Assembly (NCBI GenBank): GCA_014905635.1
Contig: JABVCE010000021.1
Span: 186,001-250,000, forward strand
DNA: 64,000 nt
DNA from: Scenedesmus sp. PABB004
Taxonomy: Eukaryota
Direction: 5' to 3'
Positions 1 to 64,000 of this stretch are shown here, piece after piece. Under the pieces are notes generated by a model. It searched no databases. It saw only the letters and a list, made by a program, of their open reading frames with translations, and had not been told where the DNA came from. The position numbers were made by a program, and so were the translations under genes. Each line of letters starts with the position of its first letter. Within the stretch, counting starts at the first letter, position 1.

Positions 1-2973
1 GTGCCTCCGACCCGGGACGCCCCCTTTCCCCGGCCGCGCCGCGCCTGCTCCTGCAGCGTGTCGTGCCGCGCCTGGAACGTGGCGGCGAGGCCGTGCAGCT
101 CCCCGTGCAGCGCGTCGCGCTCCTTGACCGCAGCGACGCGCGCGGCGCGCGCCTTGGCCACCAGCTGCGCCTTGTCCGCCGCGCTCGCGCCCAGCACGCC
201 CTGCTCCGCCGCGAGCAGGCGCAGCCGGTCGCCCATCTCGCGCGCCGCCTGCCCCGCCGTGGCAATTAGCGACACAAACTTGTTGCGCTGGTTGCGCACC
301 TGCGCCGCGCCGCGCGGCGGCGCACGCGCGCGGCGCCGCGTCGGCGGCAGCCCCCGCGCGCGTGGGAGGGGCGGCCTCGCCGCCGCGCGGCCGCGCCGCC
401 CGGGCGAGCGCGGGGGCGGGGCAGACGCTGGCCGGGCCGGGCCGGGCCTGCCGCTGCCCCGCGGCCGCACCAGGTCATACAGGTCGCCAAAGTCCCTCGC
501 CCGCCGCGCGCCCGCCGCCAGCGCGAGCCCCAGGTCCGCCTCCTGCCGCACGCGCAGCTTGGCCGCCGACGCGGCGTGCGCGACGCGGCCGCGCGCCGCC
601 GCCGCCTGGCGCGCGGCGCGGTCGCGCTGCGCCGCCATGTCGGCCACGAACCGGCTGCGCTGCCGGCCTCGTCCTTGGCGCACGCGAGCTCGCCCTCCAG
701 CAGCGCAACCTGGTGGTGGGCGCGTCGACGCGGGGCGCGGGCACGCGAGGCGCCGGCGGCCTCTGCGCGGCGGCTCCCAGCCGCCGCCGCTCCCTCAGCC
801 CCGCGCGGAGGGGCCGCCGCCGCACCTCCTGGCGCATGACGCTGAACAGCTCCGCCTTGTCCTTCCCCAGGCCCTGCTCCCGCACCACCGCCGCGAGCGC
901 CGCGGCGACGTCGCGGCGCAGGCCCTCGACCTCGCCCGCGAAGCCCGCGCGCGCCGCCTCGGCCACCGCCATGTCCTTGGCGCTCAGCTCCCTGCGCAGA
1001 GGGAGGGCAGAGGGAGGGCAGGGAGGCACGCGCGGGCGCGGCGCGTGAGAGCGGCGGCGGCGGCAGGTCGAGCCGGGGCGCACGTCGGCCCGCGCCCGCC
1101 CGCGCCGCCCGAGCCGCGGCGCGGCGGCGCACCTCGCAATGCGCAGCGGCGGCAGCTCCTCCCGCGCCGCGGCCAGCGCGTCCTCGGCCGCCTTGAGGCC
1201 CCGCAGCGCAACGAGCTTCTCCTGCCGCGCGCGCGCCAGCGCCTCGCGCAAACCGCGCAGCTCCGAGGCCAGCGCCTGCGGCGGCGGCGGCGGCGGCGGC
1301 GCGGGCCTCGGTGCGCGGGCGCCGGTGGCCGCGCGTCGCTGCGGCTGCAGCTGCGCAACCAGCCGCCCCCCCCCCCCGCCCACGCCCGTCCCGTCCCGCG
1401 CGCACGCGCCTGGGCCCGCATGTCCAGGTCGACATGGTCGGCCAAAATCTTCTCCCGCTCCACGCCCGCCAGCTCGATGTCGCGCGCCACGTCGCCCGCG
1501 TGGCGGTCCTTGGTCTCGGCCATGATGCGGCAGCGCTCCAGCGCCGTGCGCGCCGCGGCGTACTCCATCTAGCGACGGCGCGGCGGTGCGGCGGCGGCGG
1601 CGGCGGCGGTCAGCGAGGAGCGCTGCGCGCGGCCGCGCCGGGCGCCATGCAGCGCCGCCGGGCACCTGGCGCTGCTGCTCGCTGTCGCGCGCGGCGCGCA
1701 GCCCCGCCTCCGCCTCCAGCAGCTTTGCGTCCGCTGCGGCCAGCAGCTGCTGCGCGCCCGCCACCTCCGCGACCGCCAGGTCGGCCTGCCGCCGCGCCCT
1801 GTCCGGCGCCGCCGCGACCGCGGTGAGCCGCCCCGCCTCGGCCTTGCGCTCCGCCTGCAGCGCCGCCAGCGCGGCCTCCGACTGCGGCGCGGCGCGGGCG
1901 CGGCGCGGGCCGGTCGGCGGCGCGCCCGGGGCCGCGCCGCCGCGGGGCGGGCGCGCCGCGCACCTCGGCGAGCCGCGCCGCGGCGCCGCCGAGCTCCTGC
2001 TGCGCGACCGCCGCCGCGGCGCGCTGCTGCTCCAGGTCGCCGCGCAGGTCCGCCACGTCGCCCGTCAGGCCGGCAATGACCGGCGCCAGCGCGGCGGCGT
2101 GCTGCTCCGCGACGCCGTCGAGGTGCTCTGCGCGGGGCGGGTACAACGAGCGCGTCTTGGGTCGCGGCGCCGCGCCGCCGTGCCGCAGTGCCGCGGCGCG
2201 GCGCGCCGCACCCGCGAGCTGGTCGCGCTGGCGCTGCAGCTCCTCCTGCTGGGCCGCCAGCATCGCGCCGCGCTCCTGCGCGAGGCCGGCCTCCGCGAGC
2301 GCCGCCTCCACGTCGCCCCGCAGCACCTCAATGCTGACGCCCTCAAACGCCGCCGCCTTGCGCTGCGCCTCGTGCACCGCAGCCTCGCTCGCCTGCGCGG
2401 CGGGCGCGGCGGTGGCAGCGGTGGGCGCGCGGTGGGCGCGCGCGGCGCGGCACGCTGCGCGCCGGCAGCACCGGCGGCGCGCACCGCCGCGTCCGCCGCC
2501 AGCGCCTGGGCCTGCTCCAGCAGCGCGCGCTCGTGGGCCATCGCCGCGACGAGCGCGGCGTGCAGGCGCTCGTGCATCTCCCGGGCCTGCCCGCCCCGCT
2601 CGGCGGTGATGTGCCCAATCTCGACCAGCGTGTCCACCACCTGCGCCGGGCAGGGAGGCTCGGCCCGGCGCGCCGCCCCCGACGGCGCGCGGGTCGCGCG
2701 GCGCGACAGCAGCGCCGGTCGGACGCGCGGCGGCCCGCGCGCGGCGGCGCCGCTCGCCGGCGAGCGCTGCCGTGCGCGCGCTTTCCTCAAAACTCCCTGG
2801 CGCCCCGGCCGGGCCTCCCCAGCCGCGCCGCGCAGCACGGCGGCGCGGTCTCGCGCTCGCCGCTGCTCGCTCCGCACCTTGATGGCCTCGCAGCTCGAGA
2901 CATCCTGCAGGCTGCTAGGACGGAGCTCGCCGTCGTTCAGGTCGTCCAGGTCGTCCAGGTCGTGCGGAATCAT
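1..2973 (-). CDS. MBO2: Flagellar coiled-coil protein of the CCDC146/MBO2 family (multi-exon, 3' end runs off window)
   Basis: ATG 2973 (MIPHDLDDLDDLNDGELRP); about 10 introns separate heptad-rich exons. The spliced segment FGDLYDL|VRNQRNKFVSLI (about 492-471 joined to 298-263) matches the recalled CCDC146/MBO2 motif LYDxxRNxRNKFVxL. Needs a 1-nt frame correction near 665. Confidence 0.7.
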
Positions 2974-3169
2974 GGCCCGGCGCCGCGCGGTGCGGTCGCA
3001 AGCCGGCGGCGCCGCGTGCAGTCGGGGCGGCAGCGCGCGGGCTGGCTCCCTGGGACGCGCCTGGGTTGCTGGCAGCGCTGGGCGTCACGCGCAGGGCAGG
3101 CGGCGGGGCAAACCGTGCGTCGTTTACAGCGCGGGCCGCCCGCTCTCCGCCCGCACCCTCTCACGCGCG

Positions 3170-3279
3170 CTACCCCGGCGGCGGCCGCCGCGACACCGCC
3201 ACGCCCGGCTGCTGCTGCAGGATTGCGAGCAGCCAGTCGTCCAGCGCGGCGGGCTCGGCCAGCACGCGCGCCAGCTGCG

Positions 3280-3327
<48 letters not shown>

Positions 3328-5256
3328 ACGCGCCCGCGCCGGAGGCCGCCGGCGCCGCCGTCCGGCCGCCCGGTGCCGCGGCGCGGCAGCCCACCTTGGC
3401 GCGCAGCGCCGCCAGCAGCTGCCGCAGCCACGCGGCCCGCACGACGCGGCCGTCCGGCAGCTCCACCTCCGCGCCCCCCAGGCGCACGCTCAGCGGCTGC
3501 GCGGGCGGCACGGGCGCGCCCGCGCCCGCGCCCGGCGCCTGCGCGGCGCCGCCGGCGCGCCCGCTGAACCAGCGCTCCGCGCGCAGCGCCCACAGCAGCA
3601 GCGCGGCGAGGCCCTCGGGCCGCATGCCGCCAAAGGCGCCCTGCGCGGCGGCCAGGTAGCGCGACACCCAGGGCCGCGGCGGCACGTAGCTTAGCGCGGC
3701 GAGGCAGCCGGCGACCGCCTGGTGGTCGCGCGGCGCCAGCAGGTGCAGCCGGTCGTGCAGCGCCTCCAGCGCGGCGGCCAGGAACGGCGGGCTGGGCGTC
3801 AGCCCCGCGCGCGCCAGCAGCAGCAGGCTCGCGCAGAAGCCCGCCGCCTCGGACGGCGGCAGGCCGCCGCTGCTGGCAGCGGCCCGGCAGCTGCCGCCGC
3901 TGCCGCTGCTGCTGCTGCCGTGGGCGCCCCCGTGCTGCGCGCCGTGCCCGCTGTGCGCCGCCAGCACGCCGGCCAGCTGCCGCAGCACGTGCTGTGGCAG
4001 CGGCGGCGCCGGCTGCTCGCGCTGCCGCTGCAGCTGCTGGTGCGCGCCGAGCGCCCTCGCCACGTGGCTAGGCAGCGGCCGCCCGCCGCCGGCGCGGGCC
4101 TGCAACCGGTCAGGTGGGAGGGGGTGCCCTGCCGGCGGCCCCTGTGCCGCGAGCTGCTCGTGGCCGCGGCCGCCGTTGCCCGCGTGGCGCCGCGGCGCCC
4201 GCGGGCTGCCCCCGGCCTTTGCGTGCCCCGTGCTGCCAGCTGCCGCGGCGAGCTGCCTGCAGGCGGCGTCGGAGAGCTGCAGCAGCTGCGCGCCCGCCGC
4301 CTGCCGGCCCGGCGGCGCCGCCAGCTGCAGCCGCGCCAGGCCCGCCACCAGGCACGACAGCTCCTGCGGGCTGAAGCTCGGCAGCTGCGCCGCCGCGCAC
4401 GCGCTCGTGGCCGCCAGGAACGCGGGCGGCACCGCGACGCGCCCCCGCCGCGGGCCGCCGCCGCCGCCGCTGCCGTCGGGGGCCTTGGGCCGCGGCCCGC
4501 CCATCTGCGACAGCGCCCACACGGCGTTGGAGAGCTCCTGCGGGCGCATCGCCGGCATCTGCGCCTGCAGCGCCGGCAGCAGCTGCGTCGCCAGCCAGGC
4601 GCGCGGCGGCGCCGCGTGCAGCCGCCCCAGGCCCCACGCCAGGTTGGCCAGCTCCTGGGGCTTGAATGCCTGCGCCGCCGCGCCGCCGCGGCGCGCTGGC
4701 TGCGCGCCCGGCTGCTGCTGCGCGCCCGGCTGCCGCAGGTGCGCGCCGCTCGCGGCGTAGAGGCGCGCCAGCCACGCCGGCTCGGGCCACACGCGCAGCC
4801 GGCCAAGCGCCCAGGCGGCGCTGGCGAGCTCCTGGGGCTTGAGCTGCGCCGGCGGCAGGCGCGCGAGCAGCGCGGCCACGAGCTCCGCGTCCCGGCAGCG
4901 CAGGCGCGCGAGCGCGTGCAGCGCATTGGCGGCCTGCCGCGGCCCCAAGCGCGGCAGGTGTGCGCGCAGCAGCCGCTGCAGCAGCAGCGGAAGGCGCTGG
5001 CTCGCGCCGCCGCCGCCGCCGCCGCCGCCTGCGGCGCCGCCGCGGGGCGCCGCAGCGAGGCGGGCGTAGCACACGCACGCCGCCGCGACAGCAACGGCGT
5101 CCAGCTCGCCCTGGTGTGCCGCCGCCAGCCGCAGCAGCTGCGTCGGCCGGCGGCAGCCCTGCATCATGGCCACCAGCAGCGCGCCGTCCGACCGGGCCCC
5201 GCCGCCGGGGTCGGGCGGCCGCGGCTGCCGCGCGCCGTGCGCCGGCAGCAGCGACG

Positions 5257-5308
<52 letters not shown>

Positions 5309-5882
5309 GTGGTGGTTCTGCAGCTGCTCTGACGGCGGCGCGCTCGCATGCAGCTCCTGAGCATCGGCGTGGTCGTGGCGCGCGCCGCCGCCGCCGCGCC
5401 ACGCGTGCTGCGCCGGCTGCGCCACCGCCGCCGCGCCGGCGTGCAGCAGCGCCAGGAGCTCGTCCGTCTGCGCCGCATGCAGCGAGCGGCCGGGGCGCTG
5501 CTGCTGCCCCTCACGCCGCGCCGCCGCGCCGCCGCTCGCGCAAGCCGCCCGCCGCGTGGCGCCGCCGAGCAGTGCGGCGCCGGCCTGCGCGCGGCCGAGG
5601 GGTGGCGAGCGCGGCGGGCGGCGGGAGAGGTGAGGCGGGCAGCAATGCGCGGCGCCGACGGCGCGCGGCGGCGTGCGCGCTGCCTCCGCCGCCGCTGCCC
5701 GCCCCGCCGCGCCGCGGCGCTCGCGGCGGCGCCGCCGCTGCTCGTGCGCGCTCCCCGGGACCGCCGCCCGCTCTCGGCGCCCCCGCGCCCCGCGCAGGCC
5801 CGCGTGCGCGCCGCACCCGAGTGGGCGGCGTCTGGCGTGCCGCCTGGGCGCCGCGCGGGCCCGCCGCCGGCCGCGCCAGCAT
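3170..5882 (-). CDS. Octotricopeptide-repeat (OPR) organellar RNA-binding protein
   Basis: Repeated units LGPRQAANALHALARL, LKPQELASAAWALGRL, FKPQELANLAWGLGRL, MRPQELSNAVWALSQM and FSPQELSCLVAGLARL, with WL motifs (PEPAWL, PPRAWL, PPRPWV). Proposed exons 5882-5817 and 5584-3170 (in-frame GT-AG intron); Ala/Arg-rich transit-like N-terminus. Start uncertain. Confidence 0.8.
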
Positions 5883-6243
5883 GGTGGGCGCCCGCCGCTG
5901 CGCCGCGCCTCAGCATTGTGGGCTGCCCGGCCGGCGCGCCATCGTGGCTGGCGCTGCTGCCGTCGCCAATGGGCGCAACGAGCGGGCCCTCCCGCCGCAC
6001 CGCCAAAGCGACAGTGCGCGATTGGACGCGCTGGCAACGCGAGGAGGCCCTGTCCACCGGGCGCAGGCAGTTGTCATTTTTCGTCCAGCGAATGCGCGCT
6101 CTCCGGTCACTGCCGTCGCGCGCCCGAGCTCTCCTGCACAGCCTCCACACCTCCACACCGCCGGCCCGCTTGAGGTCGCTCGGCTCTGAGCAGCAGCAGC
6201 AGCAGCCGGCCCCGCAGCAGGAGCAGCAGGAGCAGCAGGCGGC

Positions 6244-7709
6244 ATGGCGATCAAGGTGGGCGGCACCAGCAGCTCGCCGATCACCTCGCCCGGCCGGCGC
6301 ACCGCGCCAGCGCCCGCACGCGCCGCCCGGAGGCGCGGTCCCGCGGCAACGGCCCCACCCGCCCCGCGCGCCGCGCGCCGCGCGCTGCGCGCCCGTCTGG
6401 CGCGCCCACTCACGCCGCTGGCCACGCCGCAGGCCGCGCTGCTGAGCGTGGTGGCGCTGGCGCTCGTGGCAGCAGGTGCGCGCACGGCACACCCGCGCCC
6501 GCCAGCGCGGCTGACGGGCCGGAGGAGTGCGAGGCGGCTGCAATGAGCTGACGGCCGGCCCTTGACCGCCGCGCGCGGCCAGCAGCGCCCGCGGGCGGCC
6601 GCGGCGCGGCGCGGCGCCAGCGCCCCCGGCGGTGACGCTGCCGCGGCTGCGCGGCGCGGGGCCAGCAGCCGGCGGCGCCCGGCCGGGCGCGCTGCCGGCC
6701 CCCGGGCCAGCCGGGGCGGGCGTGCGGCGCGCGCGGGGCGCCCGGCCGGGCCGCGCGCCCGGCAACCGACGGCGCCGCCGCCGTAAATGTGCGCCCGCCG
6801 CCCCGCGCGCGCCGCCGCCGTGCGCGCGCAGCCGCGGGCCAGGCGTACAACCCCAAGAAGGGCGCGCCGGTGCTGATCAAGCCCGGCCAGCTCGCCAAGC
6901 TGACCTGGAAGCCGTCGCCGCCGCACCCCGACGTCGTGATGTGCTGCGGCGGCGCGCTGCAGCTGTCCTGGTCGCCCATGGACGGCGGCGTCGTCGCGTC
7001 GGGTGCGGCGCCCGCCGCCGCCGCCGCCGCCCGCCGGGCGCGCTGCGGCCGCAGCGCCGCGGCCGCGCGAGCGCGGCGCACGCGTCGACCCCGCCCCACG
7101 CCGCGCCGCGCCGCGCCCGGGCGGCCACGCAGTCGTGCTCAACGTCGACGACAGCTGCCCCAACGAGCTGCAGAACCAGCAGTACGTGGAGTACATCTTC
7201 CAGGCCGCGCCCAAGGGCATCGTCACGCTCGACTTCAAGCAAAACGGCGACTACTACATCTCCTGCGCGGTGAGCGCCCGCCCGCGCGGTGGCCACCCCG
7301 CGGCCACGCCCCGCTCGCGCCCGTGCGGCGCCGCCCACGCCCGCGTCGCGGCGCCGCCCGCGCGCAGGTCGGGGAGCACTGCAACGCGCAGGGCATGCAG
7401 TTCCTGCTCGCGGTGCGCGGCTGCCCGCAGGACAACCCCACCTACACGCCAGTCATCCCGCTCAACGTCCAGTGCGCCGCGCCCGCGGCGGCGGGGCTCA
7501 ACGCGACGGCGGGCGGCCTCGGCGGCGGCGGCCTGCTCGGCGGCCTGCCCGGCACCGTCGCGCCGGGCGGCGCCGGCGGCGCGGGCGCCGCGCTGCCCGG
7601 CGCCGCGGCGCCGCGGGCGCGCAGCGCGGCGGGCGTGGCGCGCCGGGCGGGCGGGCTGCTCGCGGCCGCGCTGGGCGGCGGCGCTGCGGCGGCGGCGGTG
7701 CTGCTGTGA
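6244..7709 (+). CDS. Secreted, probably GPI-anchored phytocyanin/cupredoxin-like protein
   Basis: Exons 6244-6255, 6433-6475, 6832-7002, 7133-7269, 7368-7709. Signal peptide MAIK|AALLSVVALALVAA; GDYYISCA|VGEHCNAQGMQFLLAV resembles the phytocyanin C-terminal Cu loop (GxYYFxC...GHC..GM); Gly/Ala linker and hydrophobic C-terminal tail. Confidence 0.7.
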
Positions 7710-9680
7710 GCGGGCGGCGCACGGGGCGCGGGGGCGAGCCGCGAGGCCGCGCGCTGTGCAGCGCTCGCGCGGCCGCCGGGCGCGACGGAAACTGTGTGAG
7801 CCGCAGCGACGGTGGTGTGGGGGGCTTGCGCGCCCCGCCCGGCACGCGGCCGCCGATCGCTCGCTGCGCGGCGGCGCGCGCGCTGATAGGAGTACCTCCG
7901 CCGGCCCTCAGCAGGGCGCGCCAGCGCCAGCGGGCGTCGATCGCGCCGCGGGGAGGCCGAGGCCGGCGCGGCGCGCGCCGCAGGGCCTCGGTCCCGGGTT
8001 TGACAGCCTGCGACGCACGCTCGCTGCCGGCGCGGCGCCACGGCGCGGCCCCGCGCTGCGACGACAAACACGCCTAGGGCGCGGCCATGACCACAGTCCT
8101 AGACACGCGTGCGCCACCCCTGCGTCGAGAGGCACCGTGCGGGAAGGCCAGCGCGGAGTGAGGCCCAGCGCGGCCGTGCCGGCGCGGAGGCGTCCGGACG
8201 GTCAGTACACGACTGCGGGTGCGCCGCGGCGGCGCGCGGCGCGGCGGGGCGCGCGCACGCGGCGTCGGGGCGCTCGCGATGCGCCGCGCCCGGGCGCTGG
8301 CGACGCAGCGCGGCAATCGCGCGCCGCAGCGTCGCGGCGCGCGCCCAGCCGCGTCCGACGCCGGCGGCGGGGGCGCGTCGGGCGCCGGTGGGTGGCGATT
8401 GGGGGCTTGCCCCACGCCCGCGCTCACCGCGGCTTGATCGCCCGCCGCAGAGCGGCGGGAGCGCCGGCGGTGGCGGCCGGAGCGGGCTGATGGCGCCCGG
8501 GCGGGCCTGAGCGCGGCGCGCGTGAGGTGGGCTGCAGGGTGTGCTGCTCGCGCCCGGGGCCGCCCGGGGCCGCGGGCGCGCTCGCACGGCACGCGGCGGG
8601 CTGTCGGCGACGCCCGGGCGCCGCGGCGCGGCGCGGCGGGCGCGCAGCGCGGCGGGCGCGACGCACCGGGCGGGCGGGCTGCTCGCGGCCGCGCTGGGAG
8701 GCGGCGCTGCGGCGGCGGTGCTGCTGTGAGCGGGCGGCGCGCGCCCGTGGGCAGCGCGTGCGCCGGGCGCGGGGGCGAGCCGCGAGGCCGCGCGCTGTGC
8801 AGCGCTCGCGCGGCCGCCGGGCGCGACGGAAACTGTGTGAGCCGCAGCGACGGTGGTGTGGGGGGCTTGCGCGCCCCGCCCGGCACGCGGCCGCCGATCG
8901 CTCGCTGCGCGGCGGCGCGCGCGCTGATAGGAGTACCTCCGCCGGCCCTCAGCAGGGCGCGCCAGCGCCAGCGGGCGTCGATCGCGCCGCGGGGAGGCCG
9001 AGGCCGGCGCGGCGCGCGCCGCAGGGCCTCGGTCCCGGGTTTGACAGCCTGCGACGCACGCTCGCTGCCGGCGCGGCGCCACGGCGCGCCCCGCGCTGCG
9101 ACGACAAACACGCCTAGGGCGTGGCCGTGACCACAGTCCTAGACACGCGTGCGCCACCCCTGCGTCGAGAGGCACCGTGCGGGAAGGCCAGCGCGGAGTG
9201 AGGCCCAGCGCGGCCGTGCCGGCGCGGAGGCGTCCGGACGGTCAGTACACGACTGCGGGTGCGCCGCGGCGGCGCGCGGCGCGGCGGGGCGCGCGCACGC
9301 GGCGTCGGGGCGCTCGCGATGCGCCGCGCCCGGGCGCTGGCGACGCAGCGCGGCAATCGCGCGCCGCAGCGTCGCGGCGCGCGCCCAGCCGCGTCCGACG
9401 CCGGCGGCGGGGGCGCGTCGGGCGCCGGTGGGTGGCGATTGGGGGCTTGCCCCACGCCCGCGCTCACCGCGGCTTGATCGCCCGCCGCAGAGCGGCGGGA
9501 GCGCCGGCGGTGGCGGCCGGAGCGGGCTGATGGCGCCCGGGCGGGCCTGAGCGCGGCGCGCGTGAGGTGGGCTGCAGGGTGTGCTGCTCGCGCCCGGGGC
9601 CGCCCGGGGCCGCGGGCGCGCTCGCACGGCACGCGGCGGGCTGTCGGAGACGCCCGGGCGCCGCGGCGCGGCGCGGCGGG
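7615..9680. repeat. Head-to-tail tandem duplication, unit about 1.04 kb, two copies
   Basis: Sequence at 8071 recurs at 9111 and 8101-8640 recurs at 9141-9680 (offset 1040); 7701 recurs at 8721 (offset 1020, before a ~21-bp indel). A few substitutions separate the copies. Confidence 0.95.
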
Positions 9681-10062
9681 GCGGGAGCGGGCCGCGGCGG
9701 CGTGTCGACATCGGCCTTGCCCTGCCCCGGGGCGCCCGGGCGCGCGCTGCGGGCCCGCCCGGGCCGGCGGCGGGCACCGGGGGCCCTCTGGCCGTGCTCT
9801 GCGGCCCTGGGGCCCGCCAGGCGTGGTCCCGCGGCGCTCAGGGCGCGGGGGCAGCCAGGCCAGCCGCGCCCGACGCGGCGGCCGCGCGGGCGTGCGCGGC
9901 GGCCGCCCGCCGGCCGCTGGCCGGCCGGCCGCCCCTCTCCCCGGCGCCGCCCGCCGCCACTCCCCGCGCCGCCTCACCCCGTGCGCCGCGCGCCCGCACC
10001 GCCGCCGCCGCCCGCAGAGCGCGCGCGCACGCACGCGCGGCGCGCGCGCGCGCGCAGGCGCG

Positions 10063-13000
10063 ATGCAGGCGCAGCAGCAGCAGCAGTGCCTCGCGCCCGG
10101 CGGCGGCCTGGGCGGCGGGGCGGCTGGGTACATCGACGTGCTGCCCTGCACCTTCACTGGCGGCGGCGCGCTCGCGGCGTCAACGGGCCTGCAGGCGGCG
10201 CCCGCGGGCGGCCCGGGGAGCATGAGCATGCCGCTGCCGCTGCTGCCGGGCGAGCCGGTCGAGCGGCAGGGCAGCCTGGTGGACCTGCTGCAGGAGATCC
10301 TGGCGGACGAGGACACCGACGGCCTGCTCGTGTCGCTCACGCGCAGCGGCGGCGCCGCGGGGCGGCAGGCGGCGCTGGCGGCGCAGCAGCAACAGGCGCA
10401 GGCCGCGGCGCAGCAGCAAGCCACGCTGCTTGCGCAGCAGCACCTGCTTGCGCGGCAGCAGCTCGCCGCGAAGCAGCAGCAGCAGCAGCTGCAGCAGTCG
10501 CAGCAGCAGTCGTCGCTGCCGCAGCAGCCGCCGCAGCAGCCGCCGCCGCCGCAGCAGCAGCAATGGCAGCAGCAGCAGCAGCAGCACCAGCACCAGCTGG
10601 GCCCGCAGGCCGCGGCGCTGATGGCGGCGATGCGGGACACGAGCACGCAGAGCAGCAGCCTCGGCCGCAGCTCGCTGGACGGCGGCCCGCCGGGCGCGAG
10701 CACGCCCTGGGGCGGCTCCTTCACGGGGCCGTCCGCGGCGGCGCGCGGCGGCATGCCCGCGCCGCCGCCGCGCGACGCCGCGCGGGGCGCCGGCGCCGGC
10801 GTCGCGGCGGCGATTGTGGGCGCCGAGCTGGCGGGGTCTGACTTTGACCTGGACCTGGACCTGAACTTCCTGGAGAACATGCTCACGGTGCGCCACGCTG
10901 CAGCCCACGATCGCCGCGCCGCGCCACGCCGCGCCGGCCGCGGGGGGAGAGGCGCGGCGCCGCGCGGGCTGCTGCGGGCGCGCCGCGCTGCCCCGCCCCG
11001 CGCTCTCACCCCCGCGCCCGCGCCCCGCGCCCGCGCCCCGCGCCTGCGCGACGCAGACCGAGCCCCCCGGCGGCGGCGGCGGCGGCGGCGGCGGCGCTGG
11101 CGCCGGCGGCGACCCGCGCATGCTGGCCGACATGTCTCGCATGTGCTCGCTCGCTGACCCAGGCTTCACGCTGCTCGGCGCGGAGCAGCCGCCCGACACG
11201 AGCCCCGACAACCCGAGCAGCGGGCAGGCCAACAACGGCGGCGGCCTCGGCGGCGGCAGCTTCACGGGCGGCGCGGGCGCGCTCGGCGCCGCCGGCGCGG
11301 CGGCGGGCGCGGCGCCCGGCGCGTGGGGCGGCGACCTGTGGTCGACGCTGGCCGCCGGCGGCGGCGACAACCCGCAGGCCGCCTCGCCGGGTGCGCGGCA
11401 GCTGAGCCCCGCCGCCGGCGGCGGCCTGGGCGCGCTCGGCGCCGCGCAGCAGCAGCAGCAGCAGCAGCAGCAGCACGACGCGGCCGTCGCGCAGTACGAG
11501 GCCGCGGCGGCGGCCGCGCGCGCGCAGCAGGCCGCGGCGGCCGCCGGCGGCGGCGGCTTTGCGGCCGCGGGCCCGGGCGACGACCGCGGCTACGCGCCCG
11601 GCCTCGACCAGGGCCCCGACCAGGGCGGCGGCGGGCTGGGCGGGCTGCTGCAGATGGAGAGCATCGGCGCGAGCAGCAGCCACAGCGGCAGCAGGGGCAG
11701 CAACGGCAGCGGCGCCTCGGACGACGACGACGAGGTCGACCAGCCGGGCGGCCGCGGCGGCCGGCGGCGCGGCGCGGGCGCGCGCGGCCGCGGCAAGGGC
11801 GCCAAGGGCGGCCGTGCCGCCGCGGCGGCGGCCGCCGCCGCCGCGGCGGGCGGCGGCGGCCGCGCCGCGCTGGGCGCCGACGGCGGCGCCGGCGCGGCGG
11901 CGCCGGGCGGCCCCGGCGAGTGCGGCGCCGGCGGCGCGCCGCTGCAGGCGATGCCCAAGGAGCAGGTGCAGATGATGCTGGCCAAGCTCCAGCCCGCGGC
12001 GCTGCAGCAGCTGCTGGAGCTGCAGCAGCAGCAGCCCGTGCTCGCGCGCGTCGTCATGAAGCGCGTGCTGCAGCAGCTGCAGCAGCAGGAGGCGCTCGCC
12101 GCGGGCAGCGGCGCGCGGCGCGGCGCCAGCCTCGGCGGCGCGCCCGCGCCCGCCGACAGCGGCGTCAGCGGCGGCGGCAGCGGCGCGCACCCCAACGTGT
12201 TCAAGACCCGCAGCAGCGCGCGCATGCACGACCCCTCGACGTCGCTCACGGGCGGGCACATGGCAGCCACGCGGCGGCGGCCGCTCGTCTTCTACCGCCA
12301 CCGCCAGAGCCGCTCGCTGCAGGCCGCGACGCCGCCGCACGGCGCGGCCGCGGCGGCGGCGCAGGCGCGCCTGTTTGGCGCGGGCGGCGTGGTCAAGCTC
12401 GAGCGCGGCGACGCGTCAACGCAGCAGCAGTGCGCCGCGCTCGCGGCGGCGGCGGCGGCGGGCGCCGACCTGTCCGGCCCGCTGTTTGCGCCGCCGAGCT
12501 ACGCGAGCCTGCTTGCCGGCGCGGCGACGTGGCCGGGCGGCGGCGGCGGCGGCGGCGCGCTGTCGGCCCCGGCCGCGAGCGGCGGCTGCAGCGCCGGCGC
12601 GGGCGCCGACAGCGGCGCCGCGCCGAGCGGCAGCGAGAGCGGCGCGAGCGGCGGCGACGACGGCGCCGACGACGCGATGCACTGCGAGCGCAGCGCGCGC
12701 GCGCGCAGGGCCATGGTCGGCAAGCGCGCGCGGCAGATCACGCAGAACGACCTCAGCGGCGCGGTCGCGCTCGCCGCGGCCAACGCGCGCACGGGCGGCG
12801 GCGAGCCGGGCGACGGCGGCTGCGCCGGCGCGGCGGCGGCGGCGGCGGCGGCGCAGGACGCGGCGGTGCGGGCGAGCCTGGAGGCCGCGGTCGCGGCGGC
12901 GACCGCGGGCGGCGGCCCCGCGCTGAGCGAGCCGATCGCCAACTCGGCGGTCGCGGGCCTCGCCGCGGCGGCGGCGGCGGCGTGCGTGCCCGCGCACAGC

Positions 13001-14107
13001 GCCGCCGCGACGGCGTCGTGCAGCGTCGCGCCGGCGCGCAGCGCGGCCGACGCGACGGTCGTCACGCAGCAGGCGCGCGCGCTGGTGCGCATCCTGACCA
13101 AGCTCAACACGACGCAGCTGATGCAGACGCGCAACATGCTGAGCAGCGTGCTCGCGCGCAGCGCGCCGGGGCTGATCGACCACATGCCCGCCATCGAGCG
13201 CATGGTCGCGCAGCTGCTCACGCTCAAGCAGCAGCAGGCCGCGGGCGGCGCCGGCGAGCTCGGCGGCGCCGGCGGCGCGCCGGGCGGCGGCGGCGCGCCC
13301 GCGCTCAGCGCGGGCGCGGCGCTGAGCACGCCACCGCTGGCGGGCGGCGGTGGCGGCCAGGCGTTCTCCAGCTGCCACAGCGTGCCCGCGCTGCACACCC
13401 AGGGGGGCGGCCTGGCGCTGCTGCAGCAGCAGCAGGCGGCGCTGCAGGCGCAGCTGTCGTGGGGCAGCGAAGCTGGCATGCTCCAGGCGCAGGCGTGGGA
13501 GGCGTCGATGTCGATGCCGCTGCTGGGCGCGCAGGGCGAGTCGGGGGGCGACGACCCCGAGCAGAGCGCGTACGGCCTCGCCACGCGGCGCCAGTCGGGG
13601 CGGCGCACGCGCCTGCGCTCGCTCGACGTGCCCCGCCCCGCCGCGTCGGCGGGCGGCCTCGGCGGCGGCGGCAGCGCGCCGCCGACGCTCGTGCAGCAGC
13701 TGCAGGCGCAGCAGCAGCAGCAGGCGCTGCTGCTCGCGAAGCAGCAGGCGCAGCTGCAGCAGGCGCAGCTGCAGCAGCAGGCGCAGATGCAGCAGGCGCA
13801 GCTGCAGCAGCAGGCGCAGATGCAGCAGGCGCAGCTGCAGCAGCTGCAGGTGCAGCAGCTGCAGGCGCAGCAGGCGCTGCAGCTGCAGCAGGCGCAGGCG
13901 GCGGCGGCGGCAATGCAGGGGATGCTCGGGGGGCAGGGCGGCGGCTACGCCGCGCAGCCGCCGCCCGCGCCCGGCACGGCCGACAGCGTGATGCTGGACA
14001 GCGCGGCGCTGCAGCAGCAGCAGGAGGCGGACCTGCTCTCGTGGCTCCAGGCCGACGACGACGTGTTTGCCTCCGCACCTGGGCAGGACATGCTCGCGCT
14101 GCGCTGA
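10063..14107 (+). CDS. Large Gln/Gly/Ala-rich protein of unknown function (possible transcriptional regulator)
   Basis: Exons 10063-10887 and 11057-14107 joined by an in-frame GT-AG intron; coding-like codon use; polyQ tracts, acidic patch SDDDDE followed by basic GGRRRG..KGAKG, two helical islands; no recognised domain. Confidence 0.75.
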
Positions 14108-15263
14108 GCCGCGCAGGGGGGAAACGACCTGGCGCCCGCGCGCGCCTGAGCGCGCCGGGGCCGGCGGCGGCGGCCGCGCCCGAGGAATGCTGGCGGCGTG
14201 CTGGCGGGGCCCGCCCCGCACGGCGCTCCGTGCGAACGCAGCACTTGTGCCTCCCGCAGCGCGGCGCCCGTGTGCGTGTGCACGGTGTGTGATCTCGCCG
14301 GCTCTCTCTCTCGCTGTCTCCACGCACGCACGGGTCGGCCGCGCGACGCGGCCGTTCGTGCCGGGCTTGCCCTGTGCGGCGGCGCGCGGCGCACCCGTGT
14401 CGCGCGCCGCACACAGCGGGGTCCCTCATTTCATCATCCTTTGCGTCCGGGGCGGGCGCGCGTAATAGCTGTGCTGCCGGTGGGGCGCGCCACAATGCGT
14501 TGTTGTGTTGTTGTTGGCCACGCAGCGGCGCACGGGCGCACGTGCACGCCGCACACACGCACACGCACACACACAACCACACACACACACGCACCGTCAA
14601 CAGTCGCACTCAGCACTGAACACGTCGGTGCGGGCGCCGGCGGCGAACGCGCCTGCACGTCAGCACTTGGCGCAGCCACGCAGCGGATCTCATTCAGGCT
14701 AACGCTAGCTTGTTCGCTTCCACAGAACATTGCTCTGTTGGCTATGGCTGGCGCCGCACGCTGCCCGCTGCGCGCGCGCGCGGCGTTGCCGCCGCCTCGC
14801 CGCGTGGCGCGGCGCGCCCGCGCTGCGCCGCCAGCCGGGGTGGGTGGGCGGTGGGGGCAGGGCGCACGGGATGTGCCTCTCTGGGCCATGATCTGGGGGG
14901 TGCCGAAGCGGCGCCCCCCGACAACCATCACCCGCGGCGGCGCCTCGAATCCCCAGGCGCTGCGCCTCGTTTGTTGGGAAAAGGTTGGGTTGGGCCTCCT
15001 GCCAAAGGAATTCACCCCGCGCGTGCGCCCGCCGCCGCGCCTGGGCGTCGCTGGCCCAGGCGGCGGCGGCGCGGCCCCCGGTGCGGGCTCGAATGGCCGC
15101 GACTCGCGGGGTTCAAACTGTGTGTAACGGAGCGTGCGAGGCCCAGGCTCCACCGGCGTGCACGCGGCGGCCTCCGCACATTGCTGCTGGCGGTCGCGCC
15201 ACGCGGCGCCACGGTCGACCACGCACGGCAGCTGCGCCGCCGCCGCCAGCGCGCGCGCCCGGC

Positions 15264-16637
15264 ATGGCGCCCGGCGCCGGGCGCCCGCCCACGCGGCGAG
15301 TCGCGATCGTGGGCGCCGGCTACGCGGGGCTGGGCGCGGCGCGGCGCCTGCTGGAGGCCCAGCAGCAGCAGCAGGCGCCGGGGCAGCAGCAGCGGCAGCG
15401 CGTCGAGGTGGAGCTGATCGAGGCGGGCAGCGTCGTGGGCGGGCGCGCGCGCTCGGCGCAGGTGACACACGCTGAGGCGCCGCTGTGCCGGCGGCGGCCA
15501 GCGGCGGCCGCGCGCTCGCGCCCCGCTGCCGCCTCCGGGCACCGACCCGCCCGGTGCCGTGCCGCCCGTCGCGCAGCTGCCGCGCTGCGGCCTGGACGTG
15601 GAGCTGGGCGCGACCTGGTTCCACGGCACGGTCGGCAACGCCGTGTTTGACCTCGCCGCCGCGCGCGGGCGCGCGCCGCCAGCGCCGCCGGCGTCAGGCG
15701 CGCCGGGCGACGGCCGCGCCGCCGCTGACGCGAGCGCCAACGCCGGCGGCGGCGCGGGCGCGACCTGGGAGCTGGTGCTGTGCCCGCCGGGCGGGCCGCC
15801 GCTCGCCGGGGAGGCGCGCGCCGCGGCGCTGCAGGCGTTTGAGGCGTACGGCGAGGCGCTGGCGGGCGCCGACGCGGCGGCGGCGCGCGCGGCGCCGCCG
15901 CGCAGCCTCGGGGAGGTGCTGCGGCCAGCGTTTGATGCCGCGCTGGCCGGCACGGGCGGCAGCGCCGCGGGGGCGCTGGCGGGGGAGCGACGCAGTGCGT
16001 TCACGCGCGGCTGGGCGTGCAGGTGCGGGCGCCGCCGCGCGCCGCGCTCGCGGGGGCTCCGCCCGCCCCGCCCCGCCCAGCTCCCCCCTCCCCTCCCAAC
16101 AAGCCAACAAAACGTGCCGCCGCCCAGGGAGCGCCTGCAGCGCGCCTACGATGGCTTCGACTCCACCGACGCCGCGGGGCTGGCCCACGCGCTCGAGTAC
16201 GAGGACCTGCCCGGCGACAACCTGCCCGTCCCCGGCGGCTACGCCGGCCTCGCCGGTGCGCTCGCGCGCGAGGCGGCCGCCGCGGGCGCGCGCCTGACGA
16301 CGGCGACGCGCGTCACGGCCGTGCGCTGGGCGCGGCCCGGCGGCGGCGTCGAGCTGGAGCTGCAGCCGGTGGTGGCGCCCGGCGGCGGGCGGGGCGGCGG
16401 GCCGCGGCGCACGGCCGTGTACGACGCCGTGGTCTTCACGCCCTCGCTGGGGGTGCTCAAGGCCGACGTGGCGGCCGGCGGCGGCCTGTTTGAGCCGCGC
16501 CTGCCGGCGGCCAAGGCGGCCGCGGTGTCGGCGCTGCACATCGGCGCGGTGGAGAAGATATTTGTGGAGTGGCCGCCCAGCCCAGCAGAGCAGCAGCAGG
16601 AGCCGCAGCAGGAGCAGCAGCAGCAGCAGCAGCAGCT

Positions 16638-16722
<85 letters not shown>

Positions 16723-17625
16723 CAGGCGCAGCAGCGGCGGCCGGCGGCGGGGGGCGCGCCGGCGGGGCAGGCGGCGGCCGGCGCCGCCGCGGCCGGGCCG
16801 CGCAAGCCGCGGCAGCAGCTGCACGATGTCGGCGCCGCTGCCGGGGGCGGGGGCCCCACCATGACGACGTACTGCCTGCTGTGGCCCACGAGGGAGGAGC
16901 TCTGGGGCTCGGCCTGGCTCTCGCGCGAGCAGCAGCAGCAGCAGCAGCAGCCCGCCGACCCCGCGGCGGCCCCGGGCGGGCTGCTGGCGCCCGACGTGCC
17001 GGCCGCCGACCCGGTGTACGCGGACTGCGGCGCGGCCGGGCCCGGGCAGCAGCCGCTGCCGGAGTGGCTGCGCGGCCTGCACAGCTGGCGATTTGGCGGC
17101 GGACCCGAGTGGATCAAACCGCCGCACGGCGGCGCGCCGCCGCCCGGCACGGAGCTGGCGGCGGCGGCGGCGGCGCGCAGCGCCGTGGTCTGGGTGACCG
17201 GGCGCGCCGCGCTCGAGCTGCGCGCGCTGGACGACGCCACGGTGCTGCGGCACCTTGGGCTGCTGCTTGACGCGTTCCCCGCGATCCCGCTGCCGCTGGG
17301 CGCGGAGCGCGGCGCCGGCCGCGCCCTCGACGGCTGCTCGCTGCTGCGCAGCACCTGGAGCAGCGACCCCTGCTTCCGCGGCTCGTACAGCTACCCCGGG
17401 CCGTCCGCATCCGCGAGCGGCGACGCCGCGGACGAGCTGGCGCGGCCGCTCACGCGCGCGTGCGGCGGCGGAGGCAACGGCGGCACTGACGGCACCGGCG
17501 GTGATGCGCCGCTGGTCTGCTTTGCCGGCGAGGCCACGTCGCGGCGGCACATGGGCACGGTGCACGGCGCCTGGGCGAGCGGCGTCCGCGAGGCGGAGCG
17601 GCTGCTCGCAGCGTGGGGCTTCTAG
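15264..17625 (+). CDS. Flavin-containing amine oxidase (polyamine/spermine oxidase-like)
   Basis: Exons 15264-15461, 15577-16022, 16128-17625. VAIVGAGYAGLGAARRL (GxGxxG), EAGSVVGGRA, VELGATWFHG, SLGVLK, WSSDPCFRGSYSY, FAGEATSRRHMGTVHGAWASGVREAERL. PolyQ/(EQ)n insert at 16588-16735. Confidence 0.9.
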
Positions 17626-17692
17626 CCCGTTGCGGTGGCGGCGGCGCGATGGGTGACTTACACCGACCGCCCAGCTCCGCCGCGCTCGCGCC

Positions 17693-17734
17693 TCACGCCC
17701 GCGGTGCGTCGGCGCCGCCGCATCCGTCCTGCTG

Positions 17735-17777
<43 letters not shown>

Positions 17778-19030
17778 ACCTGCTGCTGCTCCAGGAACGC
17801 GTCCATCACGAACACGTGCGGCGGCACCAGCGGCAGCGCCGACCCAGCGTGGCCCCGCGCTGCGCCGAGCGGCTCCGCCGCCGGCGCCAGCAGGTCCAGG
17901 TGCCACTCCGCGCCTCCCGGCCCGCCGAGCCACGGCGCGCCCCACGCGAAGCAGCGCTGCCGGCCCGCCACGCCCGCGCCCGCGCCGCTGGCGTCGGCGT
18001 CGGCGCCGAGCACCTCGGGCACGTGCTGCTGCAGCAGCGCCACCAGCGCGTCACCCTCCCCGTGGCCGGGCAGCTGGCTTGACTCGCGCAGGTACAGCCA
18101 GCCGCCGCCGGCGGGCTGCTGCTCGCCCGCGGCGCCGGCCGCGCCCTCGCGCCAGCCCCCGCGCGCCAGCACCTGCAGGTAGGGAGCCTTGGCGCCTGCC
18201 GCGGGCCCGGCGGTGGCCTGCAGCACAGTCAGGACCAGCCACGTGTCATCGTCGTCGCCGCGGCAGTGCGCGACGCCCAGCACTGCGGCCTGCGCGCGCG
18301 GCGGCGGCAGGCGGCGGCCAGGCACGCGGTGGTGGGCGCGTGCGCTGAGCGGCGGGGCCGCGCGCCTGGCGCGGGGGTCCCTCCCACCTTGGTGGCCTTG
18401 GCCACCGAGCACTGGCGCTTTGCGCGGCTCGCCAGGCTGCGCGCGCCCCCGAGGGCCAGTGTGCTGCTCGGGTGTGTCGTCTGCACCAAGAAGCTCGGCA
18501 GCCCGATCGCCGCTGCCGCAAGGCGCGCCCGCACCACCTCGGGCGCTGACGCGGGGCTGGCCGCGCCGGCGAGGAAGGGCCGGCAGCAGTCCTGCGGCGA
18601 TGCGGCGGCGGCGTGGTCGGAGCGGCCTCAGCGCGTGCCGAGGCACGCGCGGGGGGCGGCTGCGCCGCCGCACCTGGAACGGCAAGCCGGAGCAGCACGG
18701 GCACGGCCCGGTCGGCGCGACCGTCGCCAGGCGCTGCTGCTCCTCCTTGCGCGACGCCTGCTGCTTACGGCGGCCCCCGCCGCCTGCTGCCGCCGCGGCG
18801 CGGGCGCCGCCGAAGCCCCTGGGCGCAGTCGCCGCGGGCGCCGCCGCCGGCAGCCGCGCGGCGTCGTCGTCGGCCGCCTGCTCCGCGGCCGCCGGCGCCT
18901 CCAGCAGCTGCTGCATCAGCGGCGCGAGCGCGAAGGCCTCGCCCAGTGCGCGCCGCCGCGCGAGGAGTGCCCTCTGCGGCGGCGCCCCCATGGCGCCAGC
19001 AGGCCCCGCGCTCGGCAGGCATCGCCGCAT
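17693..19030 (-). CDS. SEC-C motif / YchJ (UPF0225)-like protein
   Basis: Exons 19030-18674, 18591-18388, 18289-17693. CPCCSGLPFQ|DCCRPFLAG...PEVVRARLAA...FLVQTTHP resembles the YchJ pattern CPCGSG..Y..CC.P...E.LMRSRY...L..T.HP; later WLYL motif; transit-like N-terminus. Confidence 0.65.
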
Positions 19031-19370
19031 GCTGGCTGCCTCGGTGCGCTGGCAGCAGCGGCGGCAGCGGCGCCGCCGGCGGCGGCGTGCGGCGTTCGGC
19101 GTTCGGCGTGCGGCGCGGTCCTGCCGGGCGGCTCGGTGCAGGCTCTGGCGCACGCCGCAGGTGCCGCGTCGGCCGCCGCCAGCGCAAAATGACGACAGTA
19201 GCGCCGCCGGCGGCTGCCGCGCTTCCGCACACTCTCGCTCGCTCGCGCTCCTCCTGACCTCGCACAACCGCTGACCTCGCCCTCGCCCCCAGCGCGTCCA
19301 CACGACCAGGGGCACACGGCGCCGCCGCCGCTGCTCGCAGCCGCCGCTGCTCGCTCGCAGCCGCATCGCG

Positions 19371-19889
19371 ATGGTCGCCACGCGCGGCAAGGCCTCCCAG
19401 GAGCAGCAGGGCGCGCTGGAGCCGACCCCGGCGGCGACGGCGCGCGGCCGCGGCAAGCGCTCGCACACGACGGCTGCGGGCGCAGCAGCGGAGCAGCAGC
19501 CGCCCGCGCAGCAGCCGGCCGCGGAGCCGGCAGCGGCCGCGCAGCAGTCGCAGCCGGCGGTGCCCGCCGACGACCTGCTGCCGCCGGCGCTGCTCGCGGC
19601 GCTGGCACAAGCCAAGGCGCAGCGGCCGGGCGAGGCGGCGCGGCAGAAGACGCGGCCGCAGCAGGAGCAGCAGCCGCAGCAGGAGCAGCAGCCACGGAAG
19701 CGGGCAAAGCGCCGGCTGACCGAGGTGGCCAAGGGGCACGTCCACGTCGCGGTGCTGCCCGCGCTCGCGGCGGCTGCCGCCGGCAGCGGCGGCGGGGCGG
19801 CGCTGCGGCAGCAGCTGCTGGGCCCCGGCATTGTGCGCTCGGCGTCCATGCTGCAGCCGGCGGGCCCGGGGCGGCGCGCCGGACTGTAA
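19371..19889 (+). CDS. Hypothetical 172-aa basic protein (possibly nuclear/nucleolar)
   Basis: Intronless ORF MVATRGK...DDLLPPALLAAL...RKRAKRR; coding-like codon use; stop overlaps TGTAA (19885-19889), the green-algal poly(A) signal motif. Confidence 0.6.
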   Translation: MVATRGKASQEQQGALEPTPAATARGRGKRSHTTAAGAAAEQQPPAQQPAAEPAAAAQQSQPAVPADDLLPPALLAALAQAKAQRPGEAARQKTRPQQEQQPQQEQQPRKRAKRRLTEVAKGHVHVAVLPALAAAAAGSGGGAALRQQLLGPGIVRSASMLQPAGPGRRAGL

Positions 19890-19973
19890 TTGCAAGACTC
19901 GTCACGTGACGCTGCACTCGCGCGCGCGTGCCGGGGAGCGGGGGCAGGCGGCGCGCGCACGCGGCGGCGCTGG

Positions 19974-20707
19974 CGCGGCGGCCTCCGCACATTGCTGCTG
20001 GCGGTCGCGCCACGCGGCGCCACGGTCGACCACGCACGGCAGCTGCGCCGCCGCCGCCAGCGCGCGCGCCCGGCATGGCGCCCGGCGCCGGGCGCCCGCC
20101 CACGCGGCGCGTCGCGATCGTGGGCGCCGGCTACGCGGGGCTGGGCGCGGCGCGGCGCCTGCTGGAGGCCCAGCAGCAGCAGCAGGCGCCGGGGCAGCAG
20201 CAGCGGCAGCGCGTCGAGGTGGAGCTGATCGAGGCGGGCAGCGTCGTGGGCGGGCGCGCGCGCTCGGCGCAGGTGACACACGCTGAGGCGCCGCTGTGCC
20301 GGCGGCGGCCAGCGGCGGCCGCGCGCTCGCGCCCCGCTGCCGCCTCCGGGCACCGACCCGCCCGGTGCCGTGCCGCCCGTCGCGCAGCTGCCGCGCTGCG
20401 GCCTGGACGTGGAGCTGGGCGCGACCTGGTTCCACGGCACGGTCGGCAACGCCGTGTTTGACCTCGCCGCCGCGCGCGGGCGCGCGCCGCCAGCGCCGCC
20501 GGCGTCAGGCGCGCCGGGCGACGGCCGCGCCGCCGCTGACGCGAGCGCCAACGCCGGCGGCGGCGCGGGCGCGACCTGGGAGCTGGTGCTGTGCCCGCCG
20601 GGCGGGCCGCCGCTCGCCGGGGAGGCGCGCGCCGCGGCGCTGCAGGCGTTTGAGGCGTACGGCGAGGCGCTGGCGGGCGCCGACGCGGCGGCGGCGCGCG
20701 CGGCGCC
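19974..20707 (+). pseudogene. Truncated duplicate of the 5' part of the amine oxidase gene
   Basis: Copy of 15163-15896 at offset 4811, including ATG (20075), intron 1 and part of exon 2. One substitution seen (15299 A vs 20110 C, synonymous). Homology stops at 20707. Confidence 0.85.
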
Positions 20708-21291
20708 ACAGGTTATTCGGCGTGAACAGCGGCGCGCCGCCGGACCGCCGCGGCTGGGTGACGACCGCGCCGCGGTCGCTCCGGCCGGCCAGTGCTCGCT
20801 GCAGCGACGGGATCTGGCTTGTAATCGCGCGCCGGCCTCCCGCCCGCCGGACCAGCGGAGCGACGCTGCACCGTGCGCGCTGGCGGCGTGCGGGGGCCCT
20901 GGGCGGGCCAGATCGCGAGCCTGCGCCCCTCTCAGCGGCGCGGGCGGGCCGTGGGGCGCCGGGGCGGGCCCGGCCGCGCCTGCCCAGGCGCGGCCGGGCG
21001 CGCCGCGGCCTGGGGCGCGGCCGGGGCGCTGCCGGGGGTGCGGGCGGGCCCCTCGGCGCCGCTGGTGCGGTCCGCCGCGGCCGGCCTGGCCGGGACCGGA
21101 CCGCGCATCGGCAGAACTTCGCGCTGCAGCCTCGTGCCGGCGGGGGGGCCGCCCCGGCGTGCAGCGCCGGAGCTCGGGCACGGCTGCGGCGCGTGGGGGA
21201 CGCGGCGGCTGCACCGCGGCGCGCGAGTCACCCGCGGCCGCCGCTGCCCGCGCCGCCGCCGGCGCGCAGGGCGCTCGCCCCTCCCCGCGCG

Positions 21292-22021
21292 ATGCTGGAG
21301 GAGATGCTGCTCCAGGCGCTGGCGGCGCCCGCGGAGGCCGCCCAGCAGCACGACGCGGCCGCCGCGGCGGCGGCGCTGGCAGCCGGCGACGCGCGCCACC
21401 TCGCGGCCGACGCGCCGGCGGGCGCGGCGTCCGCCTGCGCGGCGGCGGCGCAGCTCATCCGCGCGCAGGGCCAGGAGCCCACGCCGGCGCTGGTGGCGGT
21501 CGTGGCCGTGCGCCTGCTCTCGCGCGCGCGGGCGGCGGCCCAGGCGGAGCCGCAGCCGGCGCCCGACGCGCCCGGCGCGCCCGGCGCGCCGGCGGCGCAG
21601 CGGCACGGCCCCGTGCAGCGCAGCCGCACCACCAGCTCGCTCGGCGGCGCGCCGGGCGGTGGCGGCGGCGCGGTGCGCTTTGCGCGGCGCAGCAGCAGCC
21701 TCACGACCAAGTCGGCGCCGGCGCGCGCGCCGGACCGCGACGCCGGCCGCGCCGCGGCGGCCGCGGCCGCCGCGCCGGCCGCGGCGCCGCGCCCGGGGCG
21801 CGGCCGCACCGTGTGCCAGGTCGACGGGTGCGGCGTGGAGCTGGCGTCGGGCAAGGCAACGTACTCGGGGCGCTACCGCGTCTGCCCGCACCACATGATG
21901 GTGCGGCGGCGCCGCCGGCGCGCCGCGCGCGGCTGCGCGCCGCGCCCACGCGCCCACGCGCCCACGCGCCCACGCGCCCACGCGCCCACGCACCCACGCG
22001 CCCACGCGCCCACGCGCCCAC

Positions 22022-22082
<61 letters not shown>

Positions 22083-23895
22083 GCGCGCTGCAGGAGCCGG
22101 CGGTCGCGGTGCACGCGGCCGCGCCGCACGAGCTGTCGCGCTTTTGCAACCAGTGCTTTAAGTTTGAGCCCCTCACCGCGTTTGACGGCGCCAAGCGGTG
22201 CGGCGCGCGCCCGGCCACGCGACGCGCGCGCCCCACGCCCACGCGCCGTGCCCGCCGCGCCGACGCGCGCCCCCGCCGCGCCGCGCGCCGCGCAGGGGCT
22301 GCCGCGTCTCGCTCGCCAAGCGGCGCGAGCGGCAGCGCCGCAAGAAGGCCCAGCCCCCCGCGGCGGGCGCGCAGCCCGGCCCGCCGGGGGCGGCCTGCCC
22401 ACCGACCGGCGCGAGCGGGGCCAGCGCCGCGCTCGGCCCGCTGCAGGTGCTGCTGCTGTCGGCGGACGCGCCGCTGCCGCCCGGCGGCGGCGGGGCGCTG
22501 CTGGAGCAGCTGCCGAGCGAGCTGCTGGTGCTCCGCGGCATGTCGGCGGACCTCGGCAGCCTGCTGGACGACGTCGACGACCCAGCCGGCCCCGGCGGCG
22601 CGCCCGCGCCGCACGGCCCGCCCCTGCCCCAGCCAGGCTGCGCGCCGTGGCCGGCGTGGCCCGGCCCCGGCGCGGGCCTGCCTGCAGGCAGCGGCGGCAT
22701 GCCGCGGCCCGCGGCGCCGCCGCTGCCGCCGGTGCCGGGCGCGCACGCGCCGCTGGCCGCGGCCGCGTCCGTCGCGGCCTCCCACCACTCACTTGCGCGG
22801 CCGTGCGCCGCGCTGTCGCCGGCGTCGGTGGGCTGCGCCAGCAGCAGCGGCGGCGACAGCGGCAGCGGCAGCGAGGCGAGCGGGTCGCCGCGTGGCGGCG
22901 CCGCGGCGGCGGCCGGGGAGGGCTGCGACGACGTGGCCAGCATGCTCAGCGGTGGCGGCGTGGCCGACTCGGCCTGCGGCTCGTGCGGCTCGGCGCAGGG
23001 CCGCCGCGCGCCCGCGCGGCGCGGCAGCAAGCGCCAGCTGTCGGCGGGCCCGCCCGACGGGGGCAGGGGCGGGCGCAGCAAGCTGGGGGACGTGCTGCGC
23101 GCGACGCTGCAGCGCGCGCAGGCGAGCGCGGGGGCGTGGCGCGACCAGGCGGCGGCCCGCCACTCGGGCGGCCCCGACCACGCGTGCCCGGCCGCGGAGC
23201 AGCAGCTCGCCGCGGCGCCGGAGCCGCGCCCCGGCAGCGCGCCGCCGCAGCAGGGCCCCGCGCGCTGGCCGGATGCCGCGCTCGCGCCGGGGGGCCTCAC
23301 CGCGGCCGCGAGCGCTGCGGCCCCGGGCGGCGGCGGCGTGGTCATTGATGCCATGCTGGACGAGCTCGCCGTCTGGTACGCGTTTGGCGGCGCGGAGGGC
23401 GTGCGGCAGCCGCGCGCGGCAGCCGCCGCCGCGGCCGACGAGGGCGCCAGCCCCGGGCGTGGGCCCGCGGGCGCTGCCGGCGACATGTCGATCGAGCTGC
23501 CCGCGCTGCCGGCGCCGGCGCCCGGCGCGGCCGCCGGCGCGCTGAGCGCGCCGTCACTCTACGAGCAGCGCGTGGCGGAGGCGCAGCTGCAGCTGCAGCA
23601 TGAGTGCGGCGGCGGCGCCGCCTGGCCGGGCGCGCAGCTGGTCAGCTCGCTGAGCGAGCCCGCGGGCGGCGCGTGGCGGCCGCCGGCGGCGCCGCTGCAC
23701 CCGCAGGACGTCTGGGGCGCCTGCGCCGGCGCGCCGCCGTGCGCCAGCGACGCCGCCGCCGCGGCGGCGGTGGCCGCGCGCAACGCGGAGCTGGAGCAGC
23801 AGCTCGCGGCGGTGCGGCAGCAGATGGCCGACATGCAGCGGACCATCCGCAGCCTCCAAGGCGAGCGAGGCGAGCCCGCGCCGCACGCGCAGTGA
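21292..23895 (+). CDS. SBP-box (SPL) transcription factor
   Basis: Exons 21292-21900, 22094-22197, 22296-23895. CQVDGC...YSGRYRVCPHH...RFCNQCFKFEPLTAFDGAKR|GCRVSLAKRRERQRRKK; C-terminal coiled coil. Confidence 0.9.
21941..22081. repeat. Intronic (GCGCCCAC)n 8-bp minisatellite (~10 copies) followed by (GCC)n
   Basis: Directly visible in SBP intron 1. Confidence 0.9.
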
Positions 23896-25162
23896 GCGCT
23901 GCAGCGGAGGGCCCCTCTGCACCGCCGCGTGGCTCCGCCTGCGCGCGTGCGCGGCGGTGCCCGATCCCGCCCGCGGCACTGGCATCGGTGCCAGCGCCGC
24001 GGAGCCCAGCACTTGCACTCACTCACTCACTCGGCGCCGCCTCGGGCGGCTGTGCTGCCCGCGCGCCGGGGCGGCGGCGACGCCGCGGGGCCGCCTGTCG
24101 CGCTGTGTTGGTTGCACGGCCCGTCGCGCTGGGTGCTGTGGCGCGGGGCCCGCCGCGCGGGCGCCGCCAGCACCGAGCTGGTTGATCTGTCCCAGGCATG
24201 CACGCGCACGCGCTGCTGATGTGATCGGTTGTTGACCCCGCATTTTTGGGCGGGGCAGCCGGGGCTCGTTGAACCGAGCCCCGGCTGCCTCGCACCCTGT
24301 CCCTATTACACTGCGTTTTGTTTTCTCGACCACGCACACACAAATGCAACGGCCGCGGGCCGTGCGCACTGCGGGGCCGCCGCATGCGCAGGGGGGGGGG
24401 GTGCTGCGTGCGCCGTGTGCGCGGCCGCGTGACGGATGGAGGGGTTGTGCTGTCGTCGTCGATGCTCGGCGCTGCGATACAGTCCCGTCAGGCGATGCCT
24501 CATCCCCTTGTATTGCTTTGCTTTGCTTACGTGCTTACGTGCCAAGTGTGTCGTCCAACAAACGTAGGCACAGGTTTGGCGCCTGACACAACAACCAGCA
24601 AGGGCGTCGCGCCGAGGGTGCGCGCCCGGCGGGCCACCGTGGGCGGCGCGCGCGTCGTGAGGCTTTACGACCAAGAAAGCTTCGGCCAAGAAAGTTTGAA
24701 TGACCAGGGCAAGAAAGGGGCGGGGCGTTGACGACAAACGCGCGTGCGCGCGTCGGTCCGGCGGCGGAGCGGTTGTGACGACTGTCTGTCAATCCGCGTC
24801 TCAACCCTCGCGCCGGCAGCGCCGGCCCCTCAAGCCGCCGGCCACGCTCGCACCCGCCAAGCACGTGCACGCCGCCCTCGATCGATCTTGCCGGCGTCAG
24901 CAGCAGCGGCGGCAGCAGCGGCGCGCCGCCCGCCTCTCTGCCCCGCCCCCCCGCGGTTGCCGCCCCCGCACGGCCGTTCGGGCGCGCCACGCCCGTCTCA
25001 GCCCGAGATCTTGCTCCCGCGCGCGCCTCGTGCGCGCCCCGCGCGCACCCCGGAGCAGCAGCAGCGATGGCGCGGCCCGCCCCGGCGCCCTGAGGGCGGG
25101 CGCAGCCGGAGCGGCGGTTGTTCGTGCGTATACGCTCCTGCTGGTCTTCCCGGGACGCGCCG

Positions 25163-28100
25163 ATGAGCCGGCGGCGCATCAACGTCGCGGTGGTGGGGGA
25201 CCGGGGGTCGGGCAAGACCAGCCTCATCACCTCCTCCGCGCACGAGGTCTTCAGCGAGCGGCCCGTGCCGGTGCTGCCGCCCACGCGCTTCCCCGCCGAC
25301 TTTGCGGTCGTGTCGGAGCCGGTGGACGTCGTCGCGTACGACACCTCCTCCCGGCCCGAGGACGCGACGGCGGTCGACGAGACGATCAAGGCCGCCGACG
25401 TGATCATCGTCTGCTTCGACGCCCAGCGCCGCGCCACGCTGCAGCGCCTGCGCAGCGACTGGCTGCCGCGCGTGAGCCACCTGCGCCCCGCCGCGCCCGT
25501 CATCGTCGCGTGCTGCAAGGACGACACCGAGGACACGCTGCCGACAGACCAGATCCGCGAGGCGCGCGCCCGCCGCGCCCCCCACGCCCGCCGCGCCCTG
25601 CCACGCCCGCCGCCGCCGCAGCGCCCGCGCCGCGCCCCACGCTGCCCCCTCACACAACACACACGCACACACACACAACACACACACGCGCCCCACAGTT
25701 CATGGAGGCGCTGATCCGTGAGTTCCCGGTCATCGAGGTCTCCATCCGCACGAGCGCCAAGAAGCTGCGCAGCGTGCTCGACGTCTTCTACCAGGCGCGG
25801 CGCGCGCGACGCGCGCGCTGCGCGTGCTGCGCGCGTGCTGCGCTGTGCTGCGCGCGGCACGCCCAGTGTGCTGCGCGCGGCGCGTCCAGCGCATGCCCGG
25901 CGCGCGGCCAGCACGCGTCCGGCACGCGGCCAGCCACGCGGCCAGCCGCGCGCCGGACGTGTGCTGGCCGCGCGCGGCGCGCGCGCGCGGCGCGTGCTGG
26001 GCGCATGCTGGGCGCGTGCGTCTGCGCGCGTCATGGCCGTGCGGCGGCGCCGCGCGCCCCCGGCCAACGCCCCCCCCCCCCTCCCTCCCTCCCCCCCCCC
26101 CCCCCCACGCCCCCGCCCCACGGCCCCTGCGCGCTGTGCAGGGCATCAAGACCGTGCTCTACCCCAAGGCCCCGCTGCTGGACGCCACCACGGGCCGCCT
26201 GACCACGCCGTGCGTCAAGGCGCTGCTGCGCATCTTCCTCATGTGTGACCACGACGGGGTGCGCTGCACGCCGCGACGCGCCGGCGCCGCTAGCACCAGC
26301 CGACGCGCACCGCACCGCACCACGCCCGCGCCGCCGCCGGGGGCGGCGGCGCGGCGGCACAGCCGCGAGCGCCGCGGGTGGCGGGGCCACGGGGCGGAGG
26401 GGCGCCGGCGCGCGCAGCGGGAGGGCGCGCGGCGCGGCGTCGGGGCGGCGGGGCGCGAGCGCTGCGCGCCCGCGCGCGCGCCGCCGACGGCCGCGCCGCC
26501 CCGCCGCACGCGTGCGTGCGCGCGTGCGTGCGCCAGGACGGCGCGCTGAACGACGAGGAGCTCAACGCGTTCCAGTTCCTCTGCTTCGGCCAGCCCCTCA
26601 CGCCCGACGAGCTCGGCAGCGTGCGGCAGATGGTCGCGGAGCGCATGGCCGACGGCCTCAACGACGCGGGTGCGCCCCGCGCGGCAGCGCGCGGGGCCCG
26701 CGCCGCGCCGTTGCCCCCGCCCGCCGCCGCCGCCACCGCGCCCCGGCCGCCCACCCAACCCGCCCACGCACCACGCCCACCCACCCCGCCCACCCACACA
26801 CCACACGCCCACGCCCATGCCCACGCCCACGCCCACGCCCACGCACCCACGCCCCCCCCCCCCCACACACACACACGCACACAAACACGCCCACGCCCAC
26901 GCCCACCCACCCACGCCCACCCACCCACCCCGCCCAGGCCTGCTCTTTCCGGGGTTCATGTACCTCCACACCCTCTTCCTCACGCGCGGCCGCCTGGAGA
27001 GCACGTGGACGGTGCTCAAGCTCTTTGGTGCGGGACGCGCGGCGCGGCGGCGCGGCGCGGCGGGGCGCGGCGCGAGGGAGGGCGGGAGGGCGGCGGGTCG
27101 GCGGCGGGCGGGCGGGTTGGCGAGCAGGCGTGCGGGCGGCGGGCGGCGAGCGGCCGCGCCGCGCCGCGCGCAGGCTACAACGAGCAGCTGCGCATCTCCG
27201 ACGCCGCGCTCGACCGCCTCCCGCGCGCGGGCCCCGGCGCCGGCGGCGGCGGCGCCGACGGCCACGCGGCGCCGCACGGCGGCGCCGGCGCCGCCGACGC
27301 GGGCGGCGGCGGCGCCGGCGCTGGCGGCGCCGGCGGCGGCGGCGGCTCTGGCAGCGGCGGCGCGGGCAGCGTGCTGGAGCTGAGCGAGCAGGCGGTGCTG
27401 TACCTGGGTCACGTGTTTGACATCTACGACTCCTCCCGCACCGGCGTGCTGAGCGCGATGGACCTGGAGCACATGTTCAACCGCGCGCCCGTGCCCATCT
27501 ACCAGGTGGGGCGTGTGTGTGGGCGTGCGTGTGCGTGCGTGTGTGTGTATTGGGGGGGGGGTGGGTGTGGGGCACGGGCTGCGGGGCGGCGTGGCCGGCC
27601 AGGCGGCGGCGGCGCCCACGGCTGGCTGATGCCCCCCGCCCGTGCCTCCCCGCCCCGCGCGGGCGCAGGTCGAGTGCTGGACGCGCGTGCTCGTCGCGGG
27701 CGGCGGCGGCGGCACGCCCGGCGGCGCGCCCGGGTGCGGCGGGCTGACCAAGGAGGGGTTCATCACGCGCTGGCGCGCGACCGCGCTCGAGGCGCCACGC
27801 ATCGCGTTTGAGCAGGCGCGCCTGCTGCGGCCGCCGCTGGCTGCGGCGGCAGCGCGGGAGGGGGGGGGGGGCTGCGCCGCCACCAACCCTCGACTCAATC
27901 CCTCCCTCCCCCCCCCCCCCCCCTCCCAGATGCTCTACCTGGGCATGGGCGGCCGCTGCGGCGAGGACGCGGCGCGCCTGTTCAGCGTGCGCCCGCGGCG
28001 GCGCCGCGGCGACCGCAAGACGGGCGAGCTCGCCGAGCGCACCACGCTCGTGGCGGGGCTCTTTGGCGGGCTGGCGGTGGGCAAGAGCAGCCTCATCAAA

Positions 28101-29389
28101 GTGAGTGTGCGACCCGCTTGAGCGGGGCTTGGGGAAGCGCGCGGCGGCGGCCGCAGCGCCAGCGCGGGCTCAGGCCGCTGGCGCCGCGCCCCGAGCCTGC
28201 GCGCGCCGCGCCGCGCCGCGGCCCCGCGCGCGCAGGCGCTGGCGGGCCGGCACTACGGCGAGGCGCTGCACGGCCTGCTGACCGCGGCGGGGTCGACCAG
28301 CAGCCTGGTGGAGGGCGCGCCGCGCACGCTCGTCATCCATGAGGTGCGGCCGGCCGCAGAGCCAAGCGGCCCGCTGCGTGGCGGCGGCGCGGCCGGCCGC
28401 CCGCCCGCCCGCCGGACGCCCACGGCCCACGGCCCGCGCGGCCGCCCCGCGCTGCGGCAGGCGAGCGCCGCGGCGAGCGCGGACGACCCCACGCTCGACC
28501 TGTCGGGCCTGGACGTCGCGGGCGTGATGTTTGACAGCGCCGAGCCGAGCAGCTTTGACGCGGCGCTCGCGCTGCTCGTCGGCCTCAGCGGCCGCGCCGG
28601 CGACAGCCTGCCGTTTGTGCTCATCGCGTCAAAGGACGACCTCGGCATGTCCAGCGTGCGCGCGCGCGGCGTGGCGATTGGCGCGGCGGCGGCGGCGGCG
28701 ACCGCGGCGGCCGCGGCTGCGGCGGGCGCGCGGGCGGCGGGCTGGGGCGCGAGGGGCGGGCGCGCGCGGGCGGCCGGCGACGCGGCGCGCGCCTCCGCCG
28801 TGCCGCCGCGCAGGAGCTGGAGGCGCGCGTGCACGCGGCGTGCCGCGAGCTGTGCCTGCCGCTGCCCATCCCCGTCTCCGTGCTGCTGGGCAGCCTCGGC
28901 CACCAGCCCGACGCCGCGGGCGCGGCGGCCGCCGCCGCCGCGGCCGCCGCTGCGGGCGGCGCGGGCGCCGCCGCGCACGCGGCTGCCGCAGCCGCGGCGG
29001 CAGCGGCGGCGGCGTCCGCGAGCGGCGGCAGCAGCAACGTGTTTGTCTCGCTGCTGCTCGCGGCGCTGCACCCGGAGGGCCACGTCCCCGACACGCCCGC
29101 ACGCAAGGTGCGCGGGCGGACGCGCCGCCCGCGCTCCCGCGCCGCGCGGCGCCGCCTGCCTGCCCTTCCCTCCGACCCGCCCCCGCCCCGCCCCGCGCGT
29201 GCGCAGGCGCGCCGGAGAAACATGCGGCGCCTGCTGCTGGCCGGCGGCGTGGCGGTCGCGGGGCTGGCGGGCGCCTATGCAGCCCACCGCCTCTACACCT
29301 CGCTCGGCGGCGCGCGCGGCGCCGGCAGCGCCGGCAGCGCCACCGGCGGCGGCAGCGCCACCGGCGGCGGCGGCGGCGGCAAGCAGTGA
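25163..29389 (+). CDS. MIRO1: Mitochondrial Rho GTPase Miro
   Basis: 12 exons: 25163-25561, 25699-25794, 26142-26258, 26537-26669, 26938-27027, 27174-27505, 27669-27815, 27930-28100, 28236-28343, 28461-28655, 28814-29107, 29207-29389. GDRGSGKTSL, DTSS, CKDD; EF-hands DHDGDGALNDEEL and DSSRTGVLSAMDL; RGRLESTWTVL; second GTPase GKSSL/SKDDL; C-terminal TM anchor. Confidence 0.95.
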
Positions 29390-30396
29390 CGCGAGGGGGG
29401 CTGCGGCGGCGGGCGGCGCCGGGTGTCGGCGACTCGGGCGGCGGCTCGCGCGGCGGACCCCAGGGAGCGTTACCCCGTCGCGGCAAGCAACGCGGCAAGC
29501 AATCAGCCGCGCCCGCAATCAATCGGCCGCGCCCGCGCCCGCACCCAAGAGTTGGCCCACACGGCAGCTCGCCGCAGCGCGCGTTCAAATAAATACGACC
29601 CCCCCCCCTCCCCACTTCTGTACACGGGCTCCGACACAGCACTGCAGCTGCAGCCAGAGCCGCCGACAGCGCTGACGGCCGGCCGTCAGCGCAGGGGTAG
29701 CCGCGCGCCAGGCGCGCGGCCAGCCAAGGCCCTCCCACCCACCCACCCGCCCATAAACGGAGCGCCTGGCGGTGGCAGCCGAGTGCATCCCCTTCCTCCT
29801 CCCGAGGCGCACACCTGCCTGTCGGTCGGTGGCCCTTCCCCTCCTCCTCCTCCGCGGAGCCGCGGAACGGCTGCAGGCCGCACTCACACACACACCCAGC
29901 ACACACCCATACACACACACATACACACGCGCGCAGCACGCTTGCACGCGCCTGACAAGCCATCCATCGGTGGCGGGCATCGCCGCCGTTCTTTGCCCAG
30001 GCACCTCATCGCACCCATATGAGAGCGTAGAGCAAGCAGCAGTGCAGGCGCCTGCGAACAAGGAAGCGTGTTCATGGCCGAGCCGACCACAAGCGGCACA
30101 GCTGCCTCCTGTTCTGAAACAGTAGCGTTGCCACAGGTTGGTTGGCCACAAGTGCGTGGGCCCACAAGCGGGGGCCCACGGTGCAGCACCGCTTGCCACG
30201 TGCACCATTGGTGTTATTTGCGGTTATAGTGCCGAGCGGGGCTCCGAGCTCGGCGCCTCAGCATGCGGCAGGGTGGTGGTCGCCCCCGCAGCGCCGCAGC
30301 GCCGCGCTGGGCGCGCGCACTGGCAGGCCGGGCTCAGCCTGCGTGCGTCCAAGAAATAAACTCAAGGCAAGGTGATGGATGCAGCAAGGCAGTCCA

Positions 30397-30593
30397 GCCA
30401 AGTTGATGCGTCGCGGGGTGCTGAGTCAGCACCCGAGTGATCAACTCGGGAAGTTCCGGCAGTGCTCAGCACCCCGCTGAGCAGTGCTGGGTGCAGGCTC
30501 AGCGCGCCAGCAGGGCCGCAGGCCGCGGCGGCCGGGCCGTCGGCGCTCGCCCAGGTTTGGGTGGCGGCGCACCGACGCGCCGGCCAAGTTGAT
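30397..30593. other. Palindrome-rich intergenic element between 11-bp direct repeats (possible non-autonomous transposon or structured RNA)
   Basis: GCCAAGTTGAT at 30397-30407 and 30583-30593; 13-bp inverted repeat at 30413-30425/30465-30477; four internal hairpins. Confidence 0.4.
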
Positions 30594-30698
30594 TGACGAT
30601 TGGGGCGCTGTTTATTATTGGAGTGCTGGTTGGGCGCGCGGCGCGCCCGCGGCGCCGCGCCCGCGGCGCGCCCGCGGCGCCGCGCCCGCGGCGCGCGC

Positions 30699-32461
30699 TC
30701 ACAGGCAGGTGGGCCACGCCTGGCCGCACACAGCCATGACCTGGTGCAGCTGCGACAGCTCGGCCGTGAGCACGCGCATCTGCTGCTGCATCGCCGCCAG
30801 GCGGCCGCTGCGCGAGGCTGCGGCCGCTGCGGTGGTGAGCGGGCCGCCCGCCCTGGCCGCCTGGCCCCCGCCGCGCTGCCCCGTCAGCTGCGCGAGCTGC
30901 TGCCGGAACGCCACGTCGCTGAGGGCGCCCGGGAAGGCGGCCGGCGACACGTGACCGGACGCCAGCGCGCGCGGCACGCTGCTGCCCGCCGGGGCGGCCG
31001 CCGCGCTGGCTGCCCAGCCGCTGAGCGGCACGAACGCGCCGTCGAGCGCAGACTGGCACGCCGGCGCCGGCGCCGCGCACTCTGCGGCGCTGGCGGCGAG
31101 CGCCTCGTCGTACAGCACGTCGAGCAGCTGGTCCAGCTGGTCCAGCTGGTCCAGCGCCTCGAGCTGCCCCGCGTCCACCTTGCCGGCGGCAGCCGCGCCG
31201 TGGCTGCCGCCCGGCGCGCGCGGCGCCAGCGGCCGCGCCGGGGCGGCGGCATGAGGCCGGCGACCGGGTGCGCGTGCGCCAGCGCAGCGCCGCCCGGCGC
31301 GGCCAGGCCGGCGGTCGCGTCGCTCAGGCCGCTGCCCATGCTGGTCGTGCACGCAATCTGCTGGCAGCTCGCGACCTTGCGCACCGGCGCCTGCAGGGGC
31401 GCGCTGCAGGCGGCGCTGTCGATGCTGCCCTGACGCGCCAGCGGCGGCGCGCCGCCCTGCTGCCGCTCCAGCGCCTCCGCCTCGGCCGCGAGCTCTGCCA
31501 CCAGGGCCGCCTCGCCGCCGGCGCCCAGCAGCAGGTCGGCGTCGGCGTCGCCGGCCATGGCCAGCATCCACGCGCCAAACTCATCGCGCTCGCCCGCCGG
31601 CGCGCCGGCCTCGCCCGCCGGCGCGCCGGCCTCGCCCGCCAGCGCGCCGGCCTCGCCCGCCGCGCTCGCGGAGCTGTCCGCCGAGTCGGCCGACGGCGCG
31701 CCGCAGGCCTTCACCGGGTACGGCGCGGTGCGCGCGCGCTTGGTCGCCGGCAGGTCGCAGGGCGCGAGCTCGGGCGGACCGCGCACCGCCAGCGGGCCGG
31801 GCCAGTCCAGCTCGCCCTCACCTCTCCCCAGGAGAAAGCCAAAGCGGTCGCAAGCGCTCACGCCACCGACGGCGGCGGGCGGCGGCGTGCAGCCGAGGCG
31901 CGCCGCATTGCCGACCGCGCGGCGGTGCTTCTCGCTCGCGCGGCGGCGCTCCAGGCGGGCGCGGCAGCTGCGCTTGCCGCGGTCGAACCGCTCCACGGCC
32001 TCGAAGCTCCCGCACTGGTGGCAGAAGCGGTACAGGCCGTCGCCGTGCGTCGCCGCGTCGAGCTGCACCGCCGCAGCCTGGGGGGGGGGGGGACGGCCGC
32101 GCGGCGGGACGGCGCGCGGTGGGGCGCGGTTGGGTGCCCGCGCGGGCGCGTCCGCGCCGGCCGATCACCCCGCGCCGTCGGCGCGGGCCCGCGCGGCCCG
32201 GCGTCGACGCAGCGCGTTGGGCGCCCGAACTCACCGCCAGGTGCCAGGGGCAGGTCCGGCGCTTGACGCTGTACGGCTTGCCCAGGGCGGTGAGGTTGAC
32301 GCCGCAGCCGCGAACCTGCGCCGGCAGGGCGGGCGGGCGCGAAGAGGTCGGCGCGAGGGCAAGGTCTGGTCGATGAGCACTCTCGGCACCGCAGCGCGCC
32401 GCGCCGTGGGCTGCAGCGGGAATCGCTGGATTGCGGCGCGCACCTGGCAGTTCACGCCCAT
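30699..32461 (-). CDS. SBP-box (SPL) transcription factor, second paralog
   Basis: Exons 32461-32444, 32315-32235, 32077-30699. MGVNCQ|VRGC...YSVKRRTCPWHLA|...RFCHQCGSFEAVERFDRGKRSCRARLERRR; C-terminal coiled coil. Needs a 1-nt correction near 31240. Confidence 0.85.
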
Positions 32462-34022
32462 GCTTGCTGGCGCCGCACGTGGTGTTGATGGCAATCGGGG
32501 GTCGAGCTCCGGGCGCCGACTGCAGCGGCCCCGCGCGCGGTCCGCCTGCACAGGGACCTACCTGTGCGCCCGGCGGTCGCTTTGCGGGCGGCGGCGGGCC
32601 GAGCGGGGACGCGGTCTGGCGCGGCCGGTGCGGTCTGGGCGAGGTCGCCGTGTCAGGACACAAGTCGCCCCCCGTGCACTTCCGCCCAGCCCGCGGCCGA
32701 TGCTGTGCAGCGCAAGAGCAGGCCAAGGCGAAGCCATGCACTCTCGCATACCGCGCGGGCCGTATGAGCGGCGGGGCGACCCAAGAATCAGCCGCGCAGC
32801 GGGACAACGCGGCGGCGCCGCGACCCGGCGCTCCACCGACTGGGTACGCGCCGCCGCCAGCAGGTGCGGCGGCGTGTTTGCGGGCTCGTCGGCGGAGCGC
32901 TCGCGTGCGAGCGCCGGTGCGGGCGTGTGCGACGTCACCCGCGCCGGCGCTCTGCTGCGTCGAGCGGCCGGCGTCGACGCAGCGTCGGCGGCGGGGGCGG
33001 CGCAGCGGCCGGCTCGGCACCTTCGAAGGGCGACCGGCCCCCGCCGGCCCGGCCGCGCACGGGCTCTGCCCGCGGCGCGGCACGCCAGCGGCAGCCGGTC
33101 AACGAGGGGCGCCGCTCGACGCAGCGCGCGCGTGCCGGGACCGGCCCGCGCTGCGCGAGAGCGCGGCGCGTGGCAGCTGTGACCGCCGCGTTCGCGTGGC
33201 TGCTGCGCGGCGCGCTCGCGTCGGCCCGGCGGGGGGGGGGGCGGCGTCACCGCCGCGTTCGCTGTCAGCCCGGGCGGGGCGTGGGGCCCGCGGCGGCAGC
33301 GCCGTTGCACTGCCTGAGGCGCACACCTGACACTGCGGTCGCCGCGCGACCGCTGAGCGAGTCAGCGGGCTGGCGCCGGGGCACCGGCGCTCAGCGTCAC
33401 CGGCGCGCGCCGCTGCTGCTCCCCGGTGCTGCTGCCTGCCGCAGCCAGGGAGCGCTGCGTGCGCTGGGTGGTCAGGGATCCCTTACGGCCCCATCGCGCC
33501 GGCATCCCGCGCCCGTTGGAACCACACGACGTGGTCTGTGGGTGGGAGACTGGGGTTAAGCCTGAGCCGCATCACGCCCGCAGCGCCCCGTCGCCACGCT
33601 CGACGCGCTGCCGCGACGCAACTACGCCGCTCGCACCCCTCCCTGCGCCGGCCACCCGCCGCGCGACCCCCCAGAGCTCAGCTCGTGCCTGGTGAGCACG
33701 CGCTGCGCCGCGCGCGCCCGGCGAAGCGCGCCGATCGCCCCGCCCGGGGGCGCCGGACAGGCCCGGCCAGCGATCCAGCGGAGCGCGGCGGCGCCATGAG
33801 CGCGCCATGCGCCGGGCCGAGCTGGTGGCAGGGGGGCCTCAACGCCCCGCGCGCCGCGCGCTCTATCGCGCCCAGCGCCCGTCGCGTTGGGCAGGGTGGT
33901 GCATGGCACGCCGAACGCGCCGCGCGCGGGGCCCGTTTGGCACCCGAACGCACTCCGATGACCCCTCTCGCGCGATCCGCCGCTCGCAGGGCCCCCCACC
34001 CCTCCCGTCGCCCACCTCCACC

Positions 34023-36534
34023 ATGAGGATCGCCATCATCGCCACCCTGGTGCTCGGTGCGCGGCGCGCCGCTGCAGGGGCGGGGACGCCGGCGCTGGCC
34101 ACGCGTGGCCAGCGCGCGCGCGGCTCCGCGCTGCTCGGCGCCGCGTCGGCCCCAGCTCTCACGTGCGCTGCCTCACGCGCTGCCTGCCCCGCCGCGCGCC
34201 GCCGCCGCCGCGCGCCGCGCAGGCGCCGCCGTGCTCGCGGCCGCCGAGGTGCCCGCCGGCTACTACAAGGGCGGCTACTACAAGGGCGGCTGGGGCAAGG
34301 ACCACAACTACGGCGGCTGGGACAGCAAGTTCAGCTGCAAGAAGCGCGGCTGCTTCAAGGCCTGCTCGTCGTACAAGTCGTGGCACCGCCACGAGCTCCC
34401 GACCGCGTGGGAGTACATCGCCGGCAACCCGGACCTCTCGACGCTCGAGGCCGTCCTGCTCGCGCTGCCCACGGGCGGCACGTACCTGCCGATCGTGGAC
34501 ATCCTCAAGAGCACCGCCGTCGACAGCACCATCCTCGCGCCCACCAACAAGGTGCGCGACCCCGCGCCGCCGCGGGCGCCCGCGCCTCGCACGCCCCGGC
34601 CCACGCCGCCCACGCCGCCCTCCCTCCATCCCTCCCTCCATCCCTCCCTCCCTCACCTCCTGTTCCTCACCCTCCCTCCCGCCCTCACCCTCCCGCCCTT
34701 ACCCTCCCTCCCTCCCGCCCTCGCCCTCGCCCTCACCCCCTCCCTCCCCTCCGCAGGCGCTGGCGGAGTACCTGAAGGCCGTCGTCGTGCCGGCCAACAG
34801 CCCCGCGTTCCTCAACTACGCCTACTACCTCATCACATACCACGTCCTCACCGACTCGTGAGCGCTCACACAGCACACAGCACACGCAGCGCGCCGCGCC
34901 GCGCCGCGCCTCGCGCCGCGCCGCGCCTCGCGCCGCGCCTCGCGCCGCGCCGCGCCGCGCCTCACGTGCCGCGCAGCCCCCGGGCGCCCAGCCGCGCGCG
35001 CCGCGCAGCCCCCGGGCGCCCAGCCTCGTCCGTGGGCGGGCGGCCGAGGCTGCTGGCCAGCCCCCTGACCGGCGGCAGCACGCGCTGGGGGCGCGCCCCC
35101 GACCCCCGCCCTCACCCCTGCGTGCCCCCCCTCCCCTCTCCCGCGCCCGCGCGCCCCGCACGCAGGCTGTACGTCAAGCAGTTTGTGGTCGGCAACGCCT
35201 ACCCCACCCTCTACAGCGGCGTGGGCGGCAAGACGCCGTCGTTCATCTACTTTGGCTCGCGCGAGTACAGCAAGGGCAAGCACAAGCGCGAGTGGACCAA
35301 GCGCCACGGCGGCGGCCACGGCAAGTGGACCAAGGTGCGGCCGCCCAGGCGCCCGCGCGCGCGGCGCGCGCCGTCCCGCCCCTTGCACGCGCTCTCGCTC
35401 CCTCTCGCTCCCTCTCACTCCCGCACTCACACCCACTCTCACACTAAACCTCTCTCACACTAACACTAAACCTCTCTCACACTAAACCTAAAACCCTCGC
35501 CCCCCGGCCACACAGTACGAGTACTACTTTGTGGACATGCAGGCCAACGCGCTGCCCATCGTCTGCGCCGACCAGCTCGTCGCCGGCGGCGGCGTCATCG
35601 ACGTCATCGGCGCGGTGCGCCGCGCCGCCCGGGCAGCCGCGCACGGCCCCGCCAGCCAGGCCCCGCCAGCCGGCCCTCGCCAGCCAGCTGCCCGGGCTGC
35701 GACGGGGCCGGGCGCATTGCGCGTCGCGCGGCGCGGCGCCCGCCCCGCGGCCGGGCCGGCGCCGAGCCGCCCCTCGCGCCGCCTCTGCCCCCTGCCCCGC
35801 GCGCAGGTGGCCCAGCCCTCGACGCTCTACCCCTCGCTCGCGGCCGCGGCGACCAAGGCCGGCCTGACTAACCTGACCGCCGCGATTGGCCTCTTCCCCA
35901 CCCTGCTCGGCACCCTGGAGCAGACGCCCTCCATCATCTTTGCCCCCACCAACGCGGTGCGCCCGCCCGCCCGCCGTCCCACGCGGCCGCTGGCGCGCGG
36001 CGCCGCGTCGCCCGCGCGCGCCCCGCCGCCGCCGGCGCGCCGCCGACGCGCCCCGCCTCCACCCCGCTCCGCCTCCGCCACGCTCCTGCGCAGGCGTTTG
36101 GCGCGCTGCTGACCGCGCTCAACCTGACCTTTGCCGACATTGCCAAGGACCCCGCGCTCGTGGCCCTGGTCGGGTCGGTGCTCAACTACCACGTCTGCCC
36201 CTTCCCCTCCGCCGTGGCGGCGTACAACGTGCGCCGCGCCAGCGCCCGCGCGCCGCGCCGTGCCTTGTGCGCGCGCCCGCGCCCGCGCCTCGTGCGCCTG
36301 CCGCGCCTCACGCCCCGCCGCCGCGCCCGCGTCCGCGGCCGCACGCAGATGTCCATCCAGAACCCCGGCGCGTGCCAGCCCAACCTCAACGGCACCGCCC
36401 CGATCACCTGGTCCAACACCACCGTCACCTACGCGACCGGCACCGCCCAGATCCTGGGCCAGGTGTGGACCCCCAACTCGGGCATCTTTGTTATTGACAA
36501 GGTCATGACGCCCACCGCCGTCGGCCGCCGCTGA
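34023..36534 (+). CDS. Secreted fasciclin (FAS1) domain protein with two FAS1 domains
   Basis: Signal peptide MRIAIIATLVLG|AAVLA; FAS1 motifs NPDLSTL, TILAPTN, YHVL, GGVIDVIG; second domain IIFAPTNA|AF, VLNYHV, GIFVIDKVM; about 8-9 exons. Confidence 0.85.
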
Positions 36535-37496
36535 GCGGCCGCGGCGGCGCGCCGCCGACCGCGCGCGGCCTCCTGCGAGGCCGCGCGCGGCGTGCGCGCG
36601 CCGGCGCGCGGCCGCCCCGGCGGCCGCGCGAGGGCTGGTACAAAACGACAGCGAACGACGCAGCGTGCCAACTCAATTGTCCCAGCCGCCGGCCCCGGCC
36701 GCGGCGCACCCGCCCAAGTCCAGCCCGGCGCGTGCGGCGGCCTGGGACCGCTCTGTGGCGGCGGGTATCACATTTCATCGCGGCAGCAGCGTCTTCACCG
36801 GGCTTGGCCCGGCCAATTTCACCGCCTCAAGGAGGGTGGTGTGGCGTTGACTTGACCAAGTGGGTGGTGGTGCAGAGGGCCCGCCTGGGCGACGCCACGC
36901 AGGATTGCTTGCACAGCACGCGATGTGACCTGCAGCGGCGCGGGGGAAGGCTGGCGGCGGCGCGGCGCGCACCTGGCCGCCTGGACTGACACAAACTTCA
37001 TCGCACACACAACCAGAACGCAAGAACAATCAAGCAGCGGCCGCCCGGGGACGCGCGGGGCCGCGCGCGCGCGCGCGCGCGCGCCCGCCGGCGTTGGGCG
37101 GTGCGCGGCGGCGAGCCTGGGAGAGGTGGGGCGGTGTACGTACGGTGTAAAACAAGCCCCACACGCCCGAACCGGGCTTGGGAACAGCCGCTTGTCCGCA
37201 AACCGTGGCGGTGAGTTCAAAGCCCTGCCCGCCCGGCTGCCCGGCTGCCCGGTCTGACTCGCCCGCCGAAGCGGCGGCGGAGGCACGTGCGGGACACACA
37301 CGCCGCGGCGCGGGAGGGCGAGCGCAGGCAGCGGGAGCGCAAGCCGAGCGCGGACAGCAGCGCCGACGGTGCGCGCGGCCGGCGCCTGCCGCCACGCGCG
37401 TGGCACGCCCAGCCCCGCCGCCCACGCTCACAGACGGCTCGCTCGTGCCGACGCCCCGCTGCGCGCCGCGCCGCGCTGCCGCTCGCAGGCGCGGCG

Positions 37497-40148
37497 ATGG
37501 CCGCGCTTGTAGCGCCAGCTGCGACCGCGGCGGCGGCCGCCGCCCGGCGCAGCGCGCGCCCGGGCGCGGCGCGGCCGCGCTTCCACCTCGCCCCGCGCAG
37601 CGGCTGGGTGAGCCGGGGGGCCGCGCTGCGCTGGGTGCGGCGCCCCAGGCGCCCGCGCCCGCGCGCGCGCAGCTGCTCATTCGCGCGCCGCCGCAGATCA
37701 ACGACCCCAACGGCCCGCTGCGCGCCCCGGACGGCACCTACCACCTGTTCTATCAGCACGTCCCCGACAGCGCCGCGTGGGACTGGGGGCTGGTGTGGGG
37801 CCACGCGACGTCCCGCGACCTCGTGACCTGGCGGCACCTCCCGCCCGCGCTCGCGCCGACGCCGGGCGGCCCCGACCGCGACGGCTGCTTCTCGGGCTGC
37901 GCCACGGTCGACACGGACGGCACGCCCGCGCTGCTGTACACGGGCGTGCGTCGCGCGCGGCCGCGCGCGCGCACTGGCGGCGCCGGCGGCGGCGCGCGGG
38001 CCCGTGCAGGGCGCGCGTGCGCGCGCCCGACAGCCCGCCCGCCGCGCAGGTGGTGCGCAAGGCAGCGCACGAGGTCGAGCCCGGCGTCAGCCCGCAGCAC
38101 GAGGCGCAGCTCATCGCCGTCGCGGTAAACCCGGGTGCGCGGCGCTTGCAGGACCGCGCGCGCATGCGCTGCCCGCTCCGCGCCAAGGACCGCCCCGTCC
38201 TGCAAGCGCTCCTGCAGCCTGTGCGCGCGCGTCCTGCAAGCTGTGCCCATCCCACTCCCGCACCCACCCCCGCGCCGCCGCCACCCCCGCAGGCGACCCG
38301 GAGCTGCGCGAGTGGGTCAAGCTGCCCGGCAGCCTGCTGCCGCCGCCGCCGCCCGGCATGGAGCCTCTGGCTGGCTTGCGCGACCCGTTCCTGCTCGAGC
38401 GCCCCACGCCCGGCAGCCCCTGGTGGATGCTCATGGTCGGCGCGGGCCTGCGCGGCGAGGGCGGCGCGCGCGGCACCGCGCTCGTGTACCGCAGCGCCAC
38501 CCTCACCTCGGGTGCGGCGCGGCGGGCGCGCGCGCGGCGCGCGGCGGCGGGCGCACGGCGGCGCGCGCGCCGCCGCCCCGTCGTCCGCCGCGCCCGCGCG
38601 GGCGCCGACGCCGTCGACCGCCCCCACGCCCGCGCGCGCGCGCGCGCAGGCTGGGAGCTCGTCGGCCCGCTGTGTGAGAGCGGCGACAGCACGATGTGGG
38701 AGTGCCCGACGCTGTGCCGCCTCACGTCGGCGGCGTCGCCGGACGTGTCGCGGCACCTGCTGACGGTGAGCCCCGACTACTGCGTGAACCCTGTGACCTA
38801 CTGGCTCGGAGACTATGTAGCGGGGCGGGGCACGTTTGACCTGGCGTCCGCGGACGGGCCGCACCCTCTTGACCTCGGCGATACGATCTACGCGCCCAAC
38901 ACGCTCACCGACGAGCACGTGCGCGCGCGGCGGCGCGGCGCAGGGGGAGGGGCGGGGCGGGGAGGCGAGGGGAGGGGGCACGCAGCGGCGCCGCTGGCAG
39001 CGCCCGAGCCCAGCGCGCGCGCGCGCGCCCCGCGGCGCCGCAGGGCCGCACGCTGCTGTGGGCGTGGCAGCAGGAGCGCGCAGAGGCGCGCCCACGCGGC
39101 GCCTACGCGAGCTCCTGCAACCTCTGCGTGCCGCGCGTGCTGAGCCTCAGCGCCGACGGCGCCCGCCTGCTCCAGGCGCCGCTGCCCGAGCTCGCAGCGC
39201 TGCGCGAGGCGGGCGGCGCGTGGCACGCCGGCGCCGCGGCGGGCGGCGCCGCGCCGCTGGTGCTCGCGCCGGGGCGGCCCGTCGACATTGGCGGCGCGCC
39301 CGGGAGCGCGCTGGACGTGGAGCTCGCGCTCGAGCGCGGCGGCGCCGACGCGGTCGTGCTGCTGCTGCAGCCCTTTGACGACGCGGGCGTCAACGGCGCC
39401 GCCGGCGCGGGCGTCGCGTTCAGCTGGGCGACCAACACGCTGCAGGCGCGCCCGGGCGCGGGCGCCGCGGCGGCCGGCGGCCCCCGCGCGCGCGCCCGCG
39501 CTCGGCGGGGCCGTCGGGCCCGGCCCGACGCTCGATCCTCCTGCGCCGCCGCCGCCCGCAGGTCATCCACAGCACCGACCTCGCCGCGCTCGAGGCCGCG
39601 GCGGCCAGCCCCGTGGCGCGCCCGCGCCACCGCAAGCTGCCCGTGCCCGGGCCGGAGGAGGCCGTGGCAGAGGCGGCCGCCGCGGCGTCGTCGGGCGCGC
39701 CGCGACGCGTCGGCGGCGTGCTGCGCGGCCGCGCCGCGCAGGGCGCGAGCGCGGGGGGCGGCGGGCTGCGCCTGCGCGTGCTGATCGACGGCTCCAGCGT
39801 GGAGGTGTTTGCCTGCAGCGGCGAGGCACTCGTGACGCGCGTGTATCGGGGCGACGAGCCCCCCGCCGCGCCCGCCGGCGGCGACGGCGGCGGCGCGCGG
39901 CGCGCGGCCGTGCTCGCCGGGCGCGACAGCGGCACGGCCGCCGGCGACGCCGCTGGCGGCGGCGCGGCGCGCTGCCCCAGGGCGGCGACGGGCGGCTGCA
40001 GCTGGTCGCGTTTGGCGCCGGCGCGGCGCGGCTCGTGAGCGGGTCGGCTTGGCGCATGGGCAGCATGTTCGACGCGCCGGCGGACGCGCCGGCGGCGCTG
40101 CCCGTGCAGGGCCTGCGCGTGGAGCAGGTGGCCGGGCGGGCGGCGTGA
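37497..40148 (+). CDS. Glycoside hydrolase family 32 (invertase / beta-fructofuranosidase)
   Basis: [52 protein letters not shown]-terminal [10 protein letters not shown]...TRVY. All three catalytic motifs present; no signal peptide seen. Needs a 1-nt correction near 39964. Confidence 0.92.
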
Positions 40149-40984
40149 GGCTGCCGGCGCTCGGACCTGGGCTCGGAACTGGGGCTGGGGCTGGACCACC
40201 TGACGCCGGGCTCGCATTCGGCCCAGCACCACCTGTGTAGAGTAGTGCATGTGCATGTGCCGTGCTGTGCACGGCGACCACCGTGCGGTCGCCGAGCCAC
40301 GCTCGCGTGGCGCCGTGATCCACTGGCGCGCGCTCAGCGCCGATGCGTGTATAATCACGGGCCGCCGCGCAGGTGCGCTCGTCGGGGGAGCAGGCAGGCA
40401 GGCGGCAGCACTTGAATTCGGGGGTGCGCGTGCAGGGCTCGGCGGCAGGGCTCGGAACCGCGGTCCGGGCGCGACGACGCAGCTGGTGGGCGTGCTTTAG
40501 GGGCAGAGAGTGGGCGGCTGTGCAACTGTGGACAGCACGCTGCCGCCGCCGAGCTCGCCGCCAGCGACAGCAGCAGCGGCGGCGCCGCGCCGCCGCGAGC
40601 AGCTGCGCCTGGGCTCCGTTCGCCTACGATCTGCGAGAGTCACGCACGGCCGCACGGCCCCGCTCCGGCGCCATCGGCGGCGCCTCGCCTGGATTCGCGC
40701 GCGCTCAGGCGGGCCCGCACGTGCTCCAGGAAGGCGCGGTCGGCAGGTGCGACGGCCCCCGCGCTGCACCCGCGCGCGCGCGCCCGCCGGCGCGCCCCAG
40801 CGCCCGGGCGCGCGGGCGGCCCGCGCCGAGCTGCTGCAGCGCGCAGCCCGCGGCGCGGCACCGGCTCAATTGCCGCCCCCGACGCCATGACGCCCCGCCG
40901 CGCCAAATGCGCAGGCGGCGCCGGCGGTGCGTGCGGAGCGGGGCGCGGCAGCGGCGCCGGCGGCAGCGGCGGGCGCGCGGCGCC

Positions 40985-42534
40985 ATGCGCGGCGCGGCCG
41001 CGGCCGGGGGCGGCGGGCCGGGCGGCGGCTGGAGCAGACCGCGGCCCGGCGGCACGCGGGCGCCGGCGCCGAGCGGCCGCAGCGGCTGCCGCTGCGCTGC
41101 TGCCGCCGCCAGCGGCGGCGGCGCGGCGGCCCCGAGCGCGCGGCGCGGCGCCCAGCCGCGGCCGGCCTGGCTGGGCTCGCCGCAGCCGGGGCCGCAGCAG
41201 CTGCAGCCGCAGCTGGCGGGCGCGGCGCGGGGGTGCAGCAGCAGGCGCTGGAGCGTCGGCGGCAACGGCGCGCGGCCCGCGCTCTTCACGGACAGCCGGC
41301 AGTTTGAGCAGCAGCAGCAGCAGCAGGACGCCGGCGGCGCTGAGCCGCGGCGGCTGCTGGCGCAGCGGCAGGCTGTGGCCGCCGCCGCGCGCGAGGTGCC
41401 GCCGCTGGCGCCGCTGGCACTGCAGTCGCAGCGCGGGGCGCAGGGCGCAGCCGCGGCGTCGCTGCAGCAGCAGCAGCAGCAGGTGCAGCAGCAGCAGCAG
41501 CTGCTGCAGCAGCAGCAAGGCGGCGAGCTCGGCGGTGACGGCGAGGGCGAAGCGCTCATCGTTCCGCGGCAGCGCTTTGTGCTGCGCTCGCAACGGCAGT
41601 ATCAGCAAGGTGGGCGCCCGCGCGCACAGCGCCGTGCTGCGCGCGGCAGAGACGCTCCGACGCGCGCGCCCGCGGGTGGCACGGCCTCACCGCCCGCGCT
41701 GCCCTGCCCCGCGCGCGCCGCGCCCCGCCGCCGCCCGCCAGGCCTGCGCGCCGCGGCGGCGCCGCGCCTGCTCGACTGCCAGGCGCTGCACGCGGAGCTG
41801 CTCGCGCGCTGCGGGCGCGGGCAGTACGACCCGCCGCTGCTGGCGCAGCTCATCGCGACCGCAGCGACGCCGCGCGACGCCGCGCTCGCGCTGAGCGGCC
41901 TCGCGGCGCTGCGCGCGGTGGGCGTCGCGCAGGGCCGCACCGCGCCGTGGCCCGACAAGCTGCTCAAGACGTTTGTGCGGGTGAGCCGCAGGGTTTGTTA
42001 GGAGGGGGGAGCTGTGCCCCCAGGCGGCGGCGGCGGCGGCGAGCGACCCGCAGCAGGGCAGGGCCCGCCCGGTCGGCCCGCGCCCACACTCGCCGCCGCG
42101 CCGCGCCGCGCCGCGCCGCGCAGATGTGCGCGTCGTGCGGCGCGCCCGAGGTGCTCGTGAGCGCGATGCGCCGCCCCAACGAGCTCGGGGCGGTGTTCAA
42201 GTGGAAGACCCTGCTCGCGGGGCTGACGCGCTGGGGCGACGCGTGCGACGTCGACGCGCTCGAGGCGGTGATGCTTGCGCTGGAGCCGGCGGGGCTGCCG
42301 GCCGACAGCCGCATGGCCTACGTGGTCGTGCGCGCCGCGGTCAACGGCGGCGCGTGGCGCCGCGTGCGGCCGCTGCTCGCGTGGTTTGCGGACCGCGGCG
42401 TGACGCGGTACAAGCCGGCGATGCTGCCGCTGCTGGACAAGGTCGCCGCGGCGGAGGCGGCGGAGGCGGCGGAGGCGGCCGCCGGTGACGGCGGCGGCGG
42501 CGAGGCGGCCGGCGGCGCAGAGGCGGGCGCGTGA
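40985..42534 (+). CDS. PPR-like helical-repeat protein, possibly mitoribosomal
   Basis: Exons about 40985-41609, 41742-41980, 42124-42534. C-terminal helical pairs (DVDALEAVMLALEPAGLPADSRMAYVVVRAAVNGGAW...FADRGV) look PPR-like; Arg/Ala-rich presequence-like N-terminus. Alternative ATG at 40907. Confidence 0.55.
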
Positions 42535-43227
42535 CGCGGCGCGTGCGGAAAAGTGACGCTTGGCGGCGCGAGGCCGGCGTTGCAGGCTGGCCGCCTGCAG
42601 CCCGGCCCCAGGCCCGCGCGCAGCTCAGCTGCGCACGCACCGCCGCAGCCAAGCACAAGCGGCGGCAGCAGCAGCGGCGGAGACGCGCTGCGCAGCAGGC
42701 GCCGCCAGGGGCAGCGCCAGCGCCGAGCGAGCAGCAGCGCCGAGCCAACGCGCCTGGGCTGGGCGCCCCCTGCTGCATGCGCCGCGATCGCGAGGCCGAG
42801 GCCTAGCGGCGCTGCTCCGAGGGGCCAAGGCCGCGGCGTTGATGCTGGATGCCCGTTCCCGCTCGCACGCCCTCGCCCATCAGCTCCCCGGTGAGTGCGC
42901 CGCTTGCCTGCGGTCGGCTTCGCCCGCGAGCTTGGCGCCCGCCGACGCGCGCCGCTGCCGGCCGCCCAGCTGCGCCCGCAGCTGCAGCTGCCCGCCGCCC
43001 GCCGGCCTCACCCGCCGCCGCTCCCCGCCGCCGCAGCTCCGCCGCCGCCCGCCGCGCCGGGCGACTGCCTGACCAGCGTCAGCCTCAGCGTCTCCCACCG
43101 CCGCACGAGCGGCGCGGTGCGCGGCCTGGTGCCGCCCGGCCCCTGGCTCCCGCCGCCCGGCCCTTGGCTCCCGCCGCCCAGCGCGGCCCGGCACAGCGCG
43201 CGGCCGCCGAGGGGCCCGCGGCGTGCC

Positions 43228-46200
43228 ATGGCGGGCCTCGGCGCGAGCGGCGACGCCGGCCGCGCGCTCACGCCGCGCGCGCTCGCGGCGGGGCTGGCCG
43301 TGGGCGCGCTGCTCTGCTTTTCAAACACCTACTTCGGGCTCCAGACCGGCTGGGTGACGATGGGCAGCCTGCAGAGCGCGATCCTGGGTGCGCCGCGGCG
43401 CGCGCGAGGCGCTCGTTCGGCCGGGGGCGCGCGCGCTCGGCGCGGCGCGGCCGGCGCGTGCTCCCGCCGCGCCGCCGCCGCCACCGCCACCGCCGCCGCA
43501 CCCACTGGCAGGCTACGGCCTGTTCCGGGGCCTGTCCGCCGCCGGCCTGTGCGCCGCGCCGCTGGGCGTGGGCGAGAACGTTATCGTGCAGACGACCGCC
43601 GTCGCGACGGCCACGATGCCGCTCGCGGCCGGCCTCGTGGGCATCGTCCCCGCGCTGGGCCTGCTCTCGCCGGCCGACAACCCGCCGGACGGCCCCGTCG
43701 TGCTCGGCGGTGCGGCGCTGCTCGGCTGGTGCGCGGCGCTGGCGTTTTTTGGCGTGTTCGTCGCGGTGCCGCTGCGCGCGCAGACGATCCTCCGGGAGCG
43801 CCTCCGCTTCCCCTCGGGCGCGGCGACCGCGAGCGTGATTCGCACGCTGCACGGCCTGCCGCCGCGCGGCGCGGCGCGGCGGCGCCGCGGCGGCGGCGCC
43901 GGTGGCGGCGCGAGCGTCGCCGACCCCGAGGCGCCGCTGGCGGGCGCCGAGGGCGGCGACGACGGCGCGCCGGCGCCCGGCAAGCCGCCCGCGGCGCAGG
44001 CGCTGCGGGACGCCGAGGCGCGGCAGCGCCAGTGGGGCGTCGCGCTGCGCGTGCTGCTGGTGTGCTTTGCGGCGTCGGGCGTCTACTGCACCGTCGCGGC
44101 GTGGGTGAAGCCCCTGCGGTGCGGCGGGCTGCCGCGCGGCTGCCGCCGCGCCTCTGCCGGCCGCAGCCGCAGCTCGCCACCGCGCCGGCCGCGCCGGCCA
44201 CGCCGCCGCGCCGCGCCGCCGCACTCACACAGGGTGCTGCCGGTGTTTGACTGGATCGGCCTCCCGTCGGCAACGGCATGGGGGTGGGTTTTGCAGCCCT
44301 CGCCGGGCTATTTGGGGCAGGGCATGATCATGGGGCCGAAGACCGCATGGTCGATGGCGGCGGGGGCGGTGATCGGTGCGCGGCTCTTGACGCGGCGTGC
44401 GGCTCCGCCGCGGCGCCGCGGCCCGCGACGCGGCGCGCGGCCCCCGACGCGGCGCGCGGCTCCGGACGCGCCGCCACGGCCCTGGACGCGGCGCGCGGCC
44501 CCTCAACGCGCCGCCGCGGCCGCCCGCAGGCTGGGGCGTGCTGGGCCCGCACGCGCGCGCGGCGGGCTGGGCGCCGGGGCCGATCAAGAGCATTGAGACC
44601 GGCGCGGCGGGCTGGCTGATGTGGCTCGGCCTCGCGCTGCTCCTGGGCGACTGCCTGTCCGAGCTCGCCCTCCTGGCGGGCGGCGCGCTGCTGGCGAGGG
44701 CGCGGCGCGCCCGGCGGGAGCGGCGTGGCGGCGGCGGCGGGGGCGGCGGCGCGTACGCGCGGCTGGACGCTGCCGCCGCGCAGGCGGCCGACGCGGAGCA
44801 GGGCGGCGCCGCGCTCGGCGGGCCGCGGGGGTCGCTGCTGGAGCTCAGCCCCGCGGGCAGCAGCAGCGGGCTCAGCGTGAGCGGCGCGGCGCCCGGCGGC
44901 GCCGCGCCGCCGCAGCCGCCCGCCTGGGGCGCCGGCGGCAGCGACAGCAGCAGCGACGACGGCGACGACAGCGACGGCGCCGCCAGCGACGGCAGCAGCT
45001 GGGACGACGCCGGCGAGCCGCGCGCCGGCGGCGGCGGCGGCCCCGGCGAGGGCAGCTGGCTGCTCTCGGCCCGCTTCTGGGCGCCAGGGCTCGCCGCGAG
45101 CACCGCGCTGTGCACCGCCATCCTGGCGCCACTACTGGGGCTGCCGCTGCACGAGCCGCTCGTCGCCGTGGCAGTCGCGCTGCTCGTGGCCCTGCTGGCG
45201 GTGCGCGCGCTCGGCCAGACCGACCTGAACCCTGTCTCGGGCGTCGGCAAGATCAGCCAGCTCGTGTTCGCGGTCATCTCGCCGGGGGCGGTCGTGCCCA
45301 ACCTGGTCGCCGGCGCCATCGCCGAGGCGGGCGCGCAGCAGGCCGGCGACCTCATGCAGGCGCGGCGGTGGGGCGGCGCGGCGGGCGGCGTCCTGCCTGC
45401 CGGGAGCGGGGACGCGGGGGCGAGCGCCGGGCCCGCCGCCGCGCGCCGCCGCATCCGCCGCCGCCGGTCAACGGCCGCCCGCCGCCCGCCTGCCGCCCGC
45501 CTGCCGCCCGCGCCACGCAGGACTTCAAGACGGCGCACCTGCTCGGCGTCGCGCCCGGCGACCAGCTGCTCGCGATGCTGATCGGCTCCGCCGCGTCGGT
45601 GCCGCTCTCGGTCGGCGCGTTCAAGCTTTACACGTCGGCCTGGGAGGTCCCCGGCCCCGTGCTGCCCGCGCCCACGGCAGCCATCTGGCTAGACATGGCG
45701 CGGCTGGTGCGAATGGGCCTAGGCCAAGGCGGGCCCTTGGCCGCGCGGCGCGGCGCGACGCGGCGCGACGCGGCGCTGCCGCGCACGCCGCGCAACCCCG
45801 CCGCGCGCCCCGCAGGTCAACGGCGGCAAGCTGCCGGAGCGCGTCGCGCCGTTCTGCGTCGGCGCCGCGGCGCTCGCGGCGGCGCTGCCGCCGCTGCAGC
45901 ACGTGCTGCGCGCCGCGCAGCGCCGCGCCGCGCGCGCCGGCGGCGGCGGCGGCGCCGCGCGGAAGGTGAGCGACGACGGCGCGCCCGCGCGCGGCGCGGG
46001 CGGCGGCGGCGCGGTCGCGGCCGCCGCGCGCCGGCTGGCGGCGACGTGGCGCGGGCGCAGCGCGCTGGACTGGGCGCTCGCGCTGCTGCCCAGCGGCGTC
46101 GGCGTCGCGGTGGGCATGTATTTGGAGGCCCGCTGGACGGTGCCCCGCCTGATCGGTTCGGTGGTGGACCAGGCGAGCCCGCGCGCGCGCGCGGTGCTGC

Positions 46201-46401
46201 GGCGGACAGCGCCCGCACGGCACGCGAGGGGCGCGCGGCCTCCTGCGATCACGCGCCGCCGCGCCGCACCGCGCGCAGGCGTGGCTCGCGCTGTCGCCGG
46301 AGAGCCACGCCGCGCTCATGATGGTCACGGCGAGCGGCCTGGTGCTGGGCGAGGGCTGCGCGTCGGTCGTCACCGCGCTCGCGCGCGCGGCGCTGAGCTG
46401 A
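43228..46401 (+). CDS. OPT superfamily oligopeptide / metal-chelate transporter (YSL-like)
   Basis: LTPRALAAGLAVGALLCFSNTYFGLQTGWVTMGSL, ENVIVQT, LRFPSGAATA, GQGMIMG, GQTDLNPVSGVGKISQL, AGDLMQ|DFKTAHL; many TM segments; 7 exons. Confidence 0.92.
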
Positions 46402-46606
46402 GCTGGGCGCGGGGCGGCGCGGCGCTCTCGCGTGCAATTGACTAAGAGTCCAGGGCGCAGCCCAGTTGCCCGCACACGCGTGCGCGCTCACGCCAGCCGC
46501 ACAGTGAGACGCGCGCGCGGGCCGGCTGCCAGCTGCCCGCGCCCACGGCGCCGCCGCCTGCTGCCGCGCGCCCGCTGCCGGCCGCGCCGCGCCGCGGTGC
46601 TCGAGC

Positions 46607-47834
46607 TCAGGGCATTGAGTCGCCCTCGCCGCCGTCCTTGGCCTGCTCCACCAGCTGGTCCTGCGCCTCGATCACGCGGCTCACCGCGCGCTTGCTCGGC
46701 TCCTGCAGCTCGCCTGCGCGCGGCGCGGCGCGGCGCGGCGGCGGGGACTGGGCGCGCCGCCCGCGCCCGGCCCGCTCCCGAGGAGGCCCCCACGCCCACC
46801 CCACCCCGCGCGCACTGCCCGGCTGCGCGTCGCTGTGGTGCGCGGCGCCGTGCTCCCCCGTGCCCCGCACGTGCCCACCCACACACACCACACACACACC
46901 ACACACACACACCCACGCACCCGCGATGAGTATTTCGTCGAGTATGTAGTAGGCCTTGTGGAAGTTGAAGATTAGGTCCAGCTCACACACGTTGCCAAAG
47001 TACCTGGCGCGGCGCGCGCGCCCCCCGCGGCGGCGGCGGCGCGCGGCGGCGGCGCACGGCGGCAGGTGCGTTTGGGGCCCGCGGCGTTGCACGCAGGGCG
47101 GCGGCGGCGGCGGCGGCGGCGGCGGCTGGTGGTTGCGCGCCCGGTGCGTGACGCCCGCGGGTGCGGGGGCGGCGGCGGCGGCGGCGGCGCGTGGGCGGGC
47201 GGCTCACATGTCGAGCACCTCCACAAAGTGGTGGATCGTCTCGAGCACAAGCAGCTCGTTGTCGGCCGGGTCGACGCCGCAGAGGAAGTAGAGACTCGCG
47301 TAGCGCTTGTACACAAGCTTCAGGTTCTTCCTGCAAGACGCGCGCGCACGGCGCGGCGTCGCGTCGCGGCACGGCGGCAAGCGTGCGATGTCGGCGGCGG
47401 CGGCGGCGCGCGCGGCACGCGGCGTCGACCGGCGTGTGCGGGCGCGCGCGGGCGGGTGCAGCGCCGCCGGACCGCTGCGCTGCGCGGAGCGCCACCGGCG
47501 CACCAGTCGACAAAGTTGCAGAGCTTCAGCGGCCGGCTGAGCACGAGCGGCGTCGTCTCCTTGACCACGCGCGCGCGCTCCTTCTGGCTGTACGTGCTGT
47601 ACCACTTGGCCAGCCGCACCTTGCCCTGGCGGCTCATGAGGATGAAAAAGTGGATCTGCCGGCGGCGGCGGCGGCGGCGGACAGCAGCGGCGGGCGGCGG
47701 CGGTTGCGCCAGCGTCCGCGCCGGGGCCCGCCCGATCGCCGGTGGGGGAGGACGTGGAGGCGGGGGCGGACGGGCTGCCCCGCGGGCGCGCCAGCGCGGC
47801 GGCGGCGGCGCGGGCATGCGCCGCCACCCACCAT
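46607..47834 (-). CDS. AP1S1: AP-1 clathrin adaptor complex sigma subunit
   Basis: First coding exon is the ATG alone (47834-47832); then [77 protein letters not shown]. Confidence 0.95.
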
Positions 47835-48421
47835 CGCGCCGCTCCGCCCCGGCCCGCCCCCGCGGGGGGCCGGCGGCAGCGACGGGTCAGCCGGTGGAGG
47901 TCAGCGTGGTGTGCGCCGGTTCCGCGTGAGGCCCCCAGGCCGCGCGGCGGCGAGCGCACGGCGGTCAGCGGCGGCGCTCGCTGCTGCTCGGCGGCGATCG
48001 GCGCTGGCCTGGCGGCCGTGGATGCGGCGGCGGAGCTGGATGTGGAACCAGGGCTGGAGCTGCAGCGACGTGCGCCACCTGTGACGGCACCGAGCAGAAC
48101 CGCCGCCGGCGCCCGCTTGACGCCACACGGCTCGACGTCCGCACGCGCGGTTTCAGCGGCCGCGCGGCGGCGCGCGAGCGTGCGCTGGCATCACAGCAGC
48201 CAACATCAGGACCGCGCCACCGCCCCCACAGCCCTGCGGGCCAGGCGCGCGCACTCCAGCGGCGCCCCTGCCGCTTCCCTGCGCCGCCGGCCGACACTCT
48301 GCCTCGCCGCCTCTGCGCTGCCCGGCCCCCTCCGCCCCAAAACGTGCCGGCATGCGCGGCGCCCGAGGGGCCTGTCTCTGTACAGAACGCTGAGCCCAGC
48401 TGCTGGCAACCTGCGCGCCCG

Positions 48422-50743
48422 TCACGGCGCGGCAAATTTGACGTCCAGGGGCGACGGCTTGGCCTTGCCCTCTGCGCCCGGGCGGGCGGCCGGCGGCGCC
48501 GGCAGCGGCGTGAGCGCAGCGCGGCGTGAGCGCAGCGCGGCATGAGCGCAGCGCGGCATGAGCGCAGCGCAGCGTCGCCGCCGCCGCACCCAGGCAGGGC
48601 GCGCAGGCGGCGACGGCGTCCATGGCGCCCGTGAGGATGCTCTTCTCAATCTTGGTCAGGCGCGCCGCGACCTTCTGGCGCGGCGTGGCGGTGGGGTCGG
48701 CCAGGATCTCGAGGTCGCGCGCCATGCTGTGCCTGCCGGGCGGCAGCGGCGGCGGCGGTGCGGCGGCGGCCGTTGCGGCGTGGCGGCGGCCACGCAGGCC
48801 TTGGCACGCGCGGGCCCGCGCCGCGCCGGCGGGCGCAGCAGCATGGCGCGCACTTGTAGCCCGCCAGGCGCTGCTGCAGGTGGCCCACGAGCGCGCACGC
48901 CGCGGTCTGCTCCAGCTCCGGATCAAACACTGCGCACTCGGCGCTGAACTCAACCTGCGGGGCCGGGGCCGGCGAGCGGGGCGCGGCGTCAGGGTGCGCT
49001 CCGCCACTGCCGCCACCGCCGCAGACGCCGCCATGCCCCCCCCCCCCCGCCCGCCGGCGCGTGCGCGCCTTGTCGAGCTGCTCGTGGCTGGTCGCAAACG
49101 CGAGCCGCAGGTACGGCAGCAGCAGCGGCGGCAGCGGCGCGCCGCGCGTGAGGTCAAACGTTTGCATCGTAGAAAGATTCTCGTCCTGGGCGGGGCGGGG
49201 CGGGACGCCTTGTGAGAGGGGGCGCGACGGAGAGGCGGCGAGCCCCAGCTACAGCGGCTGGGCCCGGGCCCGGTCGCTGCGCGCGCCGCCGCCGCCGCCG
49301 CCGCCGCCGCCCGCCGCCGCCGCCGCCACCGCCGCCCCCGCCGCCGCGTCCGCGTCCGCACCTGCAGCACGCCGCGCTTGACCTTGTACAGCGGGTCGCT
49401 CGACGGCAGCGTGACCTGCGGCAGCCGCAGCACGCGCGGGCAGAGCGGCGGCGGCGGCGGCGCGGGCCGGGTCGGCGCGGCGCGACGGGCGGCGAGCGCG
49501 TGCGGCGCGCGACACGGGCGCAGCGGGCGGCGAGCGCGTGCGGCGCGCGCGGCGTGGTGCGGCGTGGTGTGCGGTGGCCACGCGCCGTGAGCTGGAGCTT
49601 GTCGTAGGGGTTTGCCTCGTCCACGATGCCGTAGTTGAGCAGCAGCCGGCTGTTGGGCTGCGGGCCGCACCACGCGTACAGCGCCTCGCCTGCGCGCACC
49701 GCGGGCCAGCGCGGGACAGGGGGGCGGGGCGCGAGCGCAGGGGAAGGGGGAGGCGGGCGGGCGGGCGGGTGCGTGGGGGGAGGAGCGACGGCGGAGGAGC
49801 CCCAGAGTGGAGCCCGCCGGCGCAGGCGGCGCCGCGCGGCCCGCGGCCGCGCGGCGGGCGCGCGCGCGTGCTGCCGGCCGCCGCACCCTGCTTGTAGTCG
49901 CGGTCGACCACTAGCTCCACCGCCTGGCGCTCGGGGTTGTGCTTGAAGACCGCCTTGCAGGTGGAGCTGTAGCTCAGCAGCGGCGGGCCCATCGGCACCA
50001 GCGCAAAGCGCCGCGCCGGCGGCACGCCCTGCAGGTGCACGATCGACGCCTGCACTGCCGCAAACGCCTGCGCCGCGCGCGAGAGGGCACGGGCGCGGAC
50101 GCGGGCAGGGCCCCCGGCACTGCGTCGGCGCCGCCGGGCCCTCGCATCGGCGGGGCGGGCGCCGCCGCAGCCCGCGCGCACGCGCGCCCCGCCGACGCCC
50201 CGCCGACGCCCCATTCCGTCCCGGCTTCCCGGCGTCCCGGCGCCCCAGGCGCCCATTCCGTCCCGGCGTCCCGGCGCCCCGGCGTCCCGGGGCGTCCCCC
50301 GCGCACCTGCTTGAAGCGCACAAAGGGGAAGGCCTCGGTGGGGATGTCAAAGGGGTACCTGCGACGCGCACAGCAGGCGGCGGCGGCAGCGGCGCGGGGC
50401 CGTCGCTGCGCCGCCGCAGCCCCGGAGCAGAGCCGGTGACGCGCGCCGAGCCGCTGCGCCGCTGAACAGCCCCTGCGCCCTGGAGGGGCCCGGCCGCCCC
50501 TCGCCGCCCCTCCCCGCTGCCGCTGCGCACCGGTTGTAGAGCGAGCCAGCCATGTACCACACGCCGTCGAGCTCCCTGTACTCGCGCTCAATGCCCGCCA
50601 GCCGCGCGCGCACCGCCGACACCACGGGGCTGCCCTGCGGGGGCCCGGGGCGGCGCGGCGCGCGGGCGCGGCGCGCGGGCGTCGCGCGCCGCGCCGCCGC
50701 CGCCGGCGCTGCGCTGCCGCCGCGGCTGCCGCCGCCGCCGGAC

Positions 50744-50774
<31 letters not shown>

Positions 50775-51920
50775 GCGCTGCCGCCGCCGCCGCGCCTGCA
50801 GCAGGTCTGTGAGCTCCTCGTCGCTCCAGAGCAGCGGGCTCTCCACCGCCTGCACGCCGCGGCCGCGCTGGCGGTCGAGCTCCTTGATGTACGACCACCA
50901 GAAGCTCTCCCGCCCCACCTGCGCGCCGCGGCACCGCGAGCGGCGGCACCGCGAGCGACGCGCGCGGCGGCGCTCGGCCACGCCCCAACACGCCCGCTGC
51001 GCCCCTGGCGCGTGCCCCAACCCCTGCGCCCTGCTGCGACACTTAAAACCCTAAACCCTGCTGCCCCGCCCTGCTGCCCTAAACCCCACCTTTTTCTCAT
51101 ACATCATGTAGAGCGTGAGGCAGGCGAGCTCGCTGAGCTTGCCCGCGGTCAGCATGTCGGCGAGGCCCTCGCTCTCAAACACGCGGTCCAGCGTCACAAC
51201 CTGGGGCCGCGCGGCGCGGTGGGCGGTGAGCAGCGCGCCGCATCGCGGGCTCTGGGCCACCTGGCCCCCTCCCTCTGCCAGCGCGCGCCGCCGCGCTGCC
51301 CCGCGCCCGCCCGCCGCGCGCACCAGGCGGTCCGGCACCGAGATGGCGACGTCCCCCGCCGACAGCGCCGCCGCCGCGACCGTCACGTCCAGCGGGCGGC
51401 CTGTGCGGCGCGGCGGCGGCACGCGGGAGGGGGTGGGCGTGGGGGGCGGGTGCGCCGGCGGGGCGGCGGCGCCGCCGCCGCGGCGCGCGCGCGCACCCGC
51501 GGCGGGGACGTCGAGCGTCGCCAGCGTAACCTTGTCCTGGGGCGCGCCGTTGTCGGCCAGCCAGGTCAGCAGGCTCGGCGCGTCGGCCTTGTGCGTGTCG
51601 GCGCTGTGCTCCGCGCTCACCGCGCGGCGCGGCGGCGCCGCGCGGCGCGCCGGCACGCCCGCGGCGCCCGAGCGCACGCGCACGCGCATGCCCCCGACCT
51701 GCCGCGGCGGTGCGCGCGGTGTGAGGCGGTAGGGGCCCGCGCTGGCGCGCGGTGAGGCGGCAGGGGCCCGCGCTGGCTGCGCCGCGCGGGCGCCGCGCCC
51801 GCCGCCGCTGCTCGCCGCCCGCCAGCGCCGCGCGGCAGCGCCGAAGCTGCAGCGGCGCCGGCGTCGCTGAAGCCGGCCGTCAGCAGCTCGCACCTGGCCC
51901 GCCGGGGCCGCGAAGGCCAT
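48422..51920 (-). CDS. Plastid SET-domain Rubisco-LSMT-like protein (At5g14260/SAFE1-like)
   Basis: Transit peptide; KLSELACLTLYMMYEKK, ELDRQRGRG...ESPLLWS, YPFDIPTEAF, RRFALVPMGPPLL, WCGPQPNSRLLLNYGIVDEANPYD, LLPYLRL. About 15 exons. Orthology recalled from memory. Confidence 0.88.
48505..48570. repeat. Intronic 16-bp tandem repeat GCGGCRTGAGCGCAGC x4
   Basis: Visible in the last intron (48589-48472) of the SET gene. Confidence 0.85.
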
Positions 51921-52409
51921 GCTGCTAGCAGCAGCAGCAGCTGTTGATGGCGGGCAGCAGCAGCGGGCAGCGGGCCCTTGCTTTGGCCTGATCAGCGCGC
52001 AGTCACGTACGTGACGGCGCAGGATCGTTGCACGGCGAGGCGCGGGGGTGAGCTGAAGCGCGAGCTGCGGGCTCTGGGCGACTGGACTGCCGCTCGCGCC
52101 TCGGCCCACCCGCGACCGGCGTGCGCGCCCAGCAGAGGTCCCCACCACCGCGGCCACGTCACGAGCCACCGCCTGCCACCACCACAGCCCCACCACCACC
52201 GCGCGCCGCGCCAGCGCAGCAGCAGCGCCGCCGGTTGACGCCGGCGCCGCCCGCCGCCGAGGCCTCGCCGCGCGGGATCGCGCCCCCGGGCAGCTGGCGG
52301 GCCACGCAGGCGGCGGAGGGGGCGTGCAGCAGGCGGGCGGCCGCGGGGACGTGCGGCGGCAGGCGGGCGCCGGCGGCGGGCGCGGCGCCGCGGCGCCGCC
52401 GCCGCGGCG

Positions 52410-54518
52410 ATGCGCGACTCGGAGGACGGCGGCGCCGGGCGGCGGGCGGAGATCTACACCTATGAGTCGCCCAACCTGGTGTACGCCATGAACTGGAGCG
52501 TGAGTGCCCCGCGCCGCGGGCGGCTGCCCCGGCGCCGCGGCCATGCCCAAGCGGCGAGCACGCGCGCGACGCTGCGCCGCCCGCGCCGCCGCCGCGCGGC
52601 GCCGCCGCCGCTGCCGCGCCAGGTGCGCGCCGACCGCAAGTACTGCCTGGCGGTGGGGTCGTTCAAGCAGGACACGCAGAACCAGGTGGAGATCATCCAG
52701 CGTGCGTGGCGCGCGCGTTGCTCGGCGCGCCGCCGCCGCCGGCGCCGTGCCCGCCGCCGCCCGCCCGCGCTCAGCGCCGCTGCGCCGCCCGCAGTGGACG
52801 AGGAGAACAGCCGGCTGGTGTGCAACCCAGCGCTCACGTTCCAGCACGCGTACCCGCCAACCAAGATCATGTTCGTCCCCGACAGGTGGGCGGCGCCGCG
52901 CGGCGCCCTACCGGCGCGCCCTGCCGGCGGCGGGCGCGCCGCGCCGCGCCGCGCCGCGCCGCGCCGCGCCGCGCCGCGCGGCGCGGCGCCCACGCGCCGC
53001 CGCCCGCGCGCGCCGCGACCCGCGCGGCAGGCCCGGCGTGCTGCCCGACCTGCTGGCCACGAGCGGCGACCACCTGCGCATCTGGGCGATCGGCCCCGGC
53101 GGCGTGACGCTCGACCGCCTGCTCACAAACGTGCGTGCGGGGGCCTTAGGGCGGCGGTGGCAGCAGGGGGCCAGCGGCGGTGGCAGCAGGGAGCCGGCGG
53201 CGGCAGCAGGGGGCCGGCGGCGGCAGCAGGGGGCCGGCGGCGGCAGCAGGGGGCCGGCGGCGGCAGCAGGGGGCCGGCGGCGGCAGCAGGGGGCCGGCGG
53301 CGGCAGCAGGGGGCCGGCGCCGGCAGGCGGCCCAGCGCCGCCGCCTCGCTGCCTCGCCGCCTCGCCGCGTCGTCGCAGAACAAGCAGAGTGAGTTTTGCG
53401 CGCCGCTGACGTCGTTTGACTGGAACGAGGTCGACCCCAAGCGCCTCGGCACGAGCAGCATCGACACGACGTGCACCATCTGGGTGCGCCCCCCGCGCAT
53501 GCGCACGCGGCGCCACGCCGCGCCGCGCTGCTGCTGCCGCGCGCCGCGCCGCGCCGCGCTCACTGCCCGCGCCCCCGCCGCACGGTGGCGCGTGTCCAGG
53601 ACATTGAGCGCGGCGTGGTGGACACGCAGCTCATCGCGCACGACCGTGAGGTCTACGACATCACCTGGGGCGGCGTCGGCGTGTTTGCGACCGCCTCGGC
53701 CGACGGCAGCGTGCGCGTGTTCGACCTGCGGTGCGGCGCGGCGGCGCGGGGGGGGGGGGGGGCTCCCCGCGAGCGCGCGCCGGGAGCAGCGCGGCGCGGG
53801 CCTGCGCCCGCCCCCGTGGCCGGCCCGCGGTCAACGCGCGGTCGACGCCCCGCCCCGGCGGCGGCTCGCGGCGCAGGGACAAGGAGCACAGCACGATCAT
53901 CTTTGAAGGGCCGCCCGACACGCCGCTGCTGCGGGTAGGGTGGAACAAGCAGGACCCCCGCTACATCGCGGCGCTGCTGGCAGACAGCCCAAAGGTTGGG
54001 CGCGGCTGCGGCCGCGGGGCGCGGCGCGGGGGCGCCTCGCTCCGCCCCGCTCTGCCGCGCTGCGCCCCCGCGCGCTCGCGCCCACCCACCCCTGCGCGCT
54101 CGCACCCGCCCCGGCCCGGCCCGCCCCGCCGCGCGCCGCAGGTTGTCATCCTGGACATCCGCTTCCCCACGCAGCCGGTCACGCAGCTCGCGCGCCACCA
54201 CGCGCCCGTCAACGCGCTCGCGTGGGCCCCGCACTCGGCCTGCCACATCTGCACCGCCGGCGACGACTCCCAGGCGCTCATTTGGGACCTCTCGCCGCTC
54301 GCGGCGCCGCCGGGCGGCGCCGACGCCGGCGCGGCGGCGGCGGTGCGGCGAGCGGCGGCGGCGCAGCGGCTGGCGGCGGCGGCGGCGGGGGCTACAGCTT
54401 GGATCCCATCCTCGCCTACAGCGGTGGCGCCGAGATTAACCAGCTGCAGTGGAGCACCGCGCAGCCGGACTGGGTCGCCGTGTCGTTTGCCAACAAGACC
54501 CAGATCCTGCGCGTCTGA
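52410..54518 (+). CDS. DCAF7/WDR68/LWD1/TTG1-family WD40 protein
   Basis: [133 protein letters not shown]. Needs a 1-nt correction near 54331. Confidence 0.95.
53151..53318. repeat. Intronic 20-bp minisatellite CGGCAGCAGGGGGCCGGCGG, about 8 copies
   Basis: Exact units start at 53201, 53221, 53241, 53261 and 53281, with degenerate flanking copies. Confidence 0.92.
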
Positions 54519-54811
54519 GGCGGCCGGCTGGGCTCTGAGCAGCTCACGAGCAGCGCCGGCGGCGGCGCCGCGGGCGCGGGCGGGCGGCGCGCGGCGCGGG
54601 GGGCGCACGCGCGGGGGCGGCGTTGCCGGCGCGCTCGCCGCGGCGGCCCCCGCGCGGCCTTTGAACAGGCCCCGCCCCCGCGCCTCGCCCGAGCCTCCGC
54701 CTCGCGCTCCGCCTCGCGCCCGCCGCTCTCGCTCGCGCCCGCGCCGCCCCGTCGCGGCCGCCGCGCCGGCGGCGCGCCGCGGACGCGCCCAGCGCCGCCC
54801 TTTGGGCGCCG

Positions 54812-57800
54812 TCAGTGCGCCGCGCTGCTGGTGGAGGGCCCCGTGCGCGCGTAGACGTACATGTAGCCCAGGCCCAGTGGCGGCGCCGCGCTCGCTGCGA
54901 CCTTCTCGTCGTTGAAGATCACCCACCGGCCGCCCTGCACGGCGGCGGCGGCGCGGTAGCGTGGCGCGGCCGCAGCGGCGGCGAGCGCGGGCTGGGCGCG
55001 GGCTGGGCGCGGGCTGGGCGCGGGCTGGGCGCGGGCTGGGCGCGGACGGGGCGCGGGCGGCGGCGGCGGCAGCCCGGGCGAGCGCAGGCAGGGCCGGCGG
55101 CGGCGGCGGGTGGTGGCGGTGGTGGTGGTGGTGGTGGCGGTGGTGGTGGTGGCGGGTCGCGCCTTGAGCACGTGGGCGACGTAGTGCCCGCACGCGGTGT
55201 TGGTGCCCATGTGGCTCACGATGCCCACGAGGCGGTACGTGCCGGGGCCGTCGAGCAGGCTCGGCCTGCGCGGCGGCGCGCAGCCCGTGAGCGCGACCGC
55301 GCGGGGCCGCGGCCGCCAGTGCCCGCGCGCGCGCACGCGGGCCGCGCCGCCGCGCACCGGTTGCCGCCGTCGCCGCCGGGCGCGGCGCCGCCGTCGGCCG
55401 CGGCTGCGCCGCCTGCGCCGCCGCCCTGCGCGGCCGCGATGGCCGCGGGCAGGTCGTCCATGTGGCTAAACAGCCAGTCGGCCGCGCGCTCCACGCTGCC
55501 GCCCGTCGCGGACAGCGCGGCCGCCGCGGCGTCGGGCTCAAAGCCCATCGCCGTCAGCATTGACACCTGCGCGGCGGACGGCGACCGCGGCGGCGGCGAC
55601 CGCGGGCACTGCGCGTGGGCGGGGAGCCTCCAGCGAGCGGCGGCGGCGCGCTCCCTCCCCTCTCCGTTGCGCCGCCGCGCGCCGCCGCCGCCGCGGGCGC
55701 GCGCCTTTTCGGGGTCGAACTGCTGCGCCGCCGCCGCCGCCGCCTGCTGCTGCTCGCCGCCGCCGGCGCCGGGCGTGGGCAGCGGGTCGTTGAACCCAGG
55801 GTCCTGCATGTGCCCCAGAACCCACTCCATGGCCGCCTCGGCGTTGGAGTTGCCCGTGGCGAGCGCTGCACGACCACAGGTGCGGGCGGGAAGGAGGTGA
55901 GGGGGGTGAGGGGGTGAGGGGGTGTGGAGCGCGAGGCGCGCTCCGCGTGTCGGCCGGCGGCCGCCGCGCAGCGCCCGGCGCGCGCGCGCGCGGCCGCCCG
56001 GGGGTGGGCCCTCACCCGCGCGCTTGCTGCCGTTCTCGGAAAAGCCCATCGAGACCAGCTGCGCCACGATGGTCGCGTCCGGCTCTGGCGCCGCCGCGGG
56101 CGCCGCGGGCGCGGCGGCGGCGCCGCCCGCCGGCGCCTCCTCGGGCTGCAGCTGCTCCCCCGGCGCGGGGCCTGCGCCGCGGGCGCGGCGCGGCGACCGC
56201 GCTCGGCGCGCGGCGCGCGCACGGCGCAGCCCGCGCGCGCTGTGCCGCGACACGCCCGGCGACCGCACCCGTGCTGCGCAGGGCCTCCAGGTTGAGCTCC
56301 AGCGGCATCGGCACCTCCACCTCCAGCTTCTTGGGCGACCAGTCCTCTGCGGCGGCGCCGCGCGGCGCGCGCGTCAGCCAGCGCCGCGCCCCGCAGCGCG
56401 GTTCGAAGGCTCCCGGGGGCTCGCAGCCCCGCCGCCGCCGCCGCCGCCGCCGCCGGGGGCCGCACCCACCGGCGACATAGTAGCGCTTCAGCGACACCAC
56501 CAGCACGGGCGGGAAGGTCGCGAAGCGCGTGCGCCGGCTCGCCTCGCCCTTGCGCCCCGCCGCCGCGGAGTGATAGTCGGGCAGGACCTGCGCGGCGCGG
56601 CACGTGGCGCGGCACGTGGGGCGGCACGTGGCGCGGCACGTGGGGCGGCACGTGGGGCGGCGGGGGCGGCGCATGGGGCGGTGCGTGCGGCGCGGCGATG
56701 AGCGCCGAGCAACGAGCGAAGCGGGGCGGCAGCGGCGGCGGCACGCGCGCCGCACCTCGGCCGCCGCAAAGCGGCTGAGGCAGGCCTCAAAGGGAATCAT
56801 GGGCAGCACCGGCGTCTCGCCGCCGCCGCCGCCGCTGGCGCCGCTGGCACCGCCGCCGCCGCTGGCGCCGCCGCCCGCGCCGCCCGCGCCGGGCTCGCCC
56901 GGCAGCACCACGTCCGCTGCGCCGTCGGCGCCGCCGTCGAGGCTGCTGCCGGCGCCGATGTAGGCGCTGGCCTGCCGCGGCGGCCGCGGCGGCGGCACGA
57001 GCTGAACTAGCGGCGCGCGCCGCGGGGGCGCGCGCCAGGCCCGCCCCTCTACAGCCGCTGCCCTGCGCGCCCCTGGCGCCGAAGCCGCCGCCGCACCTGC
57101 TCCTCCTTCAGCCTCGCGCGCTTGGCCTCGCGCTCGCGGTATGCCGCCACCGCCTCGGCGTTGGTCGCCGCCTCGACAGGGATGTGCAGCGCCAGGCTGC
57201 TCGCGAGCGTGCGCCTGGCAGCGGCGGCGGCGGCGCGGCGCGGCGCTCGCAACGCGGGCGGGCCACGGCCCGCGCGCGCCGCGGCGGCGCGCACCTGTAG
57301 CTGACCGCACCGGTGGCCATGCACTGCGTGCGGTCCTCGAGCTGAAAGTTGAACACCGCCGGCGTCAGCGCCTGCGCGGCACGGCGCGGGAGGGGGGGGG
57401 GGGGGGCCTTGGGCCGGCCGGCGTGCAGCCGCGCAGCGGCGGCGGCGCGAGGGCCGCCAGGCGCGTGCGCGCGCCAGCCGCCTGCCGCCGCCGCGTGCCG
57501 CTGCCCCACCTGCCCGTCCTCGATGCCCAGCCGCGCCGCGCCGGCGTGCTCCGCGCGCGAGAGCAGCTGCAGCAGGTGCCCAAGGTACTCCGCGGCGTCC
57601 TGCCAGGGCGCGGCGGCGTGAGGCGGGCACGTGCGCGGCGCGGGCACACAGCGAGCCGCGGCGTGCAATTGGCCGCCGGCGCGCAGCGCGGCGCGGCGGC
57701 CGTGGGACGGCGCGCCGCGACACCTGCTGCCGGCCCGACGAGAACTCTGGGTGGCCGCGCCCCACCAGCGCCTTGAACGCCGCCGGCCGCACGCTGTTGG

Positions 57801-60342
57801 CCTCCTGCGCCGCTGCCTCGGCGCCGCCGCCGCCGGCGCGCGCGGCGTCGGGCGCGCCGGGCGCGCCCGCCGCGGCCGCGGCCGCCGCGTCGCCGGCGCC
57901 GCCGGGTGCCGTGGCGGCGGCGGCGCCGTCCGCGTCCATCAGCTGCGGCGCGTCGCCGCCCGGCGGCGCCGCCGGCGGCGGCTTGCCGGTGCGGCCGTCG
58001 ACGAGCGCGACGCCGAGCTTGGCGAGCTGGGCCGGCAGGTCGCCGCTTGCGTCGGCGGGGGCCGACGCAAAGATGGCCGGCGCGCGCGCCGCGTAGCGCT
58101 CCGCAAACTCGGGCAGTGCAAACAGCACCTGCGCGGCGGGCGGGCGGCGGGGCGCAGGCGCGGCGGCGGGGTTGACGCGCGGCGGCGGGGTGCAGGCGCC
58201 GTGCACAGCGCGCAACAAAGAGGCACGCACAGCACGCACAGCACAGCACGGCGCGCGCCTGGAGGACGCTGTTCATGTAGCAGCTGTTGCCGAGGTTGAC
58301 CAGCCCCACGTGCCCCGGGCCGGACAGCGGCGCGAGCGCCGCGCCCGCCTCGGTGAGGGCGCTGAACTCGTAGGCAACGTTCATGTCGATCTCCAGCTCG
58401 GCCATGGTCTTGGCGCTCTTCTCCATCTGCGTGCGTGGCCGCCCGGGCGCGGCGAGCGGGCGGCGGCGCGCGTGCGGCGGCGGCGGCGGGCGGGCGCGCG
58501 GGTCGGCGGCGCGCCGTGGCTGCTGCCGCGCCCCGCCCACGCGTGGCCGAGCGAGAGCCCGTCCCAGCGCCGCCGCCCGCCTCCTCCCACGCCCACACCC
58601 ACACCCACACACCCACCCACAGCCCCAGCCCACCTGCATCATGTTGATGCCCCAGTGCGCGAGGTGCGCGGCCAGGCCCGGGTCCAGCACCATGTCGTTC
58701 TCATCCGGCGCGTAGCTGTACACGTCCGCGCCTGGCCTCACAGCGCACCGCGCCAGACAGACGCGCGGCGGCGGCGGCGGCGGCGGCGGCGGTACGGGGT
58801 CGGCAGCGGGGCGCGGGCGGCGGCGGCGGCGGCAGCGCCGGCGGCGGCTCACCCGCGGGCGTGATGGTTCCGAGCTTGACCACGAGCGGGTACTTGCAGC
58901 CGGTGGCCTCGTAGTGGCGCAGCGCGCTGCCGTTGCCGCCGCTGCCGTCGGCGTACTGCGCGCGGCAGTGTGGATGCGCGACGCGACGCGCGCTCGGCGG
59001 CCGGCGCCCTGGGCTGCCAGGGTCGGCACGCGCCGCGCGCGTGGCCTGCCGCCGCGGCCCCCCGCCGCCGCCGCTGCCGCCGCCGCCGCGCACACACCTG
59101 GCGGCCTGAGCCGATGTGCCCGGTGGAGAGGTTGAGCCAGAGATTCTCTTTGACACCCGTCTCATCGCAGGCCCAGTCGGCGGGGTGGGGGCTGATCTTG
59201 CGCCCCGTGTCGAGCTGCGGCAGCGCGGCCGCGTACCTGCGACGAGCGGGCGCGCGCGGCGCCGCGGGGGTGGGGCGGCGCGCGCGCGAGCGGGCGGGCG
59301 GGGCGGGCGCGGGCGGCGCGACCGGCGCGCACTTGCTGACGCGGCGCTCCTCCTCCCACGCCGCCACGGCCTCCTGCTTGGTGGCGCCCTCGTGCGCCTG
59401 CGGGCGGCGCGGCGCGGGCGGCAGGGCGTGCAGGCACGTTTGTGAGAGGGGGTCGGCTGGCGCGGCGGGCGAGCGGCGCGCCGCGTCGCGTGCGGCGCGG
59501 CGCGACGCGCGCCTGGATGGCGGTGATGGTGTTCAGCACCAGCTCGGGCAGCTCCGGGCACGGCAGCGGCACCACGGCGCGCTGCCCGGGCGCCGTCACG
59601 ACCACGAGCGCGGCGGCCTTGTCCAGGGTGTACTGCTTGGCCGGCTCCAGCGCAAAGCCGCCCTCGGCGCCCAGCGCCAGCTTGGTCGGCCGCGCCGCGG
59701 CGGCCTCGGCGGCCGCCGCCGCCGCGGCGCGCTCGGCCTCGGGGATGGGCACCTGCGCGGCGCGGCGGCGGCGGCGGCCGCGGCGCCGTCGGCATGGCGG
59801 CCGGCTGCGGCGGGACGTGGCCGGTCATCGCGCGCCGCGCGCGGGCCCGCACCCGCGTCCACAGCAGGTGCAGGTAGAGCGTGTTGCCCGTCTTGCCGTG
59901 GTCCAGGTCCACGAAGTCGGCGCCGAAGCCCTGCCGGCGGCGGCGGTTGGCGCGGTTGAGCAGCGCGCGCCGCGGCCGCTGCTCCGCCGCCGCCGCGCGG
60001 CGCCGGCGCGCGCTGCGACCCCCAGCAGCCACGTGATCCGCTGCATGCGTCTTCCAGCGCGGATCGGGGGCGAGCCGCGCCGCTGGGCAGCGCGCGCTGG
60101 CCGCGAGCGGGCGAGGGCGCGCGGCGCGGCATGCGCGGGCGCTGCGCGCCCACGCGTGGCACTGGCGCCCCCGCGGCCGCCAGGCTCGCCTGGTAGCTCT
60201 TGAGGTTGATGAACAGCCCGCCCGGGCTCTCCGGCGTGTCGAACGAGTACATGCACTCGTCCTTGAAGACGCGGTCGAAGTGCCCAGGCGGCTGCAGGCC
60301 GCGCATGCCCGCGCGCACGGCGGCGAGCACGCCCTCGTCCAT
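54812..60342 (-). CDS. UBP14: Ubiquitin-specific protease UBP14/USP5 (isopeptidase T)
   Basis: [20 protein letters not shown], Zn[19 protein letters not shown] and [12 protein letters not shown], Cys box [32 protein letters not shown], two UBA domains (SMGF, AMGF), His box [13 protein letters not shown] and WVIFNDEKV. About 18 exons. Confidence 0.96.
54985..55045. repeat. Intronic 11-bp repeat (GGGCTGGGCGC)x5 with G-quadruplex potential
   Basis: About ten GGG runs with 2-3 nt spacers on the + strand, in the last UBP14 intron. Confidence 0.8.
56597..56660. repeat. Intronic 12-bp repeat GCGGCACGTGG(C/G) x5
   Basis: CACGTG at 56601, 56613, 56625, 56637 and 56649. Confidence 0.9.
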
Positions 60343-60704
60343 CGCGCCGGGCGCTGCTGGTGTCGCCGCCGCGGGGCGTGGCGGCGCGCCGCTGCTGCTG
60401 CGCGGCCGCTGCTGCTGTCGCCGCCGCGGGGCGTGGCGCTGCGCCGCTGCTGCTGCTGGAGGGGTGTGGGACGGGCGACCGAGCGTTGGGGGTGGGACGA
60501 GGCGCCGGCGGCAGCGTCACGCGCTGGCGACCTGAACCGCACGGCGACTGTTCGACTGCCGACCGCTCAACCGCTCGCGCCACGCTCCCAAGTTGGATGC
60601 CCCTCTCTACTCTCTCTGACCGACCCCCCAACTCTTCAGCGCGCGCGCACGCCCGGGGCGTGCAGCGCGGCGCGGCAACAACGACAACAAGCTGGCACGC
60701 CCCC

Positions 60705-61716
60705 TCAGCCCGAGCCCATCGGCCGCCGCTGCACCGCGGCCGCGCGCGGCGGGGCGGCCGCCGCCGCGCGCAACGGGGCGGGCGCCGCTTTGGTGGGCGC
60801 GGGGGCCGCCTTGGCCGGTGCTGGTGCCGGCGCAGGCGCCGGCGCGGGCGCCGGCGCGGGCGCCGCCTTCGCCGCGGGCGCCGGCTTGGGCGCCGGCGCG
60901 GGCGCCTTGGCCGGCGCTGGTGCCGGCGCGGGCGCGGGCGCGGGCGCGGGCGCCGGGGTGGGCGCGGGCGCCGGCGGCGGCAGGACGACGCCTGTGCTGA
61001 TGGGGCGGCCGTAGAGGGCGTTGAACGTTGACCCTGGCTGCCGGCTGTTGACCGCATCGTAGCTCGGCATGTGCAGGGGCAGGCCGGCGGGGCTGCGGCG
61101 GCGCGGCCGGCGGCGCCGCCGGGGCGGAGCGCGGCCGGGCAGGGCTCAGCCGCTCGCCTGCCGCCGGCCGCCGGCCAGGCGGCGCCGCGCGGCGCCTGCG
61201 CTGCGCTCGGCTGGGGCCGCCCGCGCGCGCCCCTCTGAGCCCAGAGTCGGTGAGCGCACCTCACAGCCGGCAGGGAGTTGGTGAGGACGTACGTCAGCGC
61301 GTCATACACCGCGCGCTGCCCCCCGGCCGCGAGGTGGCGGCCGTCCGGCTGCATCGCCGCGCTCTGCGGCGCAGGCGGCGGCGCGCGCGGCGTCCGTCGG
61401 GCCGGTTCCCGCTCGGCCTCGCGCCTCTGAAAAAAAAAGAGTCGGGCCGCCCGCTGGCGCCCGCTGCTGCGCCCGCTGGCGCCCGGCGCGCCCGCCGCGG
61501 GCCGCGCCTGCCAGCCTTTGATGCCGGTGATGGCGGCGAACGCGTCCACGTACGGCACGCCCGCGGCGCGCGCGACGGCCACCGCGGCGGCCGCGTACGT
61601 TTTCAGCGTCGCCAGGCTCGGCCCAGGCGCGGGGGAGCCGTCCTGCGGGGCGCGCCGCCGCGGCGGCGTGGCGCGCGCGCGCTCTCGCGCGAGCCCTCCA
61701 TCTGCCGAGCGCGCGC

Positions 61717-61761
<45 letters not shown>

Positions 61762-62584
61762 CAGCGCCGCCTTGCGCGTCCAGGTCTTGTCGACGACCGG
61801 CGGCGGCGTGATGATGACGACGTTGGCCACGCCCCGCGCGCGCAGCTTGCGCACCATGGCGGCCAGGTTGGCCTTGAACTCCTCGAGCGGCACGTGCAGG
61901 TAGCCGCTGCGCCGCGCGTGTGGCGGCGAGGGTTCAGGGCTCAGGCTTGGGGTTCAGGGCTCAGGCTTGGAAGCCGCCGCGGGCGGCGCGCTCGGCCGGC
62001 GCCCGCCGCGGCCCGCGCGTCGCGCACCCCATGCCGGCGGGGTTGAGCGCGTCGTTCGCGCCGAAGCAGAGCGTGACGAGCTTGATGCGCCCCGCGCCAA
62101 AGGCGCCCAGGAACTCGTCAAGCACAAACAACCCCATGCGGCTGCGGCGGGCGGGCGGGTGCACGGCGGCTCGCACAGCGGTCCGCGACGCGCGCGGCGG
62201 CGCGGCGGCGGGGGGGCCCCCGTGCGCGCGGCGCGCCGCGCCTGGTGTAGCCGCCGTAGCCCCGGTTCACCACGTCGGCCTTGCGCCGGTACGCCTGCGA
62301 GAGCATGAGACCCCAGCCGTCCTCAAAGAACGACTGCCTGCGCGCCAGCGGGCGGGCGGCGGGCGGCGGGCGCCCGCGTCGCGCCCCGTGCCGGCGTGCC
62401 GCCGTCTCACGGCGGCGCGCGCCGCCGGCGCGCGCGCCGCTCACTCGGTGATGCTGTCGCCGACGAGCACCACCATGGGCCGGAACAGCCCCTGCGCCGC
62501 GGCCGGCGCGGGGCCGGCCACCAGCAGCGCGGCGGCGCACAGCGCGACCGCCAGCGCCGCGCCGCGGTGGGCGCGGCGCCGCAT
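60705..62584 (-). CDS. Secreted SGNH/GDSL esterase (IAH1-like) with a Pro/Ala-rich tail
   Basis: Signal peptide; VLVGDSITE, DVVNRGYGGY, FGANDA, HVPLEEFKANL, IITPPP, DGRHL; C-terminal (AP)n tract at about 60760-60980. Confidence 0.9.
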
Positions 62585-63113
62585 GCCTGCCGCCACGTGG
62601 ACGGCACGCCCTGCGGCCAGCGGCGGCGGCGATTGGCCGGCGGTCGGCGTGTGGCGCTGCCTGCCAGTGGCGCGGCGCGGCGCGGCGCGCTGGCTGCCTT
62701 CAAGAGCTCATCACCCGCGCTGAGGCCGCCGGGCACGCGCCTGGGCGCGTGGGCGGCTGGCAGCAGCCGGCGGCGCAGCTCACCGGCGCGCCCGGGTGCG
62801 CTCTGCTCTTGCTCGCCTAGCGCTGACGGGGCGCAGGGGGGTCCGCAATTGCCGCCGGCCTCGCGGTCTGGCGCGAGAGCGGCGGGGCGCACCGGCCCAC
62901 CCGCCGGCGGTTGGGGCGGCGCGCGGGTGACGCTCCTGCCGACCGCGCGCGCAGGCAGAAGCGCGCTGCGCAGAGCGCTGTCAGAGAGCGCCGCCGGAGA
63001 GCGCCACACAGAGCGCCTAGTGGCCCCGCCCGCCGAGCTCGTGTGGTGCAGCTCGATCGCGCCCGCTCGGCGCGCGCCGCCGGCAGCGGCGCGCAGCGCC
63101 CGCTCGGCGCGCG

Positions 63114-64000
63114 ATGCCGCCCGCGTCGCCCGACGGCCAGCGGAGCCTGCGCCTGGCACGCACACCACTGCTGTACCCGGTCGTGCCGGCCAAGCGGCAG
63201 CACGGCGGCGGCGCCTGGGGCTCGGGCGGGCGGCCGCTGCTGGTGGTGGCGCTGCTGCTCGCGGCCGTCCTGGCCGGGGGCCTGTGGGCGCGCGCCGGCG
63301 CGCCGCTCAGCAGCAGCGGCGGCGCCGCCGGCGTAAGAAGCGCGCCGGGGAAGCGCGCGGCGGGCGGCGCCCCCGCGTCGTCGGTGTGGCGCCGGCCGGC
63401 GATTCTGCTGATAGGGGACAGCTTAACCGAGCTCGGCGAGGACGCGGGCGGCGGCTGGGCCTCGCTGCTGGCCGCCGCGTTCCGCCGGCGGGTGCGCGAG
63501 CGCCGCGCCGCGCGGGCGCGTGCCGCGCCGCGCCCTGACGACGACGGCGCGCGCCCGCGTCGGCGGCGCCCGCGTCGCCGCTGGCGGTGTGGCGCGCCAG
63601 CACACGGCGCCCCCTTGCCCCGCGGCGCCCGCGCCGCGCAGGCCGACGTGCTTAACCGCGGCTTTGGCGGCTACAACACCGAGACCGTGCGCCTCGTGGT
63701 GTGCGAGATCACGGACAGCCTCAAGGCGCCGGGCCAGACCGTCGCGGCCGCGACGCTCTGGCTGGGGGCCAACGACGCGGCGCTGCCCGACGGCCGCGAG
63801 TGAGCGCGGCGCAGGGCGCGCGCGCGCCGCGGCGGCTGAACCGCGCCGCGCCGCGCCGGCTTGAGCGCCGTCGCGCCGGCTGAGCGCCGCCGCGCCGCCG
63901 CGCAGCGGGCGCGTGCACCTGCCGCTGCCGCGCTACGAGGCCAACCTGCGGGATATCGTCGCGCAGCTGCGCGGCGCGGGCGTGGCGCACGTGGTGCTCA
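63114..64000 (+). CDS. SGNH/GDSL esterase (IAH1-like) with N-terminal TM anchor, partial
   Basis: TM LLVVALLLAAVLAGGLW; LLIGDSLTE, DVLNRGFGGYNT, LGANDA, VHLPLPRYEANL; runs off window. Confidence 0.9.

Follow-up and report, generated by a model that had tools for sequence, protein, structure and literature searches.

The 64-kb stretch of the Scenedesmus sp. PABB004 genome analysed here (the window, taken at its full length) carries a Miro gene, a GH32 gene, an OPT gene, a setd3-like SET gene, a UBP14 gene and a GDSL-type esterase gene, together with an MBO2-like coiled-coil gene at its left edge. The GC content of the window is 77-84%, that of the genome is reported as 78.5% (PMC12571836), and the dinucleotide GC makes up 21.9% of all dinucleotides in the window, compared with 3.4% for GT. 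An earlier sequence-only reading had listed 17 introns in these genes as starting with GC, and a GC was found at the predicted base in all 17. Orthologous proteins were mapped onto the window with a purpose-written spliced aligner in which AG was the sole acceptor permitted, and a self-trained ab initio model was run on 20 gene regions. The introns concerned are given below (a caret marks the exon-intron boundary; P numbers are proteins, L numbers other green-algal loci).

1..44, - strand: possible GC intron start in the MBO2-like coiled-coil gene, context CAG^GCGCGG; acceptor beyond the window edge
1222..1409, - strand: extra candidate GC-AG intron in the coiled-coil gene, absent from the earlier list; ab initio only
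25562..25698, + strand: Miro intron 1, GC-AG, 137 nt, phase 0; gapless against P0001 and P0002, GC kept with any donor allowed, GT-free
25795..26141, + strand: Miro intron 2, GC-AG, 347 nt, phase 0; orthologue alignment, GC kept with any donor allowed
27816..27929, + strand: Miro intron 7, GC-AG, 114 nt, phase 0; gapless against P0001, GT-free
39446..39561, + strand: GH32 candidate GC-AG intron; ab initio only, donor score 6.3, 3' end from the ab initio model alone
45360..45520, + strand: OPT intron, GC-AG, 161 nt, phase 0; Pfam OPT profile continuity
46173..46278, + strand: OPT candidate GC-AG intron, 106 nt; ab initio only, donor score 5.7
48955..49068, - strand: SET intron, GC-AG, 114 nt, phase 0; orthologue alignment, GC kept with any donor allowed
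49416..49585, - strand: SET intron, GC-AG, 170 nt, phase 0; orthologue alignment, GC kept with any donor allowed
50635..50795, - strand: SET intron, GC-AG, 161 nt, phase 0; required for the 100% match to P0147, with P0151, P0152 and P0153 in agreement
54935..55162, - strand: UBP14 intron, GC-AG, 228 nt, phase 0; P0030, P0033
55567..55704, - strand: UBP14 intron, GC-AG, 138 nt, phase 0; P0030, P0033; GT intron at this position in L001
58129..58258, - strand: UBP14 Cys-box intron, GC-AG, 130 nt, phase 0; P0030, P0033; GT intron at this position in L001 and L052
59398..59512, - strand: UBP14 intron, GC-AG, 115 nt, phase 0; P0030; GT intron at this position in L057; frame-keeping GT 6 nt downstream
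59931..60189, - strand: UBP14 intron, GC-AG, 259 nt, phase 0; P0030; intron at the same position and phase in L001 and L004 (GT) and L003 (GC)
61364..61507, - strand: esterase intron, GC-AG, 144 nt, phase 0; gapless junction with P0278 and P0264, no homologue took GT; GT-free
61643..61770, - strand: esterase probable GC-AG intron, exact donor uncertain; ab initio; GT-free
62142..62241, - strand: GDSL-type esterase intron, GC-AG, 100 nt, phase 2; picked with 4 of 16 homologues, including the top-scoring P0279

Protein evidence for the GC donors

It had been proposed that conserved protein motifs are restored only by GC donors. This was found to be so, to the exact base, for 14 of the 17 sites (Miro three, UBP14 five, SET three, esterase two, OPT one), 13 of them by orthologue alignment and one by a Pfam junction test, in which OPT profile position 453 is the last residue of the exon upstream of 45360 and position 454 is the first residue of the next. 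The remaining three (GH32 39446, OPT 46173 and esterase 61770) have ab initio support, and Pfam and PDB searches for these three gave no support.

When all 16 donor dinucleotides were allowed at equal cost, GC was chosen at the same base in all 11 Miro, UBP14 and SET sites, whereas GT-only donors made each of these alignments 66-195 score units worse and opened insertions or deletions of 2-24 residues within conserved blocks; in Miro intron 2 the cost is the deletion of four conserved residues. The Tetradesmus obliquus orthologues P0001, P0030 and P0153, which are gene predictions and not experimental sequences, are collinear without gaps over these 11 junctions, and P0033, P0152 and P0002, apparently transcript-derived entries (judged so from the source names of the first two and the contig size of the third), are likewise collinear without gaps at the GC junctions. 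Furthermore, translation of the window after removal of three GC-AG introns matches the deposited protein P0147, 'setd3 [Scenedesmus sp. PABB004]', at 100% identity over 481 aa. The earlier warning that GT-only gene finders would read through such introns was therefore overstated, because the deposited SET protein already implies all three. A search of the deposited proteins with the Miro and UBP14 exons returned no identical protein; the deposited annotation contains only 7,092 genes (PMC12571836).

The homologues available for the esterase gene were weaker than those for the other genes, and agreement among the 16 tried was incomplete. For 62241, two further homologues took GC at 62232 and none of the 16 took GT, and for 61770 the choices of the homologues were spread over two GC sites, 61770 and 61767, and a poor GT, 61794, with donor scores of 0.9, -3.0 and -9.75, respectively. 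In the ab initio model, the GH32 39446 candidate and the coiled-coil candidate at 1222..1409 (donor cag^GCGCGT, score 6.2) were still called at a GC penalty of 9 nats; OPT 46173 was retained at 6 nats and dropped at 9, and frame-keeping GTs lie at -33, -12, -9 and +21 nt from it.

Frequency, consensus and context of the donors

GC donors make up 13 of the 48 orthologue-validated introns (27%), compared with about 1.2% in plants (PMC6310983; binomial p = 1.4e-14). The ab initio model, which was trained on the validated introns themselves and over-calls GC in low-complexity regions such as 28920-28991, gave GC in 24 of 134 introns with a 6-nat GC penalty and, unpenalised, in an excessive 58 of 157. 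The earlier hand count of 17-18 GC introns in about 100 was of the right size. Roughly one in five to one in four introns appear to have had T replaced by C at +2. At the level of sequence, these results confirm that the high frequency of GC donors in the window is real, and we infer from protein conservation and common intron positions that splicing takes place at the GC bases.

The 5' splice signal is (A)G^G-Y-G-C-G, in which +1, +3 and +5 are practically always G and +2 is T or C. Position +3 is G in 13/13 GC donors and 35/35 GT donors, +5 is G in 13/13 and 34/35, and +4 is C in 36 of the 48 validated donors (24 of the 35 GT donors). The acceptor is AG in all 48 introns, this being the only acceptor that the aligner permitted, and the GC junctions are gapless. 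Median intron length is 138 nt for GC and 135 nt for GT introns.

The two donor classes differ in what precedes them. Exonic AG was found before 12 of 13 GC donors but only 15 of 35 GT donors (Fisher p = 0.0027); expressed by context, 12 of 27 donors after exonic AG are GC, compared with 1 of 21 elsewhere, the single case being SET 49585 (ACG^GC). On the exon side, GC donors matched the textbook U1-complementary consensus at 2.54 positions on average and GT donors at 2.03 (p = 0.019), whereas intronic matches at +3 to +6 did not differ among the 48 validated introns (1.15 and 1.17). The sequence-only reading had described the listed donors as nearly all following AG and mostly in phase 0, and both descriptions stand: 16 of 17 follow AG, SET 49585 again being the exception, and 16 of 17 are in phase 0, the three ab initio sites being phased from our own gene models. 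Only 1.6% of codons have A at position 3, and so exonic AG is possible only in phase 0 (CAG, AAG, GAG) and phase 2, which explains the phase-0 pattern after Gln, Lys or Glu.

Many of the GC donors might be over-called, the true sites being nearby GTs that yield slightly different proteins. GC is so common a dinucleotide here that it adjoins almost any exon end, the unpenalised ab initio count is plainly too high, and three listed sites lack homology support. Moreover, frame-keeping GTs lie within 6-12 nt of four listed sites, namely 59512 (+6), 58258 (+9), 55162 (-9) and 46173 (-12 and -9), and their use would alter just 2-4 residues of the protein: three extra residues at 58258, and the loss of three conserved residues at 55162. 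Near the UBP14 55704 donor, no frame-keeping GT alternative was found. Against over-calling, the 11 junctions are gapless with any donor allowed, conserved residues are gained or lost in each GT-only solution, and a further site is set by Pfam profile continuity. Four introns have no GT on the coding strand, comprising the three for which this had been claimed (25562-25698, 27816-27929 and 61770-61643) and esterase 61507-61364, and four UBP14 sites are conserved intron positions. In addition, on the transcribed strand of four genes AGGCGCG is a listed donor at 11 of its 15 occurrences and AGGTGCG at 9 of 9, compared with 12 of 351 for bare GCGCG. Over-calling on this scale is therefore very improbable, and the orthologues speak against the nearby frame-keeping GTs, which may still see minor use.

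Orthologous proteins, apparently transcript-derived entries among them, line up with the window over 13 junctions, an indirect sign that the introns are absent from the mature message. Keeping any of 8 of these 13 introns would cause a frameshift, whereas five have lengths divisible by three, so that their retention is invisible to the frame. Miro intron 7, which has a C-rich tract ahead of its AG, would be stop-free and in frame if retained.

Extreme GC content can disturb sequencing chemistry, and C at +2 could accordingly be an assembly or consensus error for a genomic T. Such an explanation demands errors at one position in at least 13 introns, preferentially after exonic AG, and similar GC donors occur in other GC-rich algae, including Emiliania huxleyi, in which nine GC junctions were checked by RT-PCR (PMC4028052); the deposited P0147 came from the same sequence. 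We give this explanation hardly any credence.

Shared intron positions and comparison with known systems

Comparison with lower-GC relatives, which had been suggested as a check, was carried out for UBP14. At four of the five GC-intron positions (53, 159, 350 and 823), other green-algal loci are interrupted by an intron at the same residue and in the same phase, and the donor is GT in six of seven comparisons. The compared loci lie on metagenome contigs and match the query exon at 66-72% identity; those with the six GT introns have 50-63% GC, and that with the single GC case has 67%. This is consistent with T-to-C conversion of old introns under GC pressure.

U2-type GC-AG introns of plants, animals and fungi amount to about 1% of introns (PMC6310983, PMC7072748, PMC3167603). 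The introns described here resemble them in having a GC donor, an AG acceptor, an otherwise kept or strengthened donor (above all the exonic AG) and lengths matching those of GT introns. None of the 48 validated donors has the U12-type start A/G-TATCCTT (PMC2846911). They differ in being about 20 times commoner than in plants and in an intronic consensus of GCGCG instead of a GCAAGT-like one.

Closer parallels are found among algae. In E. huxleyi, with 65% genome GC, 135 of 241 curated junctions have GC donors (56%) and the acceptor is still AG; the authors attribute the GC donors to genome GC content and report that ab initio models miss such junctions (PMC4028052). That alga is a haptophyte with RT-PCR-backed junctions, whereas Scenedesmus sp. 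PABB004 is a green alga whose GC donors are predicted from sequence, and the higher share of GC donors in E. huxleyi at a lower genome GC indicates that the rate is not governed by GC content alone. In the pelagophytes Aureococcus anophagefferens and Pelagomonas calceolata, the share of predicted GC-AG introns is comparable (about 14-17% and about 14%, respectively) and is ascribed to high genome GC, with 0.32% in a lower-GC relative (bioRxiv 10.1101/2024.10.30.620910); these are stramenopiles with few introns per gene, unlike the 11-19 introns per gene in the window. In the GC-rich chlorophyte Ostreococcus lucimarinus, introns outside chromosome 2 have an atypical GTGCGTG donor consensus (PMC2483917), the GTGCG core of which is shared by the GT donors in the window. 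Ostreococcus is, in contrast, intron-poor, with rigid signals and a GT consensus described, whereas the genes here are intron-rich and +2 is variable. With GC donors far above 1-2% of introns, the GC-rich window fits the already published idea that a high GC content moves the donors of algal genomes away from GT towards GC (PMC4028052, bioRxiv 10.1101/2024.10.30.620910), and the GC-AG excess is no new mechanism.

Interpretation and significance

Our favoured explanation, which we consider probable, is that these are ordinary U2-type introns of a chlorophycean alga of extreme GC content, in which +2 has been pushed from T to C by GC bias and the change is tolerated after exonic AG. GC-biased mutation or gene conversion would drive +2 toward C, and C would be tolerated mainly behind a terminal exonic AG, which would preserve base pairing to the U1 snRNA 5' end. 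Within intron interiors C/(C+T) is 0.87, which indicates strong mutation pressure toward C. The concentration of GC donors after exonic AG and the GT donors of lower-GC loci at the UBP14 positions both favour the GC-pressure and U1-compensation explanation put forward in the sequence-only reading, and from them we infer that +2 went from T to C, what drove it, and the part played by U1 pairing.

GC pressure alone is, as a rough estimate suggests, not the full account of the rate in the AG context. The 12 GC donors among 27, set against a neutral C share of 0.87, correspond to a scaled selection of about 2, compared with about 4-5 for the roughly 1% GC elsewhere (PMC6310983). Selection on +2 thus estimated as weaker than in typical genomes leaves room for some relaxation of +2 recognition. 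The lineage might therefore have a spliceosome with a relaxed or altered reading of +2 (through the U1 5' end, the U6 ACAGAGA box or associated proteins), GC pressure filling the space so opened, and the atypical donor consensus as a whole, with its G at +3 and frequent C at +4, would agree with this. However, GC donors are rare outside the AG context, as an ordinary U1-dependent mechanism predicts, and O. lucimarinus also has a GTGCG-type consensus, described there as a GT consensus only (PMC2483917). A search for snRNA genes within the 64-kb window found none. We regard an altered reading of +2 as unlikely, and hold it equally doubtful that discrimination between U and C at +2 is mostly lost when the exon ends in AG, with GT and GC near-equivalent there (15 and 12 donors).

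Read-through of all 17 listed introns in frame meets no stop. In a genome of about 80% GC, stops are too rare to expose retained introns, and gene finders that ignore GC donors would silently yield wrong proteins. The finding adds a chlorophyte, the most GC-rich of the published algal cases compared here, to the few algae whose 5' splice site has been visibly rewritten by GC pressure, and it supplies a clear context rule, by which C at +2 is tolerated when AG precedes the intron and codon bias in turn confines GC donors to phases 0 and 2. Proteins of Scenedesmus sp. PABB004 share about 88% identity with those of T. obliquus, a close relative with 57% GC. If discrimination at +2 has indeed been lost, the pair would constitute a natural experiment in which to gauge how mutation bias or biased gene conversion remodels a core splice signal over a short evolutionary distance.

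Frequency of GC donors in the window

It was found that a GC donor is present in 13 of the 48 introns (27%) fixed by orthologous proteins in four genes (Miro, UBP14, SET and esterase), whereas the plant average for GC-AG introns is 1.2% according to PMC6310983 (binomial p=1.4e-14). The observation of frequent GC-AG introns is correct, and their number is far beyond what chance would give.

The GC content was 77-84% in all sixteen 4-kb bins, and a genome table entry for Scenedesmus sp. PABB004 gives 39.8 Mb, 78.5% GC and 7,092 genes (PMC12571836). Because the dinucleotide GC makes up 21.9% of the window and GT only 3.4%, a GC can be found beside almost any exon end, and therefore an independent test is required for every claimed GC donor.

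A Pfam search of stop-to-stop frames agreed with the gene names of the sequence-only reading for Miro, GH32 and OPT on the + strand, and gave two genes on the - strand:

Miro, + strand: Pfam Ras/Roc/EF_assoc_2
GH32, + strand: Pfam GH32 N and C domains
OPT, + strand: Pfam OPT
UBP14/USP5-like gene, - strand: Pfam zf-UBP_var, UCH and UBA
clathrin-adaptor sigma gene, - strand: Pfam

The nearest named relative among the search matches was Tetradesmus obliquus, which has a genome of 57% GC and showed 89% identity on Miro exon 1. SBP-box-like zinc-finger motifs were seen in translations of two putative genes flanking Miro (21289-23856, +; 30735-32400, -). At 15300-15987 (+), a flavin amine-oxidase-like gene has three successive coding segments that recur about 4.8 kb downstream at 20111-20696 (+); the translations are identical as far as compared and the third copy is shorter, which points to a putative local segmental duplication or partial gene copy.

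After training on the validated introns, a gene finder regained 47 of the 48, and it added false GC introns in low-complexity stretches; therefore, its counts are model-dependent bounds only.

Table. Ab initio introns in 20 gene regions (model-dependent bounds)
Setting; introns; GC donors; remark
6-nat handicap on GC; 134; 24; bound
without handicap; 157; 58; too many calls in low-complexity stretches, bound

The initial hand count of 17-18 GC donors in about 100 introns was about right. In the ab initio models, well-conserved genes such as the adaptor sigma gene (0 of 4 introns) and the WD40 gene (0 of 8) had no GC donors, and therefore the predicted distribution of GC donors is uneven.

Donor assignment by spliced protein alignment

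Donors were evaluated by protein conservation, using our own protein-to-DNA spliced aligner with GT and GC donors at equal cost and homologues fetched for each gene. The GC donors proposed from the sequence in Miro, UBP14 and SET were all recovered at the proposed base:

25562, 25795 and 27816, Miro (+ strand): 3 GC of 11 introns; exact base and gapless junctions with P0001 (T. obliquus) and P0002
60189, 59512, 58258, 55704 and 55162, UBP14 (- strand): 5 GC of 19 introns; exact base with P0030 (T. obliquus) and P0033
50795, 49585 and 49068, SET: 3 GC of 13 introns; agreement of P0147 (setd3 of Scenedesmus sp. PABB004), P0151, P0152 and P0153 (T. obliquus)

Opening the alignment to all 16 dinucleotides as donors, none costlier than another, left GC at the unchanged base in 11 of 11 sites of these genes. 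When only GT donors were allowed, the score dropped by 66-195 units in eight of eight alignments, and each GC site gave way to intron read-through or to the loss or gain of 2-24 residues within conserved blocks.

The spliced window reproduced the 481-aa P0147 in full, letter by letter (100% identity), and so the GC-AG introns are already implied by the deposited SET protein. No 100%-identical protein was found for the Miro exon (gene 25163-29389, +) or the UBP14 exon (54815-60348, -), as there was for the SET exon; it may be that the deposited annotation of 7,092 genes lacks or mis-models these two.

For Miro, alignment with P0001 gave 10 introns and with P0002 gave 5; the total includes a GT intron (28344-28460) placed by eye. 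P0002 is probably transcript-derived, because its 327 aa on a 1,277-base sequence leave no room for introns. The P0001 prediction (744 aa) aligned a short internal repeat where the window has the GT intron 28344-28460, which may be an error of the T. obliquus gene model. On the coding strand, the Miro introns contain long CA-repeat, poly-C and CCCA/CGCCCA-type simple repeats (25640-25690, 26070-26110, 26790-26900 and 27900-27925). For UBP14, P0033 is the ORF of a transcript-assembly record, going by its source name. An additional UBP14 "GC intron" (58032-57802), obtained with P0030 only, was rejected as a gap in that protein; P0033 reads it as exon.

The esterase homologues were 85 cluster representatives with at most 66% identity over a 46-residue query exon, 16 of which were aligned. 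Donor 62241 was chosen by four of the 16, including the best-scoring one, and two chose GC 62232; GT was picked by none. Donor 61507 had gapless junctions with two homologues, and none of the 16 used GT there. At the candidate donor 61770 the homologues disagreed: one placed the donor at this base, five chose 61767 and four chose GT 61794, and the donor-matrix scores were 0.9, -3.0 and -9.75, respectively. A second GDSL-type esterase gene (63114-64000, +) runs past the right window edge and has two ab initio introns, both GT; long stretches of P0264, a 670-aa cluster representative, are identical to it.

In OPT, the junction at 45360 was exact, as the exon to 45359 ends on position 453 of the Pfam OPT profile and the exon from 45521 starts on 454. 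For the candidate donors OPT 46173 and GH32 39446, the flanking exons gave no usable Pfam profile coordinates, Pfam and PDB sequences stop short of the junctions, and PDB sequence searches with GH32 exon 39044-39445 and OPT exon 45816-46172 returned chance-level matches only. Their basis is coding potential and donor score; GH32 39446 was kept at a GC penalty of 9 nats, and OPT 46173 was kept at 6 nats and lost at 9. The intron of the candidate donor at MBO2 position 44 extends past the window edge. The ab initio model persistently removed a 90-nt in-frame Gly/Ala-rich stretch of OPT (44694-44783, +) as a "GC intron" (ctg|GCGAGG), and this stretch could be either an intron or low-complexity coding sequence.

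Donor context and GC pressure

The validated GC and GT donors have a common core, and the median intron lengths were 138 and 135 nt, respectively. U12-type introns were rejected, as the donors do not match.

Table. Intron positions of validated donors
Position; GC donors; GT donors
+3 G; 13/13; 35/35
+4 C; 12/13; 24/35
+5 G; 13/13; 34/35

The exon side differed: AG preceded 12 of 13 GC donors vs 15 of 35 GT donors (Fisher p=0.0027), and the GC share was 12 of 27 donors after AG vs 1 of 21 elsewhere. Matches to the textbook U1-complementary consensus were more numerous on the exon side of GC donors (2.54 vs 2.03, p=0.019) and equal at +3 to +6. In the four genes, read on the transcribed strand, AGGCGCG was a listed donor in 11 of 15 occurrences and bare GCGCG in 12 of 351; two of the four non-donor AGGCGCG copies were at acceptor sites.

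The features ascribed to the 17 listed sites by the sequence-only reading were likewise borne out, with 16 after exonic AG and 16 in phase 0, and the three introns said to lack GT on the coding strand contained none. The bias to phase 0 and to Gln, Lys and Glu is due to codon usage: A occupies the third position in only 1.6% of codons, and therefore A at -2 is hardly possible for phase-1 introns. Exonic AG was found at none of the nine validated phase-1 donors.

GC pressure would turn the T at +2 into C where the exonic AG compensates. This main inference of the earlier reading is supported by the AG context, by the strong pull towards C inside introns (C/(C+T)=0.87) and by GT donors at orthologous introns in lower-GC algal loci. 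For the last of these, the UBP14 protein spliced in silico was aligned to 80 metagenome loci that had been retrieved with a single exon; the best identity on this exon was 72%, and no close relative was found. Of the five UBP14 GC introns, four (protein positions 53, 159, 350 and 823) coincide in residue and phase with introns of other algal loci. The donor is GT in loci of 50-63% GC (L001 at three positions, L004, L052 and L057) and GC only in L003, a locus of 67% GC. The shared introns are old, and GT in the lower-GC genomes matches the predicted T-to-C conversion; the shared positions also argue, independently, that the four sites are introns.

The three introns found in the UBP14 gene of L003 (1-7229) were all GC-AG, of 68-95 nt and after GAG, AAG and CAG; the UBP14 copy of L007 (1-6739; 78% GC) is intronless. 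The same donor shift may have occurred in other GC-rich algae of metagenomes.

Altered U1/U6 recognition in this lineage may be an alternative to GC pressure; an Rfam scan of the 64-kb window at gathering thresholds gave no matches. A rough mutation-selection reading suggests that the scaled selection acting on +2 is about 2 where AG precedes the donor and about 5 in other contexts. The pattern is explained qualitatively by GC pressure with exon-side compensation, and there may be some relaxation of +2 recognition in addition.

Relation to other GC-rich algae

According to PMC6310983 and PMC7072748, GC-AG introns make up about 1% of the introns of plants, animals and fungi, with splice-site GC correlated with genome GC. 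Much higher values appear in other reports: in Emiliania huxleyi, GC was found in 135 of 241 curated junctions, with nine GC junctions checked by RT-PCR, and was attributed to 65% GC (PMC4028052); the GC-AG share is about 14-17% in Aureococcus and about 14% in Pelagomonas (bioRxiv 10.1101/2024.10.30.620910). In Ostreococcus lucimarinus, the donor core is of the GTGCG type (PMC2483917). Among the papers covered by our literature search, none was found to describe an excess of GC-AG introns in Scenedesmus sp. PABB004 or any other chlorophyte, and PMC12571836 has no occurrence of "splice" or "intron".

The window is a further example of a phenomenon described in other GC-rich algae and not a new kind of system. 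This example comes from a chlorophyte and has the highest GC content of the cases compared; it is of use for annotation of the Scenedesmus sp. PABB004 genome and for the study of splice-site evolution.
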